IMG/VR virus record: IMGVR_UViG_3300027280_000002 | Location: 32,001-96,000 of that record | DNA length: 64,000 nt | From: a virus | Strand: one strand, 5' to 3' | In this document: piece by piece, positions 1 to 64,000 of the stretch | Layout: each line of letters starts with the position of its first letter | How positions within the stretch are numbered: position 1 is the first letter of the stretch | Program-made: the position numbers and the translations under genes | The notes under the pieces: model-generated | Told to the model about the DNA's origin: nothing | The model's input: the letters and a program-made list of their open reading frames with translations, nothing else | Databases searched by the model: none

Positions 1-1
1 G

Positions 2-577
2 TTTCTTACGAAATCTGTTTGTTAAGAATTCATATGTTGCACCACTCTTTGTTTCTTCTACATGGGTGTACAAGCATACAGTTAAAAGTCCTTCTAACAA
101 TACTTGATTGTCAATTAACTTACCAGCTGTTTTAATCTTGTATCCTACTATTTCTCCACTATCCTCTATTGTTTCAGGGTGAGAAAAGTAAAAGATAACT
201 AGGTCATCACGTAATGCTCTAGCTGTTCTAAACATGTCAACCATGTCTTTAGCCATTACACTAAACTTTGTAAATCCAGTCTCCATAGCTTTCTCTACCA
301 TTCTGAAACCCATTAAGTAATTACTGTCTTCTATGACAATAGTTTTGATGTGTGGGGCTTTCTCCGAGATAGTTCTAAGCAACCTTGTAATGTCAGTTGG
401 ATCATCTACTTCTTTGTAATTCTTGTTTTCTGCGTTGTAAAGTTTCTGAGAACCTTTGAATGGTAACTCTTTCTTTGCAACATTAATAACATAGGTTTCT
501 TCAGGGTTAAGGTGCTTCACTGCTGTTGACTTACCTGTCCCTGTTTCGCCAACAATTCCAATTAATTTTGAACTCAT
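2..577 (-). CDS. P-loop AAA-type ATPase (AAA_24/Sak4-like), runs off the window edge
   Basis: Not in ORF track. Manual translation from ATG at 577: MSSKLIGIVGETGTGKST (Walker A) ... TIVIEDS (Walker B). Frame stays open to position 2. Confidence 0.85.
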   Translation of the reverse strand, partial: MSSKLIGIVGETGTGKSTAVKHLNPEETYVINVAKKELPFKGSQKLYNAENKNYKEVDDPTDITRLLRTISEKAPHIKTIVIEDSNYLMGFRMVEKAMETGFTKFSVMAKDMVDMFRTARALRDDLVIFYFSHPETIEDSGEIVGYKIKTAGKLIDNQVLLEGLLTVCLYTHVEETKSGATYEFLTNRFRKK

Positions 578-609
578 TCTTATTTATTTATTTATTAATA
601 TTAGGTTTA

Positions 610-617
610 CAAATATA
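610..617 (-). promoter_or_regulatory. Bacteroidota-type -7 element (TATATTTG) upstream of the ATPase gene
   Basis: Matches TAnnTTTG in the intergenic gap; no clear -33 TTTG at canonical spacing. Confidence 0.4.
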
Positions 618-623
618 CGATAT

Positions 624-1709
624 TTACACGTATTTTATCTTGTTTTTGTCAAAGAATTCAAGGGCTTTATCAAGCCACTTGCCTTCTACTTTCTCATCAG
701 ATGATATAATATATATCTGTGCTTTTTTATCTGGAGTATCATATTCCATAGCCATACATCTATTAATCTTCTGAGCTAGATTCTCACCATTACTATCAAA
801 GTAATTAATGATAACCTTGTTTAATGGTTTGTATGTAACTCCTGTATTACCAATCTTTACAACTGCCATGTGGGTACCTTCTCCTTCTGCAAAATTCTTA
901 AGGGCATCTTTGTCTTTAGATTTGCTATGGTAGGAAGGAATACCGAGACTATCTGCAATTGATGTAACACCACAAAACACTAGTATTCTTTGTTCCATGT
1001 TATCATTCAATATTTGCTTAGTTTTTTCTTGCTTAGCTAAACTATTTTGAATTAGTCTCATACGTGCTAGACGCATAAACATACTATTCCCACCAGAGTA
1101 CATCATCTTGTTTATAACACCACTAAGGTATTTAAACTGTTGAAGTTCTGTTTTTTTAATTTTACCCTTACCATACTCATTACGAGTTACGTTATCTAAA
1201 GGTACCTTAATTACATTTATTTGGTAGTCAGCTATAACACCTTCTTCAATAGCTTTTTCTATAGGGTAGTGTGCAATTACTGATATACCAAGTTCATCTC
1301 TTAAGGTTCTGGTGGTCCATTTAGATAAGGTGCCTGTAAGGCCAAGTATGTTATCATTGACAGAAAATAAATCTACACAGACACCTATCTGGGCCTCTGA
1401 TAATAAATGTATCTCATCAATAACAACAATGTCAAACTCTGTACCTGCCTGCTTATTTAAGGACCTGTGAGTAGTGTAAGTTATGTTATCATTAATGTAT
1501 CCCATCTCTTCAAATTCCTCTATCCAAGATTGTTTAATCTTGTTATCAGGATATGCAATCAACATAGTACAACTGTCGTTCATCTGGTTAAGGATGTTTA
1601 TAGTCGTTCTAATCTTACCAAACCTAGGACATAAGTTTAAGATTCCAAACTTACCATGGTTAAGCCAAGTTTCTGCAAACTCTGCTTGTCTTTTGTCTCT
1701 TAGTGTCAT
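624..1709 (-). CDS. Superfamily 2 (DExH) helicase-like protein
   Basis: PRFGKI Walker A-like, VVIDEIH motif II, GLTGT motif III, QKINR motif VI-like. Start moved to ATG 1709, which overlaps the upstream TGA (ATGA). Confidence 0.85.
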   Translation of the reverse strand: MTLRDKRQAEFAETWLNHGKFGILNLCPRFGKIRTTINILNQMNDSCTMLIAYPDNKIKQSWIEEFEEMGYINDNITYTTHRSLNKQAGTEFDIVVIDEIHLLSEAQIGVCVDLFSVNDNILGLTGTLSKWTTRTLRDELGISVIAHYPIEKAIEEGVIADYQINVIKVPLDNVTRNEYGKGKIKKTELQQFKYLSGVINKMMYSGGNSMFMRLARMRLIQNSLAKQEKTKQILNDNMEQRILVFCGVTSIADSLGIPSYHSKSKDKDALKNFAEGEGTHMAVVKIGNTGVTYKPLNKVIINYFDSNGENLAQKINRCMAMEYDTPDKKAQIYIISSDEKVEGKWLDKALEFFDKNKIKYV

Positions 1710-1876
1710 ATCGTTCGTATGTGTTTTTTTAATTCCTGTATGCATACATAATATCTATTATATATAGCGCTTATCTCTGCTCTTTCTTTTAAAGGAAGCT
1801 TGTGCTCGATGGCTCTATCTTTAGCCTCTTTAATTTCAGTGAGTCTCGAATGTAATAACTCTATAGGTTCTGTCAT
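1706..1876 (-). CDS. Hypothetical protein, 56 aa (MTEPIELLHSRL...)
   Basis: Manual translation; fills the gap exactly, with ATGA overlaps at both ends. Confidence 0.7.
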   Translation of the reverse strand: MTEPIELLHSRLTEIKEAKDRAIEHKLPLKERAEISAIYNRYYVCIQELKKHIRTI

Positions 1877-2937
1877 GTTATAAAAAATGATTTATTAATT
1901 ACTGCAGAATAATCTGCATCTGTTATCTGTTTTCGTTTAGGTAATTCTTTAAACATACCAATTTGTCCTAGAAAACCTAGACCAATTCTGATATCATCCT
2001 CACCATAACTATTCTTAATAACACGTAAGCTTCTAAAATACTTACCACCAAATTCATCCTTAAGTTTGTTTAAGTCATAACCTGACGGATCTTCTACTTT
2101 ATAACGCATAGGGTCAAAGAGCGCCATACATACATCAGAGTCATTCTGAGTAGTAGAACTGTCTGCAAAGTCTTCTAACTGTGGCTCAACGTCACCATTC
2201 TTTATTCTAGTGGGATTAGCTATAGATCGATTGAACTGACTAACAACAACAGGTGAGTAACCATAGAAGTCACGTGCATATCGTAACTCATCACTCATTT
2301 TGTCAATTGCTTGCTTTTTAGTAGGCTGTGCACTTGTTGTCTTCAACAAACCTATGTGATCTAACACAACTAATGTTATCTCGTTAGGGTCATCAGGTAT
2401 ATATCTTTTATTATATTTATCTACCTGTATTATCTCACCACGAGATAATGCATAATCTTTTAACTCTTTAGCTATACCTACTGGATTCTCTGGCCCATCA
2501 ATGATTGTAACTATAGACTCAAGTTTGTTCATATAGTCTTCATATTGTAAGAACAAATCATGTTCGTCTTTAGTCATCTTACTGGTCCAGCCTAGTAGTT
2601 TGTTAACTGGTATGATAACACCCTGATCAATAAATATCTTTCTACACGTCCATTTAGCTAACTTATAAGTCTGACTACGCTCCATTGATCTATACCATAC
2701 TTTTACCTTTATTCCAGACTTCTGTCCTTCCTTAGACAAAGCCCAGTCTACAGGGTTAAGTACAAATGCGTCATCAATGAAACTAGTCTTACCTGAACCA
2801 GTCAACCCACCAATCAAATAGTACATTGACTTTCTAATGCCAACATATCTATTTAACCTATCAAAACCCATCGGTATTCCACCACTGTTACCGGCTAAAC
2901 CTTTGTCTACTTCTTCTTTTAGTAGTTGAAATCCCAT
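1873..2937 (-). CDS. dnaB: DnaB-like replicative helicase
   Basis: GGLTGSGKT Walker A, SME, VVLDHIGLL, VSQFNR, QNDSD, IKNSYG: SF4 helicase motifs. Confidence 0.9.
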   Translation of the reverse strand: MGFQLLKEEVDKGLAGNSGGIPMGFDRLNRYVGIRKSMYYLIGGLTGSGKTSFIDDAFVLNPVDWALSKEGQKSGIKVKVWYRSMERSQTYKLAKWTCRKIFIDQGVIIPVNKLLGWTSKMTKDEHDLFLQYEDYMNKLESIVTIIDGPENPVGIAKELKDYALSRGEIIQVDKYNKRYIPDDPNEITLVVLDHIGLLKTTSAQPTKKQAIDKMSDELRYARDFYGYSPVVVSQFNRSIANPTRIKNGDVEPQLEDFADSSTTQNDSDVCMALFDPMRYKVEDPSGYDLNKLKDEFGGKYFRSLRVIKNSYGEDDIRIGLGFLGQIGMFKELPKRKQITDADYSAVINKSFFIT

Positions 2938-2940
2938 ATT

Positions 2941-3144
2941 TTATTTTTTGTCTATTACATCTACTTCAGTCCATGCTGCTAAATGCACCACTTCACCATC
3001 ATCTCTGGTGCAGTAACTATACATTCCATCTATAGACCTGAAGTTCAGTTCTTCTCCTTCTGTAATTTGAGGAGCTCCTGGTGGTACTTTGTCCTCAACT
3101 ATTATTTTAATTCTGCTATTTCTTGGTACGTCGTATAATTTCAT
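2941..3144 (-). CDS. Hypothetical protein, 67 aa
   Basis: ORF track; in operon. Confidence 0.7.
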   Translation of the reverse strand: MKLYDVPRNSRIKIIVEDKVPPGAPQITEGEELNFRSIDGMYSYCTRDDGEVVHLAAWTEVDVIDKK

Positions 3145-3155
3145 AATTTCTAATT

Positions 3156-3770
3156 TTAAATGTCTGTTGATCCTGTTGGTTCTGATTCTTCTTCTTCCAT
3201 AATTTCCATAAACGCTTCGTAGGTACGCTGATTGAGATAAGTTAGACTGTTTTGCATGTAAGTAATTCTATTTTGTCCTGACTTAACTGACATTGTAACT
3301 TTTTGCATTACCTCAAACTTTAAAGCTTTGATTAATTGCTCAGCAGTATGTTCTCCTTCTAAAAGTATCGCATCAAATTTAACTTTACATGAATTCTTGT
3401 CTTTTCTAATTGCTCTAGTTCCTTTAAAGCTCTTACCTTTATACTTAAATGTATCTGTGCTAGGATATTCTTTCCACCACTCTTCAAAGTATGTGGACTT
3501 TGGTTTTTTCTTTACAAACTTTTTTTCCGTAGTGCTCTCATCTACAAACAATAATAGATCTTTACCCACTGTTGTAAGTTTTTCTTCATCTTTTGTTATA
3601 AGACCTTTTCTTATAAGTGATTGATAGATAGCAGCAAGACGCATGCTGTTCTCATAAAGAGGCACTACGTCATACTGGTTTTCTATTAATTTTAATAAGT
3701 ATATTATGTCTAAGTTATAACTTTTTTTGATGAGCTCTTCGAACTTCTGTGGTGATATGTGTAACTTCAT
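3156..3770 (-). CDS. Putative replication initiator / helicase-loader-like protein
   Basis: N-terminal wHTH-like segment (LIRKGLI..LTTVG); FEEWWKEYP...TYLNQRTYE resembles phage replisome-organiser C-termini; adjacent to DnaB. Confidence 0.6.
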   Translation of the reverse strand: MKLHISPQKFEELIKKSYNLDIIYLLKLIENQYDVVPLYENSMRLAAIYQSLIRKGLITKDEEKLTTVGKDLLLFVDESTTEKKFVKKKPKSTYFEEWWKEYPSTDTFKYKGKSFKGTRAIRKDKNSCKVKFDAILLEGEHTAEQLIKALKFEVMQKVTMSVKSGQNRITYMQNSLTYLNQRTYEAFMEIMEEEESEPTGSTDI

Positions 3771-3936
3771 CCTTTAATGGTTTTATAACTTTAATAATAG
3801 CAGGCTTTCTATTTTTAGCCTCTTGACTTAGCCATTCTTGATATTCTAGTTCTATCAAGTACTGGCGTTCTGCAGCATACACTTTATCATTAGCGTACGC
3901 TGCATGTTCCCAGTCTTCGTTAATTAACCTAGACAT
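3715..3936 (-). CDS. Hypothetical protein, 73 aa (MSRLINEDWE...)
   Basis: Track ORF trimmed to ATG 3936, which overlaps the upstream stop. Confidence 0.6.
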   Translation of the reverse strand: MSRLINEDWEHAAYANDKVYAAERQYLIELEYQEWLSQEAKNRKPAIIKVIKPLKDEVTHITTEVRRAHQKKL

Positions 3937-4123
3937 TCTTTTTCTTGTTTTTAGATCCTTTAGGTCTTCCTGGTCCACGTTTAGCATTCTTACTACCTTT
4001 TGGTCTACCTCTTTTGGATTTCTTAACTGGTTTTTGAATTGGTTCAGCTCTAAATATTTCATAAGCTGTATACGCTAATCCTAACATTAAAATTACTACT
4101 ACTACTACTGTTACTGTTTTCAT
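3929..4123 (-). CDS. Membrane-anchored basic protein with two AT-hook-like GRPKGSKN motifs
   Basis: Hydrophobic VTVVVVVILMLGLAY, then KRGRPKGSKN and PGRPKGSKNKKK. Confidence 0.75.
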   Translation of the reverse strand: MKTVTVVVVVILMLGLAYTAYEIFRAEPIQKPVKKSKRGRPKGSKNAKRGPGRPKGSKNKKKNV

Positions 4124-4147
4124 TTTACTTGTTTTTATTTATTAATA

Positions 4148-4411
4148 TTAATCTTTAATTCTTAATCCGTATTGGAGGTTAAACCACTCGAATGTTGTAT
4201 TTGCTTTACTTGTATTAAACTTGAACACTTTCTTTAGAGCTTTTATAGAATATTTCCTAAACTCTATAGATTGATCTTTTGTCATTGTCCAGTTAAAATA
4301 CCACTTATCATCATCAAGAGTATCCACTAATCGTTTTCCAACTATATCTAGTTGATACTCAATCAAATGTCTTGTAATGGTTGATCTATTTATTTTAGAT
4401 TTTCTTTTCAT
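4148..4411 (-). CDS. Hypothetical protein, 87 aa
   Basis: ORF track; coupled to PolB stop. Confidence 0.75.
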   Translation of the reverse strand: MKRKSKINRSTITRHLIEYQLDIVGKRLVDTLDDDKWYFNWTMTKDQSIEFRKYSIKALKKVFKFNTSKANTTFEWFNLQYGLRIKD

Positions 4412-6375
4412 TAGAATAAACTTATTTGATTAGGAGCAGCATAAGATTTTTTAATTCTTTTGCCTCCTGTTGTAATCTTAGTTATTAATTTTTCAGCTTT
4501 ATTTATATAATATGTATAGTTTATATTATCTAACTTACTTGCGTTTGGTAAATAATTACAAACATGACACAACCATTCTCCAGCTTCAGCTTGTGAACGT
4601 TTAGCAGCTTTACTTGTAGACTCATCATTTCTAAGCTTGTAAATCTTTTCTCCATCATTAGATACATAGTATCTTATAAGTTTATTATATTTACTAGCCT
4701 CTCCTGTAATTATATTGATACCTTCATAATGAAAGTCTTTAGAAGCTTTCTTTCTAATGCAAAAGTCAAACAAGTTCTTATGTTTTTCTATAGTTTCCCT
4801 AACCGGAATGTTGTTTACATAATACTGTTCTAATGCAATAGGAACAATTCTAGCTGACTTGTTCTTGTGAAGTTCAAAGTCTGTAAGAAAGTCTCCTTTC
4901 TTTTTAACATAACCATTAGGCATAATAGCTATATAATCATTGACGGTTGAAAAGATTATCTTTTTGTAGTCTGTTCTTTCCAAAATATACTGTGTTGTCT
5001 CAGACCACTCTGCATTTATTTCATGCATTTTAGGTATTAGATCTTTCTTAACTCTTACAGTTACACCGTCTGTATTAGCAGAAATAATCTGAATGCCACT
5101 CATTTCATATAATTCAATAAGCATCATTAGACTAAGTTCACCAGTTATAGTAGTGAACATAGTTAACTGCCTATCATAAATCCATGATAGCATATCAGAT
5201 GACTTTCCATAAACAGAATTTACTGCAAGCTTAAGAGCTCCAATAATACCTTTAGTTTTACCATCCTTTGCTCCAGTAGCTTTCAGTTCAAGTCTTTTCT
5301 CAAACATCTGCTTGTAGCCAAATAGAAACTCTTTTCCTAAATGTGCAGGATATTTTGCATTGTTAATAATAATTGCAGGATAATAACTAGCCACATCCCA
5401 ATCAATAATTTCATATTCTTCATCTGCCTCAAAGACAGCTGGTTTATTTTCTGTATGTAACCCACCTCTCATAAAAGAATAAAGATTACCATAGAAATGA
5501 ATATGTTCTTTAAAGTCATCTTGAAGACCAAGCTTCATACCTTTAATATTAATAAGAAACTTCTTTAGCTTTGTTGTTTTAAACTTAACATACGGTGCTA
5601 TACAGTTTTTCATATCTATACTCTTTCTAAAGTATCCTTTTCTAGGAAGCTCTTTAATATCTATACCTTTCTCTTCACAGTAGTACTTCTTGATAATCTC
5701 ATCACCAATTTTACTGTCAGAATAGTTAAGACATTCTATACCAAACTCTTCTTGTATGTTTAACCTTAACTGTATTTGATCATTACTTTTATACAACGGA
5801 TGATCAGTGTCACCCACAGTAACCTTATAAAACTCATAAGTAGCATCTACATCATTAAAACAATACTGGAGCGTTAAGAACACCTCGTCCTTAGTCATGT
5901 TTGTTTTAGTATAATGTATAGGCATTTCTTCGATGTTCTCTAAGTCCATCTCAAACTCTAACCTCTTGAGACTAACACGTCTGTTCTTGTTATCGTAGTG
6001 ATGTATCTTAAATAAATCTAACTGTTTCAGACTTAACTCATGTTCTCTATACTCTGGAAAAACATCATAATTAGCATCATGTATAACATCTTGAGCTTTC
6101 TGTGCTATCATTGCACATATTTCTAGACCAGTACCTTCATGCCAGTTTTCACAGTTTCTAAGTATCCATTCTACAACTTGAGCATCAAAACGTAAGTTAT
6201 TATAACCCACCCAATATGATTCTTTGTATGTTTCAGTATATTTTACGAATGAATCTAGTTGATTTTGCCACTTGCTAACTGTAAAGCTTCTAGGTGTTTT
6301 ACCAGGCTGCATACATACAACTATGAAGCATTCTTGCATAGTTTCTATGTCATATATAATTACATCTTTAATCAT
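4411..6375 (-). CDS. polB: Family B DNA polymerase with 3'-5' exonuclease
   Basis: Exo motifs YDIET, GYNNLRFD, YCFNDV; polymerase motifs DVASYYP, KLAVNSVYG, NTDG. Confidence 0.92.
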   Translation of the reverse strand: MIKDVIIYDIETMQECFIVVCMQPGKTPRSFTVSKWQNQLDSFVKYTETYKESYWVGYNNLRFDAQVVEWILRNCENWHEGTGLEICAMIAQKAQDVIHDANYDVFPEYREHELSLKQLDLFKIHHYDNKNRRVSLKRLEFEMDLENIEEMPIHYTKTNMTKDEVFLTLQYCFNDVDATYEFYKVTVGDTDHPLYKSNDQIQLRLNIQEEFGIECLNYSDSKIGDEIIKKYYCEEKGIDIKELPRKGYFRKSIDMKNCIAPYVKFKTTKLKKFLINIKGMKLGLQDDFKEHIHFYGNLYSFMRGGLHTENKPAVFEADEEYEIIDWDVASYYPAIIINNAKYPAHLGKEFLFGYKQMFEKRLELKATGAKDGKTKGIIGALKLAVNSVYGKSSDMLSWIYDRQLTMFTTITGELSLMMLIELYEMSGIQIISANTDGVTVRVKKDLIPKMHEINAEWSETTQYILERTDYKKIIFSTVNDYIAIMPNGYVKKKGDFLTDFELHKNKSARIVPIALEQYYVNNIPVRETIEKHKNLFDFCIRKKASKDFHYEGINIITGEASKYNKLIRYYVSNDGEKIYKLRNDESTSKAAKRSQAEAGEWLCHVCNYLPNASKLDNINYTYYINKAEKLITKITTGGKRIKKSYAAPNQISLF

Positions 6376-6565
6376 TTTGTTTGTTTTTATAGTCGTTATA
6401 GTCTAAATAGAACCCAATGCCTACAATTATATGCAAACCTACACTGCTTAGTAGTTCGTATAGGTCATGAAAATTATGTATAGACAGGTGAATATGACCT
6501 ACTATCCAGAATGGTATAGCTAGCTGTTGGCTTATCCATCTAATTAGAAAGATTAATAGTTTCAT
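6368..6565 (-). CDS. Small membrane protein, 65 aa
   Basis: Two hydrophobic segments with several His; directly downstream of a promoter. Confidence 0.65.
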   Translation of the reverse strand: MKLLIFLIRWISQQLAIPFWIVGHIHLSIHNFHDLYELLSSVGLHIIVGIGFYLDYNDYKNKQND

Positions 6566-6586
6566 AAAATATGTTTAAGTATGTTA

Positions 6587-6617
6587 CAAAAGTAATGAAT
6601 TTAGTTAGATTACCAAA
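6587..6617 (-). promoter_or_regulatory. Bacteroidota housekeeping-sigma promoter for the polB/helicase operon
   Basis: Minus strand TTTG-N19-TACTTTTG, 21 nt before the ATG at 6565. Confidence 0.7.
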
Positions 6618-7185
6618 TAGAAAACCCACCACAATTCTTAAGAAACTTAATAAATTCCTTAATCAACCACAGAGGTGTACCGTGTGAAGGGTAATATACA
6701 TTTCCATCATCACTAACGATACTAGTAAACATAATTGTACCATAAGGATAATCTTTGTTAAGTTTCTCTGTTGTCTCATCATCTATTAATCCCTGACTTC
6801 CTCTTTGATTCCAAGAATTCATGTTACAATAAATTACATCCTCAGGATCTATTAAATTATCTTCTTGATCAACAACTTTTTCTAGTGCATCTGCTACAGC
6901 ATTACACTCTTGCCAGTTATCTAACCCCATGCCATCATTACCCATCCATTCATCAAAGTTAAACTTAAGTTCATGTTGTTCTGCTGCATGTTTACATAAC
7001 ATAACTATCGGTCTCCAGGACCACCAATTACTTCTAAAGTAATAACCAGGGTTATTATGTTCCCATTTCTCTACTGCGTCCCAGTATTCTTTCTTTTGCT
7101 TATCAGTAACACTGTCATCATTGTAATCAATCTCAGGTTTCTTGCCTATTAACTTTGGCGCTTTGCCATAAATATCTACTCCCAT
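6610..7185 (-). CDS. Conserved-looking phage hypothetical protein, 191 aa
   Basis: MGVDIYG...YFRSNWWSWRP...FLKNCGGFSIW. Confidence 0.75.
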   Translation of the reverse strand: MGVDIYGKAPKLIGKKPEIDYNDDSVTDKQKKEYWDAVEKWEHNNPGYYFRSNWWSWRPIVMLCKHAAEQHELKFNFDEWMGNDGMGLDNWQECNAVADALEKVVDQEDNLIDPEDVIYCNMNSWNQRGSQGLIDDETTEKLNKDYPYGTIMFTSIVSDDGNVYYPSHGTPLWLIKEFIKFLKNCGGFSIW

Positions 7186-7187
7186 AA

Positions 7188-7310
7188 TTATTTGATTTTT
7201 TTATATGCTGCTAGCATTTGTTTCTCGTTTTTAACGTATTTATTATTTATCTTAAGCATCCATCTTTGAAATGCTTGTCTTCTTAGTATTTTATTTGCAC
7301 CTGTTGCCAT
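7188..7310 (-). CDS. Small basic hypothetical protein, 40 aa
   Basis: ATG at 7310 directly after upstream TAA; track ORF 7188..7427 is over-extended. Confidence 0.55.
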   Translation of the reverse strand: MATGANKILRRQAFQRWMLKINNKYVKNEKQMLAAYKKIK

Positions 7311-7311
7311 A

Positions 7312-7440
7312 TTAAATAGTATCTTCCCAATAAGGGTCTGGTTCTTCTTGTTCGTTAAACTCTGCATGTTCTTTACAATCAGAGCATCTATCTGTGTCAT
7401 ACCATCTTGATGCGCCACAGCAATCACTTAGCTCTTCCAT
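7312..7440 (-). CDS. Small Cys-rich (zinc-ribbon-like) protein, 42 aa
   Basis: MEELSDCCGASRWYDTDRCSDCKEHAEF...; TAATG overlap with upstream ORF. Confidence 0.65.
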   Translation of the reverse strand: MEELSDCCGASRWYDTDRCSDCKEHAEFNEQEEPDPYWEDTI

Positions 7441-7559
7441 TAGTATCTGTAATCATTATTATCAAAGTCTTCCCAATCTTCTGGCCATAGAAGTTTGCCT
7501 ATAAATTTTCCTAGCACTAACGCTATAGCTGCTAAGCCTAACCACATAATTGTTTCCAT
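7440..7559 (-). CDS. Small single-TM protein, 39 aa
   Basis: METIMWLGLAAIALVLGKFIGKLLWPEDWEDF... Confidence 0.6.
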   Translation of the reverse strand: METIMWLGLAAIALVLGKFIGKLLWPEDWEDFDNNDYRY

Positions 7560-7583
7560 AATTCTAATTGTTTAAGTTTATTA

Positions 7584-8042
7584 TTAAATTTCTATATCTT
7601 CGTCTTCATCATCTAGTAATCCACGTAAAATGACAAGGTTTTCTTCGTAAATAGGAAGAATTCTACCCTTCTCTAACTCATCATCATCTACAAGGATTTC
7701 AATGAGTCCATCAAAGTCTCTCATGACTATGTTCATTTCCTTGACTGTAAAGTCTTGTAGTTCTGTTTCATGCATAGGATGATCGAACCATCCTATTTCA
7801 TCAGGTGTTGCTACAACCTTACCATCCTCATCTATTAAATAGGGATAAACAGGGAAACCATTGTTCATGTAAACTATTTCTGTGCTATGTTCAGCAATAT
7901 TAAATCCAGAACTACTTAATGAAAACAACTCTAGATGTTCTTTTTCTTCACTACCAGGGTATAAATGATTCATAAATATCATTTCTTCGTTTAATTCATC
8001 TGCGTCATAATGACGAAAATGTAATTCAGTTGCTATCCACAT
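7584..8042 (-). CDS. Acidic hypothetical protein, 152 aa
   Basis: ORF track. Confidence 0.75.
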   Translation of the reverse strand: MWIATELHFRHYDADELNEEMIFMNHLYPGSEEKEHLELFSLSSSGFNIAEHSTEIVYMNNGFPVYPYLIDEDGKVVATPDEIGWFDHPMHETELQDFTVKEMNIVMRDFDGLIEILVDDDELEKGRILPIYEENLVILRGLLDDEDEDIEI

Positions 8043-8326
8043 TATATTCTCTTTTTAGGTGTTGGTGACATTAATTCATAAACACTGTATTGTGATGACA
8101 GTCTTAGTAATATGTGAAGCATTTCAGCTTCTTCTATTGTCCATTGTTCTTGACCGGCAATCTCAAACACTTTTACATGTGTTTTATTTATGTCTAGCTG
8201 CATACATAATTTATCATCACAATATAACATGTGACTTTCTTGTAAATCATTATTCATTACTAAGTAATCATAAGCATGTACATCATCTACTATGACTTGC
8301 TCTTTGTGAAGGTGTTTTAGTTCCAT
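8042..8326 (-). CDS. Hypothetical protein, 94 aa
   Basis: ORF track; stop overlaps next start. Confidence 0.7.
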   Translation of the reverse strand: MELKHLHKEQVIVDDVHAYDYLVMNNDLQESHMLYCDDKLCMQLDINKTHVKVFEIAGQEQWTIEEAEMLHILLRLSSQYSVYELMSPTPKKRI

Positions 8327-8409
8327 TTTTTAAGTTTTATTTAATAGTTCGTTTTTTATTTTTAATAACTTCGGCAGCAAACACTATTTAGTGACGAAGT
8401 ATAGTTTTT

Positions 8410-8703
8410 CTAGAATAATCCATAGAGGTGATATTTAAGTTTTATTTCCTCACCTCGTTTTATATCTCTAATTGTTAAAAGATGTAGTGTTTCTTCTACA
8501 ACTATTAACTGCACATTAGGATCTTCACTATGATTAATGAATCCACCTAATGGAGTTCTTATATAATTGTGCTCATAATTTTCATTACGCACATGAGTTA
8601 TTCCTAAGTCAATACCTTTAAGAAGTTTTTTTCTAGCAAACACACCTAACCCATGTATTGAAGATTTTCTTATTGTAAGACTTTCTGGTAATGGTTTATA
8701 CAT
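8410..8703 (-). CDS. Minimal SET-domain protein (putative protein-lysine methyltransferase)
   Basis: SSIHGLGVFA (GxG), GGFINHSEDPN (NHS), RDIKRGEEIKLKY (GEE..Y). Confidence 0.88.
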   Translation of the reverse strand: MYKPLPESLTIRKSSIHGLGVFARKKLLKGIDLGITHVRNENYEHNYIRTPLGGFINHSEDPNVQLIVVEETLHLLTIRDIKRGEEIKLKYHLYGLF

Positions 8704-8722
8704 CTTTTATTATTTTAATCAT

Positions 8723-8947
8723 CTATAATATTGCTACTTCAACCCATCCTTTTTCTGAATAACTTATTTCTGCAACATAGCCATCATCTTTGAGTTCTTG
8801 TTCTAATTCTAATGCAGCTTCCCACAATTCTGGTTCAGGAATTTCATCATGTTCATTGTCATGACATATAGCACCTTGGCACTCGTAAAATTCATGTTCT
8901 TGATTCCACTCAAATCTCCAGTTGTCAATTGTTTTGTATTTTTCCAT
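8723..8947 (-). CDS. Acidic hypothetical protein, 74 aa
   Basis: ORF track. Confidence 0.7.
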   Translation of the reverse strand: MEKYKTIDNWRFEWNQEHEFYECQGAICHDNEHDEIPEPELWEAALELEQELKDDGYVAEISYSEKGWVEVAIL

Positions 8948-8948
8948 T

Positions 8949-9299
8949 TTATTTTTCTATTGATAATGTTATGTTATTCCACTTTCCTCCTTTTAATGAT
9001 TGATCAACTAAAAAGTCTATTCTTTTAGTCCATCTTTTATTCATTCTGTCTTGTACTGTCCATAGCCCATCCATTGAACCTGCTCCTTGAACACAAACAA
9101 CAGTTCCAAAAGTATACCCTAGAGGTTCTAAATCTCTGGACACAGCAATCCATCTATGACCTCCAGGATTATCTTTATCTATAACTTTGTTAGACGCTGT
9201 TATAAATGGTGTATCATCTGTTTGTCCAGGAACAGCATGATAAATTGTTGCTGTCACTGAAACTTTAAGTGTAAACAGTATTAGTATTAACGTTTTCAT
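8949..9299 (-). CDS. 3D (Asp-Asp-Asp) domain, MltA-like muralytic protein
   Basis: VTATIY...QTDDTPFITAS...IAVSRDL...GTVV...VQDRM...RIDFL; short hydrophobic N-terminus. Confidence 0.8.
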   Translation of the reverse strand: MKTLILILFTLKVSVTATIYHAVPGQTDDTPFITASNKVIDKDNPGGHRWIAVSRDLEPLGYTFGTVVCVQGAGSMDGLWTVQDRMNKRWTKRIDFLVDQSLKGGKWNNITLSIEK

Positions 9300-9532
9300 A
9301 TTTCCATTTTATTTAAGATTAATGCTTCTATTTCTTCTATAGTCTCATAATGTAGAATACCAATGATATCTTGATCTCCACATAATATTATATGTGACTC
9401 AAACTCTGCAGGTGCTCCTGGGTAACCACTACCATCAGATGATACGTAAGTTATTTCTGATTCACCTGGACTGTAATAACCAGTAACAGTAAGTGCTACT
9501 TCTAAGTATTTTATATCTATACTAATTTTCAT
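9296..9532 (-). CDS. Hypothetical protein, 78 aa
   Basis: ORF track. Confidence 0.7.
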   Translation of the reverse strand: MKISIDIKYLEVALTVTGYYSPGESEITYVSSDGSGYPGAPAEFESHIILCGDQDIIGILHYETIEEIEALILNKMEI

Positions 9533-9534
9533 AA

Positions 9535-9711
9535 TTATTTATCTTTAATTTCTACATACTTTCCTTCAACCTTATCAATGCTATAAACATCAAGATATCT
9601 ATAAAGAGTTCGCTCAGTTATTTCTAACTTTTTAGCAGCATTAGCTTTATGTCCATCACATCTGTTCATAGCTTTGATAATAAGTATTATGTGTGCTTCT
9701 CTAATCGTCAT
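9535..9711 (-). CDS. Fis-type helix-turn-helix protein, 58 aa
   Basis: Not in track. MTIREAHIILIIKAMNRCDGHKANAAKKLEITERTLYRYL matches the Fis/NtrC C-terminal HTH pattern. Confidence 0.8.
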   Translation of the reverse strand: MTIREAHIILIIKAMNRCDGHKANAAKKLEITERTLYRYLDVYSIDKVEGKYVEIKDK

Positions 9712-10030
9712 TCATCAACTCTTCTAGCTCATCTATTGCCTCTTCTACAAAAACACTGTCCATATCATCTACATAGATAGTTACTGGTTTTTTAGATTTT
9801 GCACTGTCTTCAAAGTTGTACCTAATAAATTCTACCAAAGCATCACTTAAATCGCTATCATAGTAATTGACATTTTCATTTACGTGAATGTTATTAATGT
9901 CACTTGTAGCTATATACACTGAATAGCCATCAGCTGTTGATTCTTCGTAAATGTAATAAGCGTGACTATTTGCCCACTCATCTGATATTGTAAACTTAAA
10001 ATGTTTCTGTACTGCTTCTAGATTTTTCAT
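9701..10030 (-). CDS. Hypothetical protein, 109 aa
   Basis: ORF track. Confidence 0.7.
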   Translation of the reverse strand: MKNLEAVQKHFKFTISDEWANSHAYYIYEESTADGYSVYIATSDINNIHVNENVNYYDSDLSDALVEFIRYNFEDSAKSKKPVTIYVDDMDSVFVEEAIDELEELMNDD

Positions 10031-10035
10031 GTTTT

Positions 10036-10194
10036 TTATTTTATTAGTTGTGTTATAATTAGTGACATTCCTATAATTGCTATCACTATTAGTACTATAA
10101 ATTTACAGATTTCTTCTGTCTTTTGTTTACGTGCTTCAGACTCTTTTAGAGCCTTAACGTAATCTATTTTAAAATCTTTGTTCTTTTTTTTCAT
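10036..10194 (-). CDS. Small protein with C-terminal TM helix, 52 aa
   Basis: Manual: MKKKNKDF...FIVLIVIAIIGMSLIITQLIK. Confidence 0.6.
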   Translation of the reverse strand: MKKKNKDFKIDYVKALKESEARKQKTEEICKFIVLIVIAIIGMSLIITQLIK

Positions 10195-10195
10195 A

Positions 10196-10342
10196 TCAAT
10201 ATCCTATTTGTTCTAGAGCTTCATCTTTAGCTTCCACTGTGTAAATGGTGTTAGCAATGTTGCACATGAATAACACTCCATATAGGAATGCAACTTTTCT
10301 AAATCTGTAAAACTCTACTGGTGTTAGTTTAATCTTTCTCAT
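10196..10342 (-). CDS. Hypothetical protein, 48 aa
   Basis: Manual: MRKIKLTPVEFYRFRK...EALEQIGY; fills the gap. Confidence 0.6.
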   Translation of the reverse strand: MRKIKLTPVEFYRFRKVAFLYGVLFMCNIANTIYTVEAKDEALEQIGY

Positions 10343-10352
10343 TTTGTATTTA

Positions 10353-10541
10353 TTAATGGTTTAACTTATTTATTACTTCTATCCACTTATCACCTTGAGC
10401 AACTACTTGCTCATTATTAATGTCAAAGACATACCATCTATCAAAGACTTTAACCTTTGCTAATTGTACATCTATTTTTCTACTCTTCAATCTAAATCTT
10501 CCTTTGTTAGGTATAGTAACCCAACGCTTCTTATCATTCAT
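10353..10541 (-). CDS. Hypothetical protein, 62 aa
   Basis: ORF track. Confidence 0.65.
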   Translation of the reverse strand: MNDKKRWVTIPNKGRFRLKSRKIDVQLAKVKVFDRWYVFDINNEQVVAQGDKWIEVINKLNH

Positions 10542-10708
10542 TCTTTACTCTCTTTCAGAGCATCTTCAAGTCTTTGAAGTCTAAGTTTCTTTTCTTCTTG
10601 CCATTCCTCATAGCATTGTTGACATGTATGTACCTCATCACAGGTACAAGTTAGCTCAGGAGATATCTTATAGAGCTCCCAAGCAAATTGTGCATCTTCA
10701 AAAAACAT
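10538..10708 (-). CDS. Small Cys-containing protein, 56 aa (CTC-x5-CQQC)
   Basis: Manual translation; ATGA overlap with downstream ORF. Confidence 0.6.
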   Translation of the reverse strand: MFFEDAQFAWELYKISPELTCTCDEVHTCQQCYEEWQEEKKLRLQRLEDALKESKE

Positions 10709-11164
10709 AACCTAAACTATTTCTTTGACTTCAAATTCTTTTCCTTCTGAGTTGAATCTCTGAGAAAGGGCTTGCTTCATTATATAAGCTTGTCCACGAT
10801 TAGTGAAAATACCCCATTTAGTATTATCAGATCCTTGGACGTAATGTGTATATTCAAACATAATCTTATTAGTACAATGCTCTTCAGCTTTAGAGCTCCC
10901 TAACTTAATATAAGCATAGAGAGAAAGTTATTAGGAGATAGTATAAGAATAGCATGTTAATGCTATATATATATTATAGGTGATGATTTGTATCACCGTG
11001 ATAAATGTGGCAAATAGTATGGAGTGTGTACACTACCTCTCTTACATTCACACAAAACATATAGTTTTTGTTGTATAAGTAAGGCCCACACCTAAAGAAA
11101 GGCATCTTTCCCACCCTATATATAAAGAAGAGAGGTGTTACGCTCTCCTCTTTAAGGGTTTTGC

Positions 11165-11614
11165 TTAGAAAGCAAAGAGTTCATCAGACTCCAACGGTGC
11201 TGCGTACTCAACAACTTTCACGTCCTTAGCTTTAATCTCAATCACATTCTCTTCACCATCTGGCATTTGGATTTGCGCAACTGGCACAAACAACTGCTCC
11301 CCAGTTTCCTCATCAAACATTTGCTCACCGTTAGCATCACGCTGAAAAGCTTTTGACTCAAAGATGTCAAAAGACATTAAGTTACCAATGTTAATCGACT
11401 TGTCACGCACACCTGCACTAACTTCCTTGGAACAAGTAACATTTGCTTCCAGTCCTTTTTCATTAACAAGAGTAACGTAAACACGCTTAGTTCCTTTTAA
11501 GTTCTTCTTGATGAACTTAATAGAACCGTTAGGTCCGATTGTTTCTGCAACATTTCCAATTACTACTCTTTCTACTGTGGTACGTGTACCAAACTTGATT
11601 AATTCACTACTCAT
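11165..11614 (-). CDS. Hypothetical protein, 149 aa; first gene of the leftward arm
   Basis: ORF track; beta-rich with acidic tail ending ELFAF. Confidence 0.8.
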   Translation of the reverse strand: MSSELIKFGTRTTVERVVIGNVAETIGPNGSIKFIKKNLKGTKRVYVTLVNEKGLEANVTCSKEVSAGVRDKSINIGNLMSFDIFESKAFQRDANGEQMFDEETGEQLFVPVAQIQMPDGEENVIEIKAKDVKVVEYAAPLESDELFAF

Positions 11615-11761
11615 AATCTTAGGTATTTAAATTTTTCGCATGTTCTATCAAAGGGGGGATACCCCCACCACGCTTTTTTTATGTGGGGTTTCAATAGGAA
11701 GGGGTCTCCTGTCGCACACATAAGGTGGGTGGGGCGTTTTTTAAAAAAAGTTTTTTGAAAA

Positions 11762-11794
11762 TTTGGTAGTTAACCAAAAAATGTCATACCTTTG
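11762..11794 (+). promoter_or_regulatory. Bacteroidota-type promoter for the rightward arm
   Basis: TTTG-N21-TACCTTTG; a second -7 box TATATTTG at 11918-11925. Confidence 0.65.
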
Positions 11795-11955
11795 GTGGGT
11801 GGGTGGGTTATTAATAAACCTCTTATTTAGGTTCTTAGTAACTACTATATTATGAATGCTTATACATAATATAGCTTTTATAGAAAGATAATTAGGATAA
11901 GTCAATTATATTTTTTATATATTTGCATATAGTATAAAGACAATACAACTAAATA

Positions 11956-12396
11956 ATGGAAGCACATAAATCAAAAGTAGTACAAAAGCTAGGAAAAGAG
12001 TATGATGACAAGTATAATCTTGCTCAAAAGTACTATGCATTACTATCAGCTTTAAACAATTTGAAACTTACAGAAAGAGAGTTACAACTTGTATCTTATA
12101 CAGCAATCAAGGGTACAATTACTTATGCTAACGCACGTGCAGAGTTTTGTGAAATGTACAACACTACAACAGCCACTATAAACAACATAGTGAGTAAGCT
12201 AAAAAGAATGGGCATATTTATAAAAAAAGATGGAAAGATTAAAGTAAACCCTGTAATAGTTTTAGACTTTGATAAAAACATAACTCTACTGATAAAACTA
12301 AATCATGAAGAAGATAGACAAAACACGGACATCCTTGAGGCAACACATAATCAAGAAGATGGCAATAGGGATGGTGATCTCAGAGAAAGTAATTGA
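11956..12396 (+). CDS. Winged-helix DNA-binding protein
   Basis: LTERELQLV...TTATINNIVSKLKRMGIFIKKDGKIKVNP. Confidence 0.7.
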   Translation: MEAHKSKVVQKLGKEYDDKYNLAQKYYALLSALNNLKLTERELQLVSYTAIKGTITYANARAEFCEMYNTTTATINNIVSKLKRMGIFIKKDGKIKVNPVIVLDFDKNITLLIKLNHEEDRQNTDILEATHNQEDGNRDGDLRESN

Positions 12397-12664
12397 TAGA
12401 GTGATAACACATCAGTTCAATTCCGCTGAAGACGCCACTAGAGATAAGAACAGTATCGAAATATCAGGGTTTGGAAAATTTGTTTTTAATCTAGCAAAAG
12501 CAAATAAAAAAATCGAAAAGCTTGAGATTGTTAAAGAGTCGTATATACGAATGCTAGCCGAAAACACATTGCCAGAAAAGAAACTGGATGTGATCAAGAG
12601 TAAACTAAGTAATCTAAATTTAACATTAAGTTCTATAAAACCAAAAGTACAAGATGAAACTTAA
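12305..12664 (+). CDS. HU/IHF-like DNA-binding protein
   Basis: SIEISGFGKFVF motif after a helical N-terminus; typical of crAss-like late regions. Confidence 0.7.
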   Translation: MKKIDKTRTSLRQHIIKKMAIGMVISEKVIDRVITHQFNSAEDATRDKNSIEISGFGKFVFNLAKANKKIEKLEIVKESYIRMLAENTLPEKKLDVIKSKLSNLNLTLSSIKPKVQDET

Positions 12665-12944
12665 CATATCACAAATTTACGAAGGGTGGAAAAACAATTT
12701 ACTTCCTGCTTCAGACATGAAAGAAGAGATTGAAAGAATAAGTAAGGAAAGGTTAGATATATGTAAAAGTTGTCCTAATCATTCTAGTAATCATAAAACA
12801 GTGAGGCCAGATGAACATTGTGTTAGTTGCGGATGTACTTTGTCAGCTAAAACAAAATGCTTATCTTGCGAATGTCCTATTTTTAAATGGGTAGCTGTAT
12901 TATCAGATGAACAACAAGATGTAATAGAAGATAAAAAGCTATGA
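12654..12944 (+). CDS. Cys-rich metal-binding protein, 96 aa
   Basis: ERLDICKSCP...CVSCGC...KTKCLSCECPIFKW. Confidence 0.7.
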   Translation: MKLNISQIYEGWKNNLLPASDMKEEIERISKERLDICKSCPNHSSNHKTVRPDEHCVSCGCTLSAKTKCLSCECPIFKWVAVLSDEQQDVIEDKKL

Positions 12945-13216
12945 GTAAAAAAGACAAAATGACAATGCGTAAGGTTTCTCTCATATCATTAATAGATTTA
13001 CTAAAACAAATCTATGATGAAGGAGCTGATTACATAGACATAGAAGGAGAGCAAACTGACGGTGAAGAAGATATGTTAAAGATTACAGTTAGACCTGAAT
13101 ACTTTACAGAAATCGAAAGTAATGAAGATGATCCAGATTATGTTGTAACAGAAATGGATTATGAGGAAGAGATCAACCCTATAAAAGAGGATGATGATAT
13201 AAACGATTTAATATAA
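12941..13216 (+). CDS. Acidic hypothetical protein, 91 aa
   Basis: ORF track. Confidence 0.7.
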   Translation: MSKKDKMTMRKVSLISLIDLLKQIYDEGADYIDIEGEQTDGEEDMLKITVRPEYFTEIESNEDDPDYVVTEMDYEEEINPIKEDDDINDLI

Positions 13217-13220
13217 ACCA

Positions 13221-13478
13221 ATGTACATAAAGCAAATTATAGAAACCATAAACTTACTAAAGGTGAATCACCCTAAGATTAGTATAGGAAAACATATTGC
13301 TACAGCTCTTGATGGAGAAAATATATGGAGCTTAACAGATAAAGAATTTGCTTCATTACTTGATGATTATCAATCTCAATTAGATGCAGTGGAAGTGTTC
13401 GATGAAAACTTTGACGTAGATAAAATAATTGAAGATAGTATGGATTTGACTATAGATGGTCCAGATGAGCTGTACTAA
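13221..13478 (+). CDS. Hypothetical protein, 85 aa
   Basis: ORF track. Confidence 0.7.
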   Translation: MYIKQIIETINLLKVNHPKISIGKHIATALDGENIWSLTDKEFASLLDDYQSQLDAVEVFDENFDVDKIIEDSMDLTIDGPDELY

Positions 13479-13531
13479 TAACAATGATCTAGTCTTTATA
13501 TATTGGGAAGACGGATGGAATCAAGAAGAAA

Positions 13532-13864
13532 ATGGCAGTAAAACAAACTACATACATAAATGCAGAATTAGACTGGGCTGAAGGACAATTAGTCCAATGG
13601 AAAGCTTATGTTGATGCAAACCCATTACCTACTCTTAAGGATAGAATAGAATTTAAACAAACCGCAAACGGTGGTAGCATTCCTATGGTTGTAGCTTCTA
13701 TTGAAGCACAAGGTAAGTTTATTCAAGACACAATGAAAAACTATTTAGCCCTACTAGGTCAAGTTGATTCGTTACGTGAAAAAGAAGAAAAGAAAAAAGT
13801 AGAAACTAGAGGTGGAGCAACATTAGGTAGTATGGCTGAAGACTTTCTAAAACAAAGAGATTAA
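13532..13864 (+). CDS. Hypothetical protein, candidate small terminase subunit
   Basis: Helical 110-aa protein immediately upstream of terL; function inferred from position only. Confidence 0.5.
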   Translation: MAVKQTTYINAELDWAEGQLVQWKAYVDANPLPTLKDRIEFKQTANGGSIPMVVASIEAQGKFIQDTMKNYLALLGQVDSLREKEEKKKVETRGGATLGSMAEDFLKQRD

Positions 13865-13866
13865 GT

Positions 13867-15888
13867 ATGAAACTTCATAATATTCAACATAGTGAATGGT
13901 TCATTAATCAAAAACGTATTCCAGATAAAGACTCAGTAGACCATAAAGCTTTCTTTGATCTTCAAAAAGAGCTATGTATGAATGGGTGCATGATGAATGG
14001 GGTGTATATAAATCCATTTTTGTACTGGCACTTAAATGTTTGGCACACAGAAGTAGATACTATAGATGACTATGGTAGAATTAATCAGAAGTATGCAAAC
14101 CCATTACTTAGAGATAACGAATGGCTTGTAACTAATGAGATAGATAGAGCACATAAAGAAAAGAAAGGACTGGTAATACTAGGAATCAGACGTTTTGCAA
14201 AGTCTGTTATAGAAGCTAGTTACATTGGACATGGTGCAACCTTTGATGAGAATTCACAAAACATTATAGCAGGTTTGAATGCGCCTGATATAAAACTAAT
14301 TACAGATAAGATAGATAAAGGATTAAACTTTCTTCCTAAAGAGTGGAGATGGCAGAGAGTAGAAGATAACTGGAAAAATCAAGTTACACTAGGTATAAAA
14401 ACTAAAGGTGGAACAAGAATTCCATTCTCACAAATCCTTATACGTAACTTAGACGGAGGTAATAACGAAGAAGCTATTGCAGGTACAAAACCTAGAAGAC
14501 TTATTATCGATGAGATAGGTAAGGGTAGTTTTCTACGTGGACTACAAGCTGCAATTCCAGGATTCACAACACCTTTTGGTTGGGGATGTTCACCTATATT
14601 AACAGGTACAGGTGGTGACATGAAAATGTTTATGGATGCAAAAAGTTTAATGTTTGACGTAGATAATTTTAATTTTCTTACGTACAACAATGCAAAAGAT
14701 GATAAGCGTATTCACGGTTTGTTCATCTCTAATAAGTATAGAATGGAAGCCAAGGAAGAATCTTCTCTTGGTAAGTTTTTAGAAAAAGAAAAAACTTCTC
14801 CACTACATGAGGTACCTATGATGGTATCGAATCAAGAGTTAGCTGACAAGGTGACTAATGATAACTTAGAAAGATTAAAAAAAGCTGGTGATAGAGTTGC
14901 CTTCTTAAAAGAAAAGATGTACTACCCTCAAGAGGTAGATGACATATTCTTAAATGAGGATACAAACATCTTTGACATAGAAGCTGCTAAGAGGCAGAAG
15001 TATAGAATTAATGAACAAGAAAGAACAGGAGTGCCGGTAATATTGTACGATGATGGAGAAGGTGTAAAGCATGATTTTACTGATAAGTTACCAATAACTA
15101 ATTTTCCATTAAAACAAACAGATCTAAAGGATGCACCTGTTGTTATATATGAATTTCCTATAGAAAATCCTCCATATGGTTTATATGTTGCAGGTATTGA
15201 CCCTTATAGACAAGGTAAATCAGCATATAGTACATCGTTAGGTTCTATATACATATATAAACGTATGCATGCCATAGCTGGTGAGAAGTACCAAGATATG
15301 TTTGTTGCAAGCTATTGTGCTCGTCCTGAAAAGAAAGAAACATGGGATGAACAAGCTAGGTTGCTAATTAAGTATTTTAATGCAAGAGCCTTGTGTGAAA
15401 ATGATGAAATATCTTTTATTGACTATATGATTAGTAAAGGAGATGCTCATTATTTAGAAAGACAACCGGAATGGTTAAAAGAAATAGTACCAAACACTAC
15501 GGTTAGGCGTGATTATGGTATACATAGATCTTCAGAAAAAGTAAGGGACTTCCTGCACGGATGTCTTAAGAAATATACGGAAGATGTTATACATACTGAA
15601 CTTGATGATGAAGGGGAAGTAATCTCATCAGTAAAAGGTATGTCTAAAATATTAGATCCTGTATTACTAGAAGAGATGATACAATATAATGAGACTGGTA
15701 ACTTTGATAGAATTATTGCAGCTGAGTTAGCAATAGGATTAGCAATGAAACTAGATCCAATGATAGGTAGGGTTGGGGCAAAGGAAGATGAGAGAATAAC
15801 CTCACTTTACAAAACAAATAAAAAAAATATTCTTTTTACCGAGTCACGAGGGCTTTTTGGAAGGAAAAAAAATAAACTTTTTTCATAA
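13867..15888 (+). CDS. terL: Terminase large subunit
   Basis: RRFAKS Walker A-like, LIIDEIG Walker B, TGTGG, nuclease YVAGIDP and GNFDRIIA. Confidence 0.92.
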   Translation: MKLHNIQHSEWFINQKRIPDKDSVDHKAFFDLQKELCMNGCMMNGVYINPFLYWHLNVWHTEVDTIDDYGRINQKYANPLLRDNEWLVTNEIDRAHKEKKGLVILGIRRFAKSVIEASYIGHGATFDENSQNIIAGLNAPDIKLITDKIDKGLNFLPKEWRWQRVEDNWKNQVTLGIKTKGGTRIPFSQILIRNLDGGNNEEAIAGTKPRRLIIDEIGKGSFLRGLQAAIPGFTTPFGWGCSPILTGTGGDMKMFMDAKSLMFDVDNFNFLTYNNAKDDKRIHGLFISNKYRMEAKEESSLGKFLEKEKTSPLHEVPMMVSNQELADKVTNDNLERLKKAGDRVAFLKEKMYYPQEVDDIFLNEDTNIFDIEAAKRQKYRINEQERTGVPVILYDDGEGVKHDFTDKLPITNFPLKQTDLKDAPVVIYEFPIENPPYGLYVAGIDPYRQGKSAYSTSLGSIYIYKRMHAIAGEKYQDMFVASYCARPEKKETWDEQARLLIKYFNARALCENDEISFIDYMISKGDAHYLERQPEWLKEIVPNTTVRRDYGIHRSSEKVRDFLHGCLKKYTEDVIHTELDDEGEVISSVKGMSKILDPVLLEEMIQYNETGNFDRIIAAELAIGLAMKLDPMIGRVGAKEDERITSLYKTNKKNILFTESRGLFGRKKNKLFS

Positions 15889-18464
15889 TGGCAATTATAA
15901 GATATACAAAAGATGCATCTATAAGGTATGCGTACCTTAACATCTTTCCTGATCAGTTTAAAACTGAAAAACAAAAAAAAGATGATAGTTGGGTTAAAAA
16001 CACTATGGATTACTTTGCAAATCAATCATATGCAATGTATGTTAGAAATAGAGACACCTTTGTAAAGAACTATGATTTAATGAAAGGTGTTCTCCGTAGA
16101 GAAGACTTTTATCAAGAACCAGAAGTAAGAAGTTTCACTGATCAACTTACTACAGATATAGATTTACCAGCATACGTTAAAATGTATTCTATAGTAACTA
16201 CACCTGTTAACGAATTAGTCGGAGAGATATCTAAACGTCCAGACTCATTTAGAGTTAAGGCTTTTGATGATGATAGTCAAGCAGAAGAGTTACAATTTAA
16301 AACAGACACATTACAGAAATATGTAATAACTAAAGTAAAAGAACAAGTAGTGGCAAAAGCTGCTATGGCTGGTGAAGAAATATCAGAAGAAGATATTGAA
16401 AAGATAACCTTTGAACAAGTTAAGGATCAATTAGATAGTTATACATCTGTTGCAGAAAAATGGGCTAATCATGTATTAACTGCTCAAAAAGCAGATTTTA
16501 ACATTAAAGAAAAGTCAGAAGAAGCATTTAGAGATCTTCTTATATCTGCAAGACAGTTCTATCATATCTATGAAGACAATTCTAGATTAGGATATAACAT
16601 TGAGGTTTGTAACCCTAAGAACACTTGGTTCTTAACTACTCCTGATAAGAAATATATATCTGACCCTACAGGAAGAAAACAGGGAGCTTATGCTGCTGGT
16701 ACTGTACAAGTTATGGAACTTTCAGAAATAATTGAAGCTATTCCAGAATTAACAAAAGAAGAAATAGATCACTTAAGAACTTCACTACAGGATTACGGAT
16801 TAATAAATGCTAGAGAATCTAATTTAGATAATCCTGGTGTAACTCCAGGTAATGATTCTATTACATACGACACGTATGATCCATTGGTTTTACAAACACG
16901 TATGATTATTGAATCAGAAATGAAAGAGAACGATGATGGTTTAAGAGACTTTCTTGGATTAACGAACAATGTATCTTCTTTTGGATATAAGTATGTTGTA
17001 ATAAGGTCTTATTGGGTTTCTAAAAAGAAGATAGGTAAGTTAATATATATAGATGAGTTAGGTAACGAACAGTCTGTGCTAGTAGATGAAGACTATAAGT
17101 CAGGAACAATGCCTACACAACAGTCATTAGAGTGGGGTTGGATTAATCAATGGTATCAAGGAATTAAAATTGGTCCAGACATCTATCATGTTAGACCTTA
17201 TAAGCTTTTAGATTACTGCCCAATCATTGGTACAGTTTATGAGCAAAAGAACACAGAGGCAAAATCATTAGTAGATTTAATGAAACCTTTCCAAACTATA
17301 TATAATGTTTGTATGAATCAATTATACAAATTATTAGAGAAGGAAGTTGGTAAGGTACAATTAATGTCACTAAGACATATCCCAGTTCCTAAAGACGGAG
17401 ATGCACAAGATGCTATTGACATCTGGGAAATGGAAGCACGTAATAGAGGAGTGGTATTTGTAGATGATAGTCCAGAGAATTTAAAAGCTCCAAGTTCATT
17501 TAATCAATTTAGTTCATTAGATCTTACACGTACACAAGAAATACAATCACGATATACCTTAGCTCAGCAAATGAAGATTGAATGTTGGGAACTTATAGGT
17601 ATGTCTAAACAGCGTATGGGTACTGTAGCTGCATCAGAAACAGCCACAGGTACAAATACAGCAATGCAACAAAGCTACTCTCAAACAGAGCCTCTATTTG
17701 TTGCACATGAATATGTTCAAGGGCAGTTATATCAAGCAATTGTAGATGCTGCTTTATATACTGAAAGCCATAAACCACAATCTACATTATCATACATAAC
17801 TAATGAAGGAGAATCTGCATTTGTACAAGTAAATGGAAGTGACCTATCGTTACGTGACCTTCAGGTATTTTTAACTAATAGACCAGAAGACACTCAAATG
17901 TTTAATGAACTTAGACAATTGTCTCAAGCTATTATACAAAATGGTGGTACATTATATGATGTAATTGAATTATATAGTACTAAATCAATGAGAGAAATGA
18001 AAAAGACTTTCAAAGATCTTAGAGATAAACAAGAACAGCAACAACAAAAACAGATTCAACTTCAAGAACAACAACAGCAAGCTCAGCAGCAACAAGCTCA
18101 AGCAGCCCTAGAACAAGCTGAAAGAATGAAGATGGAAGAACAAGTTAACGAAGATAGACAGAATGATCTGGACAGAGTTAATAAAAAAGAAGTTGCTCTT
18201 ATTAATGCTATGGCTAAAGGAACAGAAGTTGGGGCAGATATGGATAATTCAGGTGCCCCTGATATTGTAGAACTTTCTAAATTAGAAGCTGAGACTAATA
18301 AAGCTAATAAAGAATATAAAGGAAAGATGGCAGAAATTGATAATAGAAATTCTTTAGCACAACAAAAGTTACAATTGGAAAGAGATAAAATAAAATTAGC
18401 TCGTGAAAATCAGGCTAATGATCTAGCTGTAGCAAAACAAAACGCAAAAGGTCGAAATAAATAA
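15888..18464 (+). CDS. Portal protein
   Basis: 858 aa directly after terL; helical, ETATG motif, Gln-rich coiled C-terminus; crAss-like gene order. Confidence 0.85.
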   Translation: MAIIRYTKDASIRYAYLNIFPDQFKTEKQKKDDSWVKNTMDYFANQSYAMYVRNRDTFVKNYDLMKGVLRREDFYQEPEVRSFTDQLTTDIDLPAYVKMYSIVTTPVNELVGEISKRPDSFRVKAFDDDSQAEELQFKTDTLQKYVITKVKEQVVAKAAMAGEEISEEDIEKITFEQVKDQLDSYTSVAEKWANHVLTAQKADFNIKEKSEEAFRDLLISARQFYHIYEDNSRLGYNIEVCNPKNTWFLTTPDKKYISDPTGRKQGAYAAGTVQVMELSEIIEAIPELTKEEIDHLRTSLQDYGLINARESNLDNPGVTPGNDSITYDTYDPLVLQTRMIIESEMKENDDGLRDFLGLTNNVSSFGYKYVVIRSYWVSKKKIGKLIYIDELGNEQSVLVDEDYKSGTMPTQQSLEWGWINQWYQGIKIGPDIYHVRPYKLLDYCPIIGTVYEQKNTEAKSLVDLMKPFQTIYNVCMNQLYKLLEKEVGKVQLMSLRHIPVPKDGDAQDAIDIWEMEARNRGVVFVDDSPENLKAPSSFNQFSSLDLTRTQEIQSRYTLAQQMKIECWELIGMSKQRMGTVAASETATGTNTAMQQSYSQTEPLFVAHEYVQGQLYQAIVDAALYTESHKPQSTLSYITNEGESAFVQVNGSDLSLRDLQVFLTNRPEDTQMFNELRQLSQAIIQNGGTLYDVIELYSTKSMREMKKTFKDLRDKQEQQQQKQIQLQEQQQQAQQQQAQAALEQAERMKMEEQVNEDRQNDLDRVNKKEVALINAMAKGTEVGADMDNSGAPDIVELSKLEAETNKANKEYKGKMAEIDNRNSLAQQKLQLERDKIKLARENQANDLAVAKQNAKGRNK

Positions 18465-18545
18465 GTAAATAATTACATTCATTATAGCACGAAAATAGTT
18501 AATGCTATATTATCTCGAATATTTATAAAAATACATAAATAAAGT

Positions 18546-18576
18546 TTTGTAAATCAATATGACTGAATTAACTTTA
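18546..18576 (+). promoter_or_regulatory. Bacteroidota-like promoter for the capsid operon
   Basis: TTTG-N19-TAACTTTA (one mismatch to TAnnTTTG). Confidence 0.55.
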
Positions 18577-18624
18577 CAGTCATACAAGTAAAAAACCAAG
18601 TTTTAATAAAAAAAATAACTACAT

Positions 18625-19899
18625 ATGTCTGATAATTTACAGCCACAAGGTAACTTTGGCATCCAAGATACCGTAAATATGGGATCTGGAGATGCACAAT
18701 TGCTAAATGATTTAATGGCTCCAGAAACTGCAAGTGGCAGTCCTGAGACCGTTGAACCAATAATAAAAGAAACTGAAGATGTTATACCAGCTACACAGGC
18801 ACCGAAAGGTAAGGATATTATTCCTCCTAAAAGTGTAGATGGAAAAACAGATGAAGAAAAGCAAACAGGGGAATCTCTTATTTCTGATTTTTTAAGTAAT
18901 GATCCTGATGCAATTGAGGAAGAAGAAGTTGAAATTGATATACCTGAAGTCGAAGAACCTAAAGATGTTCTTGATGAAGTGGTAAACGATGAAGAAGCTG
19001 AAGTTGGTTCTGCAAACTTTGAAGCACTATCAAAAGATCTATTTGATCTAGGGGTGTTTAATAAAGAAGAAGGAGAAGAAGTAAGCATTGAAACTCCTGA
19101 AGATTTTTTAGCTCGATTTGAATCTGAAAAGAAAAAAGGAGCACAAAGTTTAGTCCAAGACTTTATAGGTCAATTTGGAGAAGATTATCAAAATGCATTT
19201 GAGTCCATCTTTGTAAAAGGTGTAGATCCAAAAGAATACTTTGGAGCATATAACCAGATAGTAAATTTCTCTGAAATGGATCTATCCAAAGAAAACAATC
19301 AAAAGCAAGTAATGCGTGAAGCACTTCTTGCACAAGGATTTGAAAAAGAAGACATAGGTAAAGAAATAGAGAGATTAGAAAATTACGGTGATCTCGAAAC
19401 AGTATCTACTAGACATCATAAGGTGCTAGTAAAAAAGGAAGCTGCAAAGCTTGCGAAACTAGAAGCAAAGTCACAACAAGAGTTACAAGCAAAATCTGAT
19501 ATTAAAAATCAGTATGTAACAAATGTACAGGCTATACTTTCTGATAAAGTGAAAAATAAAGAGTTTGATGGTATACCTATTAACTCTAATTTAGCTAACG
19601 AACTACAAGACTTCTTAATAACAGATAAGTGGAAAACACCTACTGGAGAAACACTGACTGACTTTGATCGTTCTATTTTAGATTTGAAAAGACCTGAGAA
19701 CCATGAACAAAAAGTCAAAGTAGGTTTACTCCTTAAGATGTTAGAAAAAGATCCAACCTTATCAAGTATACAAAAAGCAGGCGTGACTAAAAAGTCAAAC
19801 AAGCTATTTGGAGAAGTTGCGAGACAAGTTACTAAATCAAAAACAGTTGCTTCAACTAAAACAACGAGTAAACAGAAACCAAATTCATGGTTCATATAA
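18625..19899 (+). CDS. Putative capsid scaffolding/assembly protein
   Basis: Very acidic N-terminus, coiled-coil; lies between portal and MCP. Confidence 0.65.
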   Translation: MSDNLQPQGNFGIQDTVNMGSGDAQLLNDLMAPETASGSPETVEPIIKETEDVIPATQAPKGKDIIPPKSVDGKTDEEKQTGESLISDFLSNDPDAIEEEEVEIDIPEVEEPKDVLDEVVNDEEAEVGSANFEALSKDLFDLGVFNKEEGEEVSIETPEDFLARFESEKKKGAQSLVQDFIGQFGEDYQNAFESIFVKGVDPKEYFGAYNQIVNFSEMDLSKENNQKQVMREALLAQGFEKEDIGKEIERLENYGDLETVSTRHHKVLVKKEAAKLAKLEAKSQQELQAKSDIKNQYVTNVQAILSDKVKNKEFDGIPINSNLANELQDFLITDKWKTPTGETLTDFDRSILDLKRPENHEQKVKVGLLLKMLEKDPTLSSIQKAGVTKKSNKLFGEVARQVTKSKTVASTKTTSKQKPNSWFI

Positions 19900-19928
19900 T
19901 AATTATTAATTAATAAAAAACGAATAAA

Positions 19929-21494
19929 ATGGCAATTCAAACAATCCCAGGTTTAACTGGTTTTACTTATGCACGAGTAGCGTCTATGGATGCACGTGCT
20001 GTAGGTAAACTTACAGATTCAAACCACTTAGAGTCTTTTCACTCTACTGAGCCTGCAGATTATGATAAAAAGATTATCAGTCTGTATACTCAATCTTCAT
20101 TGTATAGCAATGATTTCCTAGACATGATCAATAAGAGTACACCTTACTATATTGATACAAACAGTGATTCATGGAAATGGAACATTGCAGTACCTTACAA
20201 ATTCCCAAAAATTATTGACATTCCTAAATCTACGCAAGATACTATTGCTGCTACAGGTAAAGTAGGAATCGATGGACAAGAGTTCGAATTAATATTGAGT
20301 TCTAACGAATTCTCTAAGAATGCGATTATTTCTGTTGGTACACGTCAGTACGGACCACGTTTTTACGTGATCAAAGATCCACAACCATGGAACATGGGAT
20401 GGATATATAAATTTACACTTGTTAGTGATAACCCAACAGTAGATTTCGTTAATACTACATTTTTAACACAAGGTGTTGAATTAGAATTAGTAGATGCTGC
20501 AATTGGAGAATTCGATCAAGATTTATTAGGTCTTCCAAGATTAGGTGAAGAGATCACTATGTTTGAATCATTAGGTTCTGCATATGGATATGAGCACAAA
20601 ATTACGGAATGGGCTGATGATAAAATGTTAAGAGACTCTTCTGGGAAACCATTAGATATTTTAGTATATGCACCACAACGACGTAATCAACTTCCTTTAA
20701 GAAGAGAAGATGTTAAGTGGGAGCCGTTCATTGAATTCTGGATGCGTAAATCTATGTTAGAATTAAAAGTTAAACGTATGATCTGGGCTTCTCCAGGTAC
20801 AGTTAAGACTAATGGTTCTAAGCAAGAAGTAAAAAGAACTTCTGCTGGTGTATACCACAGAATGAGAAATAACGGAAACTTAGTACAATACAATAGAGGT
20901 GAATTCTCTGCAAACTTGATTCGTTCAGTATTTGGAGATTTATTCTACAGAAGAGTGGATGTTAAAGACCGTAGAGTTAAGATGTATACTAATGAGGCTG
21001 GATTCGATGTATTCCAACAAGCTCTTAAGAATGATGCACTTAATTCTGGACTTACTTTCATGGCAGATTCTGGAAACAGATATATGCAAGGTGAAGGACA
21101 GAATATCACTTATAACTTTGCATTTGACGCAATGGTTACAAGAGAAACAGGTCGTGTTGAATTGATTCACTTAAAAGAACTTGATTTACCACAAACTAAT
21201 TTAGAATTTGGACAAAACATGAAATCTACTCCAGTATTTATGGTGTTTGATGTTTCTCCACTATCTGATGGTGCAATGGTAAACAATATCCGTGAAGTTC
21301 GTATGAAGGGTGCACCTTCTATGACATGGGGTTATATTGATGGTACTCGTTCCCACTTAGGCTTTGCAAAGTCTCAAGGAATGCAGTCTGCTAACAAATT
21401 CCCAGGTTATGAATTATGGATGAAAGATCGATGTGATGTATTCATTGAAGATTTATCAAGAACTGTACTTATAGAAGAAATTCCACAGTTCTAG
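19929..21494 (+). CDS. Major capsid protein (crAss-like)
   Basis: 521 aa; position after the scaffold-like gene; codon use of a highly expressed gene (TTC/ATC/CGT). Confidence 0.85.
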   Translation: MAIQTIPGLTGFTYARVASMDARAVGKLTDSNHLESFHSTEPADYDKKIISLYTQSSLYSNDFLDMINKSTPYYIDTNSDSWKWNIAVPYKFPKIIDIPKSTQDTIAATGKVGIDGQEFELILSSNEFSKNAIISVGTRQYGPRFYVIKDPQPWNMGWIYKFTLVSDNPTVDFVNTTFLTQGVELELVDAAIGEFDQDLLGLPRLGEEITMFESLGSAYGYEHKITEWADDKMLRDSSGKPLDILVYAPQRRNQLPLRREDVKWEPFIEFWMRKSMLELKVKRMIWASPGTVKTNGSKQEVKRTSAGVYHRMRNNGNLVQYNRGEFSANLIRSVFGDLFYRRVDVKDRRVKMYTNEAGFDVFQQALKNDALNSGLTFMADSGNRYMQGEGQNITYNFAFDAMVTRETGRVELIHLKELDLPQTNLEFGQNMKSTPVFMVFDVSPLSDGAMVNNIREVRMKGAPSMTWGYIDGTRSHLGFAKSQGMQSANKFPGYELWMKDRCDVFIEDLSRTVLIEEIPQF

Positions 21495-21505
21495 TAACAA
21501 TATCC

Positions 21506-21607
21506 GAGAAGTATCCCCTCACCCACACTGTCCCTCCTCAGAGGGGATAACTTTCTCAACAACCAGAGTGCTGAATTAACTTTCTACCTATTGAATTAGA
21601 GCACTCT
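21506..21607 (+). other. Tandem stem-loops downstream of the MCP gene
   Basis: GAGAAG-TATCCCCTC...GAGGGGATA-ACTTTCTC (21506-21557) and AGAGTGCT...AGCACTCT (21565-21607); no U-tract. Confidence 0.65.
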
Positions 21608-21647
21608 ACAAATAGTAATAAACCAAATAAATTAATTAAACTACATT

Positions 21648-22616
21648 ATGGGTAAATTAGGAAAAATCTCTACGATTAAAAGAGAGTATAATGGTAATCA
21701 ATTACAAACACTTCAAAGTGGCTTATCATCTCAAGGTATGACAAGAATTCCTGGAACAGGAGTTTTTAAATATCCTTATAAAGAATTAGATGGAAAATAC
21801 AGAACAGGACTAGATCCTGATGCTGGTTATATTAAACGCATAGCAGATCCAACTGAAAGAGAACTTGAAATCGAAAGAGTTACTGCTCTTAGAGACAGGT
21901 TACAATCATCATTGGGTGATATAGATTTAGGACCAAGAGCTAAGTTCTGGAATTACGGACTGTCTCAAGGAACTAATGATGATCTACATGTAAAATCTGT
22001 AAAACTTTTAGATGGTGATAATTTTTATGACTTAAGTGTTCCTATTCAAGAAATTTGTTTTGCTTGGCTGAGAGTACATCCAACTATTGCATCTTCATAC
22101 GGTGCATGGCAAAGAGGAGAATTTCCAGCTGATACACAGTTTTATGTTGTAAATGATGAAATTGAAAATCAACTTGTTTATAAAAAGAAACAGTCTATCA
22201 ACAAAGCAATTGTTAAGTTTGATGGAATGAGTCCAGAGAAGAAAAGAAAAGTCGGAAGGCTATTAGGACTTCCTGTAACAAACGAATCTAAAGAAGAAGT
22301 GGTTTACAATTTAGTAGACAACATGTTAAAAGAAACCGAAATGAAAGGTGGAACATTCCAAGGATTAAATCCTATAGAAGTATTTAACAGATTTGCTGAC
22401 ATGAAAGAAAATTTACTCCATATAAAAGATTTAATTAAACAAGCTATAACACACTCTATATATAGAATCAAACCAAGCGGTAAGGTTTATGAAGGAGAGT
22501 ACGAAGTAGCAATGGACGAAGAAGAATTAGTAAAATATATGATTGACGAAGATAATCAAGATGACTTACTAGTACTTGAAAAGAAATTGAAATCTAAAAA
22601 ACTAGCTTCTGTATAA
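21648..22616 (+). CDS. Conserved crAss-like virion-module protein, 322 aa
   Basis: Position after MCP in the conserved head block. Confidence 0.7.
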   Translation: MGKLGKISTIKREYNGNQLQTLQSGLSSQGMTRIPGTGVFKYPYKELDGKYRTGLDPDAGYIKRIADPTERELEIERVTALRDRLQSSLGDIDLGPRAKFWNYGLSQGTNDDLHVKSVKLLDGDNFYDLSVPIQEICFAWLRVHPTIASSYGAWQRGEFPADTQFYVVNDEIENQLVYKKKQSINKAIVKFDGMSPEKKRKVGRLLGLPVTNESKEEVVYNLVDNMLKETEMKGGTFQGLNPIEVFNRFADMKENLLHIKDLIKQAITHSIYRIKPSGKVYEGEYEVAMDEEELVKYMIDEDNQDDLLVLEKKLKSKKLASV

Positions 22617-22628
22617 GAAGTTAGTTTT
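22598..22628 (+). terminator. Putative intrinsic terminator overlapping a stop codon
   Basis: AAAACTAGCTTCT-GTATA-AGAAGTTAGTTTT. Confidence 0.5.
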
Positions 22629-22645
22629 AACAAACATAGTTAAAT

Positions 22646-23377
22646 ATGATACCAGTAGATAGTTTATTATATAAAATAGATCAAAAACTAAATAAACTAT
22701 CAACTAACGAGCACCAACAGATTGCATTAGAAGACAAAATCTTAAGCTTGAATGAAGCTCAGATTAAGTTGATAAAACAAAAAGTTGATGGTTTTAGTGT
22801 CCCTAACCGATTAGGTTATGATGCTTTTAAAAAAAGGTATGAGGATTTACAGAATCTAGTTATAGATTTTACAAATCAACCACTTACGTTAGAGGAATCT
22901 AACAAAGAATTAAATCAATGGGATGCAGATCTTACTCTCCTAACACCTAAATACATGTTTTATGTAGATAGCTATGTGTTAGCAGACAAAGGTAGATGCA
23001 AAAATCGAAAGATATGGATTAATAAAGATCTAAGTAAACATGGAGATCTATCTATTTTACTTAACAATGATCATTATAAACCAAGTTTTGAATATCAGGA
23101 AACCTTAAATGGCATATCCTCTAATTCAATAAGCATTTACACGGATGGAACTTTTACTCCCACAACTATACAAGTAATGTACATGAGATATCCTGTCTAT
23201 ATAAATAAGGCAGGATACATTATGTTAGATGGAACACCATCGACAGATGTAAATTGCGAACTAGAACTATACTTAGAAGATGAAATTGTAGATTTAACAG
23301 TTCAGAATCTAGCTATGTATACAGAGAATGCTGCTGCGGTTCAAAGTGCACAATTCAGAATTCAAACAAATGAATAA
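22646..23377 (+). CDS. Putative head-tail ring/adaptor protein
   Basis: LNEAQ near N-terminus, YMRYP...CEL...EIVDLTV; pattern and position of crAss-like ring proteins. Confidence 0.65.
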   Translation: MIPVDSLLYKIDQKLNKLSTNEHQQIALEDKILSLNEAQIKLIKQKVDGFSVPNRLGYDAFKKRYEDLQNLVIDFTNQPLTLEESNKELNQWDADLTLLTPKYMFYVDSYVLADKGRCKNRKIWINKDLSKHGDLSILLNNDHYKPSFEYQETLNGISSNSISIYTDGTFTPTTIQVMYMRYPVYINKAGYIMLDGTPSTDVNCELELYLEDEIVDLTVQNLAMYTENAAAVQSAQFRIQTNE

Positions 23378-23404
23378 TTATAACCCTAAAAAAAAGAATA
23401 AATT

Positions 23405-24541
23405 ATGAGTACATTCGCATTAACCACGTTATTCGTGGTGCCAGTAGGTCAGACAACTCTGCCTAGCACTGGTTCGACTCAAGACCTTACAAAAGGTCAA
23501 GTAGGATTTTTCAATAGCTCCTATGCTACAGTAAACGCTGGAACAATAGCTGCTTCTCCGTATTTCTACGTAGCACAAGGTAGAGAAAACACCTATTTAC
23601 AAGGATCAAAAAGATCTGACAAAATTAAAGGATGCCCAACAGCTGGTGCTTCTTGCAACTCTAACGTTACAGAATGGTACAAAGCTTCTGGTTGTGATAC
23701 TGCTGCTAACCAAATTACTGACGTTACAGACTTTAAAGTACAATGTGGTGAAATAGTAACATTAACACTACGTGCTTTTTCTAGTTATATTAATACTTTA
23801 TACTTCAACGGATTTACACGTTCAGTAACCGTACAAGCTCCATGTTGTGAATGTGGAGGTGATGTATGTACTGATGTTGACACTAACGCATTAATCAACT
23901 CTTTAATTGCTAAGTTAAACCAAAGCGCTCCTGGAGATAATCCAGATAACGTATCTTTTAAAAGTTTCTTTACTTTTGAAAATGTTGGTGGAACAATACT
24001 AAGAATCCACGGTAAACCATTAACTAAATATGGACAACCATGTGACGTTGCTGCATTCCCATTTGAATATGATAGAATGTACTTCAACACATTTATATAT
24101 GATGGACCAGCTACTACTGCTGATTTTATTGTTGCTGATTCTTGTAACATTGTTGCAACCTCTACCATAACTCAGACTTCTACATATCCTTCAGGACTTT
24201 CTGCTGAATGGAAACAAGCAGAAATTAATTACTATAGCTACCAAGCTGGGTATTTAAAATCTCTATATAGAATGGGTGGATACAACGAGAACTTTGAGTC
24301 TTATGTGACTGAAGGAACTGTATATGATAGCTACTATATTCGTTTTAATGAATATGATAAAGGAGCATACCAATGGGGTGACTATATCCATCAAGATTCT
24401 ATCGTGATGATTGCTGTCCCAAATGAAGCGTCAGTTGCTGGTATTGCTACTGCTGTAGAGGCTGTCTTAGTTGGAGCTTTAGGGCCTGTTGTTGATAACA
24501 ATGAGTGTATCACAACTACAACTACTACAACTGCTGCTTAA
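23405..24541 (+). CDS. Structural protein (auxiliary capsid/decoration-like) with poly-Thr tail
   Basis: Beta-rich 378 aa, PCCECGG, ends CITTTTTTTAA; followed by a terminator. Confidence 0.65.
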   Translation: MSTFALTTLFVVPVGQTTLPSTGSTQDLTKGQVGFFNSSYATVNAGTIAASPYFYVAQGRENTYLQGSKRSDKIKGCPTAGASCNSNVTEWYKASGCDTAANQITDVTDFKVQCGEIVTLTLRAFSSYINTLYFNGFTRSVTVQAPCCECGGDVCTDVDTNALINSLIAKLNQSAPGDNPDNVSFKSFFTFENVGGTILRIHGKPLTKYGQPCDVAAFPFEYDRMYFNTFIYDGPATTADFIVADSCNIVATSTITQTSTYPSGLSAEWKQAEINYYSYQAGYLKSLYRMGGYNENFESYVTEGTVYDSYYIRFNEYDKGAYQWGDYIHQDSIVMIAVPNEASVAGIATAVEAVLVGALGPVVDNNECITTTTTTTAA

Positions 24542-24574
24542 TAAAAAAGTATATATAATACAATACTAACCTAT

Positions 24575-24621
24575 AATACCAGAGGTGTGAGGATAATACT
24601 CAATCCTCTGGTATTTTTTTT
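24575..24621 (+). terminator. Rho-independent terminator
   Basis: AATACCAGAGG...CCTCTGGTATT followed by a T-run. Confidence 0.8.
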
Positions 24622-24631
24622 AAATAAATTT

Positions 24632-25198
24632 ATGGCAGCTAATTTTCAGTTAGATCTTATTGTTCCTCCAAGTTATAGTGTAAATCTACTTGCTGTTACA
24701 GATGCATCTGTCTATCCAGACAGCCCTCCTGTAGTATCAGCACCTAGTATTGAGATTCAAATTCCTGGATTTGGAACAAAGATAATCCCTTTTATACCTT
24801 TAGATACAAACATTTTTGCGTCAGATACCTTAGGCATTACTGAAGCTGGATGTAAACAACCTATTCCAGATGGAATTTACCATTTGAAATATTCGGTTGC
24901 ACCTTCATATTTAAACTATGTTGAGAAAACAATTATGCGCATAGACAAACTTCAAGAGAAATTTGACAATGCATTTTTAAAACTTAACATGATGGAGTGT
25001 GCTAGTGAAATAAAAACACAGTCAAGTGTTACATTAAATACAATTAATTTCTTTATTCAAGGCTCTGTAGCAGCTGCTAACAATTGTGCTGAAAAGGAAT
25101 CAACAACATTATATAATCAAGCTAGTAACATGCTTGATACATTTATAAAATCAAACTGTGGTTGTACAGGTAACAACTACACAATAAACTTTCATTAA
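24632..25198 (+). CDS. Structural protein (appendage/fibre docking candidate), 188 aa
   Basis: ATG 24632 after the terminator (track GTG start lies inside the hairpin); IPDGIYHLKY; C-terminal NCGC. Confidence 0.7.
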   Translation: MAANFQLDLIVPPSYSVNLLAVTDASVYPDSPPVVSAPSIEIQIPGFGTKIIPFIPLDTNIFASDTLGITEAGCKQPIPDGIYHLKYSVAPSYLNYVEKTIMRIDKLQEKFDNAFLKLNMMECASEIKTQSSVTLNTINFFIQGSVAAANNCAEKESTTLYNQASNMLDTFIKSNCGCTGNNYTINFH

Positions 25199-25200
25199 TT

Positions 25201-25299
25201 ATGGCGCAATGTGCAGGATGTGGAGCTCAGGTGGGATGTGGTTGTAGACTAAGTAACGGTCTATGCAGCACCTGTCAGCCCAAAGTAAATAAAAAGTAA
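25201..25299 (+). CDS. 32-aa six-Cys microprotein
   Basis: MAQCAGCGAQVGCGCRLSNGLCSTCQPKVNKK; fills the gap between two genes. Confidence 0.7.
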   Translation: MAQCAGCGAQVGCGCRLSNGLCSTCQPKVNKK

Positions 25300-25317
25300 A
25301 GTAAAAAAGTAAGACAT

Positions 25318-28300
25318 ATGTTATCACCAAGACTAACGAATTGTAAAGAATGTGCAAACATTCCTGATTTACTTAGAAAAATAGATTGTAAATTAGCAGA
25401 GCTAGGAAACAACTTATACAACAATGTTGTATTTATGTTGAACAGACCTATTGCTGTTAGTCAGATTTCAGAACTGTTAGTATACAAACGTGTACTAACT
25501 TTTCGTTATTGTGATACACATTATGCATCAGGATGTCCGGAGGTAAGTACAGAAGATATTGCAAGCAAGGTTATTCGTCTTACTGCTGGTTGTGTTTCAT
25601 TATGTAATGAACCTACAGTGTGTGAGATTACAACATGTGCTATAATTCCTTGTCCTAATCCAACAACAACAACTACAAGTACCTCTAGTACCAGCACTAC
25701 TACAACCACTAGCACCACAGCAACACCAACCACCACCACTACTACAACGATAACCCCAGATTGTAGAATAGAAGGATGCTTTGATATTATAGCTTTATCT
25801 ACTACAACTACTTCAACATCTTCAACATCTTCGACTACTACTACTAGTACAACTGTTGTACCGTTTGATTGTGCAGAGCCATTTAACTTAAGTTCTCCTG
25901 AAGCCTTTCCTAATGCTATCACTGGAAATGGAACTAAAGTATTGAGTAATGGAGTTTTGCTAACTACATCGTATACTCCAAATACGTTTAACCAACCTCC
26001 TATCTATGTAGCTGGCGTCCCAGGCACAACAGAAGTATGTAATGGAGCATATGTAACTTCTCAGTCTGGTGGACAAGGAACATTGTCAATGCGTGGAGGT
26101 TCAACTGTTGTAATGGACTTTAATCCTCCAATAAATGCTATAGCGCTTGTCACTCAGGGTTATGGTTCTAGTAAAGATCCATCAGCGCAAGAGACTGTGG
26201 TTATAACATCTACTGATGTAATTGTTGCTACTGAATTAACAGCATGTGGTGACTATGCAACAACACAAATAAGTCAAAATGAAATTAATTTAACTGGATC
26301 ACAAGCTCTTTATCCAAACTATTCTGCAGGAGTTACAGCAATTTCACCAATTAGTGGAGGTATAAGTCAATTACAAATTACAATTAACCCACCTGCTGAT
26401 GCATTAGCTGGTATTGGTTTTGATTTTTATGTATGTCCTGGCAGTAGTCCAATAACTACGACAACAACTAGCACGTCTAGTACAACTACTACTACAACAA
26501 GTAGTTCAACTAGTACAACTACTAGTACGACTACAATTGTACCAACAACAACTACAACTACAACAATTGCTGCATGTGTGGATTGTATTCCTAGTGATGT
26601 AACAATTGGAACACAAACCTGGAGTAAGTGTAATTTAAATGTTGATACATATTTAAATGGTGATCCAATTCCAGAAGTAACAGACCCAAGTGCTTGGGTA
26701 GGATTAACTACAGGAGCTTGGTGTTACCATAGCAATGATTCTGCAAATGAACCAACTTATGGAAAATTATATAATTGGTTTGCTGTTAATGATCCAAGAG
26801 GGTTAGCTCCTGCAGGTTATCATATTCCAACTAATGATGAACTAATTACATTAATTAATTATATTGACCCAGCTTCATCAGGAGGTGCAACTGTACCAAA
26901 TAATGCAGGAGGTCCATTAAAAGAAGTACAATTCTGTCATTGGGATGCACCTAATACTGCAGCAACAAATAGTTCAGGTTTCACAGGTCTTCCAGGAGGT
27001 TTTCGTGAGCCTCTCTCTGGGGTGTTTGGTGGTATTAATGAGGGTGGTACATGGTGGAGTAGTACAGACGAGATAGTAGGGCCTGATGCTTTTGCTTTTA
27101 GTTTATACAATAATCAGACTTGGGCGTATAGAAATGACTGGAATCAAAATCACGGTTATTCAGTTCGTCTAATAAAAGATACAGGAACTACAACAACCAC
27201 CACTTTAGCACCAACAACCACTACAACTAGTACATCTAGTACATCAACTACAACTAGTACAACAACTGTTGCTCCTACTACAACTAGTACAACAACTGTT
27301 GCTCCTACTACCACTACTACAACTACAGTGGTGGCACCAACAACAACTACAACCACAACGGTAACACCTACTACAACTACAACAACAACTATTACACCAC
27401 TAGTTGGATGTCTAGAGTTTGACTATTTAAGTCTTATAGTTAGTAGCGATTGGATTCTAGATCCACCTACTGACTCTCTATTTGCTCGAGCAGATTATTT
27501 TACAGGACCAACTACAAACACAACAAGTTATACCAACTGGTCTCAAGTTCCAAATACCAACTATGATGTAGTATTTAATATAGGAGGAGTAGACTATACA
27601 GCAGTGTATCAATTTATCAATGTTGGAACTGGAGGAGTTACTGTTCCTTATGGTAAATTTAGTGTTAACAGTGTCAACTTCTCAGCTATGTCTACATTCC
27701 AATTTTCAAAGATAGATGCAAATGGTAATGACTTATCATCAATACTTTCTACCTTTGATCATACAACTGGAGATGGTTATAAAGTTACTGCATATGGAGA
27801 TTGTACAACACCAACAACAACAACTACAACCACTGTAGCTCCAACAACAACAACTACAACCACCTTACCTGTTTTCCTTTGTACAGATCCACTACTAACA
27901 GTATCTTTACCTGATGGAATTGTAGGAGATCCACTGAATGGAAGTGTTGTATATGATGGACTCAATCTAGCTATAACTGGTTACACTTATGGTGGGGGTA
28001 ATACAACTGTATATATTGCTGGAACAGTTGCTTATACGCTTGCATTTATTGTTCCTTCAGGATATAGTAACTCAGGATCTGCTACTGGTTGCGCTGTTGC
28101 AGCAACTGGTACAACACCAACAACTACAACTACAACAACTGTTGCTCCTACTACTACAACTACAACCACTAGTGCAAAAAGCTACGATATTAATTGGCAA
28201 GTTGATGGAGGAGGAAATGGATTTAAAGAAGCAGAATTACAATTATTTAAAAATGGAGCGAGTGTAGTAACTCAAGTTATTACTAATGGCACGCCTTCGG

Positions 28301-28920
28301 TACAAGGATTGTTTTCAAGTTCTAACGGTGATGTTATTAATGCTAAACTTACTACTAAGAACTTAACAAGTGAAGAGACTCAAGTGCAGAATAGTTTTTC
28401 ATTGATAGGAGCAGGAGGTGGAGGTCTGCAAGAATTAGATACAGGTATACTACAACCACCTGCTGGTGGAGTCACAAATTCACTTGCGACTAGTTTTAGT
28501 ACTGGATATACTCAACCTGGTGTTACTAATGGTCCTTTATTATTATTTAAAGTAAATCAAGAACAAATAGCATCATCTGAAATTACTATGTCGCTTACTA
28601 ATAACGGTGCTAATTTTAACTTTGAAATAGAAGATAATGATCAGCCAGGTGATCCTGTAGTATTGAGTATACCAACAACTGGTCCACTTTGGAATGGTAA
28701 TTATTATTATGACTTCTTAGTTGGTAGAGAATATACAGTTACATTTCCATATTCAAACAACGAAGTTGGAGGTGTATCTACTGAACTAGTTATAAGCGGT
28801 GGTGGAATGACACCATTTAGCGATCAGGTGGATAATCCTTCTGGTTCAGTAAACACTATAACCCATACATTTACAGTATTAAATGCTACATCAATAGTAA
28901 TTGAAGCATTTGAATATTAA
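25318..28920 (+). CDS. Modular fibre/appendage protein with poly-Thr linkers and an internal Fib_succ_major domain
   Basis: Cys-rich N-terminus; multiple poly-Thr tracts; VTIGTQTW..NL, YGKLYNW, PAGYHIPT, SGFTGLPGG, WWSST, GYSVRLIKD (~26600-27180). Confidence 0.8.
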   Translation: MLSPRLTNCKECANIPDLLRKIDCKLAELGNNLYNNVVFMLNRPIAVSQISELLVYKRVLTFRYCDTHYASGCPEVSTEDIASKVIRLTAGCVSLCNEPTVCEITTCAIIPCPNPTTTTTSTSSTSTTTTTSTTATPTTTTTTTITPDCRIEGCFDIIALSTTTTSTSSTSSTTTTSTTVVPFDCAEPFNLSSPEAFPNAITGNGTKVLSNGVLLTTSYTPNTFNQPPIYVAGVPGTTEVCNGAYVTSQSGGQGTLSMRGGSTVVMDFNPPINAIALVTQGYGSSKDPSAQETVVITSTDVIVATELTACGDYATTQISQNEINLTGSQALYPNYSAGVTAISPISGGISQLQITINPPADALAGIGFDFYVCPGSSPITTTTTSTSSTTTTTTSSSTSTTTSTTTIVPTTTTTTTIAACVDCIPSDVTIGTQTWSKCNLNVDTYLNGDPIPEVTDPSAWVGLTTGAWCYHSNDSANEPTYGKLYNWFAVNDPRGLAPAGYHIPTNDELITLINYIDPASSGGATVPNNAGGPLKEVQFCHWDAPNTAATNSSGFTGLPGGFREPLSGVFGGINEGGTWWSSTDEIVGPDAFAFSLYNNQTWAYRNDWNQNHGYSVRLIKDTGTTTTTTLAPTTTTTSTSSTSTTTSTTTVAPTTTSTTTVAPTTTTTTTVVAPTTTTTTTVTPTTTTTTTITPLVGCLEFDYLSLIVSSDWILDPPTDSLFARADYFTGPTTNTTSYTNWSQVPNTNYDVVFNIGGVDYTAVYQFINVGTGGVTVPYGKFSVNSVNFSAMSTFQFSKIDANGNDLSSILSTFDHTTGDGYKVTAYGDCTTPTTTTTTTVAPTTTTTTTLPVFLCTDPLLTVSLPDGIVGDPLNGSVVYDGLNLAITGYTYGGGNTTVYIAGTVAYTLAFIVPSGYSNSGSATGCAVAATGTTPTTTTTTTVAPTTTTTTTSAKSYDINWQVDGGGNGFKEAELQLFKNGASVVTQVITNGTPSVQGLFSSSNGDVINAKLTTKNLTSEETQVQNSFSLIGAGGGGLQELDTGILQPPAGGVTNSLATSFSTGYTQPGVTNGPLLLFKVNQEQIASSEITMSLTNNGANFNFEIEDNDQPGDPVVLSIPTTGPLWNGNYYYDFLVGREYTVTFPYSNNEVGGVSTELVISGGGMTPFSDQVDNPSGSVNTITHTFTVLNATSIVIEAFEY
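27247..27311 (+). repeat. Perfect 30-bp tandem repeat (TTTSTTTVAP) in a Thr linker
   Basis: ACTACAACTAGTACAACAACTGTTGCTCCT twice plus partial copy; a 23-bp repeat also at 27811/27841. Confidence 0.9.
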
Positions 28921-28942
28921 TAACAAATAAAATAAAAAAATT

Positions 28943-30025
28943 ATGTCAACACAAAATTGCTCAAATTGTTATAACGGATGCACTGAAATTACTTCAGACA
29001 GATGTGTTAAATATACAGGAGTAGATGTTCCTATTTTAGGAATACAGACTGGGGACTCTCTATCTTTTGTAGAGCAGGCTATTATAACTTTCTTAAGTTC
29101 TACAATTGATGGAACAGGAGTATTTCCTATAATACAACCAACTGATATATGTCCAATCGTAGAAGCTAACTTGCCAGTATGTGATCCGCTTTCTTTAAAC
29201 AATTATCTTACAGGTATAGTTCAAACTATCTGTAACTTAAATGAACAAATACAACTTATAGAAGAAAGTGAACCAACCAGTGCATATGAGGTAGGATGTG
29301 TGTCAGGAGTAACAGATAACACTTCTACTCAAGATGTTTTACAACAAACTATAGTAAAGTTATGTGAAGTTGAGCAATCACTAAATACTTTCATTACAGA
29401 TGTTACTACTAACTATGTAAGAATCGTTGATATAAATACATATATAGATAACTATTTTAACACTAACCCTACACAACAATTAATAAATAATAGAATGGTT
29501 CCATTCTCTGCTCAACCTTATTTTGGAGACTTGTCTCCATTTAGTCAGTCAGGAGCTGGTATAGGCGTTTGGGATAGAATCTTTTTATGTAATGGGCAAA
29601 ATGGAACACCTGATCTTAGAGGAAGAGTACCAGTTGGTACTACTAGTGGAATGGGAGGAGCTTCGTTAGATTCTGCAGTTGACCCTAATGTAGCTGGAAA
29701 CCCAACATATAATCTTAATACTCCTGTTGGAACTAACAGTGTTACATTAGGTATTACACAAATACCTTCACATACACATACAATTACCATTGGACCATCA
29801 ACGCCTACAATAACCCCTACAGGAAAGGCAGCAGGACCTTACGTTGGTAATAATATTGGTGGAGGATTTAAAGGTGGGGATAATGACTTTAAAATGAGAT
29901 CGTTTGTAGCAGATCCCCTTCCACCGCATTCACATTCTGCTACAATAAATCCGACAGGTGGAGGATTATCACATGATAATTTTCAACCTGGCCTTGGATC
30001 ATATTATATAATTTACATACCTTAA
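28943..30025 (+). CDS. Tail-fibre protein with phage tail-collar domain
   Basis: FLCNGQNGTPDLRGRVPVG and IPSHTH...HSH...HDNFQP..YYIIY; Cys-rich N-terminus. Confidence 0.8.
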   Translation: MSTQNCSNCYNGCTEITSDRCVKYTGVDVPILGIQTGDSLSFVEQAIITFLSSTIDGTGVFPIIQPTDICPIVEANLPVCDPLSLNNYLTGIVQTICNLNEQIQLIEESEPTSAYEVGCVSGVTDNTSTQDVLQQTIVKLCEVEQSLNTFITDVTTNYVRIVDINTYIDNYFNTNPTQQLINNRMVPFSAQPYFGDLSPFSQSGAGIGVWDRIFLCNGQNGTPDLRGRVPVGTTSGMGGASLDSAVDPNVAGNPTYNLNTPVGTNSVTLGITQIPSHTHTITIGPSTPTITPTGKAAGPYVGNNIGGGFKGGDNDFKMRSFVADPLPPHSHSATINPTGGGLSHDNFQPGLGSYYIIYIP

Positions 30026-30037
30026 AATAAAAACAAA

Positions 30038-30349
30038 ATGGCATACTTACCTGTAAATCCTTGTTGCACAGATGTAGTTTCAAACACTCCTTGTGGATGT
30101 TCAAGCACTACAAGCAATAATCCTTGTGCAACTGGGGTACATTATTCAAAGTCTATTACATACAATGGACCTGTATTACCTTGTTCAAATGTGCAACCTT
30201 GTGATGATTTAAACATTGCTTTGTCTAAAATTGACGCAATTATTTGTACATTGGTAAACCAACAAGCAATCAATACATCTGAAATTGCTACTATAAAGCA
30301 GCAAGTAATAAGTATAAATCAAACATTAACAACTTGTTGTGACTCATAA
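30038..30349 (+). CDS. Cys-rich small fibre-associated protein with coiled coil
   Basis: PCC...PCGC...ITYNGPVLPC (similar to VKYTGVDVP of the upstream gene). Confidence 0.7.
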   Translation: MAYLPVNPCCTDVVSNTPCGCSSTTSNNPCATGVHYSKSITYNGPVLPCSNVQPCDDLNIALSKIDAIICTLVNQQAINTSEIATIKQQVISINQTLTTCCDS

Positions 30350-30597
30350 TGGAAGCAATCTTAACACTAAATACAGCAGGAAATAATACTGGATCTTTTA
30401 ATCTGTTTTCAGACGTAGATGGATTTAGTGTTGCTTTTCAAACAAATGTAACTAAAACCCAGTTATTGAATGGGTATACAGCTGTGATGCCTGATTACAC
30501 TACTATAGTAAAAGTAGCATCAGGTTCAGTTTGTAAAAATAGTATTGAGATAACACTAGAACAAACAACCACAACAACCACCACAATAACACCGTAG
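30349..30597 (+). CDS. GPF-family paralog with poly-Thr tail, 82 aa
   Basis: LTLNTAGNNTGSFNLFSD...LLNGY...TTIVKV.S...C; ends TTTTTTTITP. Confidence 0.75.
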   Translation: MEAILTLNTAGNNTGSFNLFSDVDGFSVAFQTNVTKTQLLNGYTAVMPDYTTIVKVASGSVCKNSIEITLEQTTTTTTTITP

Positions 30598-30601
30598 GAC
30601 A

Positions 30602-33367
30602 ATGACAATACTTATAACATTAACTTTAGCAGGCATAGATACAGGTCCATTTGATCTATATTCTGATGCAGATAATTATCAAAATGCATTTGAGACTAAT
30701 GTTTCCAGACAAGATCTATTGAATGGTTACACTTCTAATAATGCCCCTGTTGGAACTACTACTGTTAGGTTAGATAGTACAAATCAGACTTGCGGTTCAG
30801 TGGATATATATTCTTGTGTTAGACCAAATTGTGATTTTACAGGAGAGATAATTTGTGATATTACAACAACTACAACCAGTACATCTTCATCTTCAACTAC
30901 AACTACTACTACTACATCAAGTGGACCTGGACCAATTACTTCACTATGTCTTTGGTCAACTCTTAACGAAGGAACCTCCGGAGAACTAGGAGTATATAAT
31001 ATAGACACCAATGTAGTAACTACAGTATTAGTTCCTAATGACTTTTTAGTAACCCAAGGTGTAACTAGACCTATATGTAGTACACAAAATAAACTTTGGT
31101 TAGCTAGTGAAACAGACCTTACCCAGAACAACTTTATAATTAGAGAATATGATGTAACTTTTACATCAGGTAATGTAGGTTTATCTTTTACAAGAGACAT
31201 TACTGTTAGCACACAAGGTATCCTATCATACCCTGGTTATTCTAGAGTTGGTTCTGAATGTACGGCACTAACTGCTATTAATGATACAAGTATAATAATA
31301 GTTTTTGGTGGACCAACTGCTACTGTTATTTCACCAGATGTATGGGGTTTTACTATTGATATAAGTCAAACAGGTAATATTGCTAAAAATCTAACATCTA
31401 GTATTGGAAGAACTGTTAAACCTGTAATAAATACCTATGGTAAGGTTGTTTCAAACCCTAGACTACTATATCTTAATAACGGTGATGTTATTACTAGTAT
31501 GAGGATGGATGGCGAAGTTGATGGTCCTTATAATGGGAATTATCTACAACAATACAACATTTCAAATAATGATCGTATAACTGGAACTATGAAGTTGCAG
31601 GATTTAGGCATTCCAGAATTTACCGTTAATTACACTTCTGAGAAATATATAGATATATTCTCAATAAATAGTAAATTATATGCTCTTCAACCAGAATTAA
31701 ATAGAGTATATGAAATATCACAAACTCCTGACTACCAACAACAATCATCAAATCTTGTAGGTACAAATGTAAAAAGTTTATCTACAACTAGTGGTTGTGC
31801 AGATATTACCCTTTATGCAGAACCAGAATGTGAATCTACTACAATACCTAATATGTACGACCAAGCAGGAGATGTGTACATAGGTCCAGTACCGTTTACG
31901 TATGCAGGTGTGACTGTTATGGCTAGTAGTACACTTGCTGCTGGATCTAACGGAATTGTTGGTACTGGTGGAGGGGTGACACTATATAAGTTGTGCGCTT
32001 ATACTGGACTAGTTATAGCCTATGACTTTGTTGTTCAAGGGTCCGTATTTGAAATTATACTAACGTTTGCTCAACCTGTAAATAATATTCCAATAACAGC
32101 TGCAGTACTAAATACCGTATTAACTGAAGAAGGTGAATTTAGTAATGGAGACATTTATCAAGTAGATACAAATACAGAAACTCCAACTCTTTCAATATCG
32201 ACAGGTTATGGAGTTAAGGTTATTGGTAACCAGTTTGGAGGAATAGATTATTATAATAATGACAATAATGGAGAGTTTATTGTAACTTGTGAAACTGACT
32301 ATACTATATTAACTTTATCAGGACAAGCTCCTACTGGTGGACCAGTTGGATTAGGATGTACTGTACCACCTCTAAATTGTAATAGAATATTTAGTGAACC
32401 TAGTCAAGGAAGAGACTGTGTTCCTGGAGTGTGTGCTCCTCAAAACAACTGGCCATCTTCAGGTCCTGAATATAAAAAGCTCTACTCACACAATGTTGCA
32501 ACAGGAGTTTTAGAAGAAATACCATACCCAGCAGCAAGCGCTTTCACGACTCCTAACAGTGATGTTAGTGAAACTTATTTAATAAATCAACTACTGTTAA
32601 CAAATGCAGAAAGTCTTACAACAAGTTTTAGATTTGCAAGATATAGATATAATGAGTCATCAACTGGGGTACCTCAAAACCTTGATTGGGACGGCATAGT
32701 TTATGAAATAGATAAAAATGATTTACCTGGTGTATTTAGTAATTTTATATATGGACTAAGTGCAATTAATGATGATGTAATAAGTCTTAATTACCAACGC
32801 ACTACTGCAGGTGGTGGTGGTCACATGGTGGTTGAAGCACAATTTGTACCAGGATCTACAACATTAGCAATAACTGAAAAATTTACAATACCTGAGCCAT
32901 TTAATGGAGGTAGTGAGAGTGTAGTAACTCTTAACGAAGATGGAACACCAAATAAATTTATAGCTTTACGATCAAACGAACCTGTGATAATTTCACAATT
33001 TGATTATGCTACAGGTAATTTTGAAGGTGATGTTGAATTATCTGCTCCAGGAAACCCTGAAAACTATAGAACTGGAGGAGACATGTGTGTAATTGGTGAC
33101 TTCTTATATATTTCTATAAAAGATTTACCTAATAATAACACTGACTTATGGAAGGTTAGTTTCGATACACTAGAATGGAGCATTGCAGAGTCTGATGATA
33201 GTTATAATGGTGGAAGTTCAGGAAGTAAACCAAGCTGTAGAATAAGTAATGGATTTACATCATTTGATCCACCGCCATCTACTACAACTACTAGTACAAC
33301 AACAGGGCTGCCAGCAGGAGTAAAAACAATATGGACTACATTTTCAGCCTACACATCCCCAATATAA
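30602..33367 (+). CDS. Modular appendage protein: GPF domain, Thr linker, three beta-rich modules
   Basis: ITLTLAGIDTGPFDLYSD N-terminus; poly-Thr tracts; 921 aa. Confidence 0.75.
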   Translation: MTILITLTLAGIDTGPFDLYSDADNYQNAFETNVSRQDLLNGYTSNNAPVGTTTVRLDSTNQTCGSVDIYSCVRPNCDFTGEIICDITTTTTSTSSSSTTTTTTTSSGPGPITSLCLWSTLNEGTSGELGVYNIDTNVVTTVLVPNDFLVTQGVTRPICSTQNKLWLASETDLTQNNFIIREYDVTFTSGNVGLSFTRDITVSTQGILSYPGYSRVGSECTALTAINDTSIIIVFGGPTATVISPDVWGFTIDISQTGNIAKNLTSSIGRTVKPVINTYGKVVSNPRLLYLNNGDVITSMRMDGEVDGPYNGNYLQQYNISNNDRITGTMKLQDLGIPEFTVNYTSEKYIDIFSINSKLYALQPELNRVYEISQTPDYQQQSSNLVGTNVKSLSTTSGCADITLYAEPECESTTIPNMYDQAGDVYIGPVPFTYAGVTVMASSTLAAGSNGIVGTGGGVTLYKLCAYTGLVIAYDFVVQGSVFEIILTFAQPVNNIPITAAVLNTVLTEEGEFSNGDIYQVDTNTETPTLSISTGYGVKVIGNQFGGIDYYNNDNNGEFIVTCETDYTILTLSGQAPTGGPVGLGCTVPPLNCNRIFSEPSQGRDCVPGVCAPQNNWPSSGPEYKKLYSHNVATGVLEEIPYPAASAFTTPNSDVSETYLINQLLLTNAESLTTSFRFARYRYNESSTGVPQNLDWDGIVYEIDKNDLPGVFSNFIYGLSAINDDVISLNYQRTTAGGGGHMVVEAQFVPGSTTLAITEKFTIPEPFNGGSESVVTLNEDGTPNKFIALRSNEPVIISQFDYATGNFEGDVELSAPGNPENYRTGGDMCVIGDFLYISIKDLPNNNTDLWKVSFDTLEWSIAESDDSYNGGSSGSKPSCRISNGFTSFDPPPSTTTTSTTTGLPAGVKTIWTTFSAYTSPI

Positions 33368-33374
33368 ATAAGCT

Positions 33375-34724
33375 ATGGAAGGAAAAATAACAAAAGAAGT
33401 ATCAAAAAAGATTAAGGAATTAGCTATTCAATATCCTCAAGCAGTTTCTATTGGTTTGGGTAAAAAAATAACTAATGGAGTTGATACTGGAGAATTTGCT
33501 ATAGTTATATCTATACCAAAAAAGAAGAAACTTTCTGAACTTACATCTTCTGAAATAATAGTTGATAATGTAACTATAGAAAATGAAGGAGTGGTAAAAG
33601 TAGATATTATAGAAGAAACTATTATACAACATTTAGGATGTGACGCATTTTGTGGTAACACAGCAGCAGGTTCAAATAATGCAGCTAATAGAGCAACCAA
33701 TCAACTGATGCAAGGAGGTATTTCCTTCTCTAGCAGAAATAATACAAAAACTGTAGGAACATTAGGAGGAATGGTAAAACATGTAGAAACTGGTACAACC
33801 GTAGGTTTAACTAATAATCATGTATCAATAAATGATGCTTTTTACACTTCAGATAGAGACATAAATAATCAATACTTAAATGATGCATTTCCAGTTAATC
33901 GTGTGTATCAAAATGGAGAAAATGGTCCTAACACTCCTGTTAGTAATAATATGGGAGTTAGTCTAAGGTATGTACCTATTCATAAAAAAAGTACAGGTAT
34001 ATGGAATCAAGTAGATGCAGCTATCTGTTCTATAGTTGAATCTAGATTTAATATAAATACTGCTTGGAATCAAATAGGGTTAGAATCTATATTAGGTAGT
34101 ACTGCTCCACCTTTTGCTAGTACAGCTGAATTAGATTTATTATTAACTATCAATCCTCGTGTATATAGTTCTGGAAGAACAACTGGACCAAAAGGATTAA
34201 TGCCTGAATGTCCTATGACAATATCAGCAGTTGATGCACTTGTTACCAGTATAGGATACCAAATGCAGAATCCTACACAAGCAAACTTAGCAGATGCTCA
34301 GAATAGTCCTTATTATGTAGTCTGTCAATTTGATAGAGCTATTAAGTTTGTAAAACCAAATAACGATACACCTGACAGTACAGTTCCAGGATGTATAAAT
34401 CCTATATTTAGTGGAGATTCTGGATCTTTTCTTTTAGCAGAATTAAATGGGACTATTAAAATAATAGGACTTTGTTATGCAGGAAGTTCAAATAGTCAAG
34501 GTCAAGTAACCACAGGAATCGCCTGTAGGATAGATGATGTAGTACAACAATTAGGAATAGCTGCATATGATCCAGATGATGTATTAGCTGGAAGATTAGC
34601 TGACCCTGACAGTATAATATATATTACAGAACCAGGAACAAGTGATGATAAAATAAGATCTTGTAATTCCAAAACATACTGGCAAGCAGGTTTTACAGAT
34701 ACATTAGAAAATCAATGCGTATAA
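33375..34724 (+). CDS. Trypsin-like (clan PA) serine protease, Nal1-like architecture
   Basis: GTLGG, LTNNHV (His), VDAA (Asp), GRTTG, GDSGS (Ser); N-terminal IGLGKKITNG..AIVI..KKK segment. Confidence 0.85.
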   Translation: MEGKITKEVSKKIKELAIQYPQAVSIGLGKKITNGVDTGEFAIVISIPKKKKLSELTSSEIIVDNVTIENEGVVKVDIIEETIIQHLGCDAFCGNTAAGSNNAANRATNQLMQGGISFSSRNNTKTVGTLGGMVKHVETGTTVGLTNNHVSINDAFYTSDRDINNQYLNDAFPVNRVYQNGENGPNTPVSNNMGVSLRYVPIHKKSTGIWNQVDAAICSIVESRFNINTAWNQIGLESILGSTAPPFASTAELDLLLTINPRVYSSGRTTGPKGLMPECPMTISAVDALVTSIGYQMQNPTQANLADAQNSPYYVVCQFDRAIKFVKPNNDTPDSTVPGCINPIFSGDSGSFLLAELNGTIKIIGLCYAGSSNSQGQVTTGIACRIDDVVQQLGIAAYDPDDVLAGRLADPDSIIYITEPGTSDDKIRSCNSKTYWQAGFTDTLENQCV

Positions 34725-34735
34725 TAAATTAAGAT

Positions 34736-35824
34736 ATGTTAATACAAATAAATATAACAATTCCTCCAACTGGCAGTGCTGGACCATTTGATTTATTTTC
34801 AGATGCAAATGCATACAGTTCTCCATTTCAAACACAAGTTCCAGCTACTGCTTTAGAAAATGGCTATGTGGTAACACTTCCTATAGGTGCAACTATTATT
34901 AGAGTGTGTTCTGTTGGTACGTGTGAAAACTGTATTGACTTACCAACTAATTGTCCAACTACAACTACAACATCTACTAGTTCAACAACAACAACTACAA
35001 GTACAAGTAGTACAACTACAACAACTACCACTGCACCTCCGCCATATGAATTTAACTTTGAGTTATATACACAAACTCCAGGTTATATAGGAACTGTAAA
35101 TTTAGTAATAAATGTAGATGGTTCTCCTGTAACAAATACAACAATAACTAGTGGGGCTGATTTTGCATCTGGAACTATCAATGTACTAGAAGGTCAAGTT
35201 GTAACCGCAACTATTACTAACTCTAATGTAGGAACTTGGGATCTACGAAATATAGTTAGCAAAGACGGTAGCGCTTATCAACCTGAAGATGCTTGTGATG
35301 ATTGTAATCAATTAATTACACCACTTTTTTCTTCATATACAATGGAGCCATTTAATACACTTTTTCAATTTGGAGGAAATATAATTGTTCCAACAACAAC
35401 TACAACAACAAGTACAAGCACAAGTACAAGTACAAGTACAACAAGTACGACAAGTACAACTACTACTATAGCGTGTTGTTTAAACGGTCCAGTTGCAGTA
35501 ATTGTTCCACTTACTACCACCACTACAACTTCCTCAGGAGGCTTTCTTGAGCCAGCTCAGATTTCATCACAAGGTGCAAACAGTAGCGGTGCAGCATGTG
35601 GTTTAAATATAAATACTAATATATGGGCAAGAACTGAAATTACAGGAGTAATTTCGCCAGGTGATTCCTTGTGGAATAATCCAACTGGAACTAGTCCTTA
35701 TGTTGGAAATGATAACTTTAGACGTTTAAAACTAACAGAAAGCATAAGTGCTCAATCCGAAAAAGGAGTATATCTACCTGAAGGAGATAATGTGATCCAA
35801 TCACCTTTCTCAATATGTTCATAA
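34736..35824 (+). CDS. Modular appendage protein: GPF domain with Thr linkers
   Basis: GSAGPFDLFSD...LENGY...GATIIRVCS.GTCEN; three Thr tracts. Confidence 0.75.
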   Translation: MLIQINITIPPTGSAGPFDLFSDANAYSSPFQTQVPATALENGYVVTLPIGATIIRVCSVGTCENCIDLPTNCPTTTTTSTSSTTTTTSTSSTTTTTTTAPPPYEFNFELYTQTPGYIGTVNLVINVDGSPVTNTTITSGADFASGTINVLEGQVVTATITNSNVGTWDLRNIVSKDGSAYQPEDACDDCNQLITPLFSSYTMEPFNTLFQFGGNIIVPTTTTTTSTSTSTSTSTTSTTSTTTTIACCLNGPVAVIVPLTTTTTTSSGGFLEPAQISSQGANSSGAACGLNINTNIWARTEITGVISPGDSLWNNPTGTSPYVGNDNFRRLKLTESISAQSEKGVYLPEGDNVIQSPFSICS

Positions 35825-35843
35825 TCATTTAAAAAATAATAAA

Positions 35844-36095
35844 ATGGCACAACCACCACTAAAATTTCCTGTAAAAGTAACTCTCGTAAGCGCTTGTTCA
35901 AGCTCAGGACCTTGTGACATATATGGAAACTCAGATAATTTTACAGTACCTCTTGTTCAAAATGTATTGATATCTACACTTACTAGTCCTATTGGATATG
36001 TTTTTGTAGGAGGCGTTCCTTCTGGAACTACTATTTTAAGAATTCAAAATACAGGAACTTGTACAAACTATGTAGATGTGCCAATAACATTTTAA
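35844..36095 (+). CDS. Stand-alone GPF-family domain protein, 83 aa
   Basis: SGPCDIYGNSDNF...VPSGTTILRIQNTGTCTNYVDVP. Confidence 0.7.
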   Translation: MAQPPLKFPVKVTLVSACSSSGPCDIYGNSDNFTVPLVQNVLISTLTSPIGYVFVGGVPSGTTILRIQNTGTCTNYVDVPITF

Positions 36096-36100
36096 TAATT

Positions 36101-36769
36101 ATGACAGAATCAATACAAATACAATCAAATAACATTGGTATAGATGCAGGTCCATTTAATATATTTTCCCAAGTAAATGGATTTACAGAAGCATTTGAAA
36201 CTGATATAACACCTGTGCAATTACTTATCGGATTTATTTCTTATAATGCACCTGTTGGAACTACGACTATACGAGTGGTATCAACTAGTGAGGATTGTAA
36301 TGATTATGTAGAGGAGACAGTAGACGATGTTCCACTCTGTCAAGATAAGGTAGTGGTATTTCAAGTTTGTAACTCAAACGCTTTAGTAGATGATAATTTT
36401 GATGTTTTTCTAAATGGAGTTTTAATTGGAAACTTAGACTTGCAACAACCTGCTCAAGTTGGTTCAGTTTTCATAGGCAGTACTTCTACTTTAACTATAG
36501 GAACTTCAGATTTCACATGTCCTTTAAACTTAATGCAGGAGTTCTTTTTTGACCCTGCTCTTATATCTACTACTAATGTTATAGATATGGTAAATACCCA
36601 AAATAATGGAAACGGTAATGCAGGAACATTTGAAATAAGAAACTATGAATTAACCGGCACTGTGTTATCAAATGCTTGTATTGTAAAAAATGCTAATTTT
36701 GAAGGAGTTAGTGGTGATAGTTTTCAATTCGATTGGAACTATACTCAATGTTGTCCAGACCCCACATAA
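36101..36769 (+). CDS. GPF domain plus C-terminal beta module, 222 aa
   Basis: ATG 36101; GIDAGPFNIFS...APVGTTTIRVVS...CNDYVE. Confidence 0.75.
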   Translation: MTESIQIQSNNIGIDAGPFNIFSQVNGFTEAFETDITPVQLLIGFISYNAPVGTTTIRVVSTSEDCNDYVEETVDDVPLCQDKVVVFQVCNSNALVDDNFDVFLNGVLIGNLDLQQPAQVGSVFIGSTSTLTIGTSDFTCPLNLMQEFFFDPALISTTNVIDMVNTQNNGNGNAGTFEIRNYELTGTVLSNACIVKNANFEGVSGDSFQFDWNYTQCCPDPT

Positions 36770-36801
36770 AAAAGTTCTCTTTTGTTGGTTTTAGAGAACT
36801 T

Positions 36802-36833
36802 CTCCTAGGGACTACATGTCCTTAGGAGTTTTT
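36802..36833 (+). terminator. Rho-independent terminator closing the appendage locus
   Basis: CTCCTAGGGAC-TACAT-GTCCTTAGGAG-TTTTT, preceded by a second hairpin AAGTTCTCT...AGAGAACTT. Confidence 0.8.
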
Positions 36834-36836
36834 ATT

Positions 36837-36914
36837 TATAACGAGATTAGTTATAAAGAATAAGTGTCTCTAGTAAATTTATTTGTAATATCCAAAATAA
36901 ATTCCATATCTTTA
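36837..36914 (+). promoter_or_regulatory. 25-bp conserved site plus Bacteroidota-like promoter
   Basis: TATAACGA-N5-GTTATAAAGAAT, 20 nt, then TTTG-N21-TATCTTTA. Confidence 0.6.
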
Positions 36915-36939
36915 CCATATTTAACTAAAACCACATACT

Positions 36940-38181
36940 ATGTCGTACTCTGAAGATTTACTCGTCCAGTTAAAATCAATGTTAGCTTGGAAGAAGAGTA
37001 AAAAGTTTTATGCTGAGAAGTTGCAAATTACAGAAGATGAAGTGAATGATTTGCTAAAAGATATTAAAAAGGAAAATAAAGATCCTTTAGAAGAATTTAC
37101 AAAAGAGTCAAGTAAGTTTGAAGAATTAGAATTTGTAAGGAAGGTAAACAAAGAAAAGGGTACAGTAGAAAGTACTGTTACTTTAGACTTTGAACCAAAA
37201 AGTGAAATAGATTTAGCTGCATTGCACAAAATAGATCTATCTAAATATATAATTACTAATTACTGGTCTAAACTACTCCCTAGTGGAAAGTTTACATCTT
37301 CTGTGTTTTCTAAAAGAAAACAACCTAAAGATTATACACCAGAAGACTTTAAACAGTTTTTAGAAAACTATAAGTCAAACTACATTCCAACTCCTACACC
37401 AGAAAGAAACGATCACAAAGATCTTGTAGATATTGAGTTATCTCTTTCAGATTTTCATTTAGCAAAACGATATGTAGATGGAGATAATGATCCTGGAACT
37501 AGAGCTGTTAGATTTATTAACGTAGCTCAAAAGCTAATAGACAAAGTTAAATCAGTATATGATATAAATAGAGTGGTCTTCCCTATATCAAATGATTTTT
37601 TCCATACCGATAATTATCAAAATCAAACAACAAATGGAACACCTCAAGATGTCATATTAGATTATGCCACTGAGTATGAATTAGGATTTTCTATTCTTGT
37701 AGACACCATTAAGATGTTAAAGTCAAACTCTTTGGATGTTCAAGTGATATTGGTTCAAGGTAATCATGATAGAACTAAATCATTTTATTTAGCACATGCG
37801 CTAGATGTATACTTTCAAGATGAACCAAATGTATTCTTTGATAGAGAAGAAGGTTTAGTAAAAGCAACCGTAATAGGTAATACATTCATTGGTTTTCATC
37901 ACGGTAATTGTAAAATAGAGGCACTACCTTTATTATTTGCAACACACCCAAAGTATAGTAAATGGTTTGGAGATTCTACATATAGAGAAGTTCACACTGG
38001 TGATAAACATCACTATATGGCTAAAGAAATCAAAGGAGTGAGAATACAGCAAATGCCTAGTTTATCTGGAACAGATAGGTGGCATAAAGATAATAATTTT
38101 GTACATAGTGTACGAGCTGCTCTAGCTTTAGTCTATGACTTTAAAGTAGGAAAGGTAGCTGAATTTGAAGAAAGAATATAA
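36940..38181 (+). CDS. Calcineurin-like metallophosphoesterase with N-terminal HTH-like segment
   Basis: SDFH, NDFFH, GNHD, FHHG, GDKHH motifs. Confidence 0.85.
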   Translation: MSYSEDLLVQLKSMLAWKKSKKFYAEKLQITEDEVNDLLKDIKKENKDPLEEFTKESSKFEELEFVRKVNKEKGTVESTVTLDFEPKSEIDLAALHKIDLSKYIITNYWSKLLPSGKFTSSVFSKRKQPKDYTPEDFKQFLENYKSNYIPTPTPERNDHKDLVDIELSLSDFHLAKRYVDGDNDPGTRAVRFINVAQKLIDKVKSVYDINRVVFPISNDFFHTDNYQNQTTNGTPQDVILDYATEYELGFSILVDTIKMLKSNSLDVQVILVQGNHDRTKSFYLAHALDVYFQDEPNVFFDREEGLVKATVIGNTFIGFHHGNCKIEALPLLFATHPKYSKWFGDSTYREVHTGDKHHYMAKEIKGVRIQQMPSLSGTDRWHKDNNFVHSVRAALALVYDFKVGKVAEFEERI

Positions 38182-38183
38182 AC

Positions 38184-38327
38184 ATGGCAACAAAATACGG
38201 AAAACCTACCCCAGGTAAAAATGTAAAAGCTCCTAAGGTTCGTCCTTATAATATGAAAAATAATTATATGAGAGAGGCTGATCAATTAGGAGGTATACTA
38301 GGTAACAGAACACGCAAAACACCATAA
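38184..38327 (+). CDS. Small basic protein, 47 aa
   Basis: Manual: MATKYGKPTPGKNVKAPKVRPY...; fills the gap exactly. Confidence 0.6.
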   Translation: MATKYGKPTPGKNVKAPKVRPYNMKNNYMREADQLGGILGNRTRKTP

Positions 38328-38328
38328 G

Positions 38329-39057
38329 ATGGCAACACTAAGAAAATTAGTTTCAGATGTGCGATCTATGCACAAGATATTATCAACAGACGCACTTATC
38401 ACAGATCGAGCAATTGCTTCTGAGGTTAAGAATAATGCCCAATTGTTAATTAAGAGAGAAACTAATTTAAGAAAACTATGGGCTAGTGATACATTATTTA
38501 CTACCATCCCATGTTTAGAAATGAAAGAAGTACCTATTTCAGAGTGCTGCGAGTATGCAGATGAATGTAATGTTTCAAGAACAGTATTTAAATTACCCAG
38601 AATATCTGAAGGTAATTATCAATACATAATTCAAGGAGTATATTCTGTAGATGCTATGGGAGGTAGAGGTACTAAGTTAAAAGAAATAACTATTAACAGA
38701 TTTATAAATTTGTTAAAGTTACCCATAGTAAAGAATGATTATTATTTTTGGATATCTAATGGATATTTATATGTTAATAATCCTTTACTAAAAGCTATAA
38801 GATTAGCTGCATTTTTTGAAGAAGATGTACCTAATGAAATCATGTACCCAGAATGTGGGTGTGGAACTCCTGAATATACAGATGAGGAATATTGTAAGAA
38901 TCCTTTAGATAAAGAATATGCATTACCTGGTTATTTAGAACAGCAAGCATTGTCACTAACCTCTCAAAAACTTCTAGCTACATATTTTCAAATTAAAACA
39001 GACATGAGTAATGAGGGAATAGATGGTCAGTCACCAAACGCCCAACCTACTCAATAA
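38329..39057 (+). CDS. Putative tail ring protein
   Basis: 242 aa; position in crAss-like tail block (ring, IHF, ring, muzzle). Confidence 0.6.
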   Translation: MATLRKLVSDVRSMHKILSTDALITDRAIASEVKNNAQLLIKRETNLRKLWASDTLFTTIPCLEMKEVPISECCEYADECNVSRTVFKLPRISEGNYQYIIQGVYSVDAMGGRGTKLKEITINRFINLLKLPIVKNDYYFWISNGYLYVNNPLLKAIRLAAFFEEDVPNEIMYPECGCGTPEYTDEEYCKNPLDKEYALPGYLEQQALSLTSQKLLATYFQIKTDMSNEGIDGQSPNAQPTQ

Positions 39058-39067
39058 TAAATTATAT

Positions 39068-39547
39068 ATGTCAAGAGTAGCAGTTGATTGGAGAAGTGCT
39101 AGTAAGAAAAGTTATGAGGATTTTTGTAAAAAGAACCCTCTAATATCTCTGAATTTTGATGAGTGGAAAAATATTCTTTATTCATTTAATGAATCATTTA
39201 AACACTATATCTTAGAAACAGGAGAAAGGGAAAAACTCCCTACTGGTTTTGGAGAGTTTTCTATAAATAAAAAGAAAAGAAAAAGAAGTAAAGATATTGA
39301 TGGTAAAGAGTTTGTAAACTTACCTATTGATTGGGTAAAAACTAAAGAGAAAGGTAAACGTATCTATAACTTTAACTATCATACAGAGGGTTATTTCTTT
39401 GGATGGATGTGGTTTAAACAAACTGCAAGATTTAGAAACTCAGACCTTTGGTACTTTAAACCTTCTAGAAGAACATCTAGAGACCTGTCTCATTACTTAA
39501 AGACAGATTCTAAATATCAACACACTTACAATGAATGGAAAAAATAA
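39068..39547 (+). CDS. HU/IHF-like protein of the crAss-like tail block
   Basis: KLPTGFGEFSINKK; IDWVKTK, NYHTEGY; start moved to ATG 39068. Confidence 0.7.
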   Translation: MSRVAVDWRSASKKSYEDFCKKNPLISLNFDEWKNILYSFNESFKHYILETGEREKLPTGFGEFSINKKKRKRSKDIDGKEFVNLPIDWVKTKEKGKRIYNFNYHTEGYFFGWMWFKQTARFRNSDLWYFKPSRRTSRDLSHYLKTDSKYQHTYNEWKK

Positions 39548-39550
39548 GTT

Positions 39551-40555
39551 ATGTCATACTACTATAAATACGATTTTGTATCCCCTGAACCTCTATACGC
39601 AACAGTAAAAGAAGAACTTAAAAGTTACTTTGATACTGGAGCTGTAGATGATTTATTATTTCCTACTTACTTAGACAAATGTCTTAGAAAGATGGGTAGG
39701 ACAACTTATCAAATTACCACTGAAGTTTTACTTATAGATGACTATCAATCAAGACTTCCAGATAATTTTCATGCAGTTAGAGAAGCGTGGATGTGTGCAG
39801 TTATACCAGGAAACCCTTATCCTGCAGCATCTTCATTTTATTCACAAGCTGCCAATGCTACCACCATTCAAGTTGCTCCATTAACTATTGGAGGTTCACC
39901 CTGTAATAGACCTGATTGTCAACATCCTAGTTGTGACGGAACTTGTATGCCAGAGGTTGTGCAAGCTGTTTATAAAACAAATGCTGAGATACCTAGATCT
40001 TATAGACGAACATACTTACTTCAACCAGGTAATATATCTGCAAGAAAAAACTGTAACTTATCATATACTAGTTCTTTTGATCAGTATAATCAATTAGCTG
40101 TAGCAGGTGCTAACTTTACTCCTGGTGCTTCTTCTTACGATTCTTTTGACATTAGAGATAATAAGTTTATAACAAATTTTAGAAATGGTGTAATACACTT
40201 AGTCTTTTATTCAACAGATTATGATAAAATAGGAAATCAATTAATTCCTGACAATTATCGTGTTCGAGAATATATTGAATCTTTTATTAAGTTTAAAGTT
40301 TTTGAGACTTTAACTAATCAAACAGTAGATGAAACATTTAATCAACTACAAACTAAGTTAGTTTACCATAAACAAGTAATGGATGAAGCTTGGATAATGG
40401 CTGAAACAGAACTTAAAAAACAAACAGTATATCAGAAACAAAGAGCAATTGTTACTGACTTAAATCGTTTTAATCAATATGAACTTCCTGACTCAAGATC
40501 TCAAGTATCTGGTAGATACACTAACAGGTACGGAAGACGTAATGGAAATAGTTAA
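39551..40555 (+). CDS. Tail tubular/ring protein
   Basis: LPDNF...LIPDN motifs; directly upstream of the muzzle gene. Confidence 0.65.
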   Translation: MSYYYKYDFVSPEPLYATVKEELKSYFDTGAVDDLLFPTYLDKCLRKMGRTTYQITTEVLLIDDYQSRLPDNFHAVREAWMCAVIPGNPYPAASSFYSQAANATTIQVAPLTIGGSPCNRPDCQHPSCDGTCMPEVVQAVYKTNAEIPRSYRRTYLLQPGNISARKNCNLSYTSSFDQYNQLAVAGANFTPGASSYDSFDIRDNKFITNFRNGVIHLVFYSTDYDKIGNQLIPDNYRVREYIESFIKFKVFETLTNQTVDETFNQLQTKLVYHKQVMDEAWIMAETELKKQTVYQKQRAIVTDLNRFNQYELPDSRSQVSGRYTNRYGRRNGNS

Positions 40556-40560
40556 TACAC

Positions 40561-43500
40561 ATGGCTACTAAAAAAGAAATTGAAGACGATAAGAAGAAGA
40601 AGGCAGCTTCTAAGGCAAAAACTGATAAAGCTCAACAAGGTCAAGTAAGACTAGAGTTTAATCAGGCAATGTCTGGCTTAAATATGGATAGCACAATTAA
40701 CCAAGTAGCGACAGGTAGTCTTACTTATGCGTTAAATGCAACTGTAGAAAACTTTGACTCTAGTTCTGTTAATTATCAAAATGAACCTGGTAACGAACCT
40801 TGTTTTAGTTTTCCTGATGGTTATGAACTTATTGGAAAACATACTATTCCTGAAAAAGACAAAGACATATTCTTTTTAACTAACCCCACTACTGGAGGTA
40901 GTGAAATTGGATTCATGTTTAATAATGATTGTCAATATAAAACGCTAATCAATGCTCCATGTTTAAACTTTAATGTAGATCATCCTATACCAAAAGTCGT
41001 ACATAGAATAACAAACTGTACTACAGAAATATATTGGACCGATGGATTTAATGCTAGAAGATATTTGGATATAGAAAACATTCCTTATATACTTGCACCA
41101 GGAACAACTCCTACTTGTGATCCTGTAGAAACAGATCAACTAGACTGTAATCAACTTAAGATACAACCTGACTTTCCAATACCATTTTTAAATGTAGATG
41201 AGGTGACTAATGTAGGATCATTAGTTGCTGGAACCTACCAATTTGCTATACAGTATTCTGATGCAGTAGGTAATGATTTAACGTCATACTACTCAATAAC
41301 CAACCCATGTCCAATAGCTGATGCACTTATAACAACAGTAAATTTTAACTATCCAGTAGGAAAATCTATAGTTGTAAAAATATCTAACTTAGATATCTCA
41401 GGACAATTTAATTACTTTAATTTAGCAGTAATTAAAACTATAAATAATATTTCCTCTGTTGAATTAGTAGGGACATATAACATTACAGACGTTAGTGAAG
41501 AAATAACATATACAGGTGCAGATCAAACAGCCAAAAGATTATCTATGTCTGATATATTTGAGAAATATCCGTATTATGACATAGCACAAGATATAACATC
41601 TGTACAAGATATTCTAGTATGGGATAATTTAACTTCTATAGATAGGATAAATTATCAGCAGATAGCTAGTAACATAACTTTGAAGTGGGAATCTTATAGG
41701 ATACCTCCTGGTGAAAATTATTCTGATGAGAATAATGCTACTAATTTACGTGGATACATGCGTGATGAAGTTTATGCATTTGAGATAGTGTTCCTTCTTA
41801 AGAATGGAAAACAAACTGATTCTTTTCACATTCCAGGACCTCCTAACCTTAATATAAATCCTGATGTACCTGACACAAATGATGACTTTATTGGTGATCC
41901 AGATTATGTTGAGAATGGTATAGGGTATAGCTCATATTGGAAGATATATAACAACGCTATTAATTTAGGAGCTTCTCCAACTGCTACAAGTGCTGACGAT
42001 TACAAAGGACCATGGGAATATGGAGAATTTGCATATTGGGAATCAACAGAAAAATACCCTTGTAATACAGATGTATGGGGAGACTTAGCTGATCAACCAA
42101 TCAGACATCATAAATTTCCAGATGTATTGGTTAGTCCTATTATAGAAAATAGCACAATCACTTATGATGGTAATAACATTGTTCCTACAATGCAGGATGA
42201 TGCAGTTTTTCCTATTGGAGTAAAAATTAACAATAGTCAAATCTCAGGTCTGATACTAACCTCTGATCTAACACAAGACCAAAAAGATGATATTGTAGGG
42301 TTTAAGATTGTTAGAGGAGATCGTAGTACTAACAGGTCAGTAATAGCTAAGGGTATACTCAGAAACATGGGCAAGTATTCAAGAAATGATCAAGAGTACT
42401 ATTACCCTAATTATCCCTATAATCAAGTTTCTGGAGAAGACTCTTTTCTTCAAGAAAACAATAATGCATGGAATTATAAATCTAAAGCATGGCTCGTATA
42501 TATGCCAGATCAAGAAACAACAAGTTTATTTGATTGGGGTTCTCTTAATTTTGGTAGTGTAGATATAGATGTTAATGTTGAAGAAGGTGTATTTACATAT
42601 ACAAGTATTGTTAATGGTAGAAATACACAAGCTAAGATTCTACCTAATTGTATTATAGAAGTATGTTCTCTTACACGACCTGTAGCACTTAGGGGTCTTA
42701 TGACTGTAGGTCCTGCAGATTTTGATGCATGGCGTGGATTTCATGGGCAAAAAGTGTTTGCTGCAGGATATGCAATTAAATCAGAAAATCCTTTTAATAA
42801 CTTTAATTTTGATGGTACAGTAGCTTCTAGACGATGGTTGGATTATCAAGGTTCATTAACTTCAGGAGGTGGTGATACGTGTACTGTTCTTACCAATGTG
42901 GATTATGATTATGATTATGATAATTTATATGGACAGGTTACTGAAAGTGGAGATGGTCATATATGGAAACCTCAAGTTTCAGGAGCTAATTCTGGCTTAT
43001 CAATTCCAAGAATAAATTTAAATGGTATTATTCCTGGTCCTTGTTTTGAAAGTGATGACATTTCTACTGAAGAAATAGAAGATGACGCATTAATAACATA
43101 TCCTCCAGGTACATTTGATCCAGCTAACGAATGTCCAGAAGGACAAAGTGCAGCTTGTCAAGAATGTATAAAAACAGAAAATCCAGATAACATAACTCCT
43201 TGGCCACAAGCTGCTTTTGGGCAGCCTACAAATCCCCTTCCTCAACTTAGTAACGGTGTCCCATCACAATCTTTTCCGCTTCCAACAAATCAAACAAATA
43301 CATTTACTCCAGCAGTTGATGTAAATCAAATGGACGGATCTATAAATGGGACAACTTCAAGATGGAGTAGAAGATCATGTTTAGCATGTGATAGAGATAT
43401 ACCTATTAAACCATTAGAGGGAGCAGAATATGATTCAGTAAAAGATATTTTAGAAAAACAAATATTTAATTCTCCTGACACGTCTTTTGGACAACCTTTC

Positions 43501-46500
43501 TTAGGTAGTGTATTAAAACTAGAGAGTGTAATGTTTGGGGCAGGTAAAGGTCATTTTGTAGAAGTTAAAGATAATGCCAAATACAAACTTTTATCTAAAG
43601 AAGCTCAAGAAGATGCACTTAGGAGTTCAGAAAGAATAGCTAGCATAGGTTCTGGTGGATTTAATGCTGGTATAATGTTTACAGTTTATCAGTCCTATCT
43701 TACTATATATATAAATGGAATAACAAGAAAGAACTATGGAATGTCTTTCAATTCACGAGCAAACTATGACTACTCTTACCCTATTGATAATAATGTTAAA
43801 GGTGGCATCAAACAGAGAGAAATAGAACTTACAAGATATTTAATACCAGGAGTACAATCATTTAATAATAATGATTTGCCTATAAATAACTGGAATAGAG
43901 AATCATCTGTATATATAAAAACAAAAATTAATGATGACATATTAGCTTTTCCTCTTCCACAAGATACGCCTAGTTTAACATCACCTGATGGTACATCTAG
44001 CATGGTTGAGTTCTCTAGATTTAACATAAGTGAAATTGGAGCATGTGATGCACCAGAGAAAGAAAAGGACATGAAGGTGGTTTCATATTATGCTTCTATG
44101 AAAAACATTTTACCTAATCAATGGGGACAAATAAATTCATTCAAAAGAATTGATACTGGATATCAAAAAGGCATAGCTTCCTCAGGAGAGGATATTATAT
44201 TTGGTGGAGATGTTTATATATCTAGATTTACATTTAAAACTAAACTACCATTTTTTATAGACAATAGAGTAAATGCGCCTGATGATTCCGATATATTCTT
44301 TGATGAAATAGGCAACATTGCATATCCTAAATATTGGCACTCTGCTAGATCTATATTAAACGCTTATAGAGTTGAGGCTAATGATTCAAACATGCTTAAC
44401 CTTATATCTACTAAAGCACATAATTTAGATTGTCCAAGTGATCCTTCATTAATTACTGCACCATCAACTACTGCTCAACCTGTATCTACTTTTGCAGGGA
44501 CATACAGATCATTCTATGATGGATTTATGTATTTATTTGCATACGGTGTACCAAACTTTTATTGTGAAAGTGTATACAATACAGACTTAAGGCAAGCTTT
44601 TAATACTAAAGAAGGTGACTTTTGGCCCCATGTAAGCAGTAGTATTCCAGATGATTGGGTACAAGAAACAAACGTGCCTATTGCTCAAGATAATACTTAT
44701 TACTATAATGTAACATTCTCTAAACAAAATAAAGAGAATGTATTTACTCAACTCCCTCCAGATTGGGAAAATGATTTATGTTTTACATACTTTCCGTTTA
44801 GAGCTATTTATTCAGATACACAAGGAGACAGTCCTGACAATAGAGTAAATAACTGGTTAGTGTATAGAGCTATTTCTTATCACGACTTTCCACAAAACTA
44901 TGGTAATCTTACATCATTAGATGGTGTACAAGATAAGGCTATCTTGGCAAGATTTGAGAACAAGGCATTGCTGTATAATAATTTATTAACTATTGATACA
45001 AGTAATCCTCAAGCAGCTTATGTAGGTAACTCTAGACTTTTTGATGGGTCACCCCCATTAGATTTTGCTGAAACAGACTTAGGTTACGTAGGGTCACAAC
45101 ATAAGTTTCTACTTAAGGTCCCTTATGGTCAAATTACTGCAGACGCTAAGAGGGGACAAATCTTTTTATTAAATGGAAATAAACCTGTTGACATGACAGC
45201 TTATGGGTCAGGGGTGAATAGATTTATGACAAGTAGTTTACCTTTTGAAATTTTAGAATACTTTCCAGAAGTAAATGTAGACAATAATTTTACAGGATTT
45301 GGATTACACGGTGTGTACGATAGTAAGTTTGACAGAGTGATTATTACAAAAATTGATTATATTCCTACAGACAGTTCGGTATTCTACGATAAAGATGATA
45401 AAAACTTTTATATACCAATAGAGGGTTATACTGATACTTCTGGTAATCAAACTATCAAACAAGAAGTATTCTTAAACGATAGAAAGTATTTCTGTAATAA
45501 GTCATGGACTATGTCATTTGATTTTAATACAAAAAGCTGGATATCGTTTCATAGTTATTTACCAAACTTTTATATAGGAGAAAATAACTTTTACTATTCA
45601 GGGATTAACGGATGCTGTACAAACTTTACTGCTATTCTTGATAATCCAAGTAGAAGTAAAATAGATACAGAGTCTCCTAATTTAGAGATGATAGTTGGAG
45701 AACTTGATGGCGTTGTTAAAATTACTACAACAACCACCACTACAGGTCTTCCTTTATTTACCACTACTACTACAACAGCATATGTTCCTGATTGTGAGTT
45801 TGATATAAATGTAGTAAGTAAGTTAGATTGTCAAATGGAAGGAGTGGGTTACATTACTGTACCAACCCCTACTACTACAACAATATGTGCTAGACCTGAT
45901 AGTTTAGTTATTTCTAATTTTACAGAAGGTTATCAAATTACAGGACAAGCTTCTCCAGTTTTAGGTACACTCTCTGCACAGAAAGCTTGCGCAGTGGGTA
46001 GTTTTGTAAGAGTAGCAAATCCTCTAGAAACAGTAGATATAAATTTCCAATATCAATATGAATTTCCAAAACCAGTTACAGTGGGTCAGATTTTATATTT
46101 TGGAGGTGGTAGTGATTGCACATTTGTACCAGATGGCTGGTACACTAGTAGTGAAGATGGTTGGAATAAAGCCTACTATGTTGAAAATTCAAGATTAGAA
46201 GAAATAATACCATGTGATTGTAATACACTTACCACAACAACCACTCTTTATGATGGGGAATTAACAGAATGCTGTGGTATTATATACAATGATGTAAATG
46301 GTAATGTAAAACTTTCAAACATAGCATCGTCTCACTCTGTAGATTCAGATAATTTTCACACTATAGTTATCCCAGGATACACTACTGGTAAGTTAGCTGT
46401 TGGCCCAACTGCTCTATACGGAGTTTCACCAGGTATCAGTACATCATTTAAGAAATGGACAATTACAACAAGCCCATGGACTGTAGTAGCAGATTCAGAT

Positions 46501-47253
46501 TTAGTAATAGCTGATAATGCATTTGGTACAACTGCTGGAGTGGTAGTTAAAGATGACAGTGCAATTATTGCAATAGATACAGCTCAAGGATTTATAGTAG
46601 AAATAGATACAACAAGTGGAATTCCATCACAGAAAATTCTAGTGGGAGGTGGTTATACATACACTACAAATCTATTATATACTACTAAAGGTAAACTAAT
46701 AACAATAGGAGAAGATGGTGGAGGAGTGTTCCATTACTTCCAATGGGATTATGATAACGAAACAGTAACCCCAGAAATTGATATAACAATCACTGCACCT
46801 GAATTTGGTAGTGAGGTTGTAGCAATATATGAATGTGATTGTGACATTACGATAATTACAAAAGAAGCTAATCAATATAATGTATTTAGCGTATCACCAA
46901 TATCTCCTTATGGTGTTATATTTTCAGGAAATATAACAGATGATAATCGAAGCATTTGGAACTCTTTTGATGCTACTAACGTAACTCAAATGCAATCATG
47001 CGTTAATCCAATTGGAGGACAAGAGTTTACAACAACTACAAGTACCACAGAAAGCCCAAGTACTACTACTACTACATCAATATACCCTTGTTATAAATGG
47101 GAGATAACAGGCCCTGTAGGAATTATTATTACTGACTGTAATGGGCTACCTGAAGTACTAAGTGTTCCTAGTGGAGTGACACAACAATTTTGTACAAACG
47201 TTAATACTGGAGGACCTGCTGGAGCAACCTTTATAGGAAACTGTGATATATAA
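40561..47253 (+). CDS. Tail stabilisation/muzzle protein (P22 gp10-like), N-terminal part with a Thr-rich modular extension
   Basis: GLNMD..YALNA, IYWTDG.N, GYMRDEVYAF, IRHHKFPD, IFGGDVYI, SWISFHSYLP; poly-Thr modules from ~45720. Confidence 0.8.
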   Translation: MATKKEIEDDKKKKAASKAKTDKAQQGQVRLEFNQAMSGLNMDSTINQVATGSLTYALNATVENFDSSSVNYQNEPGNEPCFSFPDGYELIGKHTIPEKDKDIFFLTNPTTGGSEIGFMFNNDCQYKTLINAPCLNFNVDHPIPKVVHRITNCTTEIYWTDGFNARRYLDIENIPYILAPGTTPTCDPVETDQLDCNQLKIQPDFPIPFLNVDEVTNVGSLVAGTYQFAIQYSDAVGNDLTSYYSITNPCPIADALITTVNFNYPVGKSIVVKISNLDISGQFNYFNLAVIKTINNISSVELVGTYNITDVSEEITYTGADQTAKRLSMSDIFEKYPYYDIAQDITSVQDILVWDNLTSIDRINYQQIASNITLKWESYRIPPGENYSDENNATNLRGYMRDEVYAFEIVFLLKNGKQTDSFHIPGPPNLNINPDVPDTNDDFIGDPDYVENGIGYSSYWKIYNNAINLGASPTATSADDYKGPWEYGEFAYWESTEKYPCNTDVWGDLADQPIRHHKFPDVLVSPIIENSTITYDGNNIVPTMQDDAVFPIGVKINNSQISGLILTSDLTQDQKDDIVGFKIVRGDRSTNRSVIAKGILRNMGKYSRNDQEYYYPNYPYNQVSGEDSFLQENNNAWNYKSKAWLVYMPDQETTSLFDWGSLNFGSVDIDVNVEEGVFTYTSIVNGRNTQAKILPNCIIEVCSLTRPVALRGLMTVGPADFDAWRGFHGQKVFAAGYAIKSENPFNNFNFDGTVASRRWLDYQGSLTSGGGDTCTVLTNVDYDYDYDNLYGQVTESGDGHIWKPQVSGANSGLSIPRINLNGIIPGPCFESDDISTEEIEDDALITYPPGTFDPANECPEGQSAACQECIKTENPDNITPWPQAAFGQPTNPLPQLSNGVPSQSFPLPTNQTNTFTPAVDVNQMDGSINGTTSRWSRRSCLACDRDIPIKPLEGAEYDSVKDILEKQIFNSPDTSFGQPFLGSVLKLESVMFGAGKGHFVEVKDNAKYKLLSKEAQEDALRSSERIASIGSGGFNAGIMFTVYQSYLTIYINGITRKNYGMSFNSRANYDYSYPIDNNVKGGIKQREIELTRYLIPGVQSFNNNDLPINNWNRESSVYIKTKINDDILAFPLPQDTPSLTSPDGTSSMVEFSRFNISEIGACDAPEKEKDMKVVSYYASMKNILPNQWGQINSFKRIDTGYQKGIASSGEDIIFGGDVYISRFTFKTKLPFFIDNRVNAPDDSDIFFDEIGNIAYPKYWHSARSILNAYRVEANDSNMLNLISTKAHNLDCPSDPSLITAPSTTAQPVSTFAGTYRSFYDGFMYLFAYGVPNFYCESVYNTDLRQAFNTKEGDFWPHVSSSIPDDWVQETNVPIAQDNTYYYNVTFSKQNKENVFTQLPPDWENDLCFTYFPFRAIYSDTQGDSPDNRVNNWLVYRAISYHDFPQNYGNLTSLDGVQDKAILARFENKALLYNNLLTIDTSNPQAAYVGNSRLFDGSPPLDFAETDLGYVGSQHKFLLKVPYGQITADAKRGQIFLLNGNKPVDMTAYGSGVNRFMTSSLPFEILEYFPEVNVDNNFTGFGLHGVYDSKFDRVIITKIDYIPTDSSVFYDKDDKNFYIPIEGYTDTSGNQTIKQEVFLNDRKYFCNKSWTMSFDFNTKSWISFHSYLPNFYIGENNFYYSGINGCCTNFTAILDNPSRSKIDTESPNLEMIVGELDGVVKITTTTTTTGLPLFTTTTTTAYVPDCEFDINVVSKLDCQMEGVGYITVPTPTTTTICARPDSLVISNFTEGYQITGQASPVLGTLSAQKACAVGSFVRVANPLETVDINFQYQYEFPKPVTVGQILYFGGGSDCTFVPDGWYTSSEDGWNKAYYVENSRLEEIIPCDCNTLTTTTTLYDGELTECCGIIYNDVNGNVKLSNIASSHSVDSDNFHTIVIPGYTTGKLAVGPTALYGVSPGISTSFKKWTITTSPWTVVADSDLVIADNAFGTTAGVVVKDDSAIIAIDTAQGFIVEIDTTSGIPSQKILVGGGYTYTTNLLYTTKGKLITIGEDGGGVFHYFQWDYDNETVTPEIDITITAPEFGSEVVAIYECDCDITIITKEANQYNVFSVSPISPYGVIFSGNITDDNRSIWNSFDATNVTQMQSCVNPIGGQEFTTTTSTTESPSTTTTTSIYPCYKWEITGPVGIIITDCNGLPEVLSVPSGVTQQFCTNVNTGGPAGATFIGNCDI

Positions 47254-47255
47254 CT

Positions 47256-48128
47256 ATGGCAACTAAAATAATAAACTTAAAAATAACAAGCTCTAGTCCT
47301 CAAGTAGGACCTTTTGAGATTACGGATGACTTATCAAATGTCCTAGGAACCGATGTGTCTTTAAGTAGCCTTATTGTGGGCATAAGCTATAGGGTAGATG
47401 TTTCAGTTTCAGTGATTACTTTAACCTCTTCAGGTGATTGTAATTTTGTAAAAGAATTTTCAGTTAGAGATTCAGTACCTAGTATAGAATATATAACAGC
47501 TACATATACTCAAATTAAAACAGGATGTGTATGGACACACTTAAGAAACGATACTTTATATAATTATTACTATGGAGATATAGCTCCTTACATAATCGAG
47601 TATCCTTTTTCATATAAGTATCATGATCAAATATTACAGAATATAAAAGACTATAGTAAAGTGTATGTATATCTTCCATCTACATTAGGGTCATTTGATT
47701 CTAATAGCAAGGTGCAAGTAGATGATAAATATTTTAATAAAGCTATTCTATATAACGATCAACAATCTACAGGAGTAATAGAACTTGTTCCTAAACCAAT
47801 GAATGATTTAAGTTCATATTTAAATTATCCTATACTTAATTCTAATAGTAAAACTATTACTTTTGCAAAGACAGATAGTTTCTATCAATATAACACTTTC
47901 TGGGCACTACAAAAAAATGATAAGATTCCTTTATTTAAAACATCTTGTGAATCTGGCTCAATAGATAAAGTAGTTAATCAAGATAATATGAACTATGGTG
48001 ACTTATCATTTAAGAAGTCACAACTAAGAGCTAAAGATTTAAAGGTGAGACACATACTAGACAACTCTTCTATAACACATATAGTAAGTCAATTTATTGT
48101 AGCACCAGCACAAATATCATATAAGTAA
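47256..48128 (+). CDS. GPF domain fused to the presumed C-terminal part of the muzzle protein
   Basis: SSPQVGPFEITD...SSGDCN, then WTHL...YNYYYG..PYIIEYP...FNKAILYN.QQSTG...RAKDLKVR. Confidence 0.7.
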   Translation: MATKIINLKITSSSPQVGPFEITDDLSNVLGTDVSLSSLIVGISYRVDVSVSVITLTSSGDCNFVKEFSVRDSVPSIEYITATYTQIKTGCVWTHLRNDTLYNYYYGDIAPYIIEYPFSYKYHDQILQNIKDYSKVYVYLPSTLGSFDSNSKVQVDDKYFNKAILYNDQQSTGVIELVPKPMNDLSSYLNYPILNSNSKTITFAKTDSFYQYNTFWALQKNDKIPLFKTSCESGSIDKVVNQDNMNYGDLSFKKSQLRAKDLKVRHILDNSSITHIVSQFIVAPAQISYK

Positions 48129-50647
48129 TGGCAAAAGGTTTATCAGCAGCAAAAGCTAAAAAGATACTACAAGATGGTTACGTAAAAGGTAAGCCTCTCA
48201 CAGCAAAGCAAAAGAAATACTTTGGAGCTATTGCTAGTGGTGGTACGCCCTTGAAAGCAATGAATGGTAATTGGCTAGATAAGTTTGCTATGGGAGGAAG
48301 TCTTCCAGGTGCATCAGGTATGATGTATTCACGTAACTCTGGTTCTTCTACAATGTCTCCTCCTAACCTTACTAAAGCTCAAGATGGAACAGTAGAATAT
48401 GGTACACCTGAATATAAAAAAGCATATGAGGAAGGTAGATTTGCTGATGTACCTAATCAACTAGATGAAGTAGTTATAGATAGTGGTGTAGATTATGAGA
48501 AATATCCTCTGTATGATAAACTCTCTGTACAAGAGAAAGAGTATTTTAATGACCCAGGAACAATTGGTAGAGGTGTAAGAAGAGCTGCTCAAACAGATAG
48601 AGGGTTATCTGAGGATACAAGAGATATGGTGACAGGAATGTTGGTGAAACAACCTTTAGCTGCATTACAAGTTCCTCAATCTTTAATGGTGGAAGGTATA
48701 GAAACTTTAAGGGGTAAAGATGCTAACTTTTTAAATGCACTTACATTTGACACACAAAGGTTACCGTCTCAAACAATGGGTTTTGAAACTACAAGTGATA
48801 TGTCTTGGTATAACCCTAAAGTTATATCAAACTTTGCAATGGATGTTGTATCCGACCCATTGAATCTTGTTGGTGCAGGTATAGTAGATGATGCTTTAAA
48901 ACTTGGTTTAAGACAAGGATTAACAAATACAGTAGCAAGAAGTCTGGACAGACCAATTATAAATACGCTAGGAAATAAGTATTTACCTAATGCAAATAAA
49001 ATAAATCCTTGGGCATATCAATACAATCTTCCAAAAAATACCATGTGGAGAGGGTTGGGTCAAGAAGGTATGGAAGATGCTGTTAGTTCTGGTTTATTTA
49101 GATCAAAACAAAATGTTCCTGATCAGTTTTTTCCTGGATCAAGTTTAAAACTAAGTAAAAGTTTTGGAACTAATCCATACTTTACACCGAAGTTTAAAAC
49201 TGCTGCAACTTATGGAGATAATTATTTAGCTGAAGTTCCAAGAGATGTTGCTAATTGGACACAAAGATACAAACGTAGTAACTGGAGTCAGTTTGCAGAT
49301 AGACCGATACCAACTTTAGAAGGTAGAATACTACAAAAAGATTGGTTAAGAGGATATAAACCAATTGAAATTCCTCAAGCTCCTTCTAGTTTTGTTGAAG
49401 CTGCAGCAAACCCTAGTGTTAGACAAAGTCTTAAAGATTTAAATGATAAATTAGGAATAAGTAATACAACTTCAGCACAAATTAGATCTAGTGAGAAGTT
49501 CAACAAAAATTGGTTTAACAACCCTGAGACTATTAGAAGAACAGAAGAGATGATAAATCAACCCTCCTCTTTAAGATCTAATATGAGTGAGATTGAGATT
49601 CTGCAAGACCTTAATCTTTATGAGACAATGCTTGATAAATCTCGTAATCTAACTCCAGCTCAAAAAGCTGGTATAGAAAGACAAAAGAAAGATTTATATG
49701 CTGGATTAGCAAAAAGAAATCTTCAAACAGTACAACAGAAAGGAAGATTTACGGAAGTGTTTGATCCAGATAACATAAGACATCAAGATGTAGGTTTAAC
49801 TTATGAAAAGAATCCCAACTATTTAGGACTTTACACAGGTAGAACAAACCAAGGAACAGTTAATGTACCACGTACAAAAAAAGCAGGCAAGGATACTGGT
49901 TCAACCTTTACACATGAAGACTTGCATGCAGTTACAGCAGGAAGAAAAGGATATACAGATGAAGCTACAGACATATTAAAAGATGCAGTGGGTAAAGATC
50001 AAGACTGGTGGCTTAATAAAATAAACACAACAAAAGATCAAAAAACAAGAGAAAAGTTAATTGATAGATTGGAATACCTATCAAGACCTCAAGAGATGCA
50101 TGCTAGAGTACATGAGCTTAGAAAAGCTTTTAATTTAAAACCTGGTCAAGAGGTTAGTGCTGCAAAGATTGACCAGATAATGATGAAAGGGTTAAAAGGA
50201 GACACCCCTGTTGATGAAGACTTTTTTAGACTATTAGGTGACAAAGAGAAGTTTAGAAAGATATTTAACAAGCTTCCAGCATATGTACCAGTAGCTGTAG
50301 GACTTGGTGCTGCTTCACAAAACAAAAATGGTGGATGGTTATCTAAGTATGAGAACGGTGGTGTGATAGAAGATAACAGAGGGCAATGGGCACACCCAGG
50401 AAAAATAACTAAAATAAACTCCAACAAAATAACAATGAAGGGTGTTAACTACCCTGTACTTGGAGTATCTGATAAAGGAGATACTCAAATGATGTATCCT
50501 AATGGAGAATATCAATATGATGGAAACAGCGTTACAGAGTATCCTATGGCTAAAGATGGAAAGTCTTTGGTAGAACTAGATCAATTGACTAACTTTACAA
50601 ACTACAACACCTCACAACCAGGAGGCTGGTTAAACAAATATAATTAA
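48128..50647 (+). CDS. Virion cargo protein with ART-like and zincin (HExxH) domains
   Basis: MWRGLG...PYFT...AATY..YLAE (ART-like, weak); THEDLHA with downstream PQEMHAR; recurring xxxGG motifs. Confidence 0.65.
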   Translation: MAKGLSAAKAKKILQDGYVKGKPLTAKQKKYFGAIASGGTPLKAMNGNWLDKFAMGGSLPGASGMMYSRNSGSSTMSPPNLTKAQDGTVEYGTPEYKKAYEEGRFADVPNQLDEVVIDSGVDYEKYPLYDKLSVQEKEYFNDPGTIGRGVRRAAQTDRGLSEDTRDMVTGMLVKQPLAALQVPQSLMVEGIETLRGKDANFLNALTFDTQRLPSQTMGFETTSDMSWYNPKVISNFAMDVVSDPLNLVGAGIVDDALKLGLRQGLTNTVARSLDRPIINTLGNKYLPNANKINPWAYQYNLPKNTMWRGLGQEGMEDAVSSGLFRSKQNVPDQFFPGSSLKLSKSFGTNPYFTPKFKTAATYGDNYLAEVPRDVANWTQRYKRSNWSQFADRPIPTLEGRILQKDWLRGYKPIEIPQAPSSFVEAAANPSVRQSLKDLNDKLGISNTTSAQIRSSEKFNKNWFNNPETIRRTEEMINQPSSLRSNMSEIEILQDLNLYETMLDKSRNLTPAQKAGIERQKKDLYAGLAKRNLQTVQQKGRFTEVFDPDNIRHQDVGLTYEKNPNYLGLYTGRTNQGTVNVPRTKKAGKDTGSTFTHEDLHAVTAGRKGYTDEATDILKDAVGKDQDWWLNKINTTKDQKTREKLIDRLEYLSRPQEMHARVHELRKAFNLKPGQEVSAAKIDQIMMKGLKGDTPVDEDFFRLLGDKEKFRKIFNKLPAYVPVAVGLGAASQNKNGGWLSKYENGGVIEDNRGQWAHPGKITKINSNKITMKGVNYPVLGVSDKGDTQMMYPNGEYQYDGNSVTEYPMAKDGKSLVELDQLTNFTNYNTSQPGGWLNKYN

Positions 50648-50648
50648 T

Positions 50649-53600
50649 ATGAAAGCTCAAATTTTAAAAATAGCAGGCGTTAAGTCTGAAAAAGAATTCT
50701 ATAAGAAGTTTCCTACGGAGGAGGCTTTCATGAAGAAATATGCAAAACAATTATCTAAACTTAAGAAAGCTGCAACAGGTGATGTTCTAAATAACAACAT
50801 TCAGCCAATGAATGGTACTGATCTTTTAGAAAGAAATAAGAAAAATGTTTTGTCTGGTTTGGGAGAATTTAAAGATAGAGCATTTGAACTTGGAGTAGAT
50901 TCTATGCTTACTCAAGATGAGTTAGAAGAATATGAGTACAAAGCAAAGATAGATGCATTATATAGTCAACAACAAGAAAAGAAAGGCGGTGGATTAATGT
51001 CTATGCTTACACCAGAAAATATGGAAAAAGCTAAAGGGCTTTTGGGTGGTTTATCTAAAGGAGGTGGTAATGGTGGTGGAACTGTTGAGGTTGGAGAATT
51101 AGAGATGTTGAAAAAAGGTGGTAAAGTAAAGGGGTCAGAAAAAGATATGTTTGAGCCACATATGATGTATGATCCAAAAACTAAAAAAGGTAAGAAAGCT
51201 ATGACTTACAAAGAGCACTTAGCTCTTAAGAAAAAAGGATGGGGACATGAAGCACCTAAAGCTATGGGAGGTTTTAGTGGTGGAGGCGGTTCAACTGCTA
51301 CACCTTCTTGGGGACAAGATATAGATATACCAGAAGGGGCTACTAGACAAGGTAGGTATAACTCTGATGGTTCAGCTGCACCTTCAGTTGGAAGTCAGGT
51401 TCTTACACAAATTGAGGGTACTCCTATAATTGGTGACATTGCTATGGGTATAGGTAAGATACAGGGACAGAAAGATGCTTTAAAAGATCTTAAACAAATG
51501 AAGGAAGTCACTGGTATACAGTACCAAGCTGCCATGACTAAGCCAGAAGAAGTAGAAAGAGAGTACGTCCGTCCTGAAGATGTTCAGAATACAGGAGAAG
51601 AATTCTTTCCAATATATGGAGTAGGTACAAATGTACTTGCAAAAAATGGTGCAACCTTATTTAATAATCCAGACTATACTCCTTTAATTAATGTAAATAA
51701 AGCAAAGTCATTTATGAATGGCGGCTATTTACCTAAGGCTATGGGAGGCTTTAGTGGTGGTTCTGGAGGTTCTGGTGGCGGAGGAATGACTTCTGGTGGA
51801 TATGATCAAATTGGTAATATAGCTGGAAACATGGCCTACGGAGACAAAGCTGAAAGAGATGCAGGAAGTAACATAGGTGGAGGAGTTGGAAGAGGTATAG
51901 GTATGTTGGTTGGAGGACCAGCAGGAGGAGCTATTGGTGAATTTATTGGTAGTGGTATTGGAGATCTAGTTGATAGAAATGATAGAAGACAACAACTGGA
52001 AAGGGATCAAATAGATCGAAATATATCAATGATGACTAACATGAAAATAGGACCTCAAATCCATTCAGGGTATGCATCACACATGAAAGAAGGTGGAAGA
52101 GTGCCTGGACCTCAAGTAGTAAAATATATGGGAGGTAACTCTGTAAGTAAATTATTTAAACCGGATCCTAAAATGAACACTCTTAAAGAAGGTGGTTCTG
52201 TAGCTGCTAATGGAGATATTAAAACTCTATGGGGAGGTGAGGCTAATGCAGTTTCATATAATCCGTATGCTGGAGGTCAGAGTATATCATTTACTGGTAA
52301 CTCTCACGATACTAAAGATGCTAAAACTGGTAAAACAGGAATAGGTGTTGCTTACGGACCACAATCTGTTGCTAATAATGAAGCAGTAGTAGAGGTAGAA
52401 AATGAACCAGCTCAAATTATGAAGGATGGTGGAAACCAAGAAAGCTTAGTAGTCTTCGGAGATTTAAAAATACCAAAAGGGTATGCACAAGAAATAGGTG
52501 ATAAAAATGCTGGAGGTCAAAAGTTTAAAAAATATGTTGATAATCTTAATTCTGAAGAATCAAAAATAAATAAACAAATGGGGACTGCTGTAGACGCTGC
52601 TGCTGACATTGATAATACTAAGTGGGGAGAATTATTAAGATCCACATCTGATGTTATTGTAAATGGAGGTGACATGAAGCTAAAAGATATCGCAAATAAA
52701 AAAAGAGTATTAGCTGATATTCAAAGTGCATTAAATGATACCTTTGAAGAAAATAATATAGACGGTAATCAGTTTATAAGCAAAGGAGTACTTAAAGATG
52801 TTAAAGACACAGAGAACTATGCTAAGAATGGTAAGAAAGAAACCTACACTGAATATGCAGAAGATGGTAGAAAGATACCTAAAGCTCAAAAAGGTCTTAC
52901 TTTAAATGAGTTACCTTTTAAATCAGCTGAAGAAGCAATCGCTGCTGGTTATACTTTAGACGAAGATAAAAACTCAGAAAACTTTGGTAAATATTATATA
53001 GAGGAGGAGTCATCAGATACGGAGACAAACACTGAAGTTGATTTTATAAAAGATATTCCTGAAGATCAAAAGTTTGGAGGTTCCGATATAGGAAAAATGG
53101 TTAATAAAAAAATAACTGCTGAACAATATAATGATTGGAAAAAAGATAACAAATGGTTTTTTGATAAGAACCCTGATTGGAAAGCTGACACAAAAGAAGA
53201 TGTAATGTTATTCCAAAGAGAATTTAATAAGATAAATCCTAATAGTATAAAGGTTGATGGATTATTTGGTGATCAAACAATATCAGCTAGATTTAAAAGT
53301 GAAGATAGTGAGACACCTAAAACAGAAAGAAGGTACAGAGATGTTGCTGTGGCGGAAGAAGAAGAAGAAGTTGTAACAACAGAAGAAACTACTACTGTTA
53401 AATCTAAAATACCGTTTGATGTAAATATGCTTAGACCTTTGTTTTCTGAAGAATTAGAAAATAATCTAGACTACAATCAGATTATACCTGAGTTAAATGC
53501 AGCTGCAAACAATCAACTTGAACCTGTATATGCACAGACATTTGATCCTAGGCTAAGAGTACCTTATGACATAAGCTTACAAGATCAAATGAATGAAGTT

Positions 53601-54224
53601 ACTGCAGCTTATAGAGCAGCAAGTCAAAATCCTGCAGCAATGAATAATCCAGCACTGCAAGCTTCTATGGCTGCACCTATGTATTCTGCAATTAATCAAA
53701 CTAAAGGAGAAGAGTTTAGACAGAACCAAGCTATGAAAGATACTGTATACAGTGGAAACATTGAAGCGATCAATCAGGCCAAAAAAATGAATCTGGGCAT
53801 TTATGACCAACAGCAACAAAGACAAGCTCAAGCCCTATCTAATACTAAAGCAACACAGCAAGAAATTGTTAAATCTATATCTGATAAGTATCAAGCAAAC
53901 AAACAACTTAATCAGAGACAAAAGGTTCTAAGTGAATTATACAACCAATTTGGATATACTAAAAACTTAGACATTGTAAACGATGGACCTCCTGCTGTAT
54001 TTAATATACCAGGCATGGGACCTACAGGACAAGTTGGTACTGGTAATAAATATATGGATATGTTTAATATATTAACTGGTGGAGGATTTAATCCTAATGC
54101 TAATCAACAAACCACCACTGACACTACTACCGTAGCTGAATACGGTGCTAAATTAAAACCAATAAAAACAGTAAAAAGAAATCAGAAAAATAGCAATGTT
54201 GTACGAGCGTACAAAAAACTATAA
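50649..54224 (+). CDS. Virion cargo/ejection protein with Gly-zipper segments
   Basis: GGGVGRGIGMLVGGPAGGAIGEFIGSGIG; DVMLFQ...VDGLFGDQT (PG-binding-like); many KAxxG/xKEGG motifs. Confidence 0.7.
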   Translation: MKAQILKIAGVKSEKEFYKKFPTEEAFMKKYAKQLSKLKKAATGDVLNNNIQPMNGTDLLERNKKNVLSGLGEFKDRAFELGVDSMLTQDELEEYEYKAKIDALYSQQQEKKGGGLMSMLTPENMEKAKGLLGGLSKGGGNGGGTVEVGELEMLKKGGKVKGSEKDMFEPHMMYDPKTKKGKKAMTYKEHLALKKKGWGHEAPKAMGGFSGGGGSTATPSWGQDIDIPEGATRQGRYNSDGSAAPSVGSQVLTQIEGTPIIGDIAMGIGKIQGQKDALKDLKQMKEVTGIQYQAAMTKPEEVEREYVRPEDVQNTGEEFFPIYGVGTNVLAKNGATLFNNPDYTPLINVNKAKSFMNGGYLPKAMGGFSGGSGGSGGGGMTSGGYDQIGNIAGNMAYGDKAERDAGSNIGGGVGRGIGMLVGGPAGGAIGEFIGSGIGDLVDRNDRRQQLERDQIDRNISMMTNMKIGPQIHSGYASHMKEGGRVPGPQVVKYMGGNSVSKLFKPDPKMNTLKEGGSVAANGDIKTLWGGEANAVSYNPYAGGQSISFTGNSHDTKDAKTGKTGIGVAYGPQSVANNEAVVEVENEPAQIMKDGGNQESLVVFGDLKIPKGYAQEIGDKNAGGQKFKKYVDNLNSEESKINKQMGTAVDAAADIDNTKWGELLRSTSDVIVNGGDMKLKDIANKKRVLADIQSALNDTFEENNIDGNQFISKGVLKDVKDTENYAKNGKKETYTEYAEDGRKIPKAQKGLTLNELPFKSAEEAIAAGYTLDEDKNSENFGKYYIEEESSDTETNTEVDFIKDIPEDQKFGGSDIGKMVNKKITAEQYNDWKKDNKWFFDKNPDWKADTKEDVMLFQREFNKINPNSIKVDGLFGDQTISARFKSEDSETPKTERRYRDVAVAEEEEEVVTTEETTTVKSKIPFDVNMLRPLFSEELENNLDYNQIIPELNAAANNQLEPVYAQTFDPRLRVPYDISLQDQMNEVTAAYRAASQNPAAMNNPALQASMAAPMYSAINQTKGEEFRQNQAMKDTVYSGNIEAINQAKKMNLGIYDQQQQRQAQALSNTKATQQEIVKSISDKYQANKQLNQRQKVLSELYNQFGYTKNLDIVNDGPPAVFNIPGMGPTGQVGTGNKYMDMFNILTGGGFNPNANQQTTTDTTTVAEYGAKLKPIKTVKRNQKNSNVVRAYKKL

Positions 54225-54297
54225 CGAACCTGGTGATAAAGAATTACTAGAATAGGTTATCCTATTTTGGAAAGTTCTATAAATAATAATACATTTG
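54220..54297 (+). promoter_or_regulatory. 25-bp conserved site plus Bacteroidota promoter
   Basis: TATAACGA-N5-GTGATAAAGAAT, 21 nt, then TTTG-N20-TACATTTG. Confidence 0.7.
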
Positions 54298-54304
54298 TTA
54301 AATT

Positions 54305-57001
54305 ATGGCATCATACTTAGATAACATACCTACCTTCAATGAATATAGAGAGCAACTTCCTGTGGAGGATATGCTTAAGGTTGGTCTGTTCAAACAACAA
54401 CGTTATGAAGAGGGCGTACAGAAAATTCAAAAAAGCATAGATAATATTGCTGGACTGGATGTAGTAAGAGACGTAGATAAAAAGTATCTACAATCCAAAC
54501 TAAACTCTCTTGGAGGACAATTACAAAGTGTAGCAGCTTCGGATTTTTCAAACTTTCAACTTGTTAATACTGTAGACGGTATGACAAACCAATTAGTTAA
54601 AGATCCTAACATACTAAATGCTGTAGGGTCCGCAGCTAAATATAGAAAGCAACTAGAGAATCAAGAAAAGATTAACCTAGATGGCAAAGGTTCAGAATCA
54701 AATGACTGGAACTTTAATAAGAGTGTACAACAATGGTATGAGGGAGGCATAGATGCTTCTTTTAATACACAGTTTAAACCTTATGTTAATTTCAATGAAC
54801 AAGCTATGAAAATAGTTAAAGCTCTTGCTTCTGATAGCATTGAGGGAGATGTTTACATGGAGAAAGATAAGAATGGAAGAACAGTAATATACAATGTACT
54901 TACAAGAGAAAAAGTAGAAGGCATATCTGCTGATAAAATACAAACTGCATTAATGGCTGGACTTACTCCAGATGCATTTAATCAAATGAACATTGATGGA
55001 CAATACCAATATTCAAATGTTTCTGATGATCAATTTGTAAATGATATTAATGAAAGTTATTCTAATACTTTTAATGCACTTTTAAAAGAAAGAAATTCTT
55101 TAGAAAGCATAATGAACGATGCATCTACTGCTTCAGAAAAGATTAGAATTCAAAATCAGATAGACCAATTAGATTCTCAAACAAATCTTTTAAAGAATGA
55201 GTATGAAAATGTATCAGGTTCATTTACTGAAGGAGATGTAGAGAGTTCAAAAGCTAGGCTATATTCTACTAACTGGATGAGAGATTTTTCTAATTCTATG
55301 TCAAGTAAAAATGTTTCGCAAACTGTTCATAGTAATCCAGCAAGAGCAGATCAGTTAAAGGTACTACAAATGCAACAGGATGCTGCTCAGTTTAATGCTA
55401 AATATTTACAGACTGAAAAAAATAATAAAATCAGAAATGCAATAGAAGAACGAAAAGCAGAAGTATTAGAAAAAGCAAATCAAGAAGGTTACGGTGGTGT
55501 TCCAATGCCAGGTGGAGAAGAAGAAGATGATGTGGATGTTGTGGCTTACGCAGAACTTGATAAAGATAACAGTGAAGCTTTACGTGATCAGTACAAAGAA
55601 AAATACATGAAGACTCATGGAAAAAGTAAAGAGGAACTTGAAGACCTGTTGGCTAATTTCAAAAAAAGTCAAGGATCTGCTGTAGCCTCTGATCTTCATT
55701 CAGCACTTTCTGAAATAGTTAAGTTAGAGGAAGATTATACTCGTAAGGATGAAGTTATTACTAAGCTTCGTAAAGAGTCTTTATTACTATTTCCTACTCC
55801 TGTAGAGCTTGAAAGATTAAATAAAACAATTACAGTAAATTTTGATGATACATCAAATGGTCAAGTAATACCTAGTACTCTTTCTATAGATTATAACTCA
55901 ATGGATGTCATGTTTGAGAAGTTTCAAAAATATGTATATTCTGACACAGATGGTGATGACATGCCTTTACCAGATAGTATAAATCAAAGAAGTATTGATA
56001 GAGCTCAAAGTGAATTAAGTGGTGAGGAATTAGCAGTGTTCAATCAAATTTTTGTTCCTGGATACGACAGAGGAGCTCTTTATGGAGTTAGCAGCAGTAG
56101 TGGTTCAGACGTATATGATGACTGGGCTAATTCACGTAAACCAAGAGCAGCTATGAAAGATAATCTTGATGAAGATAGAAACAAATATCTGGCTGATGAA
56201 CTTAGACTTACTAGCATAGTTCCTCAATCAGTATCTTATAACATTCCACTAGAAGATAGTAAACAACAAAGAATTTTTGCAGGTACACTAGAAGGTTTAG
56301 CAAATGAGATTCAGAGTTTAGATGAAGACAAGGCTGAAAACATAAGAAGGATTAGCAGTAAGCTTGTAAGTTCAAATATTATAACTAAAGGAATTGGAGA
56401 TAACTATAGAGTAACTATAACTGGTTCTACTGGATCTGGGAATTCTGTTGAAACTGAAACTATAGATATGACACCTGAGTTGTATTCAACTGTGTTTGGT
56501 GAGACATATGAACCCAGTCCTTCTATTGAATATTTTAATAATAACTATCTTCCTTCTATGTTAGATACAAGACCAGACCTAGAAGAAGTTACAATTATTA
56601 ATAGTGCAGGTAATAATGAAACTATTTATACAAGACCAGAACAAGACTTTTGGTCTACTTCTACAAACATGTCATACAATACTACACCGGCTACTGCTGG
56701 ATTAAAAGGTAGAAGAGATTTTCCTAATACAATATACTTTGGAGTTACTGGAGATTTGGTAACTAAGAGAAATCCTAAAGACCCTAATAGTGTTTATTAT
56801 TTAAAATTAAATATAACCAATCCTATAACTGGGGAGGTGACTTCAAACATTACACTTGATGTACCTTTTGTAAAAGAGAAAGTAGCAACAACATTACAAA
56901 AAATAAGCGATTCAGATATATATGAAATACTAAATGGTAGAGGTGCTACTATGACAGACGAATATATTGCTAATCTCAAAAAGGCTGCTGAAAGCAACTA
57001 A
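54305..57001 (+). CDS. Virion cargo/ejection protein, 898 aa
   Basis: Helical N-terminus; position before the giant gene as in crAss-like phages. Confidence 0.7.
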   Translation: MASYLDNIPTFNEYREQLPVEDMLKVGLFKQQRYEEGVQKIQKSIDNIAGLDVVRDVDKKYLQSKLNSLGGQLQSVAASDFSNFQLVNTVDGMTNQLVKDPNILNAVGSAAKYRKQLENQEKINLDGKGSESNDWNFNKSVQQWYEGGIDASFNTQFKPYVNFNEQAMKIVKALASDSIEGDVYMEKDKNGRTVIYNVLTREKVEGISADKIQTALMAGLTPDAFNQMNIDGQYQYSNVSDDQFVNDINESYSNTFNALLKERNSLESIMNDASTASEKIRIQNQIDQLDSQTNLLKNEYENVSGSFTEGDVESSKARLYSTNWMRDFSNSMSSKNVSQTVHSNPARADQLKVLQMQQDAAQFNAKYLQTEKNNKIRNAIEERKAEVLEKANQEGYGGVPMPGGEEEDDVDVVAYAELDKDNSEALRDQYKEKYMKTHGKSKEELEDLLANFKKSQGSAVASDLHSALSEIVKLEEDYTRKDEVITKLRKESLLLFPTPVELERLNKTITVNFDDTSNGQVIPSTLSIDYNSMDVMFEKFQKYVYSDTDGDDMPLPDSINQRSIDRAQSELSGEELAVFNQIFVPGYDRGALYGVSSSSGSDVYDDWANSRKPRAAMKDNLDEDRNKYLADELRLTSIVPQSVSYNIPLEDSKQQRIFAGTLEGLANEIQSLDEDKAENIRRISSKLVSSNIITKGIGDNYRVTITGSTGSGNSVETETIDMTPELYSTVFGETYEPSPSIEYFNNNYLPSMLDTRPDLEEVTIINSAGNNETIYTRPEQDFWSTSTNMSYNTTPATAGLKGRRDFPNTIYFGVTGDLVTKRNPKDPNSVYYLKLNITNPITGEVTSNITLDVPFVKEKVATTLQKISDSDIYEILNGRGATMTDEYIANLKKAAESN

Positions 57002-57011
57002 CAAAAACAAC

Positions 57012-60000
57012 ATGGCAAAAGATATAAAAAAAGCACAGACAGGTATAAACATACCTCCTATGGCAAATGTTCCTAGTCCTACTAGTTCAAACCAATCTTT
57101 TATGCAAGAAAGATTTGGTGGATATAGAGAACCAGGAAATCCAAGACCCATGCCTAATATATCTACACGTCCCAACTTAGGGGTTGTTAAACCTAATAAC
57201 GGTAATCAACCAAGTGGACTAGACTTGCTTTTAAGAGATGCTAGCACAAGAGGTGACCGAGGTAAGGGAGATAGGATAACTACTGCAGATGAATATGAAG
57301 GAGCCGATAGATACGATTATTTTCAACCTTCGTCAATGGGAGTTGACAATGAAGACATGGCTGGACAATATCAATCTTTGGGCAGTAAAGCTGTAAACGG
57401 TGTAACTAAAGGACTTATTCTTGCAGGTACAACATTTATACAAGGTACAGCAGGACTTGTTAATGGCGTGTATCAAGCAATAAATGATGGTAAGTTTTCG
57501 TCTTTCTATGATAATGAATTTAATAGAGGGTTAGATGGAATTAACAAGTGGTCTGAAGATGCTATGCCAAACTACTATACAGCAGCAGAAAGAGATGCTA
57601 ATTTTTATTCTCCTAAATATTGGGCTACAGGAAATTTTGTATTTGATGGTGTAATTAAGAATCTTGGATTTGCAGCTGGTGCTTATTTAACAGGTGGTGC
57701 ATACACTAATGTATTAAAAGCACTTCCAGGAACCTCTAGATTATTTTCTATGGGTAAGGCAGCAGAAACTTTAGCTGCTACAGAAAAAGGATTAAGTGCA
57801 GCAAATAAAGGAGCTGGTGTATATGGTGAAATAAAAGCTTTATCAGATAGTTTCTTAGCACAATATAATTTACTTAACCCAGCAGGAAGAGCTGTGGTAG
57901 CAGGATTATCAACAACTGGTGAAGCAGGTATTGAGGCGCTACATAACAGTAATGAGTTTAGACAAGAACTTATAGATGAATTTAAAAAAGAGTATGGTGT
58001 AGTTCCTGGTGCTGAACAAATGGATAATATTAATGCAGCTGTAGAAGGAGCAGGTAACGCTTCTTTTTATGCTAATGTAGGAATACTAACTGCAAGTAAT
58101 TATGTTATCTTTCCACGTATTGCACGTTCTAGTTTTAAAGCAGATAAACGAGCAATCAATGGTCTTGTAAGAGAGATAGATGATATTGCATATGAGGGAG
58201 GAAAGTATGCAGCAAAGACATCTAAGTTACATCCTATACTACGTACTCTAAACAATATTAGACCTTACACATTTACTGTCTCAGAAGGACTAGAGGAAGT
58301 TTCACAGTATGGAAGTAGTGTAGGAACACAAGATTATTACAATAAGCAATATAATAACGAAGCAACTAGTTGGTTAACATCTATAGGTGTAGGTTTAACT
58401 AAAGGTGTCTTTAGTGATGAGGGTGCAAAGAATGCATTGATTGGTGGATTGTCTGGTGGTATAATGACTGGACGAGGTAGGTATAGAAGAAATCAACAAA
58501 GAGCAGCAGATACAGCAGAGGCTATAGAGCTACTAAATGATTTTCAACTCTCTGACTTTACAAAAGAAAGTATATATTCTAACAATAGAGCTGGTGTTTT
58601 AGGAGAAGAGCTTGAACAAGCTGCTGAACGTGGAGACATGTTGTCTTATAAAAACCTAGAAAGTCAATACATAATCAACTACCTTACTCCTAGAATAAAA
58701 TATGGTAGATTAGACTTAGTTATGCAAGACATAGCAGATATGAAAAAGCTGTCTTCTACTGAACAAGGATTTGCTCAACTGGTTGCAGAAGGAAAAGTTC
58801 AAGAAGGAGAAACAAAAGAAACTTTTATTGCACGTCTAGAAAACTTTAAACAAACAGCTAATGACGTAAATAGTCTATACCAATCTTTAGAGCTTAGGTA
58901 TGGAGGAATTACTGAAGAAGGTGTTGATGGAAAAAGATATCGTACGTACGGACCAGCTGTAATAAATAAAATGATATACGCAGCTTCTACAGTTGCAGAT
59001 ACAGACAGTCGCATACCTCAACTATCAGCAGAGTTACAAGCTGCAATTCCCACTTTAAATATACAAGAGATATTACAAGATCTAATAAGTGGAGAGGTTG
59101 AAAGCTTTAATAATGCTGTTAATCAAATACAAAACTTAGATATACTTTCTGATAAAAAAGATGTATTAGGAGAAAAGTTAAACGACGTAGCTGCTCTAGC
59201 TAAGATTAGAGAACTAATGCTACAAGAGTATGAGCTTATAAAAACTAATCCTAAAAACTTTCAAGAGAAGCCATTACGTCAACAAGATAGTGTTAAAACA
59301 TACGAGGAAATATTAGAAGATGATGCCAATACTTTTGTAATTAAAGCTAAGAATGGAGAACAGTCATTACAAATAGGACAAGAGTATTTTGTAGGACAAG
59401 GTGTAAACTTTGAAGGGGAAACACCTCTTGATGAACCAGTAGTAATAAGTAGTTTTGTTCCAGTAGGACAGAATGAAGATGGAACTATTCAGATCAAAGA
59501 TCAGTCTGGCCAGGTAAGGGATATATCACCAGATGTTTTATTAGATTATAATGTAGGTAGAAAATCTACATTAGTTAATAACAAGACAGCTAACTTCTAT
59601 TACAGGCATAGGGATAAAGTATTTGAATTTAACTTTGGTAAAAACTTTGGAGGTAAAAGAAAAGGAAGACTTATGTATGATAATGGGAAACTGTTTTTTG
59701 TATATAAAGATTCTAATGGTACTATTCTTAAAAAAGAATTAGCTAATAAGTTTTTTGCACCACAACCTGGATTTGATCAAGCAAGAATTACTCCAGTAGG
59801 AAAAGTTACTGCTGAACAACAAGATGCTGCAAATCAGTTTCTTAGTCCAGAGGAGTTAGCAAAGAATGAACAAACTCTTCAGTCAAATAGAGAGAATAGG
59901 CTTAAGATAATGAATGACTTAGGCGTAGAGTCTAAGAGAAGATTAGAGGAGATAAATAAACAGTTAGAGAAGGATAGAAAGAAACTAGCTATCATTAAGA

Positions 60001-63000
60001 AAGATCTTGAGTCTATCTATACAATGAAAGAGGGAGGTTCTAGAATAAAACTAACATATTCTAAGGCACAAAAGAATTTTACTAGAGCTATAAATAACTA
60101 TACTGCTATGCAACAGGATACGCAAGATCGTATCACAGAGTTAGAAAGAGAGCAAGAAGAGCTTGATTTAAACACTTCATACTTTGAAGCATTTGAAGTA
60201 GATCTATTAGACCTACCAGGAAACACTAAAGAGTTTTTAAAAGAATTAAAAGATCAACTATCTTTACTAGAACAAAATGGTAAAGCTGTAAACAACGAAA
60301 TAAAAGCTAATAACAAATTACTAGACTCTATAAAGAAAGCTACTAAGAAGGCAGCTAAGTTACTTAAGAGTGCTTTAGAAACTACATATGTATATGATGA
60401 AGATTATGGTGATTATTTAAAAGATCTTTTAGAAAAGTCTGTGACTGGAGAAGACTTATTAAATACATGGCCTTTATTAAAACAAGAACTAGCTAACTTT
60501 AATCTTACTAACGACATACAAAAAGAAACTAATGTTTCTGAGAGAGATGTGTTTGATGCATTAGAAAGTCGTAAAGAATTAGAAGCTACATTAGAGAGTC
60601 TAAGAAAAGAGTATGTAGCTAAGAAAGTTATTGTAGATAGATTCCAAAGAGTAATGGATGAGTATGTTGTAGAAAAACAAAATCAAGATAAGATTGCTAA
60701 TAATACTAAGTTGCTAGCAGACTTACAACAAACTGCAAATACTGGTCCTGTAACAGATGCAGAACCAAAATCATTTGATCCTATTTCTAAAAAGTCTAAT
60801 GACGTAATACCAAGAGCTAGTGTAGGTGAACCTACAGGCCCAATACAGGATCATCAAGTTAGAGCTAATACATTTGGAGTAAACTTAAATAAGTTTGCGA
60901 ATAGAAAGAATATTCGTGCTATATATTTAACACTTAAGACCCAAGACCAAAAATTAGATGGGGTTGTACAAAGAATACTTGATAATGGTAGTCCAGAACT
61001 TATGGAAAAGTTTGGAGATTCTATTATTGTTATGGTGATGATAGATACAGCTGGTAACTTAGTAGGAGTTGATGGTCAACCTATACCTAACACTAAGAAT
61101 CAACTAGACAATGCTATCTATCAAACTATACCTGAATCATCTCTTACAAACACTAAAGGTAGTTTGTTTAGAGTAGAGGATAGCGAAACAGCTGCAATTA
61201 AAAAACAGTTTGGTGTCTTTAGAAAAGGTATTCTAGACAGGAATATGGTAGGTGTACCATTTAATATAGAAGCATCTTTTGGTATACCTCAATATGAACA
61301 AGACTCTAATGGAAATAATGTCTTAGGAACTACATCTGTAGTAGAAGCAGACTTAATTAGTGAAACGGATTTATCTAAAACTAATGTAATATTTATTCCT
61401 ACGACTAACAAGAATATATTTAAAGGTACAGTTACGTACTCTCAACCTTTTGGTAGTGTATTTTTAGATCTACCTAATGGATATGTTAAGTTAAGAAATA
61501 GAAAACATACTACACAAGAAGCAGAAGCTATATATGATTCTTTACATGCACTCTCTAAAGAGATAGTAGATTTAGATAAAGGAGCAACTAGTGATACATC
61601 AGTTCGATTATTTAACTTTTTAAAAGGTGTAACTTATTGGGGAATTCCTGTAGACACTAATGGTAATAGAAAAGCAACAGGACAAAATAGTGTGTTCTTT
61701 GAAAGAGAAATTGGTGAATCAATATCAGGAATAAATTTTACTAAGTTATCATTAAAAATGGGAGCATTTCCATCAGTGGATTTTAACCCTGTTTCTATAT
61801 CAAAGAATAAAGAATTTATTATTGAGACGTTGGGCCAGATGTATAATAACATCGATAACTCTAATCTAAAAAACATAGACCAGTCCTTTGAGCAAATAAC
61901 AAAAATAAATGAGAACGGTACAATAGAATCAATAACGTGGCCTAATTACCAAACCTATCTATTATCTAAAAACATACCAGGAGGAGGTACAAGACAAGAT
62001 TTTCAACTTCCTTTACATACTACAATGAAACCTGTGGTAGAAGGTAGTGATGAGGTTAACAGAAGGGGTGTATATTTTGTAAATGAAGATAGTGCTGAAG
62101 ATTTTATATCCGAAGTGGTGCCACCAAAGTCAACAAGAATTCAAGTAATAAGTCCAAAAGGACCAGCTGCGCCAACACAACAAACTAGTGAGGTTAGTTT
62201 AAATAAACAATCATCTTTAAGTACTATAGTTTCTTCATGGTTACAAACAGAGGAAGGTTCTTTAGACAACCAAACTGCAGAAGAATCAGCATCTAAGTTT
62301 GCTTTAATCTACAACAGAAAAAACCCTGTAACAGGTGAAGACAATAGATCAGTAGCTGAGATTATAGAAGGCAACAAAAGCTTAACACCTGGTCAAAGAA
62401 AAGATAACGCAGGTCAAGTAGGTACAGATCTATTTAACACAATTGCTCAAGGCATGAGTGTTAGAGAAACTATATTGAATGAAATTAAAAATCAAACTTT
62501 ATCTTTAAAACCAACACCACAAACTAGTGAGGTTGAAGTTGTATTAGATAACAAACAAACTAATACCTTTACCAGTCCTAAAGGCAAAAAGATTTTGTTT
62601 AAAGCTTCTCCAAGTACTACTGCTCAAAACTATAAGGAAAAGGGACAGATTTCAGTTATGATGAATGATGACTTGAAACAATTACTTGCAGAAAATCCTG
62701 ATGCTGCAACACAAGAAAAAATAAAGAAAAGTATAAAGTATGAGATCTATAATTATATAGCACCTGAGTTAGCTAAATTAAAAGAACAGGATGCAGAGGA
62801 TGAAATGCAAATGACTCCTGAGATGTTTGATCAGATCATGGCTGCAAGAAAACAAAAAGGTAAATCATCTCCAAGTAGTGATGTGCTAAACGCTTTAAAG
62901 AATGGACGTAATAATCAGAACAATGAAGTTCTACGTGAGGTTGTTACTGAGTCTATAGAGGGAATGAGTGAGGAGAACTGGAAAGATGCAAGAGCATGGA

Positions 63001-64000
63001 TGTCTAAGAATTTACCTGGTGTTAGTTTCAATAGAGTTAAGAATATAATAAAAACTAAAGATGGAAAAAAAGCATGGGGATTCTTTGAAAACAATAGTAT
63101 ATATGTATATGAAAATGCAGAAGTAGGTACAGTTTACCATGAAGCATTTGAAGCTGTCTTTGCACAATTCTTATCTCCACAAGAAAAGGAAAAACTATTT
63201 AATGAATTTACATCTCGCAAAGGAACTTTTGTAGACAGACCTACAGGAAGAACAGTAAAATATTCTCAAGCTACGAGAGATGAAATGAGAGAACAGTTAG
63301 CAGAAGACTTTAGAGATTATATACAAGACAAGAAAAAACCAGAAGGTGGTTTCTTTTCTAGAGTATTTAAACAATTAAAGGATCTTATTGAAAAATGGTT
63401 TCTTAGTCCACAGTCACAAACTTATAGTAATGAATTGTTTGACAAGATTGATGGAGGTGGCTTTGTGTCTTTGGATTACCTTCCTCTTTTACCTTTTGGG
63501 TTATTTAATTCTTATGATACTGTTGACTTTGCAACACCAGGAACTAGTGCTGTATTTAGAGTAGAAACAGGTCTTAGTGATGTGCAAGTACATGATACGA
63601 TTGAGCACATGACATATCTTACACTGAGAAATATAATTGCAAATAACGAAAGTTTATTCTCAGTACCAGAACTTAATCAAACAGAGTTATATAGTAGATT
63701 AAAAGGTGAGGTTCTTGCTTCTGTAGGACAGGTGGCCCAACAGTATAAAGACATTCGTCCTCAGTTTGAAAAGTCAACTGGAGGTCAATTACAAGAAATA
63801 GATAATAAAATAGATGAGACTGTAGATCTAATGCAAAGAATAGATGACTCATGGACTTATCTTACTAAAAAGCATAAAGAATATATACTATCTTTTGGGA
63901 TTACTTTTGATGAAGCTGATCAGTTACAACTAGAAGAAGATAGATCTAATAAAGGGTATAATTCTGATGCTACAAAAATAGATAACTTTAAAAAGACTGG
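57012..64000 (+). CDS. Giant virion protein (>2300 aa, 3'-truncated); probably the crAss-like vRNAP-containing cargo protein
   Basis: ATG 57012; frame open at spot-checked positions and at the window end (absent from track because no stop); Gly/Ala-rich hydrophobic N-terminal region, coiled coils, zincin-like HEAFE..EQLAEDF. RNAP catalytic motif not seen in the window. Confidence 0.75.
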   Translation, partial: MAKDIKKAQTGINIPPMANVPSPTSSNQSFMQERFGGYREPGNPRPMPNISTRPNLGVVKPNNGNQPSGLDLLLRDASTRGDRGKGDRITTADEYEGADRYDYFQPSSMGVDNEDMAGQYQSLGSKAVNGVTKGLILAGTTFIQGTAGLVNGVYQAINDGKFSSFYDNEFNRGLDGINKWSEDAMPNYYTAAERDANFYSPKYWATGNFVFDGVIKNLGFAAGAYLTGGAYTNVLKALPGTSRLFSMGKAAETLAATEKGLSAANKGAGVYGEIKALSDSFLAQYNLLNPAGRAVVAGLSTTGEAGIEALHNSNEFRQELIDEFKKEYGVVPGAEQMDNINAAVEGAGNASFYANVGILTASNYVIFPRIARSSFKADKRAINGLVREIDDIAYEGGKYAAKTSKLHPILRTLNNIRPYTFTVSEGLEEVSQYGSSVGTQDYYNKQYNNEATSWLTSIGVGLTKGVFSDEGAKNALIGGLSGGIMTGRGRYRRNQQRAADTAEAIELLNDFQLSDFTKESIYSNNRAGVLGEELEQAAERGDMLSYKNLESQYIINYLTPRIKYGRLDLVMQDIADMKKLSSTEQGFAQLVAEGKVQEGETKETFIARLENFKQTANDVNSLYQSLELRYGGITEEGVDGKRYRTYGPAVINKMIYAASTVADTDSRIPQLSAELQAAIPTLNIQEILQDLISGEVESFNNAVNQIQNLDILSDKKDVLGEKLNDVAALAKIRELMLQEYELIKTNPKNFQEKPLRQQDSVKTYEEILEDDANTFVIKAKNGEQSLQIGQEYFVGQGVNFEGETPLDEPVVISSFVPVGQNEDGTIQIKDQSGQVRDISPDVLLDYNVGRKSTLVNNKTANFYYRHRDKVFEFNFGKNFGGKRKGRLMYDNGKLFFVYKDSNGTILKKELANKFFAPQPGFDQARITPVGKVTAEQQDAANQFLSPEELAKNEQTLQSNRENRLKIMNDLGVESKRRLEEINKQLEKDRKKLAIIKKDLESIYTMKEGGSRIKLTYSKAQKNFTRAINNYTAMQQDTQDRITELEREQEELDLNTSYFEAFEVDLLDLPGNTKEFLKELKDQLSLLEQNGKAVNNEIKANNKLLDSIKKATKKAAKLLKSALETTYVYDEDYGDYLKDLLEKSVTGEDLLNTWPLLKQELANFNLTNDIQKETNVSERDVFDALESRKELEATLESLRKEYVAKKVIVDRFQRVMDEYVVEKQNQDKIANNTKLLADLQQTANTGPVTDAEPKSFDPISKKSNDVIPRASVGEPTGPIQDHQVRANTFGVNLNKFANRKNIRAIYLTLKTQDQKLDGVVQRILDNGSPELMEKFGDSIIVMVMIDTAGNLVGVDGQPIPNTKNQLDNAIYQTIPESSLTNTKGSLFRVEDSETAAIKKQFGVFRKGILDRNMVGVPFNIEASFGIPQYEQDSNGNNVLGTTSVVEADLISETDLSKTNVIFIPTTNKNIFKGTVTYSQPFGSVFLDLPNGYVKLRNRKHTTQEAEAIYDSLHALSKEIVDLDKGATSDTSVRLFNFLKGVTYWGIPVDTNGNRKATGQNSVFFEREIGESISGINFTKLSLKMGAFPSVDFNPVSISKNKEFIIETLGQMYNNIDNSNLKNIDQSFEQITKINENGTIESITWPNYQTYLLSKNIPGGGTRQDFQLPLHTTMKPVVEGSDEVNRRGVYFVNEDSAEDFISEVVPPKSTRIQVISPKGPAAPTQQTSEVSLNKQSSLSTIVSSWLQTEEGSLDNQTAEESASKFALIYNRKNPVTGEDNRSVAEIIEGNKSLTPGQRKDNAGQVGTDLFNTIAQGMSVRETILNEIKNQTLSLKPTPQTSEVEVVLDNKQTNTFTSPKGKKILFKASPSTTAQNYKEKGQISVMMNDDLKQLLAENPDAATQEKIKKSIKYEIYNYIAPELAKLKEQDAEDEMQMTPEMFDQIMAARKQKGKSSPSSDVLNALKNGRNNQNNEVLREVVTESIEGMSEENWKDARAWMSKNLPGVSFNRVKNIIKTKDGKKAWGFFENNSIYVYENAEVGTVYHEAFEAVFAQFLSPQEKEKLFNEFTSRKGTFVDRPTGRTVKYSQATRDEMREQLAEDFRDYIQDKKKPEGGFFSRVFKQLKDLIEKWFLSPQSQTYSNELFDKIDGGGFVSLDYLPLLPFGLFNSYDTVDFATPGTSAVFRVETGLSDVQVHDTIEHMTYLTLRNIIANNESLFSVPELNQTELYSRLKGEVLASVGQVAQQYKDIRPQFEKSTGGQLQEIDNKIDETVDLMQRIDDSWTYLTKKHKEYILSFGITFDEADQLQLEEDRSNKGYNSDATKIDNFKKT
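62172..62534 (+). repeat. 24-bp direct repeat (23/24 identical) bracketing an in-frame 339-bp segment
   Basis: CCAACACAACAAACTAGTGAGGTT at 62172-62195 and CCAACACCACAAACTAGTGAGGTT at 62511-62534. Confidence 0.9.

Follow-up and report, generated by a model that had tools for sequence, protein, structure and literature searches.

The 64-kb window (the whole stretch of 64,000 nucleotides that was analysed) is part of the 111-kb record of an uncultured crAss-like phage, as indicated by Pfam matches. A Crassvirales-type virion module is present, with matches to Crass_capsid (E = 1e-32), CrAss_Ring_2 (E = 2e-18), CrAss_Ring_1 (E = 6e-7) and crAss_MUZ (E = 3e-35). Between the tail-fibre genes and a block at 36940-40555 that includes the ring-protein genes lies a slot with five genes whose products carry the same N-terminal domain, which we call GPF; a sixth copy follows the first part of the muzzle gene. 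The genes of the region are as follows.

25318-28920, + strand: adh1200, with a conserved 115-aa Cys-rich N-terminus followed by Thr-linked modules, including Fib_succ_major
28943-30025, + strand: tail-fibre gene TF360, matching PHROG tail and tail-fibre families
30038-30349, + strand: gene for a 103-aa Cys-rich/coiled-coil protein, directly upstream of the GPF slot
30349-30597, + strand: GPF1, 82 aa, GPF domain at residues 1-72 plus a Thr tail (100.7 bits with an HMM of external proteins only)
30602-33367, + strand: GPF2, 921 aa, GPF domain, Cys hairpin motif NCDFTGEIIC, Thr linker and a payload of ~800 aa
34736-35824, + strand: GPF3, 362 aa, GPF domain plus Thr-linked modules
35844-36095, + strand: GPF4, 83 aa, the domain alone behind a 9-aa leader, with 3 Cys
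36101-36769, + strand: GPF5, 222 aa, GPF domain at residues 4-76 plus a beta-rich payload of ~140 aa
36940-38181, + strand: metallophosphoesterase-like gene, at the downstream border of the slot
38329-39057, + strand: ring protein 2 (Pfam CrAss_Ring_2), at the downstream border
between ring protein 2 and ring protein 1, + strand: ORF of 174 aa, at the downstream border
39551-40555, + strand: ring protein 1 (Pfam CrAss_Ring_1), at the downstream border
40561-47253, + strand: MUZ-N, 1,680 aa of N-terminal muzzle sequence, then ~550 aa of Thr-linked modules (Pfam crAss_MUZ)
47256-48128, + strand: GPF6/MUZ-C, a diverged GPF domain at residues 4-66 plus a C-terminal muzzle fragment at residues 92-290

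The original prediction had claimed a shared N-terminal domain for six ORFs. All six exist at the predicted starts and their N-termini align; the ATG at 36101, rather than the TTG at 36059, is the true start of GPF5. In ORFs 30349, 30602, 34736, 35844 and 36101 the N-terminal domain of ~72 aa is clearly homologous, with leave-one-out HMM searches (Z = 1000) giving E-values of 1.5e-18, 1.3e-19, 3.8e-14, 4.8e-11 and 6.5e-19 respectively. The weakest score in this analysis was that of ORF 47256, with only 12.9 bits (E = 4e-3). With an HMM built from external proteins only, scores were 18.5 bits for this ORF and 27-43 bits for its orthologues in relatives. Comparison of the post-muzzle and slot types of GPF, profile against profile, gave a probability of 98.7% (E = 4e-16, 69 columns). 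Together with a deletion of three residues after the GPF motif, these scores secure the membership of ORF 47256, which by its sequence is a diverged but genuine GPF member. No other stop-to-stop segment in the window scored better than E = 0.15, and the full 111-kb record contains exactly six copies. The claimed architectures were also borne out: ORF 35844 is the domain alone, ORF 30349 carries a Thr tail, and ORFs 30602, 34736 and 36101 carry differing payloads.

A profile search retrieved 1,760 protein clusters at E ≤ 1e-3 (at least 1,760 at 50% identity). Among the best 150 listed matches GPF occupies residues 1-75, starting at residues 1-4 except in P0006 (residue 7) and P0095 (residue 24). 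The N-terminal position held in all matches and ORFs looked at, two of them with short leaders. GPF proteins have a median length of 200 aa; lengths among the 150 listed matches range from 78 to 894, with highly variable C-termini, and GPF is far better conserved than the sequence downstream of it. We examined 86 loci, namely the best 80 of ~570 viral loci and six MAG contigs. The examined loci belong to one lineage of uncultured crAss-like phages, relatives of ‘Virus NIOZ-UU157’, which probably infect Bacteroidota. Synteny was observed in all 80 viral loci and in five of the six MAG contigs (the five long enough to judge), with TF360 and the 103-aa gene just 5′ of the GPF slot in 79 and 75 of the 80 loci respectively. 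The examined loci have one to five GPF genes in a fixed slot, which the tail-fibre genes and ring protein 2 delimit, and domain-only ORFs (72-110 aa) recur in most relatives with several slot genes. When the records of five relatives (three complete genomes) were searched, each contained one post-muzzle copy and one to five slot copies. Searches of isolated phages by megablast and tblastn found no GPF.

The idea that payloads are interchangeable proved real, since GPF copies with 80% identity or more are usually joined to unrelated payloads. For pairs at this level of GPF identity, the payload was common to only 11 of 134, and 144 GPF proteins fell into 93 unrelated payload groups. The domain keeps 45-65% identity while the payloads behind the Thr linker change. 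In loci L011, L015, L016, L024 and L028 the GPF2 payload is joined to an adh1200-type N-terminus. This N-terminus, 84-90% identical between the window and these relatives, is on sequence grounds an alternative carrier for payloads. The GPF5 payload was found within a protease fusion in L021 and L022, and the GPF3 payload, present on 34 GPF ORFs across the loci, is the most widespread of the three payloads tested. Payload types comprise beta-propeller (the GPF2 payload), CBM-like jelly roll, ice-binding-like, Fib_succ_major and Lcl_C-type modules; residues 84-221 of GPF5 gave a weak match to a carbohydrate-binding module (2xhh, Z 6.0). We infer that the variable payloads are adhesins or receptor binders.

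Recombination through the GPF DNA itself was rejected as the route of exchange, because the copies have almost no nucleotide identity and only the Thr-linker repeats are common to them. Payloads are probably exchanged by recombination at the ACN-rich DNA of the Thr linkers. The neighbouring protease is not a requirement, being absent from many relatives whose loci cover the region. We also considered the Cys motif (DC-x-L-x-G / NCDFTGEIIC) that follows Thr linkers as a plug peptide; this idea was dropped because the motif is rare and moves with the payload in relatives.

The muzzle, a homologue of the podovirus tail nozzle, is encoded in two pieces in the window. In MUZ-N the motif WISFHSYLP at residue 1660 (around nucleotide 45538) precedes the Thr-linked modules, and the stop codon lies 2 nt ahead of GPF6. 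The sixth copy had been described as fused to a conserved tail-protein fragment, and this fragment is the muzzle C-terminus. BLASTP matched the C-terminal part of ORF 47256 (residues 92-290) to residues 1463-1633 of the 1654-residue unsplit muzzle of Lbo-JY46 (E = 4e-21), and the ORF also matched the C-terminus of the unsplit muzzle FpV4 gp29 (E = 3e-14) in an alignment that reaches the last residue (1961). The portion of the FpV4 alignment covering residues 17-91 of ORF 47256 is spurious. True homology begins near residue 92, and GPF is therefore not an ancestral muzzle domain. The Pfam model for the muzzle gave no match on ORF 47256. In every relative whose sequence reached far enough, one GPF copy was present on the C-terminal fragment of a split muzzle.

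The original prediction could not assign the domain to a named family, and GPF indeed has no match in Pfam, PHROG, NCBIfam or PDB sequences. Pfam searches of the six GPF proteins at E ≤ 0.1 gave no family, including fn3 (PF00041), apart from one irrelevant weak match, and the GPF profile had a single chance-level match (E = 0.61) against all PDB sequences. In the PDB sequence search crAss001 gp22, THA and THB showed no similarity to GPF; the searches with TF360 and the 174-aa ORF were empty as well. The AlphaFold2 model of GPF1 (pLDDT 82) is all-beta, with seven strands and one short helix; that of GPF5 had a pLDDT of 78.6. For residues 1-75 of GPF5, the top 16 rows obtained with VIA-align were all FN3 (Z 6.2-7.0, rmsd 2.2-2.6 Å, 70-71 residues). 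The other GPF model matched FN3 with Z 5.0-5.6, alignments across both models spanning 63-71 residues; all of these values lie below Z 8, a generic fold match that may reflect merely a common strand arrangement. The models predict a complete seven-strand FN3-like beta-sandwich for GPF. Foldseek searches of the PDB with the GPF models returned nothing at E ≤ 1e-3, and matches in the ESM Atlas were viral hypothetical proteins only, plus prealbumin-like sandwiches at TM ~0.62. The RemZ CTD gave a fold match at Z 5.6, tied with FN3 rows. A T9SS C-terminal sorting domain was rejected, since GPF is N-terminal in all 150 listed matches and has no Por_Secre_tail, Pfam or NCBIfam match.

The shared module with interchangeable payloads, as first envisaged, stands on homology, N-terminal position and payload exchange. 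Its likeness to dockerin/cohesin and to pilins does not, except as a functional analogy: what cohesin-dockerin pairs and donor-strand pilins have in common with GPF is no more than the concept of one standard connector that takes varied payloads. Dockerins are short, helical and Ca-binding, whereas the GPF model (~72 aa) is all-beta with one short helix and the domain has no Pfam match, so that dockerin identity was rejected. In the predicted sandwich all seven strands are present and a groove is not obvious, so that a donor-strand gap is not evident, though strand exchange could escape a monomer prediction.

Taken together, we consider it fairly probable that GPF acts as a carrier or virion-attachment domain at the N-terminus of modular appendage proteins. 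Conserved N-terminal anchors with exchangeable receptor-binding C-termini are familiar from T7 gp17 and from the branched spikes of the K1-5/CBA120 type. As in tail fibres and tailspikes, GPF proteins combine a conserved N-terminus with a variable C-terminus, occur as several paralogues per genome, are encoded in the tail-fibre block and exchange payloads. Unlike them, GPF has no sequence similarity to these proteins, is a complete FN3-like sandwich with a Thr linker in the models rather than a trimeric N-terminal adaptor, and includes domain-only proteins as well as one copy built into the muzzle. GPF would hold its protein at a conserved virion site, likeliest on the tail near the muzzle or the tail fibres. 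Contact with the muzzle-borne GPF copy is a possible mode of fastening; alternatively, an intermolecular disulfide might form through the single nearly invariant Cys of GPF. Invariant residues on the surface of the domain include R55, S58, C62 and N64 (GPF1 numbering). In having Cys, GPF proteins resemble tail and appendage proteins, while cargo proteins have none. The tail and fibre hubs of crAss001 are disulfide-linked, residues 1-26 of its gp22 dock in the tail hub, and the N-termini of gp21 and gp29 bind capsid pockets (PMC10172136).

The split nozzle of phage A1002 offers a further comparison, in that its propeller-completing fragment, with an Ig-like and a fibre-docking part, binds small fibre proteins (PMC13730344). 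As in the podophages A1002, GP4 and VP1, the nozzle homologue here is split into two ORFs; as in the A1002 type, the fragment completing the C-terminus opens with an Ig/FN3-like domain, and proteins of 80-220 aa encoded nearby could dock on the split muzzle (PMC13730344). The two systems differ in fragment order and in the length of the docking part, the GPF fragment has no long rope, and what the small proteins here carry is the same domain as the muzzle, not a distinct fibre fold (PMC13730344). None of the chain-like fibre subunits A1002 gp40/gp41, GP4 gp80 and VP1 gp11 was among the fold-search matches, from a library that may lack the newest entries.

The domain-only proteins GPF1 and GPF4 are conserved. 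A pure payload anchor does not explain this, so the domain needs a role of its own. One possibility, which we regard as rather doubtful, is that GPF is a self-associating connector whose muzzle-borne copies would nucleate the docking or short polymerisation of the free proteins. Six such copies at the tail tip would have arisen when the muzzle propeller split; free GPF-tagged adhesins and blank spacer subunits would plug onto the nozzle, and adhesins could be swapped simply by cassette exchange behind the Thr linker. A rope-like muzzle extension offering a separate site for every GPF gene was considered as well. The number of modules showed no relation to the number of GPF genes, and the notion of ‘n sockets on a muzzle string’ therefore gains no support.

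It is unlikely that the GPF proteins are instead head fibres or decoration proteins, GPF binding a capsid pocket like the N-termini of crAss001 gp21 and gp29 or like T4 Hoc, with the payloads displayed on the head. The comparison has some appeal, because GPF proteins are small and place an N-terminal virion-binding segment (putative in their case) before a distal beta-sandwich or other domain, as do gp21 and gp29, and the authors of the crAss001 study expected unrecognised analogues in other crassviruses (PMC10172136). The domain-only copies would likewise fit plain decoration proteins. However, wherever the region is covered one GPF copy forms a covalent part of the tail-tip muzzle, from which it could not reach a capsid hexon, and the GPF genes lie between tail-fibre and ring-protein genes, away from the capsid genes. 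Furthermore, gp21 and gp29 have no sequence similarity to GPF. The beta-sandwich of gp29 is its distal part, whereas that of GPF is the putative anchor (PMC10172136).

A role for GPF as an accessory Ig/FN3-like glycan-binding unit, in proteins held on the virion otherwise or loosely, seems similarly improbable. Phage structural proteins often carry Ig-like and FN3 domains as accessory parts, GPF belongs to the same predicted fold class, and conserved domain-only proteins would suit a domain with an activity of its own. Yet nothing besides the domain could keep those domain-only proteins on the particle. Ig-like domains of the accessory kind are usually dispensable and lie at the C-terminus or internally, in contrast to GPF, which is missed by Pfam at E ≤ 0.1, is N-terminal and is the most conserved part of its proteins. 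A role outside the virion, with GPF tagging non-structural proteins for assembly, targeting or regulation (proteins released at lysis, for example, or acting at the host surface), would agree with the lack of a family annotation but is very improbable given that the genes are packed within the late structural block with gaps of 4-19 nt, that the proteins have no signal peptide or membrane segment, that one copy belongs to an essential tail protein, and that the GPF proteins have payload modules in common with the muzzle extension and a fibre-like protein.

The best reading of GPF is thus of a new domain family that works on a familiar principle, that of the N-terminal carrier. Crass-like phages are abundant, but little is understood of their appendages and of how they recognise hosts. 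The GPF N-terminal signature flags exchangeable appendage genes throughout an environmental crAss-like lineage and ties them to the split muzzle. If GPF docks proteins on the tail, it would help to predict receptor-binding proteins from metagenomes, would provide a natural display scaffold, and would represent a second, independent design of split nozzle plus small fibres. Should self-association prove true, the system would be a sequence-unrelated counterpart of the chain-like fibres on the A1002 split nozzle and a new route to diversity of host recognition in crAss-like phages.

The original prediction held that six ORFs, starting at 30349, 30602, 34736, 35844, 36101 and 47256, share an N-terminal domain, here termed GPF. 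All six are present as described, and their homology proved real and statistically solid by leave-one-out HMMs and, for the copy at 47256, by profile–profile comparison. In the leave-one-out searches five of the N-termini gave E-values of 5e-11 to 1e-19, with pairwise identities of 27–50%. Taken alone, the copy at 47256 scores weakly (12.9 bits), but its orthologues in related phages score 27–43 bits against an HMM built from unrelated external members only, and the two GPF subtypes match each other with a probability of 98.7% (E 4e-16). HMM searches matched no further copies in the window or the whole genome. The domain is about 72 aa long, with a single, nearly invariant Cys and the consensus MTVLITLTTAG-DTGPF-LYSD-DGY--AFET-V-K--L-AGY-S-LVP-GTTIIRV-S-G-C-NYIDI; no sequence match was found in Pfam, PHROG, NCBIfam or the PDB. 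AlphaFold2, using a 61-sequence alignment, models GPF as a seven-strand β-sandwich (pLDDT 82). When residues 1–75 of the full-length model of ORF 36101 were compared with known folds, FN3 filled all top 16 rows; the matches to FN3 domains (Z 6.2–7.0, rmsd 2.2–2.6 Å, 70–71 residues) indicate, for this model, a fold class and not a function.

The surrounding gene block contains the following features, the first six assigned with Pfam and PHROGs:

Start 13867: large terminase
Start 15888: portal
Start 19929: crAss-type major capsid protein
Start 38329: ring protein 2
Start 39551: ring protein 1
40561–47253: crAss muzzle protein
45538–48128: muzzle split inside its C-terminal nozzle-like part, two ORFs

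On the strength of these genes the phage is classed as crAss-like. Its source record is 111,329 bp long and judged 98% complete (IMG/VR); the window covers bases 32001–96000 of it. Isolates are distant, the top capsid match being Leptolyngbya phage Lbo-JY46 at 25% identity; the muzzle further matches Flavobacterium FpV-type, Cellulophaga phi4:1/phi17:2-type and epsilon crAss-like phages.

A GPF profile search of 1.84 billion representatives returned 1,760 clusters at E≤1e-3 and 1,236 at E≤1e-10. Among the best 150 of the 1,760 matches, the proteins are 78–894 aa long and GPF starts at residue 1–4, except in two with short N-terminal leaders. Five proteins in BFVD from one uncultured ‘Virus NIOZ-UU157’ (77, 77, 287, 417 and 939 aa) repeat the GPF architectures of the window, and GPF was not found in isolated phages, FpV4 and Lbo-JY46 included. 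Gene order is the same in all 80 viral contigs examined, taken from the best-matching loci: capsid genes, a 1200-aa modular protein, the tail-fibre gene, a 103-aa gene and one to five GPF genes, followed by a metallophosphoesterase-like gene, ring protein 2, a 174-aa ORF, ring protein 1, the N-terminal muzzle ORF and GPF fused to the muzzle C-terminus. Five relatives were searched over their whole records, of which three are complete genomes; each carries 1–5 GPF copies in the slot before ring protein 2 and exactly one post-muzzle copy of 291–309 aa. Among 185,579 prokaryote genomes, matches were limited to six MAG contigs; the five long enough to judge have the same synteny and, by their gene order, are fragments of the GPF phage lineage. 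The bins concerned are Chthoniobacter, Woesearchaeota, Cytophagales, Bacteroidetes, Tissierellales and Sediminibacterium. A Bacteroidota host fits the three of six that are Bacteroidota, and the other bins look like binning errors.

The metallophosphoesterase-like gene (36940–38181), with DxH and GNHD motifs and a match to the PHROG ‘DNA repair exonuclease’ (E 3e-52), is a conserved member of the tail gene block, directly upstream of ring protein 2. FpV4 likewise has an ‘exonuclease’ at this position, which in crAss001 is taken by the tail-hub genes.

The sixth copy is part of a divided muzzle. FpV4, Lbo-JY46 and other crAss-like phages encode the muzzle in one chain, and in the first two the motif WIS(F/W)HSYLP is followed within ~30 residues by the segment (V/I)W(T/R)H...YYG...P(F/Y)I(I/V)E(Y/F). 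In the window, by contrast, a 2230-aa ORF has the first motif at residue 1660 and then ~550 aa of Thr-linked modules before its stop. After 2 nt a new ORF opens with GPF, and muzzle sequence then resumes: residues 92–290 of ORF 47256 align with the very C-terminal end of the unsplit muzzles of Lbo-JY46 (E 4e-21) and FpV4 (gp29, E 3e-14). The split, with an extension of 96–578 aa, is present in every relative with the region covered. Since the corresponding part of the crAss001 muzzle is a T7-nozzle-like β-propeller (PMC10172136), the muzzle-borne GPF should, by analogy, lie on the outside of a propeller that the two chains rebuild together.

Cys residues are sharply partitioned across 13867–57001. 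Tail, fibre and appendage proteins contain 5–40 Cys residues, the GPF proteins contain Cys as well, the capsid protein has one, and three large proteins encoded downstream of the muzzle (48128–57001), presumed ejected cargo, have none.

A Thr/Ser run follows GPF in 121 of the best 150 matches, and the C-terminal parts of 144 GPF proteins fall into 93 unrelated groups. Even where GPF is at least 80% identical, payload similarity was detectable in only 11 of 134 protein pairs. The ~800-aa payload of ORF 30602 recurs in five relatives (32–42% identity), where it follows not GPF but the conserved 115-aa N-terminus of the 1200-aa protein, itself 84–90% identical to that of the window; the ORF 36101 payload sits within a protease fusion protein in two relatives (L021 and L022). 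Recognisable payload domains are rare; they belong to types that bind surfaces (Ice_binding, Fib_succ_major, NHL/SGL propellers, Lcl_C), and the fold of the 36101 payload weakly matches a CBM (Z 6.0). The only DNA repeats common to genes of the GPF block are ACN-rich Thr-linker tracts, which are plausible recombination sites.

Several further features of the block were observed. A 921-aa GPF gene and a protease lie between the first and third GPF genes in the window (30602–34724), and the same pair is found upstream of the tail-fibre gene in several relatives (L012, L019, L021–L023, L053, L061), so this cassette has moved within the block. The protease is a stand-alone 449-aa gene in the window (33375–34724); in relatives it forms the N-terminal part of a ~1190-aa protein with Thr-linked payloads, that of 36101 included (L021:4951–8511), and it is absent from many others. 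Several appendage proteins have a short two-Cys hairpin-like motif flanked by Thr linkers (NCDFTGEIIC, 30827–30856; DCRIEGC, 25762–25780; DC-x-L-x-G, 45826–45850), which travels together with the payload. By inspection, the tail-fibre and 103-aa proteins (28943–30349) appear to have in common an N-terminal motif rich in Cys, with a helical segment after it. The 103-aa type is present in a second and longer copy in many relatives, and this type may represent a third class of payload carrier.

The conserved N-terminal module, the variable C-termini, the fixed slot beside the tail-fibre genes and the several paralogues point to GPF as a probable domain for attaching exchangeable appendage parts to the virion. 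Since one copy is always carried by the muzzle, a location on the tail is favoured over the head, and free GPF proteins might bind the muzzle copy, another tail protein or the capsid. In crAss001, fibres are anchored via short N-terminal segments and the tail is stabilised by disulfides (PMC10172136). In phage A1002, one fragment of a split nozzle has an Ig-like and fibre-dock part ahead of the segment that completes the propeller, and this fragment binds small fibre proteins (PMC13730344). The muzzle of the window recalls this arrangement, with GPF preceding the resumed muzzle sequence. The original prediction also proposed a connector for interchangeable payloads; its modularity is supported by payload exchange, but the docking it implies is putative. 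Conservation of domain-only GPF proteins shows that the domain has a role beyond payload carriage. The principle of such a connector is known already; what is new is the GPF domain family, its strict N-terminal use, its domain-only members and the copy in the split muzzle.
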